NCBI GenBank assembly: GCA_051362555.1
Contig: CM120643.1
Coordinates: 6,014,001-6,078,000, forward strand
DNA: 64,000 nucleotides
Direction of reading: 5' to 3'
From: Lingula anatina
Taxonomy: Eukaryota > Animalia > Brachiopoda
The notes under the pieces were generated by a model that worked only from the letters and a program-made list of their open reading frames with translations, was not told where the DNA came from and made no database searches. The translations under genes and the position numbers were made by a program. Of the stretch, positions 1 to 64,000 are shown piece after piece. How positions within the stretch are numbered: the stretch's first letter is position 1; each line of letters begins with the position of its first letter.

Positions 1-54
1 AGTGTTGGGCTTTACATGCTCTACAAAATGCAAAAAAGAATGGGTCTCTAGCAT

Positions 55-652
55 TAACGGTTCCCGAATTAGAGACAGTTTTCAGTTTCGGTATCTTATG
101 GCCGTTACACCCGTGAAATTGCACCGATTGACCCCAAATTCACACAGATGAAAGATGACCTGAAGGGTAACATTTTCCAATAATATTATTGGTTAAGTCT
201 GTGTGGTGTCTGAATAACAGCACAAATAAATTTTTTTTCGTAAAAAAATTCATTTTTTTGAAAATTTTGGCACGTTTGACCTTGAAATAAAGGTCAAAGG
301 TCAAATCCAAGGGCATATTTGAAATCTACACATATGACTTTTGGAAAGACGTCTGTAGAAATTTTTCCCATAATTCCTTCCGTAGGGTAGATAATAAGCA
401 TTTAATTTTGCCATTTTTGGACAAGGGTGCATTGCAATGAGTGCCACACCTAGACCCCAATACCGACAAAGCCCAAATTTTACGTGGAACGAGTTGAGAT
501 TATAGGTGACCTAAATCCAAGAGATGGGTATGGGGGCCCTTACCGTCTAGGAGGAGAAGCGGTAACGGTAACATGGCGGCGGAGCCGGCAGAACGGACCG
601 AACGGGACTAAAACCATGTGTACCGCCAGCGCTAACGCTGGTGGTACAATAA
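55..652 (+). mobile_element. Non-autonomous Helentron/HINE-like interspersed repeat
   Basis: Contains tttgaccttgaaataaaggtcaaaggtcaa-type motifs. Ends in a 3' hairpin gtaccgccagcg-ctaa-cgctggtggtac (620-647) followed by aataa. Left boundary approximate. Confidence 0.5.
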
Positions 653-1589
653 TGTTATCGGAAAGAAATGTCATTATTAATATGCAAAGGAATAGACATA
701 TTAATAGTGTTATCAGAAAGTAATGTCATCTTTCATGCGTAAATTATCTCTACCGGGTATTATATTTTAAAAATACTAATTTACTTCTCAAAGATAGAAT
801 CCTTCAACTGATGAAATGTGGAGATGGTGACGGGTTTGTAGAACAAACATTACAGTATTGTAAATGCACCGGATGTGCGCAGAGTGGTAATGTGCATTTA
901 TTATATGGACAATGCTATGAACGATTGAACGGAACAGGTGGACACACGTTATGAACTACATGGGGTGTAAAAAGTAAGCATTAATCCATTACTTATTTGT
1001 TAGATTCTACTTAATTATATACTACATTCACAATTCATTTAGTTAATCTTGTTTATTTATTTATATTTTTTGTAGTTTTGGACCGTATGTGTAAGCTACA
1101 CCGTTTATGGACGAGTAACCAAAGCGCTCCTCATTCACTATAATAAACTTTGATCATCATATCTACAAAACAGCGTTTGATTTGCAGTAACAAGTATAAA
1201 AGGACAAATGAAGATTAAATTAGATACATGTATCTTGAATTATATTTATAAAGACTACTTTTTCTAACTTGACTAAAGACAGATTTTGGAGTAAAAATTT
1301 CCTCTACAATCCTCTAAGAGAAGGGACATCATCTTGCCTGCTGATGTTATATATAAACAATACATATATAACCCATATTGTAAAAGGCTAACATCCTACA
1401 CCAACTCATCGTTTGATTTTATATTGCATTCTCAGATAACAGAAAATATAGGGGGGCATAAATACACTGTTAGGAAATGGATGGCTGAATGACGGACATA
1501 TTTTAGCGGCGCAAAGACTTATCAAATTGGAATTTCCTTTGTTGTGGGGGCTTTTAGATACACTCCTCTTGGACTCTGGTTTGGAAACT

Positions 1590-2665
1590 GGTGAGTTGGA
1601 GCAGGGACATAATCCAACAGCTGGATGTTGGCCACCGACTTTACTTCCCAGCTGTTCTAACAGCGAAGTTGGCCTGCAATGTTAAAGTGATCAGTCTCCT
1701 ACGAGAAAGGGGCCTAAAAAACAGCAGCTCACAAATACAAAAGAAGCTTCGTTACAACATACAGACGCCTGGCTCAGAAAGATAGTCCAGTATGGGTCGG
1801 ACTGCGACGCCTTTCACAAAGCTTCCCAGATAGGTCTCATTGCCCCCCCCAGTATTTGTTCAGCCTCTGCCCAGAGAGCATGTTCCCCAACCAAGATGGC
1901 TGATGCATGCATATGCCATTGATGTCATGGACTGGCTTCCTGAACTGAAAGCAGTGCTGACAAGTCAGTTTGGAAATATTTTAAAGCTTGATTCAACTAA
2001 AAAGGTTGTCAAGAAACTAGCTGGTGCGGCAGCCAAGACCGCTAATAGCCTATATGTGGTGCACAAATGTAGGAAATGAGCACAGTCAAGTCCTGAACTT
2101 TGTAATGACTGCAGGTGAGGGCCACGACTTGACCAAAATGGTGCAGAGGCTGGTTGCTAGGTACAGGGATGCAGGAGAACACCCTCCAACTTTGGTATAT
2201 GTGGATAGAGACTGTTGTAGTAAAACATACCTGAAGAAGATTTTTCACGGTTGGGAAGATACAGTCATCAGGTTGGACATCTGGCATTTTATGAGGCGCC
2301 TATCTACTGGCTGCACCACTGATTCCCACCCTCTATACGATGTCTTCATATCCACCCTCAGCAAGTACATCTTCACCTGAGACAGAGACAACCTCCAGCT
2401 CTTACTTGATGCCAAGGCAAATGAACTGCATCCATCGACTGACAGAGATAAAAATATGAAACGACTGACTTGGAAAGAGCTTGCTTTGCATTGCAGATGT
2501 ACCACCAGGGGTGAGAAAGAAACATTAAATCTAATTAACCAGCTGCTGGCAGCCTTCAGTGATCCTGCAGGACGGGACACACTTGGTTAAACACAGAAAA
2601 AATTACGGAAATGTGGGAAAGCCAAAAGAAACACGTGAAATGTCTCATGTGCAAGAACAGGTACA
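1590..2665 (+). pseudogene. Frameshifted DDE transposase fragment (DUF6729-like, DxxH class)
   Basis: Overlapping ORFs join to ...FPAVLTAKLAC...LKLDSTKKVVKKLAG...WCTNVGNE...LVYVDRDCCS...IRLDIWHFMRRL. Several frameshifts and stops. Superfamily uncertain. Confidence 0.7.
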
Positions 2666-2993
2666 AGAACAGTCTAGTCTCTTGGTAAGAATAGATATTT
2701 TTCATTTTTTCCAGTTCCTTACAGTTACAGTTACACTTTCAACACTCAAATATGAAGATTTTTTCCCTTTTTATTAGTTCATGCAATATGGATCAGCGTG
2801 ACATATGTATGTCTCTGTCCATCTTGTGACTGTGGGCATTTCATATATAACATCAGTACCTAAAATTACCAAAAAGAAAGCGTGTTTTGCTGTTTGATGC
2901 CTGTATATTTGCAAGTTTTGCCACACAATAATATAATTACAAAAACTAGTTATTATTTTTATAATAATGACATTTATTTTTTCCATTTGATAG

Positions 2994-3881
2994 AAAGCCA
3001 CAGTTGCTGAGATAGGAGGTATCAACATGTGTGATCACACTAAAAAGGCCATGCAAAGGTAGGACAAATACTAATATATATGCATTTACTTAATTTTTTC
3101 CTGTGTTTAATGTGTAAAATACATATCTGAAACCTAGAACTCAGGTATAAGTTATGATCAAACCTTTATGGAATGATAACTAATACTTTTACACTTGACA
3201 CATTTCTGTCCATGTTAGTAAATTAATTACATTACAAAGTCGAACCTACATGTGTATAGCTACGTTATACTGGTTTGTTTGGCAGTATAAACCTTTTTAT
3301 CAGAATTTTAAAAATAAGTGCAGGTTATTATTCCAATTTTTTGGACTTTTCTTGATCAAACCAAGACATTTTATTCAATATATCCTTTATTTTATAAATA
3401 TTATTTGTAGGTGTATGACCAACAGAGTCATGGCTGGGATGAATTTTTCAGGGAAGAAAAATAAATTTCCGTTTGGGCACAGCAACTTCTTTAAGGTGAT
3501 CAAAGGTAATTAAATTAATGTTGCATTGTGTTTTACATTTACTGCTGTAATTTGTGCCTGATTTGATTTTTGTAATAAACTTATCAGCTATCTATCAGCT
3601 CCAGTTTGGGCAGCTAAGCCTAAAAAAATAGTTCTTACATTTTGCACCCTAGTTGGAATTTAACACCCAATCTTAACCTCATTCTTAGAATATCCCTCAA
3701 TGAACTATGATAGGCACGCCTGCCAGCGTACGTTCGATACATATATGCTTACATTTCTACTTCACTTTTTTTTCCAGATGTCATGATGTCAAGATATAGC
3801 TGTACAGAGAAGGAAGTCACCGACAGCATCGTTAACTATCTAAAATGGGAACCAGAAAGAAAAGATGGGAGGTGGAAGAAA
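2994..3881 (+). pseudogene. Spliced DUF4806 (BEN-like) transposon accessory gene fragment, 3 exons
   Basis: AG/GT-bounded exons 2994-3058, 3411-3505 and 3778-3881 splice in frame to KATVAEIGGINMCDHTKKAMQRCMTNRVMAGMNFSGKKNKFPFGHSNFFKVIKDVMMSRYSCTEKEVTDSIVNYLKWEPERKDGRWKK. Confidence 0.65.
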
Positions 3882-4119
3882 GTAACAATTAGGAACTTGA
3901 ACTATTATTATGGCCTTGTGCTGGACATTGCTACAATACTTACAGTTATATCTCTGAACTGTGGAGTTATCAGATTGCACTCATATCTGTCGTGTGTATA
4001 TGAACCTCATCTTCTACGTCTTGTTGCACAAAAATTGACAAAGATTTATCAAAGCAACCACGACAGCCATTTCTGGCTCTCTAACTTAACTGCACATGCG
4101 TCAAGGTGTATGAATCTTC

Positions 4120-4233
4120 TTGATTCAACGTTGACTTTTCAATGTTGATTCAACGTTGACTTTTCAACGTTGACACAAATTTCCATTTTCAAATATAAAT
4201 TCAACGTTGATTCAACGTTGTGTGCCTGCTGGG
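4120..4233 (+). mobile_element. Right terminus of an EnSpm/CACTA-like (CCC-ended) element with subterminal repeats
   Basis: Repeated ttgattcaacgttga motifs ending in gtgcctgctggg. A related terminus lies at 19670-19791. Confidence 0.55.
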
Positions 4234-6019
4234 TCATGGTTTGTAAAAAGAGATTAAACATTTCAATTGTTTTCAGTTTACCATACCAAATGCTGTGTAA
4301 TTTCAAATAGCATAGAATTTTGGTTCATTATTGTGAAGGTTTTATATGTAGTTTCATTACAGACTGAAGTTTACACCTGAAATGAAGTTGCAATTTCACA
4401 GCCAGCTGTTTCTTTTTTTATTGGCCATTTTTTTGTGTCACATACGTAACTGCCAGAAGTAATTTAATTTGAATACGTTCCAGGAAATGCACACATTTTT
4501 TATCTTTACTGAGAGTGTAACCTATTTATTTGACATACAATAAATGATATAAGTTTATTTAATGTTTTTTTTTGTCTTATCAAAATATGATTTTATGCCC
4601 GCGACTAACATTACATTTAATAAGCTACAAAAGTAGTAGAAATGTACTCTTTTCTATTGTTAAAAGACATAAAAAGGTGTTAAAAAGGTGTACAAAATTT
4701 AGCCATTTTCATACATTTTATATATCGAAATACCACATGTTCGTAGAAAAAAGGGTATCTAAAAGTTGATTTTGTGACACGAAAAAGGTAAGGGAAATGG
4801 GCCATTCATATGCCTTTCAACATGCAAAAGTCTTAAGAATGTTGATCTTTATAATGCTTTTTTACAACCCCACAAATGAAATTTGTGCAAAATTGTTGGT
4901 AAATAATAACTTTTGCTGACTTGTCGCATCATAATTTTTAGGATGATGAGTCTTATTGAATATTTGATATATAATTTTTATCCCTAAAGCCATAACATTT
5001 AATACAGGCAACAATTTGCTACATTGTTATTATTATTAAAACAATTAGGATAGAGGGGTTATATATTAAAAGCGGCCTTGTTTGGCCAAATCACAAACAA
5101 TCAATACTCCTTGTTGCCTTCTTTCTTGCTATGAATGAGACCATAAAAGTTTGTGGTACACTGAGATGGAGGAGACATAAAGAACATGTGTATGGCTCTC
5201 TAACTCCAAGAATGACACAGGGATATGAACATAAAGAAATACCACAATTACAGGTCCTTGAACCAGATGGAACCCTCATGGACACAAAAAAATTTAAGAA
5301 GGACCTAGAAAAGTGTAAAATGGAACTGACCCAGGATAACACACAGATTTTTAGATAATGGGATAATTTTTTAAATCAAGAGAAGACTACAAGTCTTCAT
5401 TTCCTCTACCTCCCACAAATACCTGGCCACTGTTAGATCTACATGTAAGTTATCATATACACCATTGAATTTCATAAATAAGCATTGGTCATTTAACAGA
5501 TTTTTACCATCTTCATTTGCCTAAAGACCCATGTATATGTAAGGTTTGCTGTGTTTGTTGTGTTAGCTATGATTGCGTTCGGTGTGTATCGTGTATGTTC
5601 GTATGTGTACGTGGAGGTCAAGGGTTGAAAGACCGCGCCCCATAAAATTTGATTTCCACCTGAGAGTCGGACGGAGATGCAGGTTGAATAACTGAAATAG
5701 GTATTCCAGTGAGCTTGCAGGTAAGTTTAACTATATTTAATAAAGGACCAATCCATAGTTTAAATTCATACATTTCTAAATTAATATATTTATTTTTTAT
5801 GGTGTGTTTGGCATTGTTATATTTTTATTTCTTTGTTCTGTCTTTCTTGTCTTTCGTCAGTGTAAATTTTGTATATGTAATTGTTTAAAATTAATTTGTT
5901 TTTATTGCTCTTGCAGATATTTGGAGATATTTGGAGATATTTGCAGATATTTGTACAATAACAATAAAGAAACATCAACCCGAGCTATCGGTCTGTTACA
6001 TATATGAAAGAAAACAACT

Positions 6020-6400
6020 ACCCAATATGACATTATAAGTAAATGTGGTGGAGAATATTTGTATTTTGGGATTGTTCACAGCATTTGCCATCAAATCCAA
6101 GACATTCAGCACATATCTGACAATTTTGTTCTTAGCCTCCAGATAAATGTAGATGGGCTACCTCTGTTTAAGAGTACTAGTCACAATTTCTGGCCTATAA
6201 TGGGGAGAATTGTAAATATTCCTAACCAATACAGTAAGCCTTTTATCATTGCATTATATTTAGGCACAGCAAAGCCCATTGATATCAATGAATATTTTCA
6301 TGATTTTATTGATAAATTTAAACAAATCCAGGGAGGTTTCCCCTGTCATGGGAAACGTTTATTTATTGCTATCTATTCATTCATTTGTGATACACCTGGA
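6020..6400 (+). pseudogene. Mirage/EnSpm (CMC)-type transposase fragment
   Basis: GGEYLYFGI...LQINVDGLPLFKSTSHNFWPIMGRI...PFIIALYLGTAKP...FICDTP. Homology stops abruptly after ICDTP. Confidence 0.8.
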
Positions 6401-6454
6401 CTTGCATCTTCCAAATTCCTGTCATGGAGCTGATGGTGCGCTGAGTGAAGAGAT

Positions 6455-6630
6455 GCTTTCTCCACAGAGACAAGCTGGTGGTCAGAATTGTAGTCTATTT
6501 GCCATTGCAACAGCTGTGTGTTTAGCTATAACAAGGTTGACCTGTATAACATTGTTTTCAGTTAAGAGCAGATGAGAAGACACTTGTATGAGAGTTTTTG
6601 TAGAGGGAAACTGGTAATGTTTCCATGTGA
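6455..6630 (+). pseudogene. Ulp1-like (C48) protease C-terminal fragment of TE origin
   Basis: PQRQAGGQNCSLFAIATAVCLA...QMRRHLYESFCRGKLVMFP, resembling the QxxxxDCGLFAIA catalytic-Cys motif. Frameshifted. Confidence 0.6.
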
Positions 6631-6899
6631 GGTTAAGACCCAATCAGTAAAGGTGACATATATTACTATATCAAAAGAGTAGTTTTACAATTATTACATG
6701 GTTTTAAAATAAAAAAAATACAGGTGGACCTCTAAACATCTAATCTAATATTTTGGCAATTATTCTAAGACAAATGTGACATTAATGTTGAAAAAGATGT
6801 CCTAACTGACCCTGCTGTAGAAACCCATCACTGGCACTGGACATAGAGAAAATTCTAAATGACAATATCCCTGGGTCTAGTGGACAGCCAGGCCCTGTA

Positions 6900-6930
<31 letters not shown>

Positions 6931-6949
6931 CCAGACCATTGTCCAGTTT

Positions 6950-7173
6950 GGAATAGACTTGCATCTTGCAAGACTATACAGAAGAGATATGCTGGCTTTG
7001 GATGATGAGGAACACAATACTAATGCAAACAGATACCAAGCCTACAGGCTATTCACGCTATGGGCACATGGTCGTTTGCATTGGGAGCTGGCAATAGACC
7101 CGTAATTCCATCTTGCTCTGTGTGGGCAATAAGAGACAAGTTCCCAGATCCATATGGACAATATCGGGGGTAA
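6950..7173 (+). pseudogene. KolX / P2RX7 intracellular (ballast)-like domain fragment, Kolobok accessory gene
   Basis: [51 protein letters not shown] with one frameshift at ~7080. Confidence 0.8.
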
Positions 7174-7239
7174 ACAGTAGAATTACAGCTGAAGTTTCAA
7201 GTCAATGAAATGGAGAGATGACTGTACTGGTTAAAAATC

Positions 7240-7357
7240 CTAGATATGCAGCGCCTTGCATTTGATGTAGCAGAAAATGCACAGGTCGCCCATTCATTCA
7301 ACAGAGAGTTATGGATGGCAGGGTAAGACTGGGTGCAAGGGTTTCTCTCTCCTCACG
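7240..7357 (+). pseudogene. pogo/Tigger-type CENP-B HTH fragment
   Basis: [37 protein letters not shown], matching the LA...H.FN....AG.DW..GFL.RH pattern. Confidence 0.7.
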
Positions 7358-7539
7358 GCTGTAGCATTCGTCAGTCTCTGTGTTAATATGGACAGAAGTT
7401 GGAAGTTAGTTTCGAGAGAGAGCTTTACTGTTTGATCATAAGTTTAGCTCTTTATTCTGTCCATGTTTGACATTTTCCTGTCTTTTCAAGGCATAGAATT
7501 AGAAAGTAGAATTGTGAAAGAAACGGAATAAGATTAAGT

Positions 7540-7720
7540 TCCAGCTGAGTGAAGCCATGACAATCAAAGGGGAAGATGGTTCAGTTTAGTTACAAGCCAA
7601 ACACGTGGTTTTTACCACTGAAGAAGCTTTCCAGCAGTACAAAGAATTATTTCCTGATGATAAAATTGGCCTCACATTGTTTCAAGCTTTAGTTCCCCCA
7701 AATCTTAAAAAAATCTCTGA
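7540..7720 (+). pseudogene. DNA-transposase N-terminal fragment (Sola-like)
   Basis: FTTEEAFQQYKELFPDDKIGLTLFQALVPPNLKKI, resembling the 'F...P..KIG.S.F..L.P..V' motif. Family assignment tentative. Confidence 0.4.
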
Positions 7721-8529
7721 AACAGGCCATCACATGGTTCCAATACTTTACTTACATGACGTCCAAACCAGATTATTATCGATGGCTGGGGAAATTGAAA
7801 AAAATCAATCTGTTCTCAACATAGCATCTTTTGACCATGTCAAATTTAATTTTTAGTTTACAGACCCTTTTGCTTGGAATGTAATTATTTTTTATGTGTT
7901 ACTAATAATGAATTTTATGAGTTAAAGAAGGAAATGTCAGATATGGCCTTGTGGTTAGAATGTCTGCCTCCGGAGTGGGAGGACATGGGTTCAACCCTGT
8001 CTGGGCACATTCTGTCTGGTTGTCAGCGACGGTTTATCCTACCCCCTCCTGTTTTTTAACTGTTCTAAAGAGGAGCAGTTTGCCACCAGCTGCACATACA
8101 TAAGCTGGGCAATTTTTACTGTCCAGCCTACTCTTCCACAGTACCATCCACGGTTCATGACCCAACAGCAGCGGCACGATCTACCATTCCTAAACATGAT
8201 TTACGAGTCACAGTTCAACGACACAGCAGCAGCGGCACCATATACCTTTCCTCAGCTCAGCAGTACCTCGTCTCAGCAGCCCACAGCTCAGCGACTGACA
8301 GCAGCGGCACGATTTACCATTCCTCGATACGATATACTGGCCACGGTTCAACAACCCAGCAGCAGTGGCACGATCTACCGTTCCTTGGCTCAGCATCAGT
8401 GCACGATTTACCTGCCAATGCTCAGCGACCCGACAACATTTGATATATTTTAATCTTCTAATTCTATCCTCCACTTAATAACTTCATTTATAAACATTGG
8501 TAATTGAATCATTACGGACAGCATATTGA

Positions 8530-8725
8530 AGAGAATTGGAAACATTAAATTTTTGTTTAGTTAATGGAAAAAATTAGTTATCTTATTGATTTTCAGAGTC
8601 AACAATATAGGTCTTTGGAGAAAAGATGTGAAAGATATTAGGAAGAAGTGGTCGGATTTTTCGAGCTGCACCAAAAAGAAGGACACGGAAAGAAGGAAGA
8701 TTCAAAAGACTGATGGTGGTGGGGT
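8530..8725 (+). pseudogene. Myb/SANT-like DNA-binding fragment (Harbinger accessory ORF type)
   Basis: RVNNIGLWRKDVKDIRKKWSDFSSCTKKKDTERRKIQKTDGGG. Confidence 0.7.
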
Positions 8726-8729
8726 CTAT

Positions 8730-9085
8730 CAAATAATGTTGACTCCCCGGCAAAAAGTTAATATGGAAGACATAAAGAAAATAGGCAAACATAAGGTATT
8801 TTTCCAGAGGAACCCAAAAAGTGTGCTGTCAAAGATAAAACAACCAACCCTGCCTTTTTTCACCCCAGATGAGCAAAACATGCACCTTGATTTATAAAGG
8901 CAAGTGTCACTTTTCATAGATCACCCCCTGCCCCTGTGGTCAGGTTTTATGCAGGTACTTCACCCTAAAACAAACATAGGCGTCGGTGCTCCTCTTTTTC
9001 TCCCCATGATTGACCTGAAGCCTTCTAGCCCTACCTGTGTACGGTCTACTTAGGAGTATCTGTGTGACATTGCAGAGAGGCATGA
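8730..9085 (+). pseudogene. Academ-type transposase fragment
   Basis: ...HPLPLWSGFMQVLHPKTNIGVGAPLFLPMIDLKPSSPTCVRSTLEYLCDIAEEH, with P.WSGFMQ and FLPMID..P...TC..STL motifs. Fused directly to the Myb fragment. Confidence 0.6.
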
Positions 9086-9189
9086 AAAAAGGGGGGAAAT
9101 TTTTTGGGCTATATTGAGAAGTAGTTACAGTAACTTGGGTTAAACAATGAATAAACTATGAAACTATTAAAAACATAAACGCCCTCTAC

Positions 9190-9511
9190 AGATCTTATCA
9201 CTGCTATTTTACACCATACACAATTCCTACTCTCAGACTATCCAACCTCTGAACCAATGAAACCTCAGGCAAGTGAACCTTTAGACTAGCAAACCTTTGG
9301 AACAGCTGGTCATTTGCATTATCAAACTATCAGACCAATGAACCTTCTGACTATTGAACCTTTTAAACCATTGGATCTTGGCATCATCAAACGATCAGAC
9401 CAATGAACCTTCTGACTATTGAATCTTTTGAACCATTGGATCTTGGCATCATCAAACTATCAGACCAATGAACCTTCTGACTATTGAACCTTTTGAACCA
9501 TTGGAACTTGG
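9190..9511. repeat. Dispersed repeat containing a 65-bp minisatellite (copy 1)
   Basis: Unit ttggcatcatcaaactatcagaccaatgaaccttctgactattgaaccttttgaaccattggatc, ~3 copies. The same lead-in and unit recur at 27340-27841. Confidence 0.85.
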
Positions 9512-10691
9512 CAGGGTTCTCCCCAGGCCTTTATAGCGTATCAGCACCGGTACGCATCTTTTTTTGCCGATACGCTCCTTTTTTTGCCGATACGCTTCTT
9601 TGAACTCCGATACCCTTGAAGAGTTGTGTGTGCCCAACGCCTTTATTCCTGACAGTCGTGACGCAAACGACTTGTGTAGGCCCTACGTACTTGAATCTCT
9701 TGTGTGCACGTTAGGTTGTTTATTTTTATTCTGCCTGGCGCAGTAATACAAGTATTAACATCTCGTGTTGAGGGCGCGGGGCCTGCGCACTGACAAGTTT
9801 TGAATATCAACATCCGCTATTTTCCCGCAAAATTTGGTCATGCACGTGGGTTATGTCGTAACGATTTCATGAGACGCAATCTTGATTACTCGCGAAATCA
9901 GGTCAGCTTCAGTCACGTGTACAGTATATGGCGATTTCATCGGATGTTTCTCTTCACGGTTTGATGGTGGATCGAAATGCCACTCCCAAAACGTGTGCAC
10001 TCGCACAATATTACAGACTTCTTTCACGCAGTTCAAAGATGTGAAAAACAAGCACACGTGGAGCGCACATTTACTGACATCGTTGACACTGCTGTGTCGG
10101 ATAATATCACGGCTGTAACAGTAACAGAAGGCAACAGAAAATTGAAAAAGGATCCGAAAAGAAGAAAAACGGGCGTCGACCCCACATGGCTTACTACGTA
10201 TGCATGGCTGCAGGTGACTGCTGACGAGAAGGGTGAGTTTTTATCATGTTAAAATGTCTTAAACAATTGAATATCAGTATAACCTTAGTCTACTCTAGCA
10301 TATACCCTAGCACGAAAATTCATGCGTTAGCACTCGTATTGACGATTCTGATATGTACTGGCTGTGCTAGTATCATTGGTTTTAGATTTTAATTAGGCTA
10401 AATTATAACGTAAGATAAATGTCATGGGCATTTTTGTCAGTGAGGGCAGTTTTCCCATTTTAGTATTGGTCATGCACAGAGCTGCAGTTTTTTATGTATT
10501 TCAATTTTGTATGCAAATAAATATTTCTTGAAATGATTGTTTTGCATGTAATTGCACCCTTTTTGCATGAAATAATAAAAAATTTTCTTTCGGAGGGCAC
10601 GTCCTCAGCCCCCCCCTCCCCCCCCCCCCCCCCTCGGTACTCTCGCGTAAAAAAACATAAGGGCTATTTTCAAATCCTGGGGAGAACCCTG
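9512..10691 (+). mobile_element. Internally deleted hAT-like element with 16-bp TIRs
   Basis: cagggttctccccagg (9512-9527) / cctggggagaaccctg (10676-10691). Retains a first-exon fragment KRRKTGVDPTWLTTYAWLQVTADEKG|gt (ZNF862/TTF-zinc-finger-like). Flanks gaacttgg and ctgtgtgt do not form a TSD. Confidence 0.75.
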
Positions 10692-10820
10692 CTGTGTGTT
10701 CAAAATATTCATGCAAATTTTATGTAGAACCAAGTGGCCGTAGACAATTGAAGTCTGGAAGCTTGCCCACTAAGTTTATGCCTCAAAAGACGGTTGAAAC
10801 TCCAAAACCACCACCTCGAT
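10692..10820 (+). pseudogene. THAP domain C-terminal fragment
   Basis: VCSKYSCKFYVEPSGRRQLKSGSLPTKFMPQK, a degenerate VCS.HF...LK.G.vPT.F. Confidence 0.6.
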
Positions 10821-11422
10821 CTAAAATCTGTGGAAAATGCAGTCATAGAGTGCAACTCGCACAAGTCTGGTGGTCACAAGTTCATAACACGGAGGGCAAT
10901 ACAAATCTCGCGGGAGTTGGCATTCTACTTTCTCCACTTCTATGATGTAATCAAGGACTTGAAGAAGAACATGACAGCAGAAGAGTTCCAAGTCCACTGG
11001 TCACCTACAAAAAGGCATACCTGATGTACTAAAACGTAAAGGGGGAGTCTCTAGCTATTTTAATAATATCTTTAAAATGATTCTAGATATTTTGTGCATA
11101 TTTACAGAACTGTTTTTTTTTTTACAACGCCAATTTGCATTTAGAAGCTTATGAGATCTAACGCCTTACGAGCACATTAACGTATATGTCACAAATTGCC
11201 TAAATACTGTCTTTTGGAAGATTCTCTCAAAAAACATCTGAAATGTTAAGGCATTTGTAGAAATGCCAAGGGCTTTCTTTTTTGGACTATTAAAATTGTT
11301 TATGTACCTGCACTTGAAATACCCCACCTAAGTGTATTGATTCAAGTTGTACATAATCACTTAACAAATTTTATAGACTGAAAGTTCTTATAAATCCCCC
11401 TCTTTTTCGTTCGTTTTAACAG

Positions 11423-11595
11423 GTCTGCTTGTGTCATCCAGCACTGTACGGAGATTTAGAAAGAAGGTTGGCTGGGTGAAAAGTGGGAAAGGCTACTGTC
11501 AACTTGTAAGGTTGATCAACTGTCAGAAAAGAGAAAACTGGTGCTGGGAGGCCCTGGAAGTGGAAGACAAATTTGAGGACGTTGTGTTTTTTTTG
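11423..11595 (+). pseudogene. Tc1/IS630-like transposase exon fragment
   Basis: AG/GT-bounded exon: VSSSTVRRFRKKVGWVKSGKGYCQLVRLINCQKRENWCWEALEVEDKFEDVVF. Confidence 0.7.
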
Positions 11596-11741
11596 GTAAG
11601 CAACAATCCACAGATCTGCATTCAAAATACAACATATGTGTTGTTGATTAATATTATATAAATATTATGGAATGGTGCAATTTGTAAGATAAGTGTTATT
11701 TTAAAACGAATACCATAATTGTTCATATCTTTATATTGCAG

Positions 11742-12182
11742 ACTGGAAGGTTTCAACCAAAAAGATCAGATGGCAGCAAAGAAGAGACTCTTCATTTGGA
11801 CACTTAGAGTTTGATGGGATGCCCTTTATGACCTTAAGTGAACTTATCTTGGACTGTCGCCACGGGCATGACAGGAATAAAGCGCTTAAGGCGAAATTTG
11901 CTGCTGCTAAAGCTGAAAAGGTTGCTAAAATATATACGTTATAGGGCTTTAATTTTGTTAACATTGGTGTTAGAGCCTAGTCTTAAGGAATGAATTTTTT
12001 TGCATGGAAGGGAGGAGGGGGACAAAAGACAAAAGCCTACAAGTACTAAATTTTGTTTTTAGATAAACGATCAGGAGTCTGACTTTGTATTTTCAAAATG
12101 CCAGAACTTCCTAGTGTCTGTGAAGTTTAGTTGTCCCGCGCAGATATGCCTTTTGGAAATGGTTAAATTTCCAGAATACAAG
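11742..12182 (+). pseudogene. CARF/ALS2CR8-like domain fragment (MULE-associated), 2 exons
   Basis: Exons 11742-11920 and 12063-12182 splice in frame: EFDGMPFMTLSELILDCRHGHDRNK...VKFSCPAQICLLEMVKFPEYK. Confidence 0.65.
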
Positions 12183-13435
12183 GTAAAAAAATATAATTTA
12201 ATATAATTTTTTCAAGTATGATGAAAATGATTTTCTTATCCCACATTTGTAATTTACAGTTCATGCAACAACTTCCGGTGATTAGACAAGAAATTATCTA
12301 TTTCATGCTCGAATACTGTTGTCTTTATGTGAAGATTTATTACTCCATGTCCATACTCCTCCAAATTATTCCTTGCAGCATTTGCCTTGTTACTGATAGT
12401 ACATACTGAACCTAAGATGTTAATTTCTCTTTCTGCTGTTTAATTTTTTTTCATATGAGATATATAACATGCTTTGTTTTTTAGGTAATTGAGTTATCTG
12501 GATATTATGATTAGCAACAGTGTTAAGAAGGTAACAATTATAAGAAAGTGCAATAAAATGACAACATTAAATGTCACTTGTGAAAAACGCCAAGTAGCTG
12601 AATATGCTTTAAAGAAAGAACTTTAAATTATTTTTAGCCATTAGCCCAAAGACAAAGAATAAAAATTGAGCCTGAAGAGAGAAGACATGTACCCTGACCA
12701 CATGACCACATGACTCCTCAGTGGTTCAAAGGCAGTTTTCTGTGCAGAATGTTTTCACCTTCACAACACAGTGTCCACACTGTGCACTCCTACAAGATAC
12801 AGTCCTTCAACTTATGAAATATGGAGATGGTGATGGGTTTGTAGAACAAACTGTTGAACAACTCAGGATTCATATCTCATTTTTTGGTAGCCTTTATTTC
12901 ACATCATACGTACAGGTAAGACAAGTAACAGTGTACGGTGTATGATGTATGGTGAAACTAAAATTTAATGAAAAAAAAACACAATGAATAAAAATAAAAA
13001 TGATAATACTAACAATGGAGTAGGCCTACAATTAATGGTGAAGGCACAATTTATGATTCTATAATGATTCTATAAAGTAAAGGCACAATTTATGATTCTA
13101 TAATGAACAAATAAATATTTAAATAATAATAACTTACTCGAATTGCAGCCACATAAACTTGGGGATAATCCTGATGTTCACAAAAAAAAAAAAAAATGTA
13201 TACATATACAATGGGCTTGCAAGAGGGTAAAGAGGACAATGCTGGTATGTGGCATGCTGCCTATAGAGCATACATTTTTTTTTAAATCTTTTTTTTTTCT
13301 AAATCTGTGTGTTTTGTATCAAGAAGTTTTGGAGTATCATGGAGAAGACAGAGTATCATTGAATGTGGTAACCAATTAGATGGAATATTTTTCAGACCAT
13401 ACTCATACTTTAATTGAATTCTTTTATTTTTTCAG

Positions 13436-14325
13436 AAAGCCAAAAGAAGGATGAAGGTGCTGCAGATCCTTTCAGCCCAAGGGTGGCAGACTGAGGTGAT
13501 CCTGCCAGCCCAAGGGTGGCAGACTGAGGTGATCCTGTCAGCCCAAGGGTGGCAGACTGAGGTGATCCTGCCAGCCCAAGGGTGGCAGACTGAGGTGATC
13601 CTGTCAGCCCAAGGGTGGCAGACTGAGGTGATCCTGTCAGCCCAAGGGTGGCAGACTGAGGTGATCCTGTCAGCCCAAGGGTGGTAGACTGAGGTGATCC
13701 TGTCAGCCCAAGGGTGGCAGACTGAGGTGCAGCATGCACAAATCAAGAGTGCCATTGATATCAAGTACACATCTAGCGATGAAGAGTGTGATGAAGGATT
13801 CGTCACACACACCCCATCCTGGCAAAGTGACAAATTTGCCCAGGTTAAACGTACCTTAGGTTTTATTGAAAACAGCCCATACAAGAGCAGAAGGTTGCTG
13901 CAAAATAGGAAGATTGGAGCAACTCGCATCAAATCTGTCCCTGATTGTCCAAAGGGCAGGTGGCTGAAAAAGTTTTTGTAGAGCCCTGGTTGAAATACCC
14001 ATCACCAGTAATAGGTGTATTATCCTCCATTATTTTTGAATCCCCTCGTCTAATTTAGTGAAACAAAACTCCACAGGGGCAACCAATTTTTGCGTAAAGC
14101 TCACGGGGCAGCTGTTCAGCAGAAGAGGAAATGACTGACCCTACCAAGAACGTGGAAGGCTCAAGCAGAGGGACCGACAAGCAGGGGCCTATGGACAAAG
14201 CTTGGGTAGAATTTATTCAGAAAGCAGTTTACCGGTTCTTTCCCAAACAACATAGACTGACCAGGAAAATTGTGACCACCATGAACACAGCTGATAAAAA
14301 TTTGCGAGCTTGTAATAAAAATTAG
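13436..14325 (+). pseudogene. BEN-domain gene fragment (terminal exon), includes the 33-bp repeat
   Basis: Splice acceptor at 13435. C-terminal FCVKLTGQLFS...MTDPTKNVEGSSRGTDKQGPMDKAWVEFIQKAVYRFFP...MNTADKNLR fits a BEN domain. Frameshifts and stops. Confidence 0.55.
13464..13730. repeat. 33-bp minisatellite, ~8 copies
   Basis: Unit gatcctgtcagcccaagggtggcagactgaggt in direct tandem with no spacers. Confidence 0.95.
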
Positions 14326-14739
14326 TGTAAAGTTTCTGTTATAGTGACAAATAACGACGGTCTCGTGATCCAATTGGCAATTCTAGGCTGGTTATATCAG
14401 CTATGGGTTACTCTGTTGGGGGTGTACATTCACATGCTCTATACCCTGCTGGTGCTGGCAAGTCAAATGTTAATTTTTGTGTCTCTTACAAACCTGCTGG
14501 TCAGGGAAGTGAGGGGAAAACGGAAGTGACTGACAAAGCTGGTTGCTGGTGGAGGGAGAAGACGGGGACCACCTTTCGTTCTAGGGGCAATGGCTGAAGA
14601 TACGCTTAACAGGAAGAGGGCGCTGAGAGTTCATTAATAGGGGGAGTAAACACCACTGAACAAAGATCGCAGACGAAAATGTCTTCCCCCAGAACAGAAC
14701 CAAACGTGACCCAATTAAGTATAGTTTCATCCTTTGTTA

Positions 14740-16053
14740 CTATAAATTAAAGCTGGCAATATCTAAGTTAAGGCAAAAATTGACATTGACGCTGAAGCTT
14801 CAGTTTTGTCATCAAAAATTTACAAAAAGTTGCAAAATCCTCCCAAAAAACTTGGTGATTGTCAAATGCAGTTAGCCAGTGAAAAATCAAAAATCCCTGG
14901 TTTTGTGGTGTCACCAATTTGTATGTGGCACCCATTTAAGATCAAATGTTACTGGGTCATGATATCCTACAATTTCCTGGGACAGTACTTGATTCAAAAG
15001 ATCCAAGCTCTTGTTATTGATCACCATAAAGTCCCAATTCAATCCCAAACAGCAGGCAATAATCCCACCATTGCTCAGGTAAGTCTGAGTAGGGGTATCA
15101 CGGTCCCTCCTAGATCTGTATCTCAGGTCTCTTGTAATATTAAAGCACGTGTAGAAAATTATTACATTGAATTGACAGAGGAAACTGTGTTGATCCCTCG
15201 TAGTATTCAGACTGCCTGTTCTAACCTGGTGATATGCACTGTCAATTCCATAGATTCTTTCAGAAAATTTAAAAGGGGACAGATTATTGCTAGAGCCATA
15301 GAATTTGATCAAATCTTATACGAGATACCCCAAGGTTCTGTTTCTGAAAATTCTACCACCAACCAGACCTGTGACGTGTGCTCTTCTGAGGCAAAGTTTG
15401 ATCTAAGGGGTAAGTGTAATAACACCAGCATGAACTTGATACAGGTAATGCCAATTAAACAACACATGCACTATACACCTGCTTGTTTTGTCAATGAAGA
15501 AGAAGAACATCTAAATAAAATGTTAAAGGCTGGAGTTATTCAAGAATCCACATCTGATTGGGTGTCAGCTCCTGTTTTGATCAGAAAACGTGATGGTAGT
15601 GTACGGTGGTGTATTGATTATTGTGCACTAAACAATGTGACAGTGAAAGACACATTCCCTCTTCCCCTTATGGAAGATTGTCTCGACACTTTGGCAGGAA
15701 ATACTTGGTTCTCTAAAATTGATGCCAACTCTGCTTGTTGGCAGGTTAAAAACAAAACTGCATTTGTGACAAAACATGGTCTATTTGAACATCCTAAAAT
15801 GGGGTTTGGGCTCACAAATGCCCCTGCAACCTTTTCCAGGGTTGTCAATCTGTTAATGATGGGTCTCACTTGGAAGATAGTCCTGGATGATATTCTGGTC
15901 ATGGAAAAGTCTTTTACTGATCATGTCACCAATCTGACAGAAAACCTTAGAGAGATTATGAAAATATGGGATAAAGGTCAAGGCAAGAAAATGTTTATTT
16001 TTTTCAGAAAGAAGTTAAATTTTTGGGGAGGGTGGTCTCCAACAATGAGTTGA
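14740..16053 (+). mobile_element. Decayed Ty3/Gypsy pol fragment (protease-RT)
   Basis: KMLKAGVIQESTSDWVSAPVLIRKRDGSVRWCIDY, DTFPLPLMEDCLD, KTAFVTKHGLFE, MGFGLTNAPATF, LDDILV. Internal deletions. Confidence 0.9.
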
Positions 16054-16205
16054 GACAAGTAAACTATTGTCCTCACTCTCTGACATACAAGTGGTGTTTA
16101 ATTCTGAATACTAAGTCCCGTATTATAATATTGCCCTATTGGAATGGTCCGTATGATAATCATATTTTTGGTTGGTTTTAATGCCATTTCATTTTGAATT
16201 GTCAG

Positions 16206-17580
16206 GTGGGAAGCACCAAAAAGGCAGCAAGGAAGAGAGTTTGTAGCTGAAATAAATACAGAGGTTTGCCGCTCCCTCAGCATAGAGAGGTCTGTGACAA
16301 GTGCCTATCATCCTCAGACCAATGGTCTGGATGAGAGGACAAATCAGACACTGAAGACTCGATTGAGCAAGCTCATTAATGAACACCAGAATGACTGGGA
16401 TACTTATTTGGAGGATGTGGCAATCAGGACACAAAAGCAAGCATCCACAAAGTTCACCCCTTTTTTCTAATGTTTGTGAGGCACCCTAGGTCTCTGAGAG
16501 AGGTAATTCTAGATTTAAAATTTTAATGATTAAGTAGACAACATAAATTTTGGAACATTTTATTATTATTTTCTGACATCTCAGTAATAGGTTTGTTACA
16601 TCACTGAAACTGTGTTTGAAAAGCAGTCTATGTGTAGCCAAAATGTGTAATAGATATGATATGCTTTGGTCTTGGCATTTATATCAAACCTATTTAATCT
16701 TTTAAATCATGCAGACCTCTTTTAGATTATTAGTTATTTCTATATATGCTTAAATGGCTGCACTACAAATATTTTATTTACCTATTTTTCATTCTTCTGA
16801 TTATTTTACTTAACAGGCTGTCTGCTAGTCATGATACTGATCTTGTCTTTACCTTAAATGAAGTGGGAAGCATGAAACATTACTCCTGTGTTCACAAAAA
16901 TAACATGATTAATTTTAAAGAGGTTTTCTAATTTCAATTGTGATTTCCATTTTTAGATGAATGCCAAAGATGGTGAAAGTATTGAAGCCATTTCTGTAAA
17001 TGATGAAGTTCTAGAAGACATGGTCAACCACAGAGAGGCACTGCTAGATGTCACCAATAAAGTTGTAAGTACAAAGACACACATAATGCGCTTCATTAAG
17101 GGTTCTAGCATGTTACAGTTGTATCAAAATTTTCTTTGAATATGAAATACTTTACTTGTTTTATGACTGCCTGTTATATTTGTGTCTCTAATAAGCAACT
17201 GTGCATTCATTACTAGGACATAGTATTTTAATGTACAGACACAGTGTACGTAGCCATCACCTGCCTCTGTCATGGTGCACTTTTTTCATTGTTACTTCAC
17301 TAACCTAAATACTGATATAGCTTTTTGCCTCAAAGTTATTAGTTAATTTGATGCCTGTATATGTGCCATCTTCACTGTCTATATTTTTCTTGTGTTTTTC
17401 TTAGGTACAAGAGAATGTGGAAAAGGCTCAAACAAAACAGAAGGAGAATTTTGCAAAGAGAAAGGCAAATGGCGTCAAATCCTTTGACCTTTCAGTTGGA
17501 GACATGGTCATGAAAAGGGCTATGAAAAACATTGGAAGGAAGGGAGGAAAAATGGAGCATCTGTGGACTGGGCCTTATCG
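16206..17580 (+). pseudogene. Ginger/GIN-type integrase (DNA transposon) fragment with spliceosomal introns
   Basis: Exons 16206-16502 (QGREFV...TSAYHPQTNGLDERTNQTLK...DWDTYL...STKFTPF), 16957-17064 and 17405-17580 (AQTKQKENF...VGDMV...GRKGGKMEHLWTGPY). A Gypsy-like integrase with GT-AG introns is characteristic of Ginger. Confidence 0.8.
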
Positions 17581-18191
17581 GTATGTATTTCTGCCAGAAC
17601 TTTTCTTTTAATGAGTTACTTGCTGCTCTTGATAACACGTGATTTCTGATTTCTAGTACTTCCACCATAATACATGTACATCTTAACACAACAAAACAAT
17701 AATTCAATATCTCAGAAGTAGAGGGGAAGATGTCTCTTGTCCACAGCACAGTGGAGTCTGCACAGCCAATCTACGAGAAGACGACACCATTGGGGACAAG
17801 CTTAACCACTGATGGGGATCGACAGCCGAGCCCAGCTGCATGTGACAATGTTGGAATTTTTTGGGACACATGACACTTTACCAAAGCTCTGAAAAAACAA
17901 ATAGAAAAAGCACCATTTTCTGGTCAAGTGTCTCCAGGAAAAACAAAATACACTAGAGACAAAATGCAAAAATGTTTTGCTCAGTGCATAGCAATATGCG
18001 CTGCTATTCTGAATTTGATGCTTGCTTTAGAGCAAATAAATAAATAAATAAATAAATAAATAAAGCAAATAAAGGGAACATTTAAGTCATAGTTAAGTCA
18101 TGTTGTCGTCTGAGACAACGTCAGTCATTCCATGTTGTCATCTAATGACCGCGTCATTTAAGTCATAGTTAAGTTAGGTTGTCTTTTAGGG

Positions 18192-18310
18192 ACAACGTCA
18201 TGTTTCACCACATCAGTACACCCTAAGTCCAAGTCATCCTTGGCGAAGATGTCTTGAAATTCACCTAACAGTTTCTCCAATTCACGAGTCTGGTCTTCAT
18301 CCAGGTACTT
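18192..18310 (-). pseudogene. Short Gypsy pol fragment (pre-RT), the only minus-strand coding fragment found in the mosaic
   Basis: Reverse strand reads KYLDEDQTRELEKLLGEFQDIFAKDDLDLGCTDVVKHDV. Confidence 0.75.
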
Positions 18311-19335
18311 GGTGCTTCGATTTCAACAAAAAGAAGGGTGTGAGTCCAAAACTACAGCAAAAATGGACTGGACCATAAGAAGTGGTAGATCGAATTTCAG
18401 ACCTAGTATACCGGATACAGCTTAGCCACAAGCATAAACCCAAAGTCGTGCACTACGATAATTTAAAGTTTTATCACTAACCCCAGAGTTCATGGTTTCA
18501 ATCGACACTTGTAGAGTCTCGACTTAGAGACTTACCTGAGTCGTGCGACGTCATGTATTCTGGATTTTCCATTTTCTGTTGTTGTCTCTAATACACCCCC
18601 CTCCCTTACATACCAGCAAAGTTGTTGGGTCAGCTTTTCAGTACCTCTCTCAGTAACTTACTTCTCTCCTTTCCTAGACATGCCAGACTGTCTGTTCTGC
18701 AAACACGGACCGAAGCAACCGCAAGCGCCATGAAAAGAGCTGCCTTAACTGCTATTGCGGGTTGAAATTTGTTGACAACAGAGTGTTGGTGGAACACTAC
18801 AAAAGAAAACATGCTCAGAAGAAGGAAGAGACGAACCCAGCAGGTCATACTATCCCAGAAGAACCTCCACTGCTAGTAGATGTTACACCTGTCGAGGAGG
18901 CATCCCTCATTCAGTCCCCTTCAACCAGCCCCAGGACATCTGAGAGAAAGCTAAAGGTAGGAACACCCCCTGACGAGTACCCAAGTTCCCTAGATGGTGA
19001 AGAAGACCAGCCAAACAGCAAAGTCCCCAGGAGAGCAGTAAAAGAGGGAGAAGTAGAGATGGATATGGTGGCTTTGTTCCAGAGAGTTAGGTGATTGCAC
19101 GAACGAGAGACACGCTACCCTGATGGGAGGCGAGACATAGTTCGAAACTTTTATTTTTAATGAAGAAACTTTTATTTTTAATGAAGAAAAAGAAAACCAA
19201 TAGAGAAAAAGATGAGAAGTTTTACGAATAAAAGGAAGAGAAAAGAAAACGATTAATAAAGTCTTGTTAAACTAAAAACGGGGTCTTATTTTGATTCAGG
19301 AGAATCAAATTTAAAAGGTTGGGGGTAGTGTATAT
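18311..19335 (+). mobile_element. 3' end of a Gypsy element: integrase GPY/F tail, extra ORF, PPT and start of 3' LTR
   Basis: KWTGP*EVVDRISDLVYRIQLSHKHKPKVVHYDNLK (~18360-18480), then ORF 18762-19094, then purine-rich tract aaaaggttgggggtag (19313-19328) followed by tg. Confidence 0.7.
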
Positions 19336-19669
19336 ATATATAACAAAGTCACAGTCAACCTGTCTATCTATAATAGCAGGTTACCAATAGGCCTAACTGT
19401 TAACTCCATCACATTTACAACAACTTATTCATCCCAGTGTTAGCTGACCTTGCAAGGAATTCAGTTTATTGGAATGTATTTCTGAATAAAAAGTTAAGAA
19501 AATTCACTAGTTAACTAAAGACACAAAACAACTGTCACTTTTACTTTAAAACCGTTTTGTCATTATTTTGATAAATTTAGTTACAGTATTGATAAACAAA
19601 GTATCACGTTTTCAATAATTAATATTTTAAATTACAATCTATAAATGCAAGGTTGTGTCATTGACCAAA

Positions 19670-19791
19670 ATACAACGTTGAGTCAACGTGGCTGGATCAA
19701 CATTGATTTTACCTTGAATTTAGGTAGATCAACGGCAATTCAATGTATCAACCTGTTTTCACATTGAACCAAAGCAACTATGCCTGCTGGG
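19670..19791 (+). mobile_element. Second EnSpm/CACTA-like right terminus
   Basis: caacgttgagtcaacg-type repeats ending in tgcctgctggg, related to 4120-4233. Confidence 0.5.
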
Positions 19792-19930
19792 TACTCATTA
19801 CTTCACATTGAACATGTCCACTGTATTTAATGTCACATTTCTATACAAACTAAATATCCTTTCATACAACTCTTGCAGTTTTTTCAAATTTCTAATAAAA
19901 TTCCAACCTTAATTTCTTTCTCTTTCACAG

Positions 19931-21154
19931 ATGGAGACCAAAGAAGTCATTGTAAAAAATGAGGCAACACCACTTAATCAAATGACGGTTACAGATGACA
20001 CAGGCTCAATAACAGTCAATTTGTAGAGAACAGCCACTACATCCCCAGTTAAACCGGGAAGTCGTTTGTCAGTGGAGGGCAACCTCCACTTCAATACATA
20101 TGAAAACCAACTGGTATGCCACGTCAATTCACCAGAAAATGTACAGGTAACCACACATTGAACATCTTTCCTCTTTAACTGTTTTTAAAATAATGCTAAT
20201 AATTTGCTATACTGTTTTTCAAGAAATAATCAACATTATACAAGCATTACAGATTATTCTAATAATTGTCAATTACATTGTTCACTTTTAAAACCAAAGT
20301 CCACACACAGGTCACTAACATATACATATCATGCTTAATTCATAGAAAATCATTATTACTGAGACCACTAAAAACCATTATTAACTTACATATAATAGCT
20401 TTCTATGTTATGATTAAGAATATTTTTACTTATATCATTATTATTCCAGATTCAAGAAAGTGAAATAGAGAAAGCCATCAAGTTATTGGGGATCAGTCAT
20501 GACCAGACAACTCAAGGCTTCCTTTTCTTTACTGAAGAAGAACAAGAATTACATATTTCTTTGGAAGAAGCAAGAAAAATATGGCCACACCCTTCAGAGG
20601 ATGAAATCAGCACAACCCTACCAATGAATATTACATCATGTGCAATAACTGAAGGACAAATGACAGATGTAGCAACACAGGGTAATTGCTGAAATTTTTG
20701 ACTCCCATCATGCCATACCATATACTATTAATACTATAATCAAAATTTATAACTTTCCTTATTTTAATAACTTAATATGAGACGCTAACTGAAACAACAA
20801 TGTAATATGTGCATACATACACAGCTATTGATCCAGTCCTCTGCCTCCTTGGCAGTGCTGTGAAAAAAACTGTTAAAATATACATACAATCCTACATTTT
20901 TTCAAAATGTTCAAACTATGATCATGTACCGCCACATAATGATTTTAAAGCCTCACTCAGAGTTTTCCATTTTTTTATCTTCAATGTTCATTGATATGAC
21001 ACAAACATTATCTTAGCGTATAACAACTGACAGTACCTCTTGTTACTGTTATGCATTTAACTGTAACTTATATTAGCTTTTCATTAATTACACAGATATA
21101 AAACCTTCAGACATAAGCAAGCCCACCATACCAGAGCCAGGTACCTCTGTTTGA
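19931..21154 (+). pseudogene. Spliced OB-fold (RPA/SSB-like) gene fragment, probably TE-borne
   Basis: Exons 19931-20146 (MTVTDDTGSITVNL*RTATTSPVKPGSRLSVEG; tag at the expected Trp), 20450-20681 and 21096-21154 are in frame. Confidence 0.55.
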
Positions 21155-22699
21155 AATAGCATTATGGTAAGCTTGCTTTCTTTTCATTGTAATATAACTG
21201 CTGAATAACACTATATTGCTTCAACTCAAAATCAGCTCTAAGCAAATGAACAAACTGTCTTTTTGGTAAACTTTGCCACAAATTTTTACAGTTTAAAATT
21301 TATTACTTAAGCACATGATCAAATTTGACATGAAATACTTTCATGTGTCAATAATTTCTTATAATTTCTGTTCCTATAATAAAAATATTAACAACAAAAT
21401 TTTCAGTTATATAAATTCGATCCCTTCTATGGTTAAAAATGTTATTTCAAAGATCTTTTTCGTGTCTACTATGGGGTCTCAAACACTCATACTTCTTTTT
21501 TTTTTTTTTCAGCACAAAAAGAAACGGGTTGCTAACTAAAATCAGCACAATCAGTTAATATTTACAGTAGTTTTTTTTTTCTTTTTTATTCTATGAGTCA
21601 TTTATGTAATGCTGATTAATGTATAATATACAAGCTGTACATTATTTTTTTGTCTGATGTTTTTCTCTTCTTTTTTTTTTTTTTTTTTTTTTTTTTTTGT
21701 TAATTATAATTTTGCCTTACTTTAGTTGTAAGTGTACTTTAGATAATGTCTATTACATATGATATTATCTAAAACTCGTTCAGGGTTTTAAGTTTCAATC
21801 AGTACTTCTGCTAATTGTTCAAGATTTTTTTTTATCTAGTTCAGAGTATTAAAATTGCCTTTCTACATTAGTCCACATGTATTGAGGAGTTTCTTGAAGG
21901 TATTTCTTTTAACTAACATTGCAAAAAAAAAATGTTTCATTTCTTTTATTATTATATATCTTAGTTTTATAACTTTTTCATAGTTTAGTTATTGTTATAC
22001 TTTTGATGTTAAAGTAAAATGTGAGTCAGCCTTGCTACTATGTACATATGATATTATCTTAAAGTCATCACAAGTTTTAAGTTTAAATCAGTATTTCTGC
22101 AAATTGTTCAACCTATTTTTCATGTAGTTCAGTATATGAAAATTGCCTTTCCACAGTAGTGCAGTTATTAAAGAGTTTGTTAAAGGCATTTCTTTGATCT
22201 TACAGTGTTAAATATGTAACTTTACATTTTAAGGCAACACATGCAAAATCCATATTCCAAAATCCATTAGCGTATCTACTGATCACAATCTGTGTCCTGC
22301 ATACCCCATGGTGCCACTGAATAAACAAATCACAGATCGTGATCGCTAGATACCACCAGTAGATTTTTTTAAATTTTGCGTGTGAACGAAGCCAAATAGT
22401 TATATATTAGTTTGTTATAGTGTCTTCTTTCTTTATTTTGATATCTTAAAAATAAATGCAATCAAATTACTTCACCCATTAGTCATGTGAGTATTTATCT
22501 ACAGCTAAATTGCCATCATGCTTACACTTTTTCATTTTTAACAGATATAGGACTACTATAAACCTTTCAATTTTCACTTAGCAAAATGCCCAGAGTCTGA
22601 AGCGCAGTTAGTACAACAGCTGAGTCTAAATAAAAAGAGCAGAAAATCCAAAACCAGATTATCTTTTTCATCCTTCTTAAAAAGTTACTGCGACATTAA

Positions 22700-25600
22700 T
22701 TTAAAAACAAGGCAGCAAAGCTGTCAAATGTACAGACAAAAAGCAGGAAATAACTATGCACAAAATAGGCTACTGCCAATTCTGATGCAAAAGTACATAA
22801 TGTTAAACTGCAAATTCAACATCAAATTTTAACAAGACAGCACTGTTCTGACATGGGTTTATTTCCATTTTTAACACTTTTTTAACATAAAACAAAATGA
22901 ACAGTTTACTGCCATTTTTATATGATCAACTAAGAAAATTAATGATATTGGAAAAATATCAATAGAACAGTGTTAAATGTCCAATTTCCTCCATTCTGAG
23001 ATTCTGAACATAGTGGATGATTGAATCTGACAAACTGCAATGATATGAGTTTATTTCCATTTTTGACACTTTATTACACAATACACGATAAAAAGTTTAA
23101 TCATTTTTACATAATCAACTAACAATGTTGTAAAGATGCAGGAAATGTCAAACAAACACTTTTACGTATCTTATTAGTTTAATAATGAGACTGTTAATAT
23201 GCCTAAGAATTGAATCTGAGGAAATGTGAAAAAACAGCACACCTTCTAAAATAATGGCCCGATTATGCTGATTTTCGAACTTGACCTGCATTTTAGTAAG
23301 ATTGACCACTCCTGTGAGTTTAATGGCAATTGGCCTATCGGTTTTTCTTATATTGTGTTTACAGTGTTGCATATATGCTGAAAAATGAAAAAACAGCATA
23401 ACTACTAAAATAGTGGCCCGATCATGCCGATTTTCGAACTTGATCTGCGTTTTAGTAAGATCGATTTTTCCTGTGAGTTTCATGACAACAGGCCTATCGG
23501 TTTTCCTTGAAATGTGTTAACAGTGTTGCATATATGCTGAAAAGTGAAAAAACAGCATAACTTCTACAATAATGGCTCGATCATGCTGATTTTCGAATTA
23601 GACCTGCATTTTATGAATATTCATCAGCTCTGTAAATATACAGCCAAAAAGTAAAATTGACTTCCACTTATCGTGTTTACAATGAAAGTGCACGGCACCA
23701 GTGACAGTGACGGCGACGACAGATGCAGGTGATGGCAATATGTACAGACACATCTGTACATATTTACTGTACTGTTTGAGAACAGTAAGTGACATGGTTT
23801 TTCTTAAATGCTCATCATGGGAGCAGTGTCCAAAACAGATTTTTTTTCAAATTTTGATGCAATATTACATAATGTTTAACAGCATAATGACCATCAATTT
23901 TTAATAATAAAATATTAGCATCATGGATATTCAGAAAATGTGACTAGCAAAGGTCTTCAGGCCCATGGAACTTCAAAGTCACAACTTGAAAATGCCAAAA
24001 TGTAAACAAGACAGCACTGTTCTGAAATGATTTTTTTTTTTTTTTCATTTTTAACAATTTTTTAAACATAAAACAAAATTAACAGGTTACTGCCATTTTT
24101 ATACGATCAACTAAGAAAATTGATGAGATGGGAAAAATATCAATACAACAGTGTTAAATGTCCAATTTCCTCCATTCTGAGATTCTGAACATAGTGAATG
24201 ATTGAATCTGACAAACTGCAATGATATGAGTTTGTTTCCATTTTTGAAACTTTATTACACAATACACAATAACAAGTTTACCATCAGTTTTACATAATCA
24301 ACTAATAATGTTGTAAAGATGCAGGAAATGTCAACCAAACACTTTTACATGTCTTATTAGTTAAACAATGAGACTGTTAACATGCCTAAGAATTGAATCT
24401 GAGGAAATGTGAAACAAGACAGCACTGTTCTGACATGGGTTTATTTCCATTTTTAACTTTTTTAACATAAAACAAAATAAACAGTTTACTGCAATTTTTA
24501 TATGATCAACTAAGATAATTGATGAGATGGGAAAAATATCAATACAATAGTGTTAAATGTCCAATTTCCTCCATTCTGAGATTCTGAACATAGTGAATGA
24601 TTGAATCTGACAAACTGCAATGATATGAGTTTATTTCCATTTTTGACACTTTATTACACAATACACAATTACAAGTTTACCATCATTTTTACATAATCAA
24701 CTAACAATGTTGTAAAGATGCAGGAAATGTCAAACAAACACTTTAATGTATCTTATTAGTAAAATAATAAGACTGTTAACATGCCTAAGAATTGAATCTG
24801 AGGAAATGTGAAAAAACAGCATAACTTCTAAAATAATGGCCCGATTATGCTGATTTTCGAACTCGACCTGCATTTTAGTAAGATTGACCACTCCTGTGAG
24901 TTTAATGGCAATTGGCCTATCGGTTTTTCTTATATTGTGTTTACAGTGTTGCACATATGCTGAAAAAAAGGAAAAAACAGCATAACTATTAAAATAGTGG
25001 CCCGATCATGCCAATTTTCGAACTTGACCTGCGTTTTAGTAAGATTGATTACTCTTGTGAGTTTCATGACAACAGGCCTAACGGTTTTCCTTAAAATGTG
25101 TTTACAGGGTTGCATATATGCTGAAAAGTGATAAAACAGCATAACTTCTACAATAATGGCCCGATCATTCTGATTTTCGAACTTGACCTGCGTTTTATGA
25201 ATATTCATCAGCTCTGTAAATATAAAACCAAAAAATAAAACTGTGTTCCACTTATCGTGTTTACAGTGAAAGTGCACGGCGACGGCATTGCCATCGGCAT
25301 CGGCATCGGCATCGGCATCGGCGACGACAGACGCAGGTGATGGCAATATGTACAGACACATCTGTGTCTGTACATAAAAATAACAAAACAATGTTCTTAT
25401 TTTAGATGTTATTCAACGATCTAAATAATATCAAAATAATGCAATAAAAAAAAGTCACATAAAATATATAGAAACACATAACCTGGCAAGTAGTCATAAT
25501 TCCATTATGTTTATCTTTTTCACAGTGATTCATAACATTGATATATCAATATTACACCAGATGTAAAAATTTTTGGAAACACAAAGATGCCAATAAAAAA

Positions 25601-26232
25601 TATTATTGGTATTTCAACAATTTTCTTACTTTTTATGTACAGACACAGATGTGTTTGAAAAAAAAAACATTTCAGAACACAGTGCTGTCTTGTTTACATT
25701 TTGGCATTTTCAAGTTGTGACTTTGAAGTTCCATGGGCCTGAAGACCTTTACTAGTCACATTTTCTGAATATACATGATACTTATATTTTATTATTAAAA
25801 ATTGATGGTCATTATGCTGCTAACCATTATGTAATATTGCATCAGAATAGAAGAAAACACAATTTTGGGTGCTGCTGCCATTATGACCATTATAGGAAAA
25901 TCATGTTACTTATGATTGCCAAACTTTCAAAAAAAAAAAAAAAAAAAAAAGGACTAAAATGCAGGCTGAGTTGGAAAAGCAGTCTAATTGGCTTCTTTTT
26001 CTGGAAGTTATACATTTTCAAAGTATGAACTTGAACTCCCATGGGCTTGAAGCCTTATGCTTGTTACACATTTTACTTACATTGGTATTACCTTTTGAGC
26101 ATAATTAAAATTTGATGTTCAATTTGCAGTTTAACATAATGTACTTTTGCATCAGAATTGACAGTAGCCTATTTTCTGCATAGTTATTTCCTGTTTTTTG
26201 TCTGTACATTTGACAGCTTTGCTGCCTTGTAA
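22700..26232. repeat. Complex direct plus inverted repeat block (foldback-like)
   Basis: Inverted pairs 22707-22830/26106-26230, 23855-24030/25667-25845 and 25355-25395/25617-25655. Direct copies start at ~22832, 24005 and 24413, with internal ~129-bp tandem units. Confidence 0.8.
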
Positions 26233-26389
26233 TGTTTTGCTTTGCACTTGTAGATAGGACTGAGGAAGAGGATTGTAAGACCCTTAATGGTGAGGGCCAG
26301 ATAGGTATGAAAAGAAAAGGTAACGTCCCTTCCTTGTCACTTAAACGGAGAAAAAAACTTTCATGCAGTAGGTATGACATTTCTTCTAA

Positions 26390-27050
26390 AACAATGTTAT
26401 GTCAAAGACATGCCTGGTTGACTAAAGATGAAATAACCCATGGAATTTTATCAGATATGTTCCCAAAGGTAGATTGAGGGCTTTCATGGTACTTGTGCCC
26501 TAGACCTTGTTAAAAATGGTCATTTTTTATCCAAGCCCACTTCTTCATTATTGCAGGCTTACTCTTTCCAACATTAATAGCAATAATAGCAATTGTGTTC
26601 AAATTCCAGACCTGGCCCCAGATCGAAGGGTAAGATTGCTGAGATCGTTGCCTCATTGCTTTTTGCTCCATCCAAGGAAATTGTATAGGAGCATATTGAC
26701 GTTCAGGAGCAAACTAGCAGAAATGACTGTGGTCTTTCTGACATTGCTAATGCAACGGCTCTGTGCTTTGGAACAAGACCTGGGGACTTCATTTGGGAGC
26801 AAAGGGGAACATCTCAGCAAGTGTTTTGAAAGGGGAAGACTGGAAATGTTCCCATATAGATCAGAGAAACGCCCTCATACAAGACCAAAAATGTCTAAAT
26901 TTCCAATATATTGTCATTGTAGGCAGGTCTATGATAGAAACCAGGACTGGATTGAATGTGAAGACTGCCTGCAATCAAAGTGCATCTGGAAAGGGATCTA
27001 GTCATCTGCCCTGGAGAATCTACAGCAGTCACGTTGTGTCTGTACATAAA
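26390..27050 (+). pseudogene. Ulp1-like protease + PHD finger, TE accessory gene fragment
   Basis: WLTKDEI...VQEQTSRNDCGLSDIANATALCFG...HLSKCFERGRLEMFP...IYCHCRQVYDRNQDWIECEDC, with frameshifts. Confidence 0.75.
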
Positions 27051-27339
27051 AATCACAGAATATGTATTGATGCCAAACTGAACTTATGGTGATGACATAA
27101 GTCACTTTATGTTTTAATAAAGTATGTCATGTAACTCAGACAAATAAAATACTTCATTGAAAGGATTGAATATACCTCAAGTGTGTTGAAATCAGTCTTC
27201 ATCTTTATAGCAGCAGGCAATGAGACCATAAAGCCAAATATTTGTGCTCAAGAACCAATGAAAATCACAGATAAAGTAACAACTGTCCAAAATTGGGAAA
27301 TTACCGAGTCATGAACAGCCATGAAGACATAAATACCCT

Positions 27340-27841
27340 CCACAGATATTATAAATTATCACTGCTAAATTACACCATACACATTTCATACTCTCAGACT
27401 ATACAACCTTTGAACCAGTGAAACCTCAGGCAAGTGAACCTTCTGACAAGCACACCTTTGGAACAGATGGGCATTTACATCTTCAAACTATCAGACCAAT
27501 GAACCTTCTGACTATTATAAAACCTTTGAACCATTGGATCTTGGCATCATCAAACTATCAGACCAATGAACATTCTGACTATTGAACCTTTTGAACCATT
27601 GGATCTTGGCATCATCAAACTATCAGACCAATGAACCTTCAGACTATTGAACCTTTTGAACCATTGGATCTTGGCATCATCAAACTATCAGACCAATGAA
27701 CCTTCAGACTATTGAACCTTTTGAACCATTGGATCTTGGCATCATCAAACTATCAGACCAATGAACCTTCTGACTATTGAACCTTTTGAACCATTGGATC
27801 TTGGCATCATCAAACTATCAGACCAATGAACCTTCTGACTA
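27340..27841. repeat. 65-bp minisatellite (copy 2, ~6 units)
   Basis: Units start at 27541, 27606, 27671, 27736 and 27801. Same family as 9190-9511. Confidence 0.9.
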
Positions 27842-28504
27842 CCGTCATGCACCTGACAAATCATTTAACAATAAACTCACAAAATGACAATTATATTTAG
27901 TAATTAAAATAAATTTCAGAATCAGAATCAGAAACACAGACAGACCAACATATCTACATTGCTATTTCAATTTGATGTACTCGAAATAAAATTAAAAAAC
28001 AAAAATACAGTTTATCAGTTATAGGATAAACAACAGATGTGTCATAAAGTGCTGACTATGGCAATGACACTGGACAGACACAGTGATCAGAATATAGACA
28101 GACTGAGAGTGTCTGTATATAATAAATATGTGATAAAACTTGCAATTGCAACTTAATGCCCTCACAATAACAGAGATCATCTATAACACATCATATCTGA
28201 CCTGAAATATATATTCACATTTAAACATTTTCACTGGTGCCCTTTTCTCTTCAGTGATGGCTTATTGTCTACCACAATCTCACTGTATATGCTACCTCTA
28301 CTAGTACTGTAACAGTTTCCATGCATATGGGGAAAATTATTATAACATATCACAACTGAGCTGAAATATCAATTCACTTTTAAACATTTTCATTGTGCCT
28401 ATTCACCTTCAGTGACAGGGTATTGTCCAACACAATGTCCTTGCTTTATATACCCTGCCTCTATAGTTTCCATGCATATGGGAGAAATTGATTCTTTGTG
28501 TTAC

Positions 28505-29700
28505 CTGGAACCCACATTTGTTGTGTAATTGTACTGTTCCATATAACTGGCTCCACAGGATCTGCTGTGTTTGGAAGTCTTGTTCTGGGTGGTTCTGGCA
28601 GCATTCTTGCTCACTCAGGATAAAACTGACCTCTTGGTCTGCCAGCAGCTCTTTATACAATTCCAGAAGTATATCTGAATCATCTCTGTAATTAAGTGCA
28701 AACTATTATTAGGAACCATCTTATGATACACTATTTATATATAGGATGCTTTTGTAAAATGCACAAAATCATTTTTGTATCACCATACCTGATATTTATA
28801 TTATGATACTGCTTATATGCAATGGTGATCAAATAAAAATATAATTATTCATTTTATGTTTTGTGCAGTTAATGACAATAAAACTTAAATTCACATTACA
28901 ATTAAAGCAGTAATATATTAATTCTATTCCTAATAATCCATGTTTTCTATATTGAAAAAAGTAACAATTGGTGTTTGTGTCTCTTCACAAAGAAAAGAGG
29001 AGAAACAAATTACCTATCCTTATTTGTATGAAACACCAACCACAAACATTTCTGTGCTCTCAGCAAGAGTTCCAGTCACCAGTTTACAATGACTGCCCTG
29101 TCTCTGGCTGTTCATTCATCCTAAAACTTGACACATCCCGTGTCTTGCACAACTGGGTGATATGAAGATGTTTCTGTTGCTGCCTTTTTATGTCTGCTTC
29201 TTATAAAATACATGTCCCCCATGTTCAGCCAGGTAAAGTCAGTTCACCTAGAAGACACCATGCTGTATGGAGACTGGAGCTGGAAAAAGAGACATGACAA
29301 TGTACACGTATAAGTGAAGGAACACAAATTATCTTAATACAAAGAAAAGACAAAAACCTGACAGTCCACCAGAGCCAGTTGGAAAAAAAATTAAAACTAA
29401 GGTACACTGCCAAGTAGTCACGTTATATGGTAGACATCATTGCTCTGGTGATTGAACTGTGATAGTTAGGAAAAGACAACACAGAAACCCTATTGCTCCT
29501 TAATTCTGCTAGAACTTTTTACGTTTTACCTCAGATGTTTCCAGGAATCCAGATCTACTGTATAACACTTATAACACTAGGATCACCGGATCCCTTTATC
29601 TATCCTCTACCTCTTGTCTCTGAAGCTCCTTCCTCTCTCTCTCTCTCTCTCTCTCTCTCAAAAACCCCGCTCAACTGTCGCTTTCAATCCCAAGACTTCC
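28505..29700 (-). ncRNA. Putative spliced 5' end of a leftward (minus-strand) transcript, no recognisable protein
   Basis: Minus-strand donors (plus-strand ttac/tcac) near 29527, 29246, 29011 and 28502. Pyrimidine-rich acceptors near 29280 (tctcttttttccag), 29121 and 28686. Not confirmed by expression data. Confidence 0.35.
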
Positions 29701-29965
29701 GGTACCAGATCACTACAACATAGTACTCACCCTTTTGTCATCAAGAATGTCTTTGCATGCAGTAAAAAAGATTCCAGAATCGTGGACTGTCCTAATGTTT
29801 CAGATCAAACTTTTATGGTAACTCAAAAAAATATCTTGTCCTTGGAATAACGTTATTTCATAACGTGTAAAATTTTCCCGCTCCGCCTAAGCCCGACTAA
29901 GTAGGTCAAAGAAAACCCGCAGTGAATACTGGGTCGCATCTCGGTACATCCGGTCACATGAATCG
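29690..29965 (-). promoter_or_regulatory. Promoter-like CpG-richer patch
   Basis: ETS-like acttccggt (~29695), E-box gtcacatg (~29953), locally elevated CpG just upstream of the putative first exon. Confidence 0.3.
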
Positions 29966-30889
29966 CCGAAGTTTTACTCTGAGACCAAGTCATTATTTCT
30001 TTTGATTTTTCATTAAATGATATTATTGATTATTGATTGACAATATATTTTCACAAAAGGGTAATTCAATTTTTTTAATTGTTATTATTATTATTTTCTT
30101 TTTGCTTCAACTTTTGATGGATCTCAGCTAACACAACGCTAAATGGAGCATTTATAGATGCATACAAAGTCAATTTTTGTCACAAAAACCAACCAAATGC
30201 CAGCATGTAGTTTCAAGTAGTATAACTAAGAGAATTACCAAAAGGCATCGTTTAATTTTACCCGAAAATGATGTTTGAACAGATTTTTCTGCTGGCATTC
30301 TAATTAAGCTGTATGTCAATGGGGCAGGAAAGTAGGTCACGAAAGTAGGTTAAATTTACAACCAAAAATTTAAAGAAAGGAGCAGTCTTAAGGTCTTTTG
30401 TGGCTGATCGAGTGATCTATTCAGTTTATCCCTTGGTATGTCGAATTTATTTGAGTCACATAAGAATCTAGTAGAAGTGGTTTAGGCCTACAGGTGTTAC
30501 TGGGAATCCACGCTCCACCGATGCTCGGTTCGTATGTACCTTTAAGGACCTTCACATTTAGAGTAATTACCATTAAAAGTATAATAAACGTACTTGGAAA
30601 TATTCTAAAGTCAATTTTTGCCTAAATATCCTGCAAAGCTACTAGTACCTGCATTTTACTTTTGTAGACTGCGCTAGTAGGCTTTATATTACATGCACGT
30701 TTGTTTTTTCAAAACGTCTGAATTTTTTCCTCAATTCCAAGTATATTTTCTCATTGCCTGGTAACGAAGGTTTTGCAGAGGGCTTTCTAAGAGAATGCAG
30801 TTTTGTCATGTTTCGTGTAAAACATCTGACTGTGCCCTATTAACATATCGTCCATCTAATCATGAGGGCCCGCTGGGAAGGGGAAGGGG

Positions 30890-33800
30890 GGGGGTGATCA
30901 CAGTTCACGGCCACAGGAAATAAAATCATCAAATTACAAATCACATAAATTAATTAAAAACTTTATTCGTATTCCATTGAAAATGCTAGTCTGGCGAGCT
31001 GAAAATAATCGAGTATAGCCTAATGACTTCGTTCCACTAAGGACGAAGGATAGAAACCCGCAATTCACGATTCACAGGAATGGGGTGCTTCACATCTCGG
31101 GGAATGATAAGTGGATGTTACGAGCAAGGAAAATACCCAACGGGGCCTTCAGTCCTTGTCTTAACTAAAATGAAGATTTAATTAATGTCTAAAATATTTC
31201 AAAACATAAAAGCAACTAAAATTAATGATCTAGAGCAAAAATACGCCATGAAGGATTTTTCAGCTTTTAAAAGTAGCTGCAAGTTATTTATTGCGTTATT
31301 TAAGATGAACATTCTAGACATTTTCTGAGACGTTACACATTATACTTGCTTCCAAACAGGTACCTAAAATTTCTACTTTATTTAAAACTTGAAATAAAAT
31401 CTCTCTCTCTCTCTCTCTCCGGTTGTCTTTGCCGAATTCACAATAAGTTGATCCTCGGACCAGAATCAGAAAACAAACCTCTTTTATGATAATTAACTGT
31501 TATGACTGATAAATGAAACTACATTTTTTCATTCGACAGCATCTTCCGTATCTTTACGAAAAATATATATTGAAAACGCATCTGTAAAGATTAACTCTGA
31601 AAGATAAAAAAAAAAGCTTTTCGCTTGTAAACCTTCTTCAGGTACTAAAACAAGAATAAACAAGCAAACTACAGGGATGCGTGACGTATGATGCATGGAA
31701 AATGGACACGAAGTTAGAAGTGCGTGATAAAGGTTAACGTCTTGAAGATTGCGTAATAATAAAACAAGAATAATATTCGTTGAGATATTCATTGTCTCCA
31801 TAAAGTCCTTTTTTGAAGTGTCTAATATTTTTATAAACTTCTCGACAATCCGTCTTTGTCTTGTGTCGCGTATGTGTCCTTTTAAAATGGTGACTGTTTG
31901 TACTGTGGTGGTTCATGATGCGAGTTTTAAGGGCTTTTTTTCTATCGTTTTCACTTTTAATTACTGTTAGTTCTATTACTGTACATAGATACCAATTATC
32001 TGCGCTTTAAGCTTGTACTTTTTATTACAGATACAAGCAAGGCAAGCAAAAAGTCTCTGGCAGTGAATTGTGAACTGTTGCTGCTACCACTCCTACATAA
32101 AGTAGATATTGCAAACATATATCGACACATGAATCAATAAGATATCAGACAACTTTCACGGAAAATAAACTGAAATTAAAGCTGGATATTCTTTTAACTA
32201 TTATCATTTCGCATTTACGTTAAATCTCGGCACGTACGTCTTCATCACCATCATACTTTAGTCGCAGTCCGAAGCGACGAAGTTCAAACAGTGCACATCA
32301 AAACCATAAATAGGAGTCCTTACGTAGGAAACATCGAGAACGGGTTTAATTAAGGCATTCTTGTTAGCGGTATTGTCACTATTTTAGGGAATCATGAACA
32401 AATCTGGATGGCTCTATCTATAAAAAAGCAATTGTTACCTAAAAATAAAAAAAAATACTTTTCAGAATTAATGCAAGAAAAATTAATGAAAAGAACAAAG
32501 GCAAAATATTTTTAATTAAAAATAGAATCTGAACGACAAATACAGCTTCAAGCAAATAAAAATGAAAATAGAATATCAATATATCCACCCTTGACTTACA
32601 ATTAATTTTTAAAATAATGTCGGTACCTTGTCAATGTATGGCAGGACTGCGTGAAAACGACATACACCCTTCCCTACACATACACTAAACACACACACAC
32701 GCGCGCACACAGGCTCGAAGAGGGGGAGAGTCAAATCCAATCATTGAAGTTATACATCGGTTCATTGTTTGTCCTAAGTAAATCATCATAAAATAAACAA
32801 ATCAGATCAAAATTATAATAAAGCGCGGAATGTGCAGACCAGCAAAACGACTCTTCCCCGTTGCCAAAGCTCTTAATCCAGGTCTATCTTTTAAAATGAA
32901 ATATTTTATTGTATAACAAAAACAAAAAAAAAAAAAAAAAAAAACGTATAAAACAACAGACTTCGGTCAAATAATCTAGCTGTGTGTAATACTGTGCATG
33001 AACCCAAAATATATGCTATAGATGTAACATTATCAAAATAGAAATACCATATCTTCTTCAACATGAAAAGTCACATTAGAATTCTCCCCCCCCTCCCCCC
33101 CCCCCCCCCGTCCCACCAATACGCCCCATTTCTATTGATACCATACAAACTCAGCGTGTGTAGGAGTGTAAAAACTAAAGTAGATCAAAAGTTCACAGAT
33201 AGGATATGCCATGTAAAGATTCATAGGGGAGATAGGTAATCTCCTTTTGCTCTTTTTTTTAACCTGTCAATTTTGAGAAGAAATACAGTGAATCGGTGTC
33301 TCTCATTGCACTTAGTCAATATAAATTCAAATATGTAAAAAACATCTTTCCTTTATCACGTAATTCGTCAGAGGTAATAAAATACAGCATTTCCCTAGAA
33401 AACCTTTACCCCCTCTGGTGAATGCAATGTGCCGTCTGCAGAGCTCAGCGTCTGCTACCTCGCTGGATGCTTCGCGGTTCCCGGGATGTGAACAGTTAAC
33501 GCGGTCCAAAAATTTTTAGGGAGAGTCAGATGAAATATAGAGGGACCGTGGCATCTATAAAGTTCTACATGATGAAGCTGGAGATTTGGGCTAGTTTTAC
33601 TCTTTTCTTTCAAAGTTTGCAATATACTCTGACTTTCAGTACCCCCATGCAAGCAAAATAATTTGCTGGTATCTTGATATATCTCCCACTTGTGTCTCCC
33701 CCCTAAAACGGTCCACACTAAAAAATCAATAATCGTATGGCAATTTTATACAGGCAATTGACCTACTTTTATACCCGTGCAGCTATTGTCGAGTTTAATG

Positions 33801-34099
33801 GCTATGGAGTGAAAACGTGATACACGTCTGTGATATAAAAATTATTTCTAATTACATAATTTACCAACAGTACATTTGGATTAAACGTGTCCAGATTTGT
33901 GAGCAAAAGATGACATTGCTATATGAAAATAATGAAAAAATTGGAGACCAGCCAAAATCAAGAAAAATGCATATTTTCTCTTATATGCAAATTAGGTTCC
34001 TTGAAGTAATATAAGACTGGCCGGAAGTGATGTTCAAAGATTTGTAACGATGGTGATCTTGATGGCCTTGATGATCATAATAATAATAATAATAGGGCC

Positions 34100-34130
<31 letters not shown>

Positions 34131-34520
34131 TTTATTGAGCACTAAAATGTTTCAGTACATTTTGCAGGCCCTCTAAACTACTTGTATATAAATACATTTA
34201 GTACATTTAATTTAATTTCATTACATTTAATGGTGGTTCAAAAAATATTATCAGAGTTTTCAGTTGTCATCTGGTGAGAAAGAAATTTTCTGCACAAACA
34301 CAATCAGTAAACGCGCCTCAGATGCGCTGCAGACGTCACGGCTTTTGGGCGAAAGTCACACGCGACATTTCGTCATAATTGTTTGATATTATAGGTAAAA
34401 AACTGTGATTGAAAATGGATATCGGCAAAGCATTAACATTTTGACAGCATTTCTATTTAGATCTATAAGTGTTCGACAAGGATGAATTTAATTAGAATAC
34501 CCTCTCTCTCTCTCTCTGTT
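30890..34520 (+). repeat. Diverged dispersed duplication, copy A
   Basis: 30890-31140 matches 58875-59110 and 32850-34520 matches 60180-61650, in the same order and orientation. Confidence 0.8.
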
Positions 34521-37500
34521 TTTTTTTTAAGCGAATATAAAGGAGAAAGCCGAGCGAAAAAATAATGCGCATAACAGTCAAAATATTCAGAAGTAAAAAA
34601 ATTCAGAGTTGAAAATCTTGTTGGCCACTACAGTTCCTCTTCATAGAGGACCACATGCAAAATTTTAAGGCAACTTGTAGCCTTTTCAATTGATGTTGTA
34701 AAGTAAATGACTTACACTTTCACTAACTGCAGATAAAGATTATAACGGAATCAAACAAGTTAAAGGATAGGGAGTTATTGAGTGTTGCGCCGACAGACAA
34801 CTCACAACGTAAATAACAACAATAACAACAACAATCTACACGCAATATGGTAACGTGCATATCGGTAACGCAGTGGTGGATTTAGAGGTTTCTGAAATAT
34901 ATATCGCACCAATATTCCCCTCTTGAAATTAGAATTTCGTCTAACCTTTGTATATTTTTAATTGGAAAATCTATTTATTGATATTATTCCATTTTTTCAC
35001 AAAAATTATTTGTTTTTCTTATAAAAATTAAGTGAAAGGGAAAAGATTAGAGGGAGAAAAAGAGCAACAATTGAACATACATATTTCCCCTCCAAAATAT
35101 CCTTTATTACAGTGAAATAATGAAGAACATACATACTATTGGCATGCATGTACCAAAAACAAAAAGACTTTCACTAGTATCTAAAAATGAAAATCAATAT
35201 ATCTTCATACATAAAGAACAATGTACTAACTCTAAAAAAATTAACAAAATTTCAAGTATGACATTACAGTATGGACAAGCCTCTATTCAACAACAACAAC
35301 AAAAAAAAAAAAAAAAAAAAAAAAATCAATAGAACAATTTTAAATATCTAATTTCCTCCTTTCTGAGACTCTGAACACAGTGAAGGATTGAATCTGACAA
35401 ACTACACTAATATAATTTTATTTCCATTTTTGATTCTTTATTTCAAGATACAGGATAACAGATTTACCATCATTTTAATATAAACAAGTGACAAAATTGT
35501 TAAGATGCAGAAAATGTCAAAAGAACATGTTTACATATGCAATTAGTTCAATTGAGACGTTTAACATGCCGAAGAATTGAAAATGGCATAGGTGACAGCA
35601 ATGTACAGACATGGCTGTAAATAAAAATCATATATAAGTGAATGTTGCAATGGTGTGGGACAAATTTTCTTCCAGCCTTCTTAAAGCTTTTATATTTGTA
35701 CAACATTAATAAAATTTCCATCTGAAGACTTCTAAATGTATGTCATATGACATACAGTTTAATACCAGAAAGACAAAGCATCAATATGTCTTGTATACTG
35801 TAAAATAAAAAATTATCTTCTACCCTTTTCTGAACCAAGACAACAGTTCTTGGAATGTTGAGTACACCAAGGAAGCCAACACAGATGTATTTCTAGGATA
35901 ATGTATTAAAATAAACTGCAAAGTGCTGTTTTTGATTTTCATCTGGATTCTTCATTTCAACTCCGCTCTTACATTAACTAAGCTGTATCATTTCCCTCAC
36001 ATTTTTAAATACAACAAAAATATCATTATTACGGGTCAGATAATACTTGTCATGGAACTTTTTTGTTGGTTGTATTTGCCTTAGCACTTCTTTTAATTCA
36101 GTCCATTAATCCAGTTAATATATGTGCTAACTACTATGTAATAATACAGTCTCATGGTTACGTCTTGCAATCTGTAAAGCCTACAGATTAATCAAGATTT
36201 TAAAAATCTGTTCACTGATTTCTTATTGTTAAATTAGCAACAAATAAACCAAATATTGGTATGAGAGTTCTTTGAGGAATATTTTATGTGCAAGCATGTG
36301 GGCTAAAGTTTCTGCAAACAGAACATCAGCACAAACACTATATTCAAACAGGAGGACTGACTCTTTAATAGCGTAACATTTTATCTGGAACTATTTAGTA
36401 AACAGGAATTACAATTCTTCATCAGAGTTGGAAAGCTTCACCCATAAAAGAACAAATATATTATATGGGTTTAATATAACACTTCATAATAAAGTTTCAT
36501 CATAACTACCAACATCTATTCTGCTTTGTGCAAGACATATTTCCTCTCGACACATGGATAAGACAAAGTGCTGCTCTTGGTGCTGTCTTTCGCTGCCTGC
36601 ATTTTCATGGTAAGGGTACTCTAAAAAAAGAATATAACAGAAAAAACTGAAAATTACATTGGAAAGACTAGCAAATCCAAGGACTTAAAATAGTTAAACG
36701 TTAATAATTTTGTCAAATCTTGTCTAATATTTCTGAAATTTGTACAAATGATGCTTAACAACAATAAAAATCTGTGATTAGATGATCTGTTGACTATATC
36801 TAATGAAAAGTGTTTTTTGGGACAATTAATTTAGGACAACTGAAATTTACATTGAAAAGACTGGCAAATCCCATGACTTAAAATAGTTAAATGTTGATAA
36901 TTTTGTCATATCTAGTCCAGTGTTTCTGAAATTTGTACAAATGAAGCTTAACAACAATAAAAACCTGTGATAAGCTGATCAAATGACTGTGTCTAATGAA
37001 AAATATCTTCTTTCGACAATATCCTTGAAAAAACTGAAAAGTACACTGAAAAATCTGGCAAATTCCATGGCTTAAAATAGTTAAATGTTAATAATTTTGC
37101 AATGTGATTATAAAATAAAATAGCAAACATGATGATTTGAGGTTGTTTGTGTAGGAGGTTGCAAATTACCTATAACTGTTATCTGAAAAACAATATATAC
37201 CCATACAAGACTTCTCCTTACTATCAATGCCAGATGCAGATTACTCCTTACAATCGGTTTCTGGAATGGGTTGTTGCTATCACAGTATTTGACAATGTCC
37301 TAAATCTTGCCTCATATCATGTATTGTACACATGGATAAGACATAGTGCTGCTCTTGGTGCTGTCTTTCACTGCCTGCATCTTCATGGTAAGGGTACTCT
37401 GGAAAAAGAACAATATAACTGAAAAAACTGAAAATAACATAGAAAACGCTGGCAAATTCCATGACATAAAATAGTTAAACGTTAATAATTTTGTCAAATC

Positions 37501-39519
37501 TTGTCCAATATTTCTGAAATTTGTACAAATGATGCTTAACAACATTAAAAACCTGTGATTAGATGATCTGTTGACTGCATCTAATGAAAAGTGTTTTTTG
37601 GGACAACATATTTGGGAAAACTGAAATTTACATTGAAAACACTAGCAAATCCCATGACTTAAAATAGTTAAACGTTAATAAAATTTTCAAATCTTGTCCA
37701 ATATTTCTGAAATTTGTACAAATGATGCTTAACAATAATGAAAATCTGTGATTAGACGATCTGTTGACTGTATCTAATGAAAAGTGTTTTTTGGGACAAC
37801 ATATTTGGGAAAAATGAAATTTACATTGAAAAGACTGGCAAATCCAAGGACTTCAAATAGTTAAACGTTAATAATTTTGTCAAATCTAGTCCAGTGTTTC
37901 TGAAATTTGTACAAATGATGCTTAACAACAATAAAAACCTGTGATAAGCTGATCAAATGACTGTGTCTAATGAAAAGTATCTTCTTTCGACAATATCCTT
38001 GAAAAAACTGAAATATACACTGAAAAATCTGGCAAATTCCATAGCTTAAAATAGTTAAATGTTAATAATTTTGCAATGTGATTATAAAATAAAATACCAA
38101 ATGTGATGATTTGAGGTTGATTGTGTAGGAGGTTGCAAATTACCTATAACTGTTATCTGGAAAGCAATATATACCCAAACAAGACTTCTCCTTACTATCA
38201 ATGCCAGATGCAGATTACTCCTTACAATCGGTTTCTGGAATGGGTTGTTGTTATCACAACATTTGACAATGTCCTAAATCTTGCCACATATCATGTATTG
38301 TACACATGGATAAGACATAGTGCTGCTCTTGGTGCTGTCTTTCACTGCCTGCATCTTCATGGTAAGGGTACTCTGGAAAAAGAACAATATAACTGAAAAA
38401 ACTGAAAATAACATAGAAAACGCTGGCAAATTCCATGACATAAAATAGTTAAATGTTAATAATTTTGTCAAATCTTGTCCAATATTTCTGAAATTTGTAC
38501 AAATGATGCTTAACAACAATGAAAATCTGTGATTAGATGATCTGTTGACTGCATCTAATGAAAAGTGTTTTTTGGGACAACATATTTGGGAAAACTGAAA
38601 TTTACATTGAAAACACTAGCAAATCCCATGACTTAAAATAGTTAAACGTTAATAAAATTTTCAAATCTTGTCCAATATTTCTGAAATTTGTACAAATGAT
38701 GCTTAACAATAATTAAAATCTGTGATTAGACGATCTGTTGACTGTATCTAATGAAAAGTGTTTTTTGGGACAACTTATTTGGGAAAAATGAAATTTACAT
38801 TGAAAAGACTGGCAAATCCAAGGACTTCAAATAGTTAAACATTAATAATTTTGTCAAATCTAGTCCAGTGTTTCTGAAATTTGTACAAATGATGCTTAAC
38901 AACAATAAAAACCTGTGATAAGCTGATCAAATGACTGTGTCTAATGAAAAGTATCTTCTTTCGACAATATCCTTGAAAAAACTGAAAATAACATAGAAAA
39001 CGCTGGCAAATTCCATGGCTTAAAATAGTTAAATGTTAATTATTTTGTCAAATCTTGTCCAATATTTCTGAAATTTGTACAAATGATGCTTAACAACAAT
39101 AAAAACATGTGATTAGATGATCTGTTGACTGCATCTAATGAAAAGTGTTTTTTGGGACAACATATTTGGGAAAACTGAAATTTACATTGAAAACACTAGC
39201 AAATCCCATGACTTAAAATAGTTAAACGTTAATAAAATTTTCAAATCTTGTCCAATATTTCTGAAATTTGTACAAATGATGCTTAACAATAATTAAAATC
39301 TGTGATTAGACGATCTGTTGACTGTATCTAATGAAAAGTGTTTTTTGGGGCAACTTATTTGGGAAAAATGAAATTTACATTGAAAAGACTGGCAAATCCA
39401 AGGACTTCAAGTAGTTAAACATTAATAATTTTGTCAAATCTAGTCCAGTGTTTCTGAAATTTGTACAAATGATGCTTAACAACAATAAAAACCTGTGATA
39501 AGCTGATCAAATGACTGTG

Positions 39520-39856
39520 TATGGAAGCGTATAAGTGCCAAAACACACAACAAAATCACTCAACACACAACACAATTTCAACACGACACATTTAACTTTT
39601 CGACACAACACCAAGGAAAATCGCAACACAACACATTAACTTCTCGACACAACGGAAATAGATGGCGCTTTCGGCGCGGACGTCTTGGAAAAGCCGCGAA
39701 AACCCACAGAACGATTCTGTGATTGTTTCCTTTTTTCTCAAGGCATTTATAATAATGTGTCACTTTTGGGTCCAGGAAAAGCGCACTTTTGAAAACATTG
39801 TATTACAGAGAAGTTTTAATATCAGATAATCTGTTGTAAATGTTGCATATTCTATG

Positions 39857-39893
<37 letters not shown>

Positions 39894-42875
39894 TGTGTGT
39901 GTGTATATTGAGGGGGGGGGTATTGATGTTGAGAGTATTGAAGCCGGGGGATATACCGTTACTTGTTCCTGTGCTCACATAAATTGAAATTCTAATATTG
40001 TAAATGCAACATAAACATTTGATAATCAATGCAATGTATCTTATCTAAATTATTTAGTACAGTAAATGTATATTCTAACACTTGCAATTTTGCTCTTTAT
40101 GCTTGTAAGCATGTAATCTCAAGGGCTGTTCTATATAATTAATATATTAATAATAGCATAAAAACATCACATACTGTTAAAAATAACATGTAGTCTATCT
40201 GGCTGATACAATATTGGAATTTCAATTCATGTGAGCACAGTAACAAGTTTTGTTTTATTCAGTTTAATTTGGAAATGTCAAATAGTGTATGCAGTGTCAA
40301 ATAGAGCGCTGAAGTTTCGTTTTTCAAAAAGTCGTTTTTCGAAAAACGATTCTGGCAGCCAGAAACTAGTGTCGTTTTTCAAAAAAAATTCTGAGAAGCC
40401 AAAATCGTTCTTGCAAAGAGAAACAGGGGCGGAGGAAGTGAGAGGCAACCTGTGAATATTATTTTCTACCGCGACCAGTTAAACCCTCACCGTGGAAGCC
40501 TCTCCTCACCGTGCGCTAGTCGGTTATCTCCTACGGCGTACAGGTAGCAATCACCGCTGAACTATTGTTTAGGTGGGGTTAGAGGGGGGGGGGGGTGAGG
40601 GGGAAAAGCCCCACCACTCCCCGGGATCTCACTAGGTAGTTTGAACCTAGTGAAGTATAATATTTAATTTTATTGAATTTTTCAAAAACGATTCTGATGC
40701 CCAGAGACCAGTGTCGTTTTTCGAAAAACGATTCTGGCAGCCAGAAACTAGTGTCGTTTTTCAAAAACGATTCTGAGATGCCAAAATCGTATTTGCGGAG
40801 AGAAACAGGGGTGGACGGAGGGAGAAGCAAGCAGCAGCAAGTATACCGTGACTAGGTAATTACCCTCATCGCGAAAGCCGGGCATGTTCTTACGGTATCT
40901 CTTCGACGTGCGCTGAGACCGAGACGGTCGCCGATTATTGCCTATGGGGTACGAGCAACCCTCATCGCAGAAGCTTGCTAGGGTGTTTACGGTGTTACGG
41001 TCTTTCCTTGCCGCGCTGGGAGGCCGAGTTGACCGTCTGTACCAGTCACAGTCAGCCTGCACAGCGGAAGCCGGGAAGTGGGGGTGGGGGAATAAGGGTG
41101 AGGTTGAAGAGGGGGAAGGCCCCCCCGGGGACTCCCTTTGTAGTTTGAAATATAATTTTTAATTTTATTGCATTTTTGAAAAGGGTTCTGATGCCGAGAA
41201 ACCAGTGTCGTTTTTCGAAAAACGATCCTGGCAGCCCGAAACTAGTGTCGTTTTTCAAAAACGATTCTGGCAACCAGAAACGAGTGTCGTTTTTCGAAAA
41301 ATCATTCCGGCAACTAGAAAGTAGTGTCGCTTTTCAAAAACGATTCTGAGAGAAGCCAGAATTGTTTTTGCAAAGAAAAACAGGTAAGGGGTGGACAGAG
41401 GGAAAGGCAACCGGCATGCTACCGCAACCAGGTAACTCTCATCTCGGAAGCCGGGCAATGTGTTACGAACTCTCAGCGCTGTGTGGTGAGATGGAGACGC
41501 CCTCTGATAAGCGTCTACAGTGCACAAGTAGCCTTCACTGCGGAAGCCTTGCAGGGTGTTTAGGTTGGTGGGAAAAGGCGGGGTTGAGGGTTAGGTTGGG
41601 TTAGATGCCCAAAAAGCAGTGTCGTTTTTTTAAAAAACGATTCTGGCAACCAGAAACTAGTTTCGTTCTTCAAAAACGAGAATAGTTTTTTACGGAATTT
41701 AAAATTATGAATTAAGCCAGAATAGTTTTTTTACGGGGAGAAACAGGAGTGGACAGAGTAGAGGCAACGCGCGATTAAAGTCTACCGTGACCAGGTAACC
41801 TTCTCTGCGGAAGTTGGAAAGGGTGTTATACGTTCTCTTCTCGCCGTGCGCTGAGACCGAGACGGTAGCGGTCAATGAAATAGGTGTCTTTTTTTAAAAA
41901 ACGATTCTGAAAAGCCAGAATCTTTCTTTTTCAATAAAATTAAAAATGATACCTCAAACTACAAAGGAAGAACCTGGGGGCCCTTCCCCCTCCTCACTCT
42001 CTTCCGCCAACCCCAACCCCACCAAAACACCGGTTTTCGCTGTAAAGGCGGCCTGTGCCTCGTAGAGGCGGTCATCTAGTCTTCAGTGCACGGCGAGAAA
42101 AAAACCAAAACTCCCTGAATACCCTGCCCGGCATCGGCGGTGAAAGCTGCTTGTGCGCCGTAGGCAATGATCGGCGACCGTCTCGGTCTCAGCGCACGGC
42201 GAGGAGAGACCGTAACACCCTGTCCGGCTTTCACAGTGAGAGTTACCTAGTCGCGGTACACGCACACCGTTGGTTGCCTCTCCCTCTGCTCACCCCTGTT
42301 TCTCTCCGCAAAAATTATTCTGGCTTCTCAGCATCGTTTTTGAAAAACGAAACTAGTTTCTGGTTGCCAGGTTCGTTTTTGAAAAACGACACTAGTTTCT
42401 GGTTGCCAGGTTCGTTTTTGAAAAATGAAACTGGAAACTAGAAACTAGACACTAACTTCAGCGCTCTGTGTCAAATTACAAGTTCGGTGTTACTATTTAC
42501 TATGAAATGCTAGTAAATGAAGTACAGGTGTGCATTGAATGTATAAATTGTCACATATGATATTGGTCGGTCTGAGTACAATTAGAACACTAGCTATAGT
42601 TTTTAGATTATTTTTATTATTTTTAATTTTAATTAATTATTATTATTTTCTGTAATTTTGGGTTTATTTTTTTTGTTTTAGATTCACGGTATACTATTTT
42701 TCAGGTCAGCTGATAATTTGAATGAACCTGTTACTGTTTATAAGTGAAGAAAATTTTCTAAAATTTCATAATTATCCACTTATATTTTCCGTCAAATCCG
42801 CACCGATTGTCCCCAGCTAATATATCCCCCGGTTTCAATACTCTCAACATCAATAATACCCTCCCCCCCCCCTCA

Positions 42876-42927
<52 letters not shown>

Positions 42928-43269
42928 CATAGAATATGCAACATTCACAACAAATTATCTGATATTAAAACTTCTCTGTAGTACAATGTTTTTAAAAGTG
43001 CGCTTTTCCGGGAACCCAAAGTGACACATTATTATAAATGCCTTGAGAAAATAAGGAAACAATTACAGAATCGTTCTGTGGGTTTTCGCGGCTTTTCCAA
43101 GACGTCCGCGCCGAAAGCGCCATCTATTTCCGTTGTGTCGAGAGGTTAATGTGTTGTGTTGCGATTTTCTTTGGTGTTGTGTCGGGAAGTTAAATGTACG
43201 TGTCGTGTTAAAATTGTGTTGTGTGTAGAGTGATTTTGTTGTGTGTTGTGGCACTTATACGCTTCCATA
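39520..43269. mobile_element. Non-autonomous long-TIR DNA transposon, IS3EU-like
   Basis: Termini tatggaagcgtataagtgcca / tggcacttatacgcttccata. TIR similarity extends ~430 bp, including (gt)n/(ac)n. Exact 6-bp TSD actgtg (39514-39519, 43270-43275); removal restores the satellite unit. TAY..RTA ends with a 6-bp TSD match IS3EU. Confidence 0.85.
40303..42467. mobile_element. Nested non-autonomous TIR element with 9-bp TSD (MULE/foldback-like)
   Basis: TIR agagcgctgaagtt / aacttcagcgctct. TSD gtgtcaaat at 40294-40302 and 42468-42476. Many internal copies of gtgtcgtttttc(g/a)aaaacgattctgg in both orientations. Confidence 0.85.
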
Positions 43270-46200
43270 ACTGTGTCTAATGAAAAGTATCTTCTTTCGA
43301 CAATATCCTTGAAAAAACTGAAAATTACACTGAAAAATCTGGCAAATTCCATGGCTTAAAATAGTTAAATGTTAATAATTTTGCAATGTGATTATAAAAT
43401 AAAATAGCAAATGTGATGATTTGAGGTTGATTGTGTAGGAGGTTGCAAATTACCTATAACTGTTATCTGGAAAACAATATATACCCAAACAAGACTTCTC
43501 CTTACTATCAATGCCAGATGCAGATTACTCCTTACAATCGGTTTCTGGAATGGGTTGTTGTTATCACAACATTTGACAATGTCCTAAATCTTGCCTCATA
43601 TCATGTATTGTACACATGGATAAAACATAGTGCTGCTCTTGGTGCTGTCTTTCACTGCCTGCATCTTCATGGTAAGGGTAACTCTGGAAAAAGAAGAATA
43701 TAACTGAAAAAACTGAAAATAACATAGAAAACGCTGGCAAATTCCATGACATAAAATAGTTAAACGTTAATAATTTTGTCAAATCTTGTCCAATATTTCT
43801 GAAATTTGTACAAATGATGCTTAACAACAATAAAAACCTGTGATTAGATGATCTGTTGACTGCATCTAATGAAAAGTGTTTTTTGGGACAACATATTTGG
43901 GAAAACTGAAATTTACATTGAAAACACTAGCAAATCCCACGACTTAAAATAGTTAAACGTTAATAAAATTTTCAAATCTTGTCCAATATTTCTGAAATTT
44001 GTACAAATGATGCTTAACAATAATGAAAATCTGTGATTAGACGATCTGTTGACTGTATCTAATGAAAAGTGTTTTTTGGGACAACATATTTGGGAAAAAT
44101 GAAATTTACATTGAAAAGACTGGCAAATCCAAGGACTTCAAATAGTTAAACGTTAATAATTTTGTCAAATTCAGTCCAGTGTTTCTGAAATTTGTACAAA
44201 TGATGCTTAACAACAATAAAAACCTGTGATAAGCTGATCAAATGACTGTGTCTAATGAAAAGTATCTTCTTTCGCCAATATCTTTGAAAAAACTGAAAAT
44301 TACACTGAAAAATCTAGCAAATTCCATGGCTTAAAATAGTTAAATGTTAATAATTTTGCAATGTGATTATAAAATGAAATACCAAATGTGATGATTTGAG
44401 GTTGTTTGTGTAGGAGGTTGCAAATTACCTATAACTGTTATCTGGAAAACAATATATACCCAAACAAGACTTATCCTTACTATCAATGCCAGATGCAGAT
44501 TACTCCTTACAATCGGTTTCTGGAATGGGTTGTTGTTATCACAACATTTGACAATGTCCTAAATCTTGCCTCATATCATGTATTGTACACATGGATAAAA
44601 CATAGTGCTGCTCTTGGTGCTGTCTTTCACTGCCTGCATCTTCATGGTAAGGGTAACTCTGGAAAAAGAAGAATATAACTGAAAAAACTGAAAATAACAT
44701 AGAAAACGCTGGCAAATTCCATGACATAAAATAGTTAAACATTAATAATTTTGTCAAATCTTGTCCAATATTTCTGAAATTTGTACAAATGATGCTTAAC
44801 AATAATAAAAACCTGTGATTAGATGATCTGTTGACTGCATCTAATGAAAAGTGTTTTTTGGGACAACATATTTGGGAAAACTGAAAATAACATAGAAAAG
44901 ACTGGCAAATCCAAGGACTTCAAATAGTTAAACGTTAATAATTTTGTCAAATTCAGTCCAGTGTTTCTGAAATTTGTACAAATGATGCTTAACAACAATA
45001 AAAACCTGTGATAAGCTGATCAAATGACTGTGTCTAATGAAAAGTATCTTCTTTCGCCAATATCTTTGAAAAAACTGAAAATTACACTGAAAAATCTAGC
45101 AAATTCCATGGCTTAAAATAGTTAAATGTTAATAATTTTGCAATGTGATTATAAAATTAAATAGCAAATGTGATGATTTGAGGTTGATTGTGTAGGAGGT
45201 TGCAAATTACCTATAACTGTTATCTGGAAAACAATATATACCCAAACAAGACTTATCCTTACTATCAATGCCAGATGCAGATTACTCCTTACAATCGGTT
45301 TCTGGGATGGGTTGTTGTTATCACAACATTTGACAATGTCCTAAATCTTGCCTCATATCATGTATTGTACACATGGATAAGACATAGTGCTGCTCTTGGT
45401 GCTGTCTTTCACTGCCTGCATCTTCATAGTGAGGGTAACTCTGGAAAAAGAAGAATATAACTGAAAAAACTGAACATAACATAGAAAACGCTGGCAAATT
45501 CCATGACATAAAATAGTTAAACGTTAATAATTTTGTCAAATCTTGTCCAATATTTCTGAAATTTGTACAAATGATGCTTAACAACAATTAAAACCTGTGA
45601 TTAGATGATCTGTTGACTGTATCTAATGAAAAGTGTTTTTTGGGGCAACATATTTGGGAAAACTGAAATTTACATTGAAAAGACTGGCAAATCCAAGGAC
45701 TTCAAATAGTTAAACGTTAATAATTTTGTCAAATCTAGTACAGTGTTTCTGAAATTTGTAGAAATGATGCTTAACAACAATAAAAACTTGTGATAAGCTG
45801 ATCAAATGACTGTGTCTAATGAAAAGTATCTTCTTTCGACAATATCATTGAAAAAACTGAAAATTACACTGAAAAATCTGGCAAATTCCATGGCTTAAAA
45901 TAGTTAAATGTTAATAATTTTGCAATGTGATTATAAAATGAAATACCAAATGTGATGATTTGAGGTTGTTTGTGTAGGAGGTTGCAAATTACCTATAACT
46001 GTTATCTGGAAAACAATATATACCCAAACAAGACTTCTCCTTACTATCAATGCCAGATGCAGATTACTCCTTACAATCGGTTTCTGGAATGGGTTGTTGT
46101 TATCACAACATTTGACAATGTCCTAAATCTTGCCTCATATCATGTATTGTACACATGGATAAAACATAGTGCTGCTCTTGGTGCTGTCTTTCACTGCCTG

Positions 46201-49200
46201 CATCTTCATGGTAAGGGTAACTCTGGAAAAAGAAGAATATAACTGAAAAAACTGAAAATAACATAGAAAACGCTGGCAAATTCCATGACATAAAATAGTT
46301 AAACGTTAATAAATTTGTCAAATCTTGTCCAATATTTCTGAAATTTGTACAAATGATGCTTAACAATAATAAAAACCTGTGATTAGATGATCTGTTGACT
46401 GCATCTAATGAAAAGTGTTTTTTGGGACAACATATTTGGGAAAACTGAAATTTACATTGAAAACACTAGCAAATCCCACGACTTAAAATAGTTAAACATT
46501 AATAAAATTTTCAAATCTTGTCCAATATTTCTGAAATTTGTACAAATGATGCTTAACAATAATGAAAATCTGTGATTAGACGATCTGTTGACTGTATCTA
46601 ATGAAAAGTGTTTTTTGGGACAACATATTTGGGAAAAATGAAATTTACATTGAAAAGACTGGCAAATCCAAGGACTTCAAATAGTTAAACGTTAATAATT
46701 TTGTCAAATTCAGTCCAGTGTTTCTGAAATTTGTACAAATGATGCTTAACAACAATAAAAACCTGTGATAAGCTGATCAAATGACTGTGTCTAATGAAAA
46801 GTATCTTCTTTCGCCAATATCTTTGAAAAAACTGAAAATTACACTGAAAAATCTAGCAAATTCCATGGCTTAAAATAGTTAAATGTTAATAATTTTGCAA
46901 TGTGATTATAAAATTAAATAGCAAATGTGATGATTTGAGGTTGATTGTGTAGGAGGTTGCAAATTACCTATAACTGTTATCTGGAAAACAATATATACCC
47001 AAACAAGACTTATCCTTACTATCAATGCCAGATGCAGATTACTCCTTACAATCGGTTTCTGGGATGGGTTGTTGTTATCACAACATTTGACAATGTCCTA
47101 AATCTTGCCTCATATCATGTATTGTACACATGGATAAGACATAGTGCTGCTCTTGGTGCTGTCTTTCACTGCCTGCATCTTCATAGTGAGGGTAACTCTG
47201 GAAAAAGAAGAATATAACTGAAAAAACTGAAAATAACATAGAAAACGCTGGCAAATTCCATGACATAAAATAGTTATACGTTAATAATTTTGTCAAATCT
47301 TGTCCAATATTTCTGAAATTTGTACAAATGATGCTTAACAACAATTAAAACCTGTGATTAGATGATCTGTTGACTGTATCTAATGAAAAGTGTTTTTTGG
47401 GGCAACATATTTGGGAAAACTGAAATTTACATTGAAAAGACTGGCAAATCCAAGGACTTCAAATAGTTAAACGTTAATAATTTTGTCAAATCTAGTACAG
47501 TGTTTCTGAAATTTGTAGAAATGATGCTTAACAACAATAAAAACCTGTGATAAGCTGATCAAATGACTGTGTCTAATGAAAAGTATCTTCTTTCGACAAT
47601 ATCATTGAAAAAACTGAAAATTACACTGAAAAATCTAGCAAATTCCATGGCTTAAAATAGTTAAATGTTAATAATTTTGCAATGTGATTATAAAATGAAA
47701 TACCAAATGTGATGATTTGAGGTTGTTTGTGTAGGAGGTTGCAAATTACCTATAACTGTTATCTGGAAAACAATATATACCCAAACAAGACTTCTCCTTA
47801 CTATCAATGCCAGATGCAGATTACTCCTTACAATCAGTTTCTGGAATGGGTTGTTGTTATCACAACATTTGACAATGTCCTAAATCTTGCCTCATATCAT
47901 GTATTGTACACATGGATAAGACATATATAGTGCTGCTCTTGGTGCCGTCTTTCACTGCCTGCATCTTCATAGTGAGGGTAACTCTGGAAAAAGAAGAATA
48001 TAACTGAAAAAACTGAAAATAACATAGAAAACGCTGGCAAATTCCATGACATAAAATAGTTAAACGTTAATAATTTTGTCAAATCTTGTCCAATATTTCT
48101 GAAATTTGTACAAATGATGCTTAACAACAATTAAAACCTGTGATTAGATGATCTGTTGACTGTATCTAATGAAAAGTGTTTTTTGGGGCAACATATTTGG
48201 GAAAACTGAAATTTACATTGAAAAGACTGGCAAATCCAAGGACTTCAAATAGTTAAACGTTAATAATTTTGTCAAATCTAGTACAGTGTTTCTGAAATTT
48301 GTAGAAATGATGCTTAACAACAATAAAAACCTGTGATAAGCTGATCAAATGACTGTGTCTAATGAAAAGTATCTTCTTTCGACAATATCATTGAAAAAAC
48401 TGAAAATTACACTGAAAAATCTGGCAAATTCCATGGCTTAAAATAGTTAAATGTTAATAATTTTGCAATGTGATTATAAAATGAAATACCAAATGTGATG
48501 ATTTGAGGTTGTTTGTGTAGGAGGTTGCAAATTACCTATAACTGTTATCTGAAAAACAATATATACCCATTCAAGACTTCTCCTTACTATCAATGCCAGA
48601 TGCAGATTACTCCTTACAATCGGTTTCTGGAATGGGTTGTTGTTATCACAACATTTGACAATGTCCTAAATCTTGCCTCATATCATGTATTGTACACATG
48701 GATAAGACATAGTGCTGCTCTTGGTGCTGTCTTTCACTGCCTGCATCTTCATGGTAAGGGTACTCTGGAAAAAGAACAATATAACTGAAAAAACTGAAAA
48801 TAACATAGAAAATGCTGGCAAATCCCATGACATAAAATAGTTAAACGTTAATAATTTTGTCAAATCTAGTCCAATATTTCTGAAATTTGTACAAATGATG
48901 CTTAACAACAATAAAAATCTGTGATTAGATGATCTGTTGACTGTATCTAATGAAAAGTGTTTTTTGGGACAACATATTTGGGACAACTGAAATTTCCATT
49001 GAAAACACTAGCAAATCCCATGACTTAAAATAGTTAAACGTTAATAAAATTTTCAAATCTTGTCCAATATTTCTGAAATTTGTACAAATGATGCTTAACA
49101 ATAATAAAAATCTGTGATTAGATGATCTGTTGACTGTATCTAATGAAAAGTGTTTTTTGGGACAACGTATTTGGGAAAACTGAAATTTACATTGAAAAGT

Positions 49201-50021
49201 GTTAAATCCCATGACTTAAAATGGTAACATGTTAATAATTTTGTCAAATCTCGTCCAGTGTTTCTGAAATTTGTACAAATGATGCTTAACAACAATAAAA
49301 ATCTGTGATAAGCTGATCAAATGACTGTGTCTGATGAAAAGTATCTTCTTTCGACAATATCCTTGAAAAAACTGAAAATTACACTGAAAACACTGGCAAT
49401 TTTCATAGCTTTAAATAGTTAAATGTTAATAATTTTGCAAAGTGATTATAAAATAAAATAGCAAATGTGATGACTTGAGGTTGTTTGTGTAAGAGGTTGC
49501 AAATTACCTATAACTGTTATCTGGAAAACAATATATACCCATACAACACTTCTCCTTACTATCAATGCCAGATGCAGATTACTCCTTACAATGGGTTTCT
49601 GGAATGGGTTGTTGCTATCACAATATTTGACAATGTCCTAAATCTTGCCACATATCATGCATTGTACACATGGATAAGACATAGTGCTGCTCCTGGTGCT
49701 GTCTTTCACTGTTTGCCTTTTCATAGTAAGGGTACTCTGGAAAAAGAACAATATAACTGAAAAAGCTGAAAATTACACTGAAAAAACTGGCAAATTCCAT
49801 GGCTTATAATAGTTAAATGTTAATAATTTTGTCAAATCTAGTCCAATATTTCTGAAATTTATACAAATGATGCTTAACAACAATAAAAATCTGTGATAAG
49901 CTGATCTAATGACTGTGTCTTATGAAAAGTATTTTTTCAGATTATATATTTGAGAAAACTGGAAATTACACTGAAAACACTGGCAAATCCCATGACTCAA
50001 AACAGTTAAACAAATATTGTC

Positions 50022-50155
50022 CAGGCCCGTAGCCAGAGGGGGTTTGGGGGGTTCGAAAGAACCACCCCTTTTGCTGGGAAAAGGTCCACTCTGGGTAAAA
50101 TTTTGAAGTGTCAAATTTATGGGAAATTGATAATCAGAAGAATGAGAATTGACCA
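50022..50155 (+). mobile_element. Truncated MITE end inserted in the last satellite unit
   Basis: caggcccgtagccagagggggtttggggggttcg terminus, hAT-like CAGG start. No partner TIR seen. Confidence 0.5.
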
Positions 50156-51157
50156 AAACAAATATTGCAATGTATTATTTACTCTCTTTACTTTGAAAGA
50201 AAATAGCAAATGTAATGATTTGAGTTTGTTTGTGTAGGAGGTTGCAAATTACCTATAACTGTCATCTGGAAAACAATATATACCCATACAAGACTTCTTC
50301 TTGCTATCAATGGCAAATGTGATCCATGACAGCTAACCTGCTGAGAGTGAATGACACCCTATGTGGACAAGTTGGGAATGCTGGAATTGATAACAGGTGA
50401 CTACATACAACTTTTTCAATAGCAGTATATGAATCAGCTTTGAAACAGTTTTAGAAATGGACCAATATCTGTACTTTAAAGCTGAAAATAATTTTATATC
50501 ATGTTTTCAAACAAAGAAGTTGGTATTTTCTGGTCAAATGCACCCATTACTCGTCTCTAAATCCCCCCCCCCCCCCCCCCCCCCGAGTTTACTAAATTGA
50601 CAAGCAATCTTTACAGCTTCAGTAAGGAACCCACTACCTGACAACCCATTTCTTTGATATCCATCTTCATTCTAAGCAATACTTACTACACCCTTTCTCA
50701 TTACTGTCATTGCTACAGTCATTGCTGTGGTAACATCTCCAAGTTAAGTTGATACAGCAACAATATTACCACATACAAACATATATGGCTGATATGTGTG
50801 ATCCACAGGAAGACAATAAAAAATACATCTTTAAAACAATCTACTTTATTTTCAAGTGTCTTAAAACTGTTCCTTCACTTTCTTTGACAAAGCATTAAAA
50901 TACCTGGGTAATTTACATTAAAATTCTTACATCACTAGCAGCAAAAAATTCACCTAAATATCAGGCATTACATTGAACAAGATGAAAACTTGCTGAAAGG
51001 CTGTAATTAAGCAGCATAACAGATTTAAAAATTCACTGAAATATGTAAAGATCCAGAAGACAATGAGATCTACTTATGAAGATTTATGTAACTCATGTTG
51101 TTATCTGACCATCTTGAAAATAAGCCTGCGGTCATTGTGTTTTATTATTTTTATTTT

Positions 51158-51507
51158 AGTATAGTCCTGTGCCTCCTAGTACAGTGTAGTAGTCTGGAGT
51201 CATTGTGTTCCACTGTGGCAGTATAGTCCTGTGCCACCTAGTACAGTGTAGTAGTCTGGAGTCATTTTGTTCCATTGTGGCAGTATAGTCCTGTGCCTCC
51301 TAGTACAGTGTAGTAGTCTGGAGTCATTGTGTTCCATTGTGGCAGTATAGTCCTGTGCCTCCTAGTACAGTGTAGTAGTCTGGAGTCATTGTGTTCCATT
51401 ATGGCAGTATAGTCCTATGCCTCCTAGTACAGTGTAGTATTCTGGAATCATTGAGTTCCATTGTGGCAGTATAGTCCTGTGCCTCCTAGTACAGTGTAGT
51501 ACAGTGT
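51158..51507. repeat. 62-bp minisatellite, ~5.5 copies
   Basis: Unit agtatagtcctgtgcctcctagtacagtgtagtagtctggagtcattgtgttccattgtggc, starting at 51158, 51220, 51282 and onward. Confidence 0.95.
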
Positions 51508-52229
51508 AATGTGGAGTCAGAATATGGACTGGAAAAGACAAAAAATGTCAATGACCAGGGTTTTTCCTCAAGATCCAGAATATTAGAATTAAATCAAATA
51601 AACTGCAAAGAAATATTTTATGAAATAAATTTACCAAATAAAGTGTTGTTGTGAGTCAAGGCTGAAGCATACACTGTACCAGGACTGATATTAAAGAGGT
51701 GGGTTTCTGGTGCTTTCTGAAACTCGGAATGGTAGTGCTAGTTCACGTAAGTGGGCACGCCATGGGAAGTTTTAGTTGTTCATAGTTAAGTTCATATTTT
51801 ATTATTTCGACAGATGACTCAAAAGAAACAAGAAAAAAGGCCCACTTAAAAATCATATAAGAAGGAATAACGTCAGTTCTTCATTTTATTGCCTCACCTT
51901 CATAAGGCATTGGGTAATTGCAGATGAAAGGGGAATGGCAAAACTGAAGTAGATGACTGCGTGCAATCTTGCTAGATCTCCAAGAGCGCTTTTATTCTGC
52001 ACCGTCAACATTCTGAAGCATTTTGTAAAATCTTCACCAGCACATTGCATCGTGATGTGAACAGTGAATTCGAACAACTGACACAGTCGATACCATATGT
52101 GTCCGTCACTTTAGATGTCTCATCCTGAATTCACCGATTAAGTTTGTCAATAGAATCTATAACAAAACCATCTAAGAAAAGTGTCCTGATGTATGGTGAA
52201 ACTCAGTGTACAGAACGTTTGATGAAAAT

Positions 52230-52600
52230 TCCGACTTTTCAGCGTCACCCCTAGTCTACGCCATATAAAAATTGTTTAGTATAGATGGCGCTATGCAAGA
52301 GGTGAGACTTAGGATTTGTAAAGGACTGCGGCCAGTATCAGCAACAGGTTCACCGCCTACTTTCTAAGAAACTCTTGCGAGGAGGGAAAGAGTTCTGGAA
52401 TCGCAATAGATATGACCAGGGACCAGGCACTGTGATATATATATTGCGATATTTAGTAGAAAAACTCAAGGTCGAGAGCTTCAACGAAGTGTCAATCTGA
52501 TTGGTTTAAAGTTAAGGAAACAATACAGGAACCGTCCAATGAAATTACTTTATACAATAATTATTCCTGTTTATTGTTTTAGTAAACAAAGCAAAGAGAC
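52230..52600. promoter_or_regulatory. Probable promoter (possibly bidirectional) of the CBM20 gene
   Basis: CCAAT boxes (gattggtt ~52499, ccaatg ~52536), agatggcg motif (~52283) and CpG enrichment upstream of ATG 52602. A minus-strand donor at ~51895 suggests a divergent transcript. Confidence 0.4.
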
Positions 52601-52601
52601 A

Positions 52602-55600
52602 ATGTCTACACAGTCGCTGGTAAGTTTTATTTTTTATTCAAAACTGAAATTCTGTAGCAAGTTCAATGTAAGCCCACACAGCGCCTTTTTACCTGTTCAT
52701 GATTTTTTATGTGGTTAATTTTTATTCTTAAAAAATTCATGTCACACGTTTTGCTGATCATTCTGTTAATGGTACAAATGCATACATCACAAACTACCAA
52801 ATAAAGATACAGAACTCCATGATTTGTGTCTTGTTTAACATGATTTCATTTATTTATTGTACATATTGCAGATGACAGCTGATATGGAAATTCAGGCCTT
52901 CCCAACTACCAGACTCGGCACCTAAGGATCCTGAATTAACCGGTATATCGGACCATGCTACCCGTTTTCAAGGTGTGTGTGTCAGATCGCATCTCGGAGT
53001 ATCATACCCCAGAACAAATTTCGTAGCACGGCTGCGGGCTCATCCACGCTCGGCTGAACAACCTTAAACTGTACTCTTACTTTAGAGTACTCTATTTTAT
53101 TGTCTCTATGGGGATATATGGGGACTTTATGACATTCGGTTTGAATGTTTTAACCACTTTTGATAGGGCTTTTTTGCATTGTATTAGATTAATGTGGCAG
53201 TCTAAGGTTCATCTAGGTGTTTTTCAAATTTATGCACCCGGTTTTAAAATCATATAGCGATTTTACGACAATCGTTTACTATCCAATCAAGGTGACAGAC
53301 GAGCATGCCAGGGCTCATCCTGTCGGTGTTCTGGCTGATGCTCCGAAATGCGATCTGACACACACCTTGAAAACGGGTAGTGTGGTCCGATATACCGGTT
53401 AATTCAGGATCCTTAGGTGCCGAGTCTGGTAGTTGGGTAGGCCTGAAATTGAAATTAATAAAGAAGAACAGTGTGCTCGTAAGTTGTGTGTGTGTTTGTA
53501 TAATCAGACTATATGTGTTTTATAATACAATATGGGCCTAAAACTACTCTTGCAATTATTTTGTTGTTACTTAAAATAATTAAAAAAAAAAAACATTTTA
53601 TTTGCTCATAATAAGAAAATAAGATACATATATATATATCTTTCTTTATTCACATTAATTAAAGGGATAATAATAAACTCTTTGTATGAGATCTATATTT
53701 TACAATAAAAACATTGTGAATAACTCATATAAAATATAATATAATATAAAATAATAAAATATAATATAATATAATATAATCTGTTTTACCTCAAAAACAG
53801 AAGTTATAGCTATTATTCTGATATCTGAGCTTGTCAGCGGACCACGTGAACTCCATAGATGGCTATTCTCTGTAATATGAAATTATAACAAAAAAAAAAG
53901 AAAAAAAAATTTTTAGGAAAAAAAAACAGGGACTAACTTTGAATGTAGAAATGGATTCATTAACCATTGGTAAGTATGGGAAAATTGTTGTTTACCCCAG
54001 GAAAATTCATTTTTTGGCCAAGACAAACAGTTATTATCCCAGTGATCAATTTGAATGTCTGTAGTGTAAATATCAAAAAGATATATTGATAGGACATCTT
54101 TCTGTTTTATTTTATTTATTCTTTTTATTTTTAACAGCCATGGCCACAGTCAGAATTGTTTTAAAAAACAATTTATTGAAAGCAAAAGTGGTGGGCAGGG
54201 GAACTGCCCTCGGGGGATGGGACCCCCAGCGAGGAGTGAACCTGTCAAGGTTCACCGATATGGGAGTCCCATCTCTCAGGGCAGAGTATCTCCTGCCCAA
54301 GGGCTCAAATATGGTATGAAAATTCATTAAGCCACAAAATGTAAGTATGAAACTTTTTTTTTTTTACAAAAATAATAATCTGAGGTAAAATGATAATCTT
54401 TCAAATTGAAAAGAAAATTTAAAGTCCAATACGTTTAAGTGTTTATTTATTCATACCTTCATTCATTTCTTCTGGTGTATTTGATTTATCATTTATTGTA
54501 TATATATATATATATATTACCATTTTACTTTTCATTTTAGACATTAACATATCATCAAGTAATTTATTTGTTTGTTTGTTTGTTTGAGTGTTTGTTTGTT
54601 TGTTTGTTCATTCGTTCATTTATTCATTCATTCATTCATTCATTCAGCCTTATCACCTTGGGTGTGGCTGGACATGGGAGCCTGAACCCTTTAGGAACAG
54701 GTGCCTCCAGGTGACCACTAACGACAGCATGGAAGTGACCTGTACTTGGGGAGAACTGGACATGGAAATAAAAGGTGCTTGATCTTATAATTCTCTCTCA
54801 TATAACCAATGGAAATCAAAGGTGAATAAACCTTTTAATTTTTTCATGCATAACATATTGAAATAATTATGATTTGATCCAACAATCCTATAAAGTATAA
54901 CCTATGGGAAGAAATGATGAAATGGTCCTTTAATACCGCCAAATACATTTTGGACTATATTTTAATCTATATCATAAATTTTGAATAACAAATAAATGTG
55001 TCATCTTATTCCAGAGTGGGACTACATGTACAAGCCTGTTCAAAGTCCACACAAGTGGTAAGTCCACACCATTGCTCTAATCAATCAACTTGATGCATTT
55101 TTAATCTTTTAGCAAGGATTCATGAAATGAAATTACAACAACTCCCTGACTCTCAGGGTGCAAGTCTGGACCCTCAGGGGCTGTTGACAATGAATTTGGA
55201 GACCTAGCTAATGTGCACTAACTCCATGGAAACTCTCACTGAATACAACCAGATTAACAGACTAACACGCTTCTCTTTGTCTCCAACATACTCCAACATA
55301 CTCACATAAATGGTATTCCTTAAAATTCAATTCTGTTCTTTCAGGTGATACTAAAGAAGAGAATAATGTAGCAATTGAGGAACTAGGTAAGGTTGGAATC
55401 TTAGTAAAAGAAGATAATTTATTTATTTTTTAGTCAATTAAATATTTTAATGTGTCTTCATCAAAGTGTAATGGGCCTACTGAATCCTTTTTGAACATGG
55501 GCAGATATGGAATGTTAAGTTTGTATTTTTTAATATTAAAATATTATTAAAATATCATTTTTTCTTTAGCTGATATCAAAGACACAAAGAGTGTGTCAGA

Positions 55601-56109
55601 TGCTGAGGGCAGTGAGGAGAGAGGTAAGACAGTAAGGTCAATTTAACAGGTGTTCATTTAACACGCTTCAAAAATTTACACACACACAAACAGGCTCTCA
55701 GACACAAACAGGGGCAAATTGAGGCCATCTTCTGGGTCTTCTGGAAGATGGTCAGAAGATTACATTGATGGGGATTTAATTTTTTGTCAGAAGACAGTCC
55801 ACAATGGAGGATGGATCAACAAACATAATTTGCAAGACTGTCAGAAAATCTCTCTTGATCCGCCCCTTACAAACATTGTGTTTTTATTCCCTGTTCATTG
55901 ATCTAAAACTTTGAATACATCTTTGACTATGGTATTGAATCCTTGTTGTATATGGGCATGGGATGTTGAATTTGTGTTCCATTCTTTCCTTCAGTTGATG
56001 TAAAAGACACAACAATTACTGTGACAGAGTTCGTGAAGGAGAGAGGTAAGACAGTAGGGTCAATAGAACAGGTATCAATTTATAACACTGATGACATGTG
56101 ATTGTGCAT

Positions 56110-56150
<41 letters not shown>

Positions 56151-58100
56151 AGTTGATACCAAACTGAAAGACAAGAACAATGTAACACTTATAAAGACCC
56201 TAAGTATTGAGGAGATTGATAAGACAAGAATCTCAGTAAAATAGTTATGACTTTTAATATACTTATGAAACATGCGTGCACACACATACACTAACAAACA
56301 CACATACACACGCACATATACACACCACAAGCATATGTTGCTCAAGCAAAGTCTTTAGCATACTTAAGAAGATAATTTATTTTTTAAGTCATTTAAATAT
56401 TTGAATGTGTCTTCCATAAATTGTAATACTGAATTCTATTTGAACATGCACAGATATGGAATGTTAAGTTTTTATTTGATATCATTTTTTCTTTAGCCAA
56501 TATCAAAGCCACAAAGAGTGTGTCAGATGCTGAGGGCATCAAAGAAAAAGGTAAGACAATAAGCTTAGGACAATTTAACACGGAATTCATTTAACACACT
56601 TAAAAATGTAAACACACAGATGGAATTTGGGGGGGGGGGACTCTTACACACAAACACTGAGTTAAAATTCACTGTTCAGTGATCTATATCTTTGAATGGG
56701 TCTTCGACTATGTTAAATAATGTATTGAATTCTTGTTGTGCACAGGTATGAAATGTTTAATTTGTTTTCCTGTCTTTCTTCAGTCAATATCAATGACACA
56801 ACTGTGAAAGCAGACGTGAAGGAGAGAGGTAAGACAGTAGGGTCAATAGAATAGTAGGGTCAATATTTATTACACTGATGGAATGTGATTGTGCATGTAC
56901 ACACACGCACACACACACACACACACTCCTTATGTTGTGCCAACAGGGTTTGTGCTTTTGGCAAGTTTAAAATAACATTGGCAAAATTGTTTATTCCAAA
57001 TACTGGTAAAAGTGTTTCGTTGAGGCTTCATACATGAAATATGATGTTGCACTGATTTATTGAACATTTTATACTTTTGCCTCTTAGTAAGTATTATACA
57101 TTTTATAAAATAGGTATAAGAAACATAAATGACTTGATCGATACAGAGGGAAATTACCTCACATACCAACAGTTCAAGGAAAGGCACGGGAATATAATAA
57201 ATTATGTTACGTTCACAAGTATACTATGCGCAGTAAAAAAATTTCAAAAACAAATGAATATAGACAATTTACACGAAAAAATTGAGCTCCCTATAATTTC
57301 AACCCAACTTAAATGGCTATTAAAATTTACAAAAGGGGGGAAACCTTTTTACAATATTTTGAACTCAAACGAAATGAAAAAGACTAATGCAATGTCAAAA
57401 TGGGAACTCCTTTCTAAAGAACCTCTCACAGCTGAAGAGTGGAAAATCTTGAATAACATTCCTTTCCAATGTACTTTAGATACTAAACTGCGCTGGTTTC
57501 AATTTAGAGTATCAAAAAGAATTTTAGCTACAAATAACTTTTTACGAAAAATTGGGATAAAAGACACAGAGACCTGCTCCTTCTGTAACGAACACCCTGA
57601 AACTCTTCAACACTTATTTATTGAGTGCAAAGTAATTGCTCCCCTTTGGGCAAAAATACAAGACTGGATCCATTTAAAGACTGGACTTGTATTACAATTA
57701 ACAGCATCTGATATAATTCTAGGAATTCCAAATTTGAAATGCAATGCGCTCAACAGTTTGCTGATCATAACAAAATTTATTATATATAAATTTAAAATGA
57801 AAAACATTACCCCGAACATAGAAAATATTAAAATAGAATGGAGACAGGCCTACATCGCAGAGAGAAATATAAGTCTGAGAAACATGACAATAGATAAATT
57901 TAATGAAAAATGGAAAAAGCTGCAGCCTCTCTTCCTGGACTGATATCTTCTATCTGCGTATGTTCCCCTGCCGATATTTGATAGTAAAACACATATTTGT
58001 TTTTATCTGTATTAGATCATATTATTTATTAAGTATTATTAAGTATTTTACTATTAGGTTATCAATATATCGTTGTTGACATATATATTAAATGACACAG

Positions 58101-58137
<37 letters not shown>

Positions 58138-58368
58138 CAAATGACTGTCTCTTTGTGAGTGAGTGAGTGAGAGAGTGAGTGTGATTTTTATTTAGTTATT
58201 TATAAATTTTGTATTTTTTGCTGAAATCTGTACTTATTTGAGATATGCAATAAAAAAAAAAAAAAAGTATTATACATTTCAGCTCCAAAGAATCGCCGCC
58301 AATCTAGGTGGAGGAGGGTATTGAATTTGTTCACGTCTTGCTTCAGACGGAGTGCACGAACATAATTG

Positions 58369-58410
<42 letters not shown>

Positions 58411-58816
58411 TAAATAATTCTAAACACTTCAGACATTAAGAAATGAAGAAAAGTCAACAGTATTTTTTAAAGGATAGATTTATTATACATTTGCAATTTA
58501 GTTCTTTTCGTTTGTCTCTTTGTTTTGATGGTATCATAACTAAGTAAGCTTTCATTTTTTTTAGAGGAAAACTATGTCAAACAGATGGTTAAACTGTACA
58601 TGAAAGCAGTAATTATATCATAGTAAGAGCTGGTGGTTGTAAAGTTACTGTCAACATCTATTTACACCTAACTGAATACACATTTTAACTTAATTATATT
58701 TTAATATTTTCTTGTTTTATTTTCCAGGGTTGTCAGTGCAGAACTATCATTACCTTTGTAGAAGCCAGTTTAAAACTGCAAAATGTCATTCTCTTAATTT
58801 TACAATAAAATATTAA
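52602..58816 (+). CDS. Multi-exon CBM20 (starch/glycogen-binding domain) protein with charged micro-exon-encoded tail; exon 2 interrupted by a MITE
   Basis: Exons 52602-52619, 52872-53478 (minus the MITE), 54138-54313, 54648-54774, 55345-55386, 55570-55623, 55995-56045, 56497-56550, 56784-56828 and 58728-58816 all join in frame at GT-AG sites. CBM20-like motifs KVVGRGTALGGWDPQRGVNL and WTWEPEPFRNRCLQV...VTCTWG. Last exon tentative. Confidence 0.7.
52893..53445. mobile_element. MITE with ~110-bp TIRs and 5-bp TSD
   Basis: caggccttcccaactaccagactcggcacctaaggatcctgaattaaccgg... / ...ccggttaattcaggatccttaggtgccgagtctggtagttgggtaggcctg. TSD aaatt at 52888-52892 and 53446-53450. Confidence 0.9.
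55709..55868. mobile_element. Short CAGGGGC-ended MITE; an inverted relative lies at 59399-59567
   Basis: caggggc...gatccgcccct. The sequence at 59399-59567 is a reverse-complement relative, and a similar-ended element occurs at 62522-62729. Confidence 0.65.
57104..58264 (+). mobile_element. 5'-truncated L1/Tx1-type LINE (ORF2 C-terminus, 3'UTR, poly-A)
   Basis: ORF to 57943 with a zf-RVT motif (KLRWFQFR...LATNNFLRKIG...CSFCNEHPETLQHLFIEC). aataaa plus poly-A at ~58249-58266. 15-bp TSD aagtattatacattt (57089-57103, 58265-58279). Confidence 0.92.
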
Positions 58817-58874
58817 ATTTTGGTAAATAAATGAGTTTTGTTTTTCTTTTCTTAATTGAGGGTACCTTAGGGGA

Positions 58875-61650
58875 GAGGTGATCACGGTTCATGGGAAATA
58901 AAATCATTAATGTACAAATCACAATAAATGAAACTTTATTTGTATCTCACTGACAATGCTAGTTGAAAATCCTGAAAATTACAAATTATCAGGTATAAGG
59001 CTTTGTTTCACGAAGGGCAAAGAATAAAAAGCTGCATTTATGAGCCACGGGAATGAGGTGCTTCACGGATCACGTTATATAATATGGACATTTTACGCAT
59101 CTCAGGGAAATAAAAACTGACTGTAACTGGTAACAAGATACACAATGGGACTCTTTTAATCTTTTATTAAACCAAAGAAATAAACTATACATGACGCAAA
59201 CTTTTCACTACATTCAAATATATACATAAACACTCACACACATGTACCCTACCATACGGCTCAATTACTGATACTTACGGTTTTATATTTTAGTATGTTC
59301 AAGTTTAAATACAATAGATATATAGTTCAAACTCCTAGGAATGTACATGAAAAGTAAACTAACTTTTGACAAAAACTGTGTTTTTTTAGATCACTTGCCA
59401 GGGGCAGATCCAGAGATATTTTCTGACAGTCTTCCAAATTATCTTTGTTGATCCATCCTCCATTTTTGACCGTCTTCCGACAGAAAAAATTAGATGCCCA
59501 TCAATGTTATCTTAAAAATTTGACCATCTTCCAGAAGACCCAGAAGACGGCCTAAATCCAACCCTGCTTGCAACTTTTACAGATAAGGAGTCTGTTTTAA
59601 CTGTTATATGTAATATTGAGAGAATCTGGAAGCTACATTGGTGACAGTGGAGGAACAGGAAAAAACTTCTCATCGTTATTAACACCACCAGTAAAATAAT
59701 TTGATGAGATCTCCCCAAACTGGATATCTTGAAAGACAGAATGGAGAAAACAACAAAATGAATTATGGGGATCCCACCCATCCAGCAAGTTCTTTTTGTA
59801 TTCCTACCCAGCAATAGTAGACTGTTGACTCTTAATTTATTTAAGGACAGTTGATGGTTTTAAAGTAGTTTTTGACTCTCTGCAGTATTTAATTTCCACT
59901 TTTAGGCCTAGTTCATAATTTTTTTATTGTCCAGTGTTTTATTCTAGTTTTATCTCTCAAAGGGTAACAATTGCCGATATTTATTTTTTAATATTTTTCA
60001 TTGGCTGAATAAATTCTTACTTTATCTTACCTTACTTGTACTATTGCTATAGCCATGTTACATGTATTATTATAAAAAAAAAAAAAAAACATTGCAATTA
60101 GCGGCAACAAGTTCTTTTTGTAAGACAATCCCTTTCTTGTCATCTTTCAAAATGATTAAAGGATGTAAAATATTTTACAGGCTGCTCTTCCCCGTTGCCA
60201 ACACTCTCAATATTCAGGTCTATCATTTGAAATCAAGTGTTTTATTGTATAAAATATAACATGTATAAAGCCAAAGACTTCATCCAATAATCTAGCTTTG
60301 TTTAATACTGTGCATGAACCCAAAATTATGCTATAGTATAATCAAATAGAAATATCAAGACTTCTTGAACAAGATTGATCACATTAGAAATCTCCCCCCC
60401 CCCCCCCTCGTCATCCTGCCCCCTTTCTACTGATACCATACAAACAAGCCACCTTCCAAACTCAGCGTGGGTTGAAGTGTGAAGTAGGTCAAAAGCTCGG
60501 ATATGCCATGTAAGGGTTCTTGGGGGAGATAGGTGATGTCCTTTTGCGTTTTTTTTATTCTGCCAAATTTGAGAAAAATATCAGTATCTTTCATGGCACT
60601 TAGTCAGTATAAATTCAAATAAGTTAAGTTTCTTTCCTTTATCACGTAATGAAAACCTTTACCCCCTCTTGTGAATGCAATGTGACGTCTGCAGAGCATC
60701 AGCGTCTGCCACCACGCTGGCTGATTCTCGCTTCCCGGGAGCTGAACAGTTAACGCGGTCTGAAAAATTTTAGGGAGAGTCAGATGAAATAGAGAGGGAC
60801 CGTTGCATCTACAATGTTTTACATAGTGAAGCTGGAGTTGTGGGCTAATGTTACTCTTTTCTTTAAAATTCGCAATATACTCTACCTTTCAGAAACTCTA
60901 TGATACCAAAATATTTTGCTGGCATCTTGATACATTTTCCCCTTCTGACTCCCCCTAAAATGGTCCACACTAAAAAATCAATTATCGTATGGCAATTTTA
61001 TACAGGCAATATTGACCTACTTGCTATCGGCGAGTTTTATGGCTGTGGGGTGAAGACGCGATACACGTCTGTGATATAAAAATTATTTCTAATTATGTAA
61101 TTTACAAACTGTGTGTGTGGATCAAAATCGTTCCGATTTTTTAGCAAAAGGGGAAATTACTTCTTGAAAACGATGAAAAAATTGGAGATAAGTCAAAATC
61201 AGAAAAAAAATGCATTTTTTCTCTTATATGCAAATTAGGTCCCCTGAAGTAATATATGATTTGCCGGAAGTGATGTTCACATCAGAGATTTGTAATGGTG
61301 ATGTCTTTGATGATCTTAATGGTGATTAAAAAAAAACCTTACCAAAGTTTGCAGTTGTCGTCTGGCGAGAAAGAAATTTTCTGCAATAACACAATCTTTC
61401 CACGAGCGAAGAATGTATATTGCACTTGCCTCAGAGATGCGCTGCAGACGTCACGGCTTTTGTGTGAAAATTGCACTCGATAATAGGTTATTATTACGAT
61501 ATATAGTCTAGGTTAAAAAAAAAACTGCGTATCTAATGTTTCCAAGTGAGTGAAAATGGATATCGGCAAACCATTACATTTTGAATGCATTTCAATTTAT
61601 TTTCTATTTATTTGTGTTCGACAAGGGTGAATTTAATTAGGTTTTTTCTC
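58875..61650 (+). repeat. Diverged dispersed duplication, copy B
   Basis: Collinear with 30890-34520. Shared anchors include ctcttccccgttgccaa, tgaacagttaacgcggtc and atatgcaaattagg. Confidence 0.8.
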
Positions 61651-64000
61651 TCTCTCTTGCTCTTGCTCTCAGGAATATTTCAAGACAACTTGTAATCGTA
61701 TAAATTGATAAGCATCAAATAACGTGCTTCTTAATTATGTTCTTGATGCACAAATAAATTGCACTTGAACTGAATACCGCCTTGACTTGTGTTAAAATTA
61801 CCTTTTTCATAAAACAATAAATTCTTCTCTTACTCTTTAAATGCGGAAAATCGACCTGTATTTCGGTTGTGGATAAACTCAACTTTGTTTGGCAACATAT
61901 GTCAAGTTGGAAGCATTTGTTTATTCTGCTTATTTTGAGAAGGGGATAACATTTTCTATTTCGTATTTAGTGAACATAAAACTCAAAGATCTTCATTTCC
62001 TTCCTTGCACCACATATGTCTAATTTTTAAATAAAACAAGAAAAGTTGAAAAATGGAGTAAACTTTGAGTTTTTTCTATAAACATCGCAAAATGTAATAC
62101 CCGTGAAAAGTCAGAATTGTATAAGGCTTTCACTTTTAAGATTTTCTTAAAAGATTTTTCTGTTAATGTCCTGATAAGCTCTCCTTTGGAAGAACTGAAG
62201 GAAAAGTCTTCACACTGTCTTATTTGATGTAAATCTTTTCATATCGATAGCCGAATGTAAATAAACACTATGTTAATTCTAAGTCACCGCTGTAACCATA
62301 TCTGCTTAGAAAATACCCTTCTCATGTGGAAAGATGTGTGACGCTTATTTCCCAAAAACCGAATTCTCTAAGTCATGGACAAAATTGTGACTGACGTTTA
62401 TTCATCTGCAAATCAAGCCGGTGTGACAGGAATGGTAGTCGTAGGAATGTTAGTCCGGGATCACATATGGTAAGTACAGATTAGGGTTAGTCGGAGTTAG
62501 TTGGAGTTAGTACATGGGACGCAGGGGCAGATCCAGGATTATTTGAAGGTGGGAAGCCGACTCCCCCCCCCCCCTTTGGCGTATGTTCAGGGGCCTGCTG
62601 AAGGGCGTGAAAAAATTGGTATTTTAGAGGGCGAACAGTGGCATTTGGTTGGGTTTAGAACTATGATTCAGCTAATCAAAATTCTAATTTCAGGACCCCC
62701 CCCCCCCCCCCCCGCTAAATCTGCCACTGCACAAGATAGCTAGAGGATATCTATGATTTGTGTTTTTTTTTTTTTTTGTATTTGTTTCATTTAAATTATC
62801 CATTCATTAGGGTATCGTGTTTCTTTCTTTTTTTGATAATAGCTGGTGGCATGAAAAGTAAAAAAAAGGTATCCAGTACGGCTAGTTGAAGGAGCTTCAG
62901 GTCAGATCTTTTATATATTCTTTACCAGTAGGCCTACTTACTCTATAGAAAATGAATTTGTAAATTATACATGCCATTTCAAAAAAATGTATATATGAGT
63001 CACCATTGAGAAAGGAAAATGCCGTAGATAATTGTTACATAAGTCAGGTGAAGATATGACTTTTGATTTCCAGTTAATGTGAACAGTGATCTTGGTCACT
63101 GATCTAAACATGTTTATGACATAATTTTTTCTAATTGAAATGCAATAAAGTACTGTAAAAGACTAGAAATTGTATTGTTGTAATAAAAAAATGCAGATAC
63201 CTTACAGAGGGCAACAGATGGGAATAGATTTTGATTATACTGTATGAAATAAAATAATAAAAATAAAAAATACTGTATGAAATAAAAAATCTGATGAAGA
63301 GGTGTTAGGATAGGACTTTTTTTTTTTTTGAATGAATGTTTAAGTTGATGGTTCATATAACATAATCAGGTATAAAGTATAGAATATATTTCAGTCTGTT
63401 AATTGAATTGTTTAACCAACTGGGTTTTTCTAGGATTTCAATAGCTTGACTACTTTTTTAAAATGAAAGATTGGTTTTATTCAAATTCGAAATATCTCAA
63501 ACTTAAACAAGCATTATTTGCCATGATTATCCATGAAACTTTGTCTTCTTTTACAAACTTGTATTCTACTATTTAAAACTTGAGCACGAGGGTCAGTAAA
63601 AGAAAAAGAAAATTCAGAAAATACTCAAGGCATATTTTATTATCACAGATCATTGAAGTTATTTTTAAAAAATGTCTATTTAAAAGTGAATGAGATCATT
63701 AATGGCAGTATTTATTGATAAAAAAGGAGATTCTGGTCACGTTTTTTGCACTGTTGCAATGTATTAAATAGTAAGGCAGTATGTTCGTCTATATATAAAA
63801 ACAATTCTGATCCATAAGAAATTTCAATACAAAATATTTTTTATGATTTTAAATCTTTTTTTTAAATCATAAACATGGCATAGTTCTGCAATGGGGGTAT
63901 GAGGCTTCCATGAGTCTCTGTTTGATAAAAGTTCTTGCACTATTTCTGGAATTATATCACTTAGTAAAAGGTTCCACTGGCAACAGAGCACTGAGTTTTT

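Follow-up and report, generated by a model that had tools for sequence, protein, structure and literature searches.

Transposon gene pieces in the left part of the window

The window analysed here is a 64,000-nucleotide stretch of the Lingula anatina genome. Its left part is a block of ~28 kb crowded with broken transposon gene pieces, nearly all of them on the plus strand. The features are given below from left to right, with the evidence for each in brackets; by-eye calls were made on a six-frame translation of the block. Note that the names Mirage and Academ, for the transposase pieces in 5505-6397 and 8590-9086, are provisional.

1585-2640, plus: DUF6729 / DDE transposase piece (DUF6729, E=3e-18; DDE_Tnp_1, E=0.0015)
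2994-4233, plus: last exons of a BEN-like accessory gene and the right end of its element (exons, end motif; BEN by eye)
5505-6397, plus: EnSpm/Mirage-type transposase piece with a solo LTR inside (residues 129-270 of a 673-aa relative)
5538-6000, plus: young solo LTR, 463 bp, TG...CA, TATA on both sides (CpG o/e 1.0)
6398-6640, plus: Ulp1-like piece adjoining the Mirage-type piece (by eye; PDB blank)
6930-7340, plus: Kolobok KolX piece, then a pogo-like piece (P2RX7_C, E=6e-8; pogo by eye only)
7548-7725, plus: N-terminal DDE transposase piece, presumably Sola2-like (relatives P0058, P0061 and P0124, E 3e-7 to 1e-4)
8590-9086, plus: Myb/SANT piece fused in frame to an Academ-like transposase piece (Myb_DNA-bind_5, E=0.0034; transposase relatives, E=4e-31)
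9170-9511, no strand assigned: 65-bp tandem-repeat element, copy 1 (self-comparison)
9512-10691, plus: young TIR element, 1180 bp, with TIRs at either end but lacking a TSD; its first exon lies on plus, and we take it to be hAT-like (TIR pair; CpG o/e 1.02)
10700-11020, plus: THAP-like piece and a second, unnamed piece (by eye; PDB blank)
11423-12182, plus: CaRF-MULE transposase gene, 5' exons (ALS2CR8, E=6e-7)
12480-14320, plus: four unassigned coding-like pieces, of which one contains a 33-bp repeat (by eye only)
14767-16053, plus: Gypsy protease-RT piece, 428-aa open frame with internal gaps (RVT_1, E=2e-8)
16206-17580, plus: Ginger-like integrase with introns, three exons (rve_3, E=2e-4; PDB integrases, E=5e-5)
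18161-18322, minus: Gypsy pre-RT-like piece, the sole minus coding piece, adjoining the integrase tail (by eye; no Pfam or PDB match)
18330-19330, plus: Gypsy integrase tail, extra ORF, purine tract and LTR start (Integrase_p58_C, E=2e-10; purine tract then TG)
19931-21166, plus: OB-fold-like gene piece, three exons, GT-AG introns (SSB Pfam match, weak, E=0.012)
21520-26250, no strand assigned: non-coding repeat block, tandem duplication and inverted copies, breaking the array (no Pfam TE match)
26260-26990, plus: THAP-like and Ulp1+PHD pieces (by eye; PHD PDB match weak, E=0.02)
27324-27841, no strand assigned: 65-bp tandem-repeat element, copy 2, zero CpG left (89% to 9170-9513, same orientation)

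The polarity of the block was measured by a strand-blind Pfam scan of 711 stop-free segments from both strands. Of these, 519 lie in 1-28.7 kb; the other 192 lie elsewhere in the window, where the satellite stretches at 36.6-39.5 and 43.3-50 kb were skipped. At E<0.005, ten block segments matched TE-type families, corresponding to seven pieces (DUF6729/DDE_Tnp_1, P2RX7_C, Myb_DNA-bind_5, ALS2CR8, RVT_1, rve_3 and Integrase_p58_C), and all seven lie on the plus strand (p=0.016, or p=0.03 if the RT and the integrase tail count as one element). No minus-strand segment of 1-28.7 kb matched at this cut-off; block segments of at least 40 aa number 150 on plus and 168 on minus. The sole other block matches, RHS and MBD on a 33-bp tandem repeat, were taken as artefacts, and no non-TE Pfam match above noise was found that would indicate a host protein gene inside the block. 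The 192 segments outside it gave a single TE match (zf-RVT, 57 kb).

In addition, homology searches, made with plus-strand queries only, backed three more plus pieces: the EnSpm/Mirage-type, the Academ-like and another DDE transposase piece. This makes 10 of 10 tool-confirmed pieces on plus, eight of them of DNA-transposon type and none an env; the single minus piece was identified by eye. The labels pogo, THAP, Ulp1, hAT, BEN and that of the minus Gypsy piece are likewise by eye, and PDB searches with the Ulp1-like, THAP-like, minus Gypsy and 14098-14322 pieces were blank. Pfam gave nothing extra for 15 read-through frames of 3.3-11.1 kb, Rfam gave no matches, and the three matches of a metagenome scan with an LTR word were all discarded as chance. 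The RVT_1 match covers 125 residues spread over 176 profile positions. KolX corresponds to the P2X7 C-terminal fold (PMC9587614), and introns as well as Ulp1/PHD domains are known from Ginger transposases (PMC2836005).

Altogether, the array is real and non-random. In a list made partly by eye, 36 exon or coding pieces fill ~44% of the block when the 21.5-26.2 kb insert is left out of the count; that insert is non-coding, has inverted copies and departs from the plus polarity. The many unrelated transposon genes and strong plus bias described by the initial annotation were both recovered, and its Mirage-Ulp1, Myb-Academ and RT-Ginger junctions were located where it had placed them. Its figure of 19 of 20 on plus is borne out as a bias but was not reproduced as a count, several labels being by eye only. 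The pieces are mostly non-redundant, as it held, apart from two duplicated ones; their lengths run from ~100 to 1700 bp, some being 1-1.7 kb with introns, longer than the 100-400 bp it gave for most. An unassigned coding-like piece at 12786-12851 is a direct copy of 783-848 (88% identical); the array may start left of 1590 or extend beyond the window.

Signal words were also counted. The donor words GGTAAG/GGTGAG occur 13 times on plus and once on minus in 1400-21500, with ~7 expected on each (a post hoc count, picked from 6 motifs in 6 regions), and a composition-only coding test gave five plus against one minus (p=0.22, underpowered). Minus-strand AATAAA is missing from the first 3.5 kb (0 vs 2 expected, P=0.11), but over 1400-21500 it was seen 29 times against 21 expected, so a global depletion of polyA signals on the minus strand was rejected. 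The enrichment of splice and polyA words on plus, together with the in-frame Myb/Academ fusion, would agree with a plus-strand transcript that joins the pieces as sense exons, acting as a decoy or a ping-pong partner. We regard this as highly improbable: the words came with the transposon genes, stops and shifts abound in the pieces, and no plus promoter was seen in the left part of the window.

Ends, introns and CpG content of the pieces

Several inserts retain their own ends: the solo LTR with its 4-bp duplication, the TIR pair at 9512/10691, and element ends at 4233 and at 19791, the latter marked by an end motif upstream of the OB-fold-like piece. The solo LTR is nested in the Mirage-type piece, where it parts residue 139 from residue 141 in the numbering of the relative; the orientation of the LTR was assigned from plus splice sites and an AATAAA near the 3' end. 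GT-AG introns are retained in the BEN-like, CaRF-MULE, Ginger-like and OB-like pieces, and since the introns are retained, the pieces are DNA copies. Other junctions are abrupt. The match to the Mirage-type relative ends at ~6400, and the Academ-like piece is without the conserved upstream motif of its relatives, the Myb piece occupying that place.

These results go against two further points of the initial annotation, that the fragments are without their own termini or TSDs, and that they resemble an acquired, spacer-style catalogue. The first was not borne out, given the solo LTR and its flanking TATA copies, the TIR pair and the two further element ends. The second, an acquisition array of spacer type, was rejected: self-BLAST found no repeats between the pieces, a TSD, TIRs and an LTR start are present, and the lengths of the pieces vary widely. 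Intact-ended inserts, a TSD, retained introns and no inter-piece repeat together make ordinary insertion with subsequent deletion the more likely origin.

Judged by protein identity (89% and 83%), at least two pieces have long relatives in Lingula. For the Mirage-type piece, this is LOC106163773 of L. anatina (673 aa; 89-90% identity, the next match being at 40%), and the piece's relative P0006 carries Transposase_21. For the CaRF exon, it is LOC106175477, also of L. anatina, a MULE transposase of 1075 aa with ALS2CR8+MULE+SWIM, at 83% identity along 47 aa. The hAT and THAP pieces, queried together with these two, gave no relatives. Taking the two Lingula relatives as the starting state, the pieces differ by 10 C>T/G>A changes against 1 in reverse, 10 transversions and 2 multi-base changes.

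CpG content gives a rough age order of the insertions. Both intact-ended inserts, the solo LTR and the TIR element, face plus and have a CpG o/e of 1.0 and 1.02, whereas the neighbouring eroded pieces are at 0.09-0.34; block-wide, most eroded pieces are at 0-0.5, and a few short ones reach 0.86. This bears on another possibility, that the block is a single composite element of the Helitron/Helentron or Pack-TIR type with captured, co-oriented gene fragments. Retained introns would agree with capture at the DNA level, and the two co-oriented 65-bp-repeat elements, which we assume to be Helentron-like, could be module ends. However, self-BLAST found no enclosing terminal repeats in the window, there was no Rep/helicase match, the pieces differ in CpG age and an LTR with its TSD is nested among them, all of which makes a composite element improbable.

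A predicted minus-strand promoter and the candidate piRNA source

To the right of the interval covered by the initial annotation, at 28.2-30.0 kb, we predict a promoter and a spliced leader, with the minus-strand start at ~29.7 kb, aimed into the array and antisense to the pieces:

29695-29960, minus: predicted promoter, CpG-rich (ETS-like words at 29954 and 29703, E2F-like word at 29881; CpG o/e 0.91)
29530-29700, minus: predicted leader exon 1, 5' end uncertain (171 nt; GT donor; GC 46% vs 36% in the next intron)
29014-29279, minus: predicted leader exon 2 (266 nt; AG/GT ends; acceptor score 7.1; GC 43% vs 25% in the next intron)
28505-28685, minus: predicted leader exon 3, with the following acceptor at 28201 (181 nt; AG/GT ends; GC 44%)

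The promoter interval has two of the four ACCGGAWGT words and one of the two E2F-like words of the whole window, under provisional definitions of both motifs. The predicted leader has three GT-AG introns, and its longest ATG ORF is 53 aa; its exons were called by eye, with only one of six splice sites above a crude score threshold. As weak evidence, the open frame of exon 3 had no Pfam match and no homologue among 20 candidates.

In support of a boundary here, the CpG content steps up sharply, from 15 CG/94 GC in 26250-29550 to 97 CG/107 GC in 29551-32850 (p=8e-10). The whole of 29.55-35 kb is CpG-rich (149 CG/179 GC); part of it consists of repeats, which may be young. Gene-body methylation is usual in non-vertebrates (PMC8330077). 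The pattern fits a long-lived, methylated transcription unit that starts at ~29.7 kb and still gains co-oriented inserts, although any methylated transcription unit would also fit, and TE methylation alone could contribute to the CpG loss.

Taken together, the one-way array of decayed transposon genes is probably a uni-strand piRNA source locus. The predicted promoter at ~29.7 kb would drive a short, spliced, non-coding leader and then a transcript antisense to nearly all pieces. Elements would arrive by ordinary transposition, with antisense copies being kept; deletions would take off their ends and join neighbouring pieces, and gene-body methylation would erode CpG with age. Finally, cleavage of the precursor would supply PIWI guides that target related, active families. 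PIWI pathway genes have been reported from nearly all Lophotrochozoa (PMC11114477). The candidate uni-strand cluster proposed by the initial annotation is made more likely by the predicted promoter and spliced leader, the CpG step and the two Lingula relatives; its spacer-style part was given up.

The polarity, the donor-word asymmetry and the CpG loss could also be explained without small RNAs. In that case, a minus-strand non-coding transcript or long intron would have been purged of sense insertions, which add splice and polyA signals, leaving antisense relics without functional piRNAs. We hold this to be unlikely: it does not account for coding pieces of so many families being packed so densely, and the window's two other CpG-poor units contain a single TE coding match, sense to the host gene.

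Both of these units lie further right. Region 35000-52200 is CpG-poor; within a 193/589-bp tandem array, an exon-like block on the minus strand recurs 11 times, and the single copy translated has stops in all frames. It is possibly a repetitive non-coding gene with its promoter near 52.2 kb. Inside the tandem array, 39520-43270 is a CpG-rich element with long inverted ends, internal 40-bp repeats and no Pfam match. A plus-strand gene at 52280-59000 has short repeated exons of ~54-57 nt encoding acidic/charged peptides; a YY1-like word lies at 52284, in perhaps a bidirectional promoter. In an intron of this gene, in sense, is a LINE 3' end (57056-57943; zf-RVT, E=3e-11, 295-aa open frame). Two copies (~70-75%) of a 1.5-kb non-coding repeat occupy 32851-34515 and 60185-61657.

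The unit at 35-52 kb suggests a further source of transcripts, since it is upstream, CpG-poor and carries repeated minus-strand exon-like blocks that point the same way. The block could then make piRNAs by read-through from it, as in the downstream-of-gene type, without a promoter of its own. The CpG-rich 29.55-35 kb between them, and the motif cluster and leader at 29.7 kb, speak against read-through, and we think it very unlikely.

The proposed piRNA source yields exact predictions: the start, the splice junctions, the strand and the methylation edge. More tentatively, and with slightly less than even confidence, the sequence may be read as a brachiopod's compact, promoter-driven immune archive. 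Of 15-20 transposon families, most of them DNA transposons, pruning would have left short coding pieces in antisense, and the CpG decay would tell in which order they arrived.

Comparison with known piRNA clusters

The origin and pruning of piRNA clusters are known mostly from flies, mosquitoes and mammals. No brachiopod cluster was found among the papers listed for Lingula and piRNA or in a lophotrochozoan RNAi survey (PMC11114477). If our reading is true, the locus would count as the first brachiopod piRNA cluster whose anatomy is defined, and it would indicate a flamenco-type selection on cut-and-paste elements.

As occurs in Drosophila flamenco and flam-like unistrand clusters, TE remnants would lie antisense to one spliced transcript with a discrete promoter, which is predicted here (PMC10643416). 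In flamenco, sense inserts are described as rare near the promoter; here the lone minus piece is 11 kb from the predicted start (PMC10643416). However, in flamenco env-bearing Gypsy elements drive the bias, the loci are very long and piRNAs have been shown (PMC10643416), whereas the Lingula block, known from sequence alone, is dominated by DNA-transposon and accessory genes in short pieces. With 8 of 10 pieces of DNA-transposon type and no env seen, assignment to the strict flam-like class, that of the env-bearing Gypsy bias, was rejected.

Outside Drosophila, the flamenco-like EVE cluster of Aedes aegypti is also a single unidirectional cluster of foreign-sequence pieces, but, as reported, these are viral and not transposase genes, and no viral piece was identified in the Lingula block (PMC7161354). 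The piRNA clusters of Lymnaea stagnalis and Crassostrea gigas, defined by small-RNA reads where the Lingula block is defined by its letters, are likewise enriched in Gypsy, DNA transposons (Kolobok, hAT) and young families (PMC6128900). The dominance of DNA transposons is, according to the same account, already known for lophotrochozoan (snail) piRNA clusters (PMC6128900).

Follow-up and report, generated by a model that had tools for sequence, protein, structure and literature searches.

We found that the window, by which we mean the whole 64,000-nucleotide stretch of DNA analysed here, carries on its minus strand a gene for a spliced non-coding RNA whose start faces a mosaic of broken transposon pieces, and we put at about one in two the probability that this gene is the leader of a flamenco-like source of piRNAs made from one strand of that mosaic. 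The locus is accordingly described here as a candidate leader of a flamenco-like piRNA cluster. In the model that we favor, RNA polymerase II would start at a promoter with ETS and E-box motifs and no TATA box. Either of two alternative first exons is then joined to a common exon at 29,279, which is followed by a third exon, steps that are supported by reads at the level of a gene family. Many molecules would probably end early, at a weak poly(A) signal at 28,239, and the minority that pass it would run across the antisense mosaic and be processed into antisense piRNAs. The one-way layout of the mosaic would follow from selection that favors insertions in antisense orientation.

Of nine RNA-seq runs that carry one species label (selection: PolyA, Oligo-dT or unspecified), seven, X1-X5, X7 and X8, were aligned, with 6-26% of each run read. 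Two regions served as targets: 26,250-31,050 for the stranded poly(A) run X1 and for X4, X5 and X7, and 8,800-28,740 for X1, X2, X3 and X8. As the alignments of X2 and X3 end at 28,740, the evidence for the start and for the junctions near 29 kb comes from X1. In the exon bins with depth between 28,021 and 29,952, first mates of X1 covered the plus strand at 26-559x and the minus strand at 0-2.4x, and depth was zero in the bins 28,826-28,986, 29,309-29,469 and 29,953-30,113. Two joints were recovered exactly: 29,279 to 29,731 (47 reads, 25 starts), which removes a GT-AG intron from 29,730 to 29,280, and 29,279 to 29,530 (18 reads, 10 starts), which removes a GT-AG intron from 29,529 to 29,280. 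Both read CT..AC on the plus strand, that is GT..AG on the minus strand, and thereby fix the orientation of the library, so that the stranded reads match a spliced RNA of the minus strand. The first joint also occurred with one other letter (33 further reads) or two (29 further reads), and the second with one (13 further reads). The next exon is linked by joints from 28,668 or 28,674 to 29,082 or 29,112 (24, 12 and 22 reads), and a joint from 28,670 to 29,732 was seen in 12 reads. At the upstream side, five molecules end at 29,895, and X1 depth is 54 in 29,792-29,952 and 0 in 29,953-30,113. Transcription of one strand thus has a discrete start, with a depth limit at ~29,895-29,952, as seen in X1 and in reads that represent the family and are not proven to be this haplotype's.

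Table 1. Features of the locus, with positions counted from the first letter of the window.
Feature	Position	Strand	Remarks
Mosaic of broken transposon pieces	1-27,100	+	Pfam matches: DUF6729 (2), ALS2CR8 (2), DDE_Tnp_1, P2RX7_C, Myb_DNA-bind_5, RVT_1, rve_3 (one each)
First transposon-like piece	26,250-27,089	+	1.6-17x antisense coverage
Minor downstream exon or extension	27,216-27,852	-	12-57x minus RNA; 65-bp tandem array
Likely proximal poly(A) site	28,239-28,266	-	Variant AATAAG at 28,266-28,261; end pile at 28,239
Exon 3	28,021-28,677	-	5' limit ~28,675-28,677; 214-258x in X1-X3 over 28,085-28,740
Common exon 2, non-coding	29,014-29,279	-	Acceptor 29,280; X1 depth 559
Alternative first exon	29,530-29,700	-	Donor 29,529; 18 + 13 joint reads
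Candidate promoter of alternative first exon	29,695-29,703	-	Second ETS-type motif ACCGGAAGT
Main first exon	29,731-~29,895	-	Donor GTGAGT at 29,730; 5' limit approximate; X1 joint reads
Candidate core-promoter element	29,946-29,960	-	E-box CATGTG (29,960-29,955) overlapping ETS-type CCGGATGT (29,953); motif search
Kolobok-type non-autonomous element, 386 bp	30,156-30,541		AG...CT ends; 8/10 terminal inverted repeat
Tandem array of 11 exon 2 homologs (predicted non-coding exons)	36,500-49,736	-	193-bp repeats between

The initial annotation had predicted from the letters alone that minus-strand transcription begins at a discrete site and that its 5' exons are spliced and non-coding. The stranded reads bear this out, although several of the predicted exon limits have to be redrawn. 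The predicted exon at 29,530-29,700 is used together with the donor and the acceptor assigned to it, but the main first exon had been missed. The intron proposed at 29,121-29,247 is exonic, with 370 reads at 29,161 and 207 at 29,131; this stretch is read through, so the two middle exons of the prediction are a single exon. In most X1 reads that exon ends near 29,080 and exon 3 begins near 28,675 rather than at the proposed acceptor side at 28,686, and the proposed donor at 28,504 was unused among the 15 of 26 X1 joints listed. Four X1 reads are compatible with a donor at 29,013 in a diverged copy, and this donor of exon 2 is common to the array copies described below. In the alignment of the alternative first exon a (CT)n repeat was skipped, which makes the 5' limit of this exon at 29,700 provisional. 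Exon 3 contains an internal duplication of 157 bp (28,182-28,338 and 28,341-28,489; 75%).

We found no sign that these exons encode a protein. The longest ATG-initiated reading frames across nine spliced models were 33-55 amino acids long, and the 53 amino acids of the main model are of chance length (shuffle median 43; 95th percentile 83). A Pfam scan of stop-to-stop frames of at least 45 amino acids in the transcribed region around 28-30 kb (hereafter, the head) gave no match, in agreement with the earlier statement that no recognisable protein is present. Likewise, no Rfam family matched at gathering score in the whole 64-kb window (three matches in 26.5-31 kb were at chance level; E 0.4-4.2), and the two sequences that were folded, exon 2 and one array copy, showed no unusual fold (z = -0.30 and -0.06). 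A conserved, tandemly amplified non-coding exon could be the carrier of a structured small RNA such as a snoRNA or miRNA, in which case the locus would be a host gene, but the Rfam and folding results argue against this for known families. A micropeptide gene is opposed by the chance length of the reading frames and by stops in all three frames of all ten complete array exons. We consider either of these extremely unlikely.

The sequence above the exons is a candidate promoter, as had been proposed from an ETS and E-box patch in this region. The patch lies ~50 nt upstream of the main start, and the minus-strand matches to CCGGAWGT at 29,953 and at 29,702/29,703 are two of the six in the 64-kb window; we take these motifs to be of ETS type, and CATGTG to be an E-box. 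No TATA box was found near either start. The ratio of observed to expected CpG rises from 0.08 in 27,850-29,500 to 1.14 in 29,660-29,970, with the best change point within 20-35 kb at 29,667, and it is still high (0.92) up to 35 kb, which makes this the edge of a domain rather than an island. The mosaic from 10.7 to 29.5 kb has a ratio of 0.32, and equally deep depletion occurs at 35-39, 44-52 and 54-57 kb. Low CpG ratios are described as the mark of historical germline methylation of invertebrate gene bodies (PMC4378018), and the depletion across head and mosaic would match what is expected of a transcribed body methylated in the germline. Comparison of the promoter with 51.5-52.8 kb and 57.9-59.5 kb gave no similarity above shuffles.

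Splice signals had also been said to change polarity at the right side of the mosaic, and this holds for donors only. By a strict donor pattern that we built ourselves from the consensus, there are 58 plus and 20 minus donors in 1-27,300 (p = 2e-5), compared with 1 plus and 8 minus in 27,850-29,950, a flip that is clear when head and mosaic are set against each other (Fisher p = 3.7e-4) but borderline when the eight minus donors are compared with shuffles (mean 4.0; P = 0.06). Acceptors in the head showed no flip (1 plus and 2 minus by the strict pattern; four on each strand by the loose one). A cruder splice matrix gave 14 plus and 6 minus donors in the mosaic, 0 plus and 2 minus in the head, and unbiased acceptors.

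The mosaic toward which the gene points lies in a repeat-rich window of ~35% G+C. Scanning all 306 stop-to-stop frames of at least 45 amino acids in 1-36.5 kb (150 plus, 156 minus) gave nine matches to seven Pfam families that we take to be associated with transposons, and all nine were on the plus strand. Four of the nine exceeded the curated cut-off; those to DDE_Tnp_1 and Myb_DNA-bind_5 were weak and that to rve_3 fell below it. The remaining Pfam matches on either strand were weak and apparently unrelated. Those transposon pieces downstream of the head that can be recognised, a part of all the pieces there, are therefore antisense to the minus-strand RNA, as had been claimed. Their content is one reverse transcriptase piece, one integrase piece and mostly pieces of DNA transposons. 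The piece closest to the head, at 26.2-27.1 kb, has putative Ulp1/C48-protease and PHD-like motifs on the plus strand but no Pfam match, and its 26.5-27.0 kb part gave no usable match in a protein atlas or a homolog search.

How far transcription runs into this tract bears directly on our interpretation. X1 depth declines through 463, 255, 168, 58 and 3 between 28,664 and 27,860, and is back at 57 in 27,699-27,859. Farther left, coverage is 12-34x as far as 27,216 and 1.6-17x as far as 26,250, with minus RNA making up almost all of it. We infer a splice across the low-depth gap (3x; 27,860-28,020), for which the joint was absent among the 15 of 26 listed. Fragment ends pile up at 28,239, 22 nt downstream of the variant signal AATAAG (37, 44 and 62 molecules in X1, X2 and X3). 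This is likely a poly(A) site, an alignment break being the alternative cause of the pile, and it suggests that polyadenylation ends many of the molecules early. Farther out, in 17 bins across 10,795-22,099, minus RNA was present at 0.48, 0.54 and 0.31x and plus RNA at 0.075, 0.055 and 0.036x in X1, X2 and X3, a minus bias of 6.5, 9.8 and 8.6 to 1. This distal depth of 0.3-0.5x amounts to ~25-43 read-equivalents per run, 400-820 times under the head (28.1-28.7 kb), and the trace reads could derive from other antisense copies. The count omits 22,100-26,754, a high-copy inverted-repeat element that is deep in X1, X2, X3 and X8, and 8,800-10,794, which holds a duplicated 65-bp unit and another small element, as such repeated sequences attract reads that originate at other places.

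The initial annotation had proposed a precursor reading through 1-27 kb and had named a short polyadenylated transcript ending before 27 kb as evidence to the contrary. Each is partly borne out: low antisense coverage extends to 26,250, but the depth in 10.8-22.1 kb is far below that of the head, and the end pile at 28,239 points to a short form. We also dropped one argument for read-through, a depletion of poly(A) signals, as AATAAA is not depleted on the minus strand of 1-22.7 kb (33 seen, 22 expected). The signal does not occur on the minus strand of 25,789-30,100; near the head, its absence (0 seen against 1.9 expected) falls short of significance (P = 0.12).

These data raise a real, if lesser, possibility that the gene makes an ordinary spliced and polyadenylated lncRNA of ~1 kb, a member of a locally amplified family that happens to lie beside a transposon graveyard, with no piRNAs depending on it and the trace antisense reads reflecting leaky termination or cross-mapping. 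The loss of most poly(A) depth by 28.2-28.0 kb, the end pile, the steep fall to the distal depth, the undepleted poly(A) signals of the mosaic, and the homologous array exons at 36-50 kb, which have no transposon mosaic directly behind them, all favor a short RNA of this kind. It leaves unexplained, however, why ~27 kb of recognisable pieces all face against the promoter and why the trace reads have an antisense bias of 6-10:1. Moreover, long and rapidly processed precursors are expected to be under-sampled in poly(A) libraries, and short poly(A) reads from other animals have little power to test for a precursor that is long and possibly polymorphic.

The annotation had offered as its own alternative that the exons are the inside of a Kolobok-like element, on account of a gtacctttaa end to the right of the head. 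This end is real, but it closes a separate, self-contained element of 386 bp (Table 1) that sits upstream of the transcription unit and excludes it, and we rejected a Kolobok interior as the home of the exons. Kolobok elements are characterized by RR...YY termini, a short inverted repeat and a TTAA target duplication (PMC9587614), and for 30,156-30,541 alone we found such termini, an inverted repeat, TTAA and dispersed copies. In the window the right flank is TTAA and the left flank TTAT, and nearly all reads carry TTAA at the left flank as well (restored at 30,155). X1, X4, X5 and X7 all cover both strands of the element, and reads of X4, X5 and X7 exit it at 30,151/30,152 and 30,545 into varied flanks. 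In size it differs from the LTDRs of KolobokP, which are given as ~450 or 660 bp in that source.

The exons could still belong to the interior of a transposon, whether Kolobok, KolobokP or another non-autonomous type, with its own promoter, given that the reads behave as multi-copy and that KolobokP forms with one terminal repeat and an internal part are on record (PMC9587614). We regard this as very unlikely: the Kolobok end is part of a closed unit that has both its termini and flanks of TTAA type, reads exit this unit at both edges into many sequences, and within the window we found no Kolobok termini enclosing 28-30 kb and no second copy or partner end. A search of 27.9-30.1 kb for a transposase or nuclease (DDD/E, or the His-Me type of KolobokP) gave no Pfam match and no long frame.

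The gene apparently belongs to a small family with several copies. Only 186 of the 3,332 aligned X1 reads were at least 99% alike to the window, and near-fixed read differences were common (for example at 29,764, in 173 of 179 reads). Most reads therefore do not stem from the window's haplotype, and the activity of the window's exact copy is not proven; the reads come from other alleles or paralogs. In addition, 45% of X1 reads continue into unlike sequence, with at least five junction variants, some joints step back by 136-140 nt, as expected of tandem copies of exon 2, and none of three loose read ends was found in the window at up to three mismatches. The region 27,324-27,841 is partly duplicated at 9,170-9,513 (89%).

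All of these observations would be expected if the window held a silent or decayed paralog, with the expressed members elsewhere and the mosaic a former cluster or a duplicated fragment. We think this unlikely, as the window retains GT/AG at the exact joints (47 and 18 reads) together with the two ETS motifs and the CpG-rich promoter, and the fixed differences could also be allelic between animals.

A further sign of amplification lies to the right of the gene, in the tandem array at 36-50 kb. Exon 2 and the array unit are 66-69% alike over 86 nt (E 3e-6 to 1e-3), and their global score of 24 compares with a shuffled mean of -51 and maximum of -15.5 (300 shuffles). The array has 11 strong acceptors, ten of which are followed 229-234 nt downstream by a donor, ATAG/GTAATTTG, that matches the one in the head.

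In its layout the locus resembles Drosophila flamenco and flam-like unistrand clusters, which have a discrete promoter, alternatively spliced non-coding 5' exons, transcription of one strand, transposon pieces antisense to the transcript and restricted expression (PMC4120762, PMC10643416 and PMC6724695). The alternatively spliced flamenco precursors share a common first exon (PMC4120762, PMC10643416), whereas here two alternative first exons lead to a common second exon. Antisense Gypsy elements are enriched in flam (PMC10643416), whereas the mosaic does not look rich in Gypsy and consists mostly of pieces of intron-bearing DNA transposons. Further differences are that the leader here seems to exist in several copies, that the bulk of its poly(A) RNA looks short and that its piRNA output is predicted. 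The short RNA with a weak extension into an antisense tract also recalls the core clusters of mosquitoes, in which transcription of an upstream gene is described as running past its end into unidirectional, antisense foreign pieces (bioRxiv 10.1101/2022.08.22.504762). That upstream gene is taken to be coding in the mosquito model, and the Aedes tract is enriched in viral insertions, whereas here the gene is non-coding and the read-through is shown for only ~2 kb. In molluscs, piRNA clusters are rich in pieces of Gypsy, Kolobok, hAT and Harbinger and are specific to stage or tissue; they were defined by small-RNA reads, with no promoter or spliced leader described in the parts of those papers used here (PMC6128900, PMC11067994).

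The amplified exon allows a more speculative and rather improbable extension of the flamenco-like reading, namely that a multi-copy leader module, made of the ETS/E-box promoter and the conserved exon, has been duplicated to start one-strand piRNA clusters. The exon, present 11-fold in the array and in tandem in expressed paralogs, would be a cis signal that routes RNA to piRNA processing, and the weak poly(A) site would set the amount of run-on. For flamenco, cis elements that direct the RNA downstream of them into processing have been reported at the 5' end (PMC6724695). A literature search over titles and the start of abstracts, with subscription papers and supplements outside its scope, returned nothing on paralogous or shared promoters of invertebrate piRNA clusters. 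If such a module exists, a flamenco-like architecture with a portable licensing element would occur outside insects; if piRNAs are absent, the locus would represent an ordinary lncRNA family restricted to its lineage. Beyond flies, mosquitoes and mammals, it is an open question how the transcription of piRNA precursors begins and how the cell distinguishes them from ordinary RNAs. To approach it, this locus offers a transcription start with its splice junctions, motifs of a candidate promoter, a putative weak poly(A) site and an exon that is both conserved and repeated.

Expression of the gene was restricted to one of the three studies represented. Depth over 28,085-28,740 was 1-2x in X8, compared with the high coverage in X1-X3 (Table 1), and X4, X5 and X7 had at most 4.7x in the head and no head joint. 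Expression was thus high in all three runs of study P1 and near nil in all four runs from P2 and P3.

The exon 2 of the head, the minus-strand spliced non-coding RNA gene that starts at about 29,895, has relatives elsewhere in the window, where 11 copies of a predicted non-coding exon are arrayed in tandem on the same strand (see table). All 11 copies have strong predicted acceptors, and each array donor is preceded, 13 nt before it, by another strong predicted acceptor. The exons are spaced 778-975 bp apart, with 193-bp repeats between them, and an inverted-repeat element of ~3.7 kb (39,520-43,269) breaks up the array. The array may represent a second lncRNA on the minus strand, with its start near a stretch richer in CpG at 52.0-53.5 kb. 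The plus-strand exons within 52,600-58,700 likely belong to a host gene, which may share a bidirectional promoter near 52.3-52.6 kb.

Features of the window outside the head
Feature	Position	Strand	Remarks
Tandem array, 11 copies of a predicted non-coding exon	36,500-49,736	-	homology to head exon 2
Exons with repeated short acidic/lysine-rich units	52,600-58,700	+	sequence inspected by eye
zf-RVT frame (LINE 3' end)	57,056-57,940		inside 52,600-58,700 region
Integrase core, then apparent introns	16,189-17,580	+
RT piece	14,767-16,050		neighbour of integrase piece
High-copy element	22,705-26,230		terminal inverted repeats, internal arrays
Small inverted-repeat element	52,888-53,450		arms 93 bp, 96%

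Within the mosaic of broken transposon pieces, we take 6,008-6,640 (+) to be a CACTA/EnSpm-like transposase motif joined directly onto a second Ulp1-like protease piece; Pfam gave no match for either. With its apparent introns, the integrase piece may resemble Ginger-type DNA transposons rather than the adjoining RT piece. The high-copy element has terminal inverted repeats at 22,707-22,832 and 26,105-26,230 (96% identity) and an interior of 159-bp and 399-bp arrays. It is deeply covered by reads in X1, X2 and X3, RNA-seq runs of one study, and in X8, from another, with sharp loose ends, where reads continue into other sequence, at 22,704 and 25,380, and also at 26,230 in X2 and X3.

Positions 9,170-9,513 and 27,324-27,841 form a duplication (89% identical) that includes a 65-bp tandem array, and its left copy is interrupted at about 9,512 by a CpG-rich element. 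This element spans about 9,512-10,692 and, by eye, seemingly has inverted ends. The segments at 30,885-34,515, upstream of the head, and 58,869-61,657, close to the window's right-hand edge, share 69-75% sequence identity and would represent an old duplication or shared repeats.
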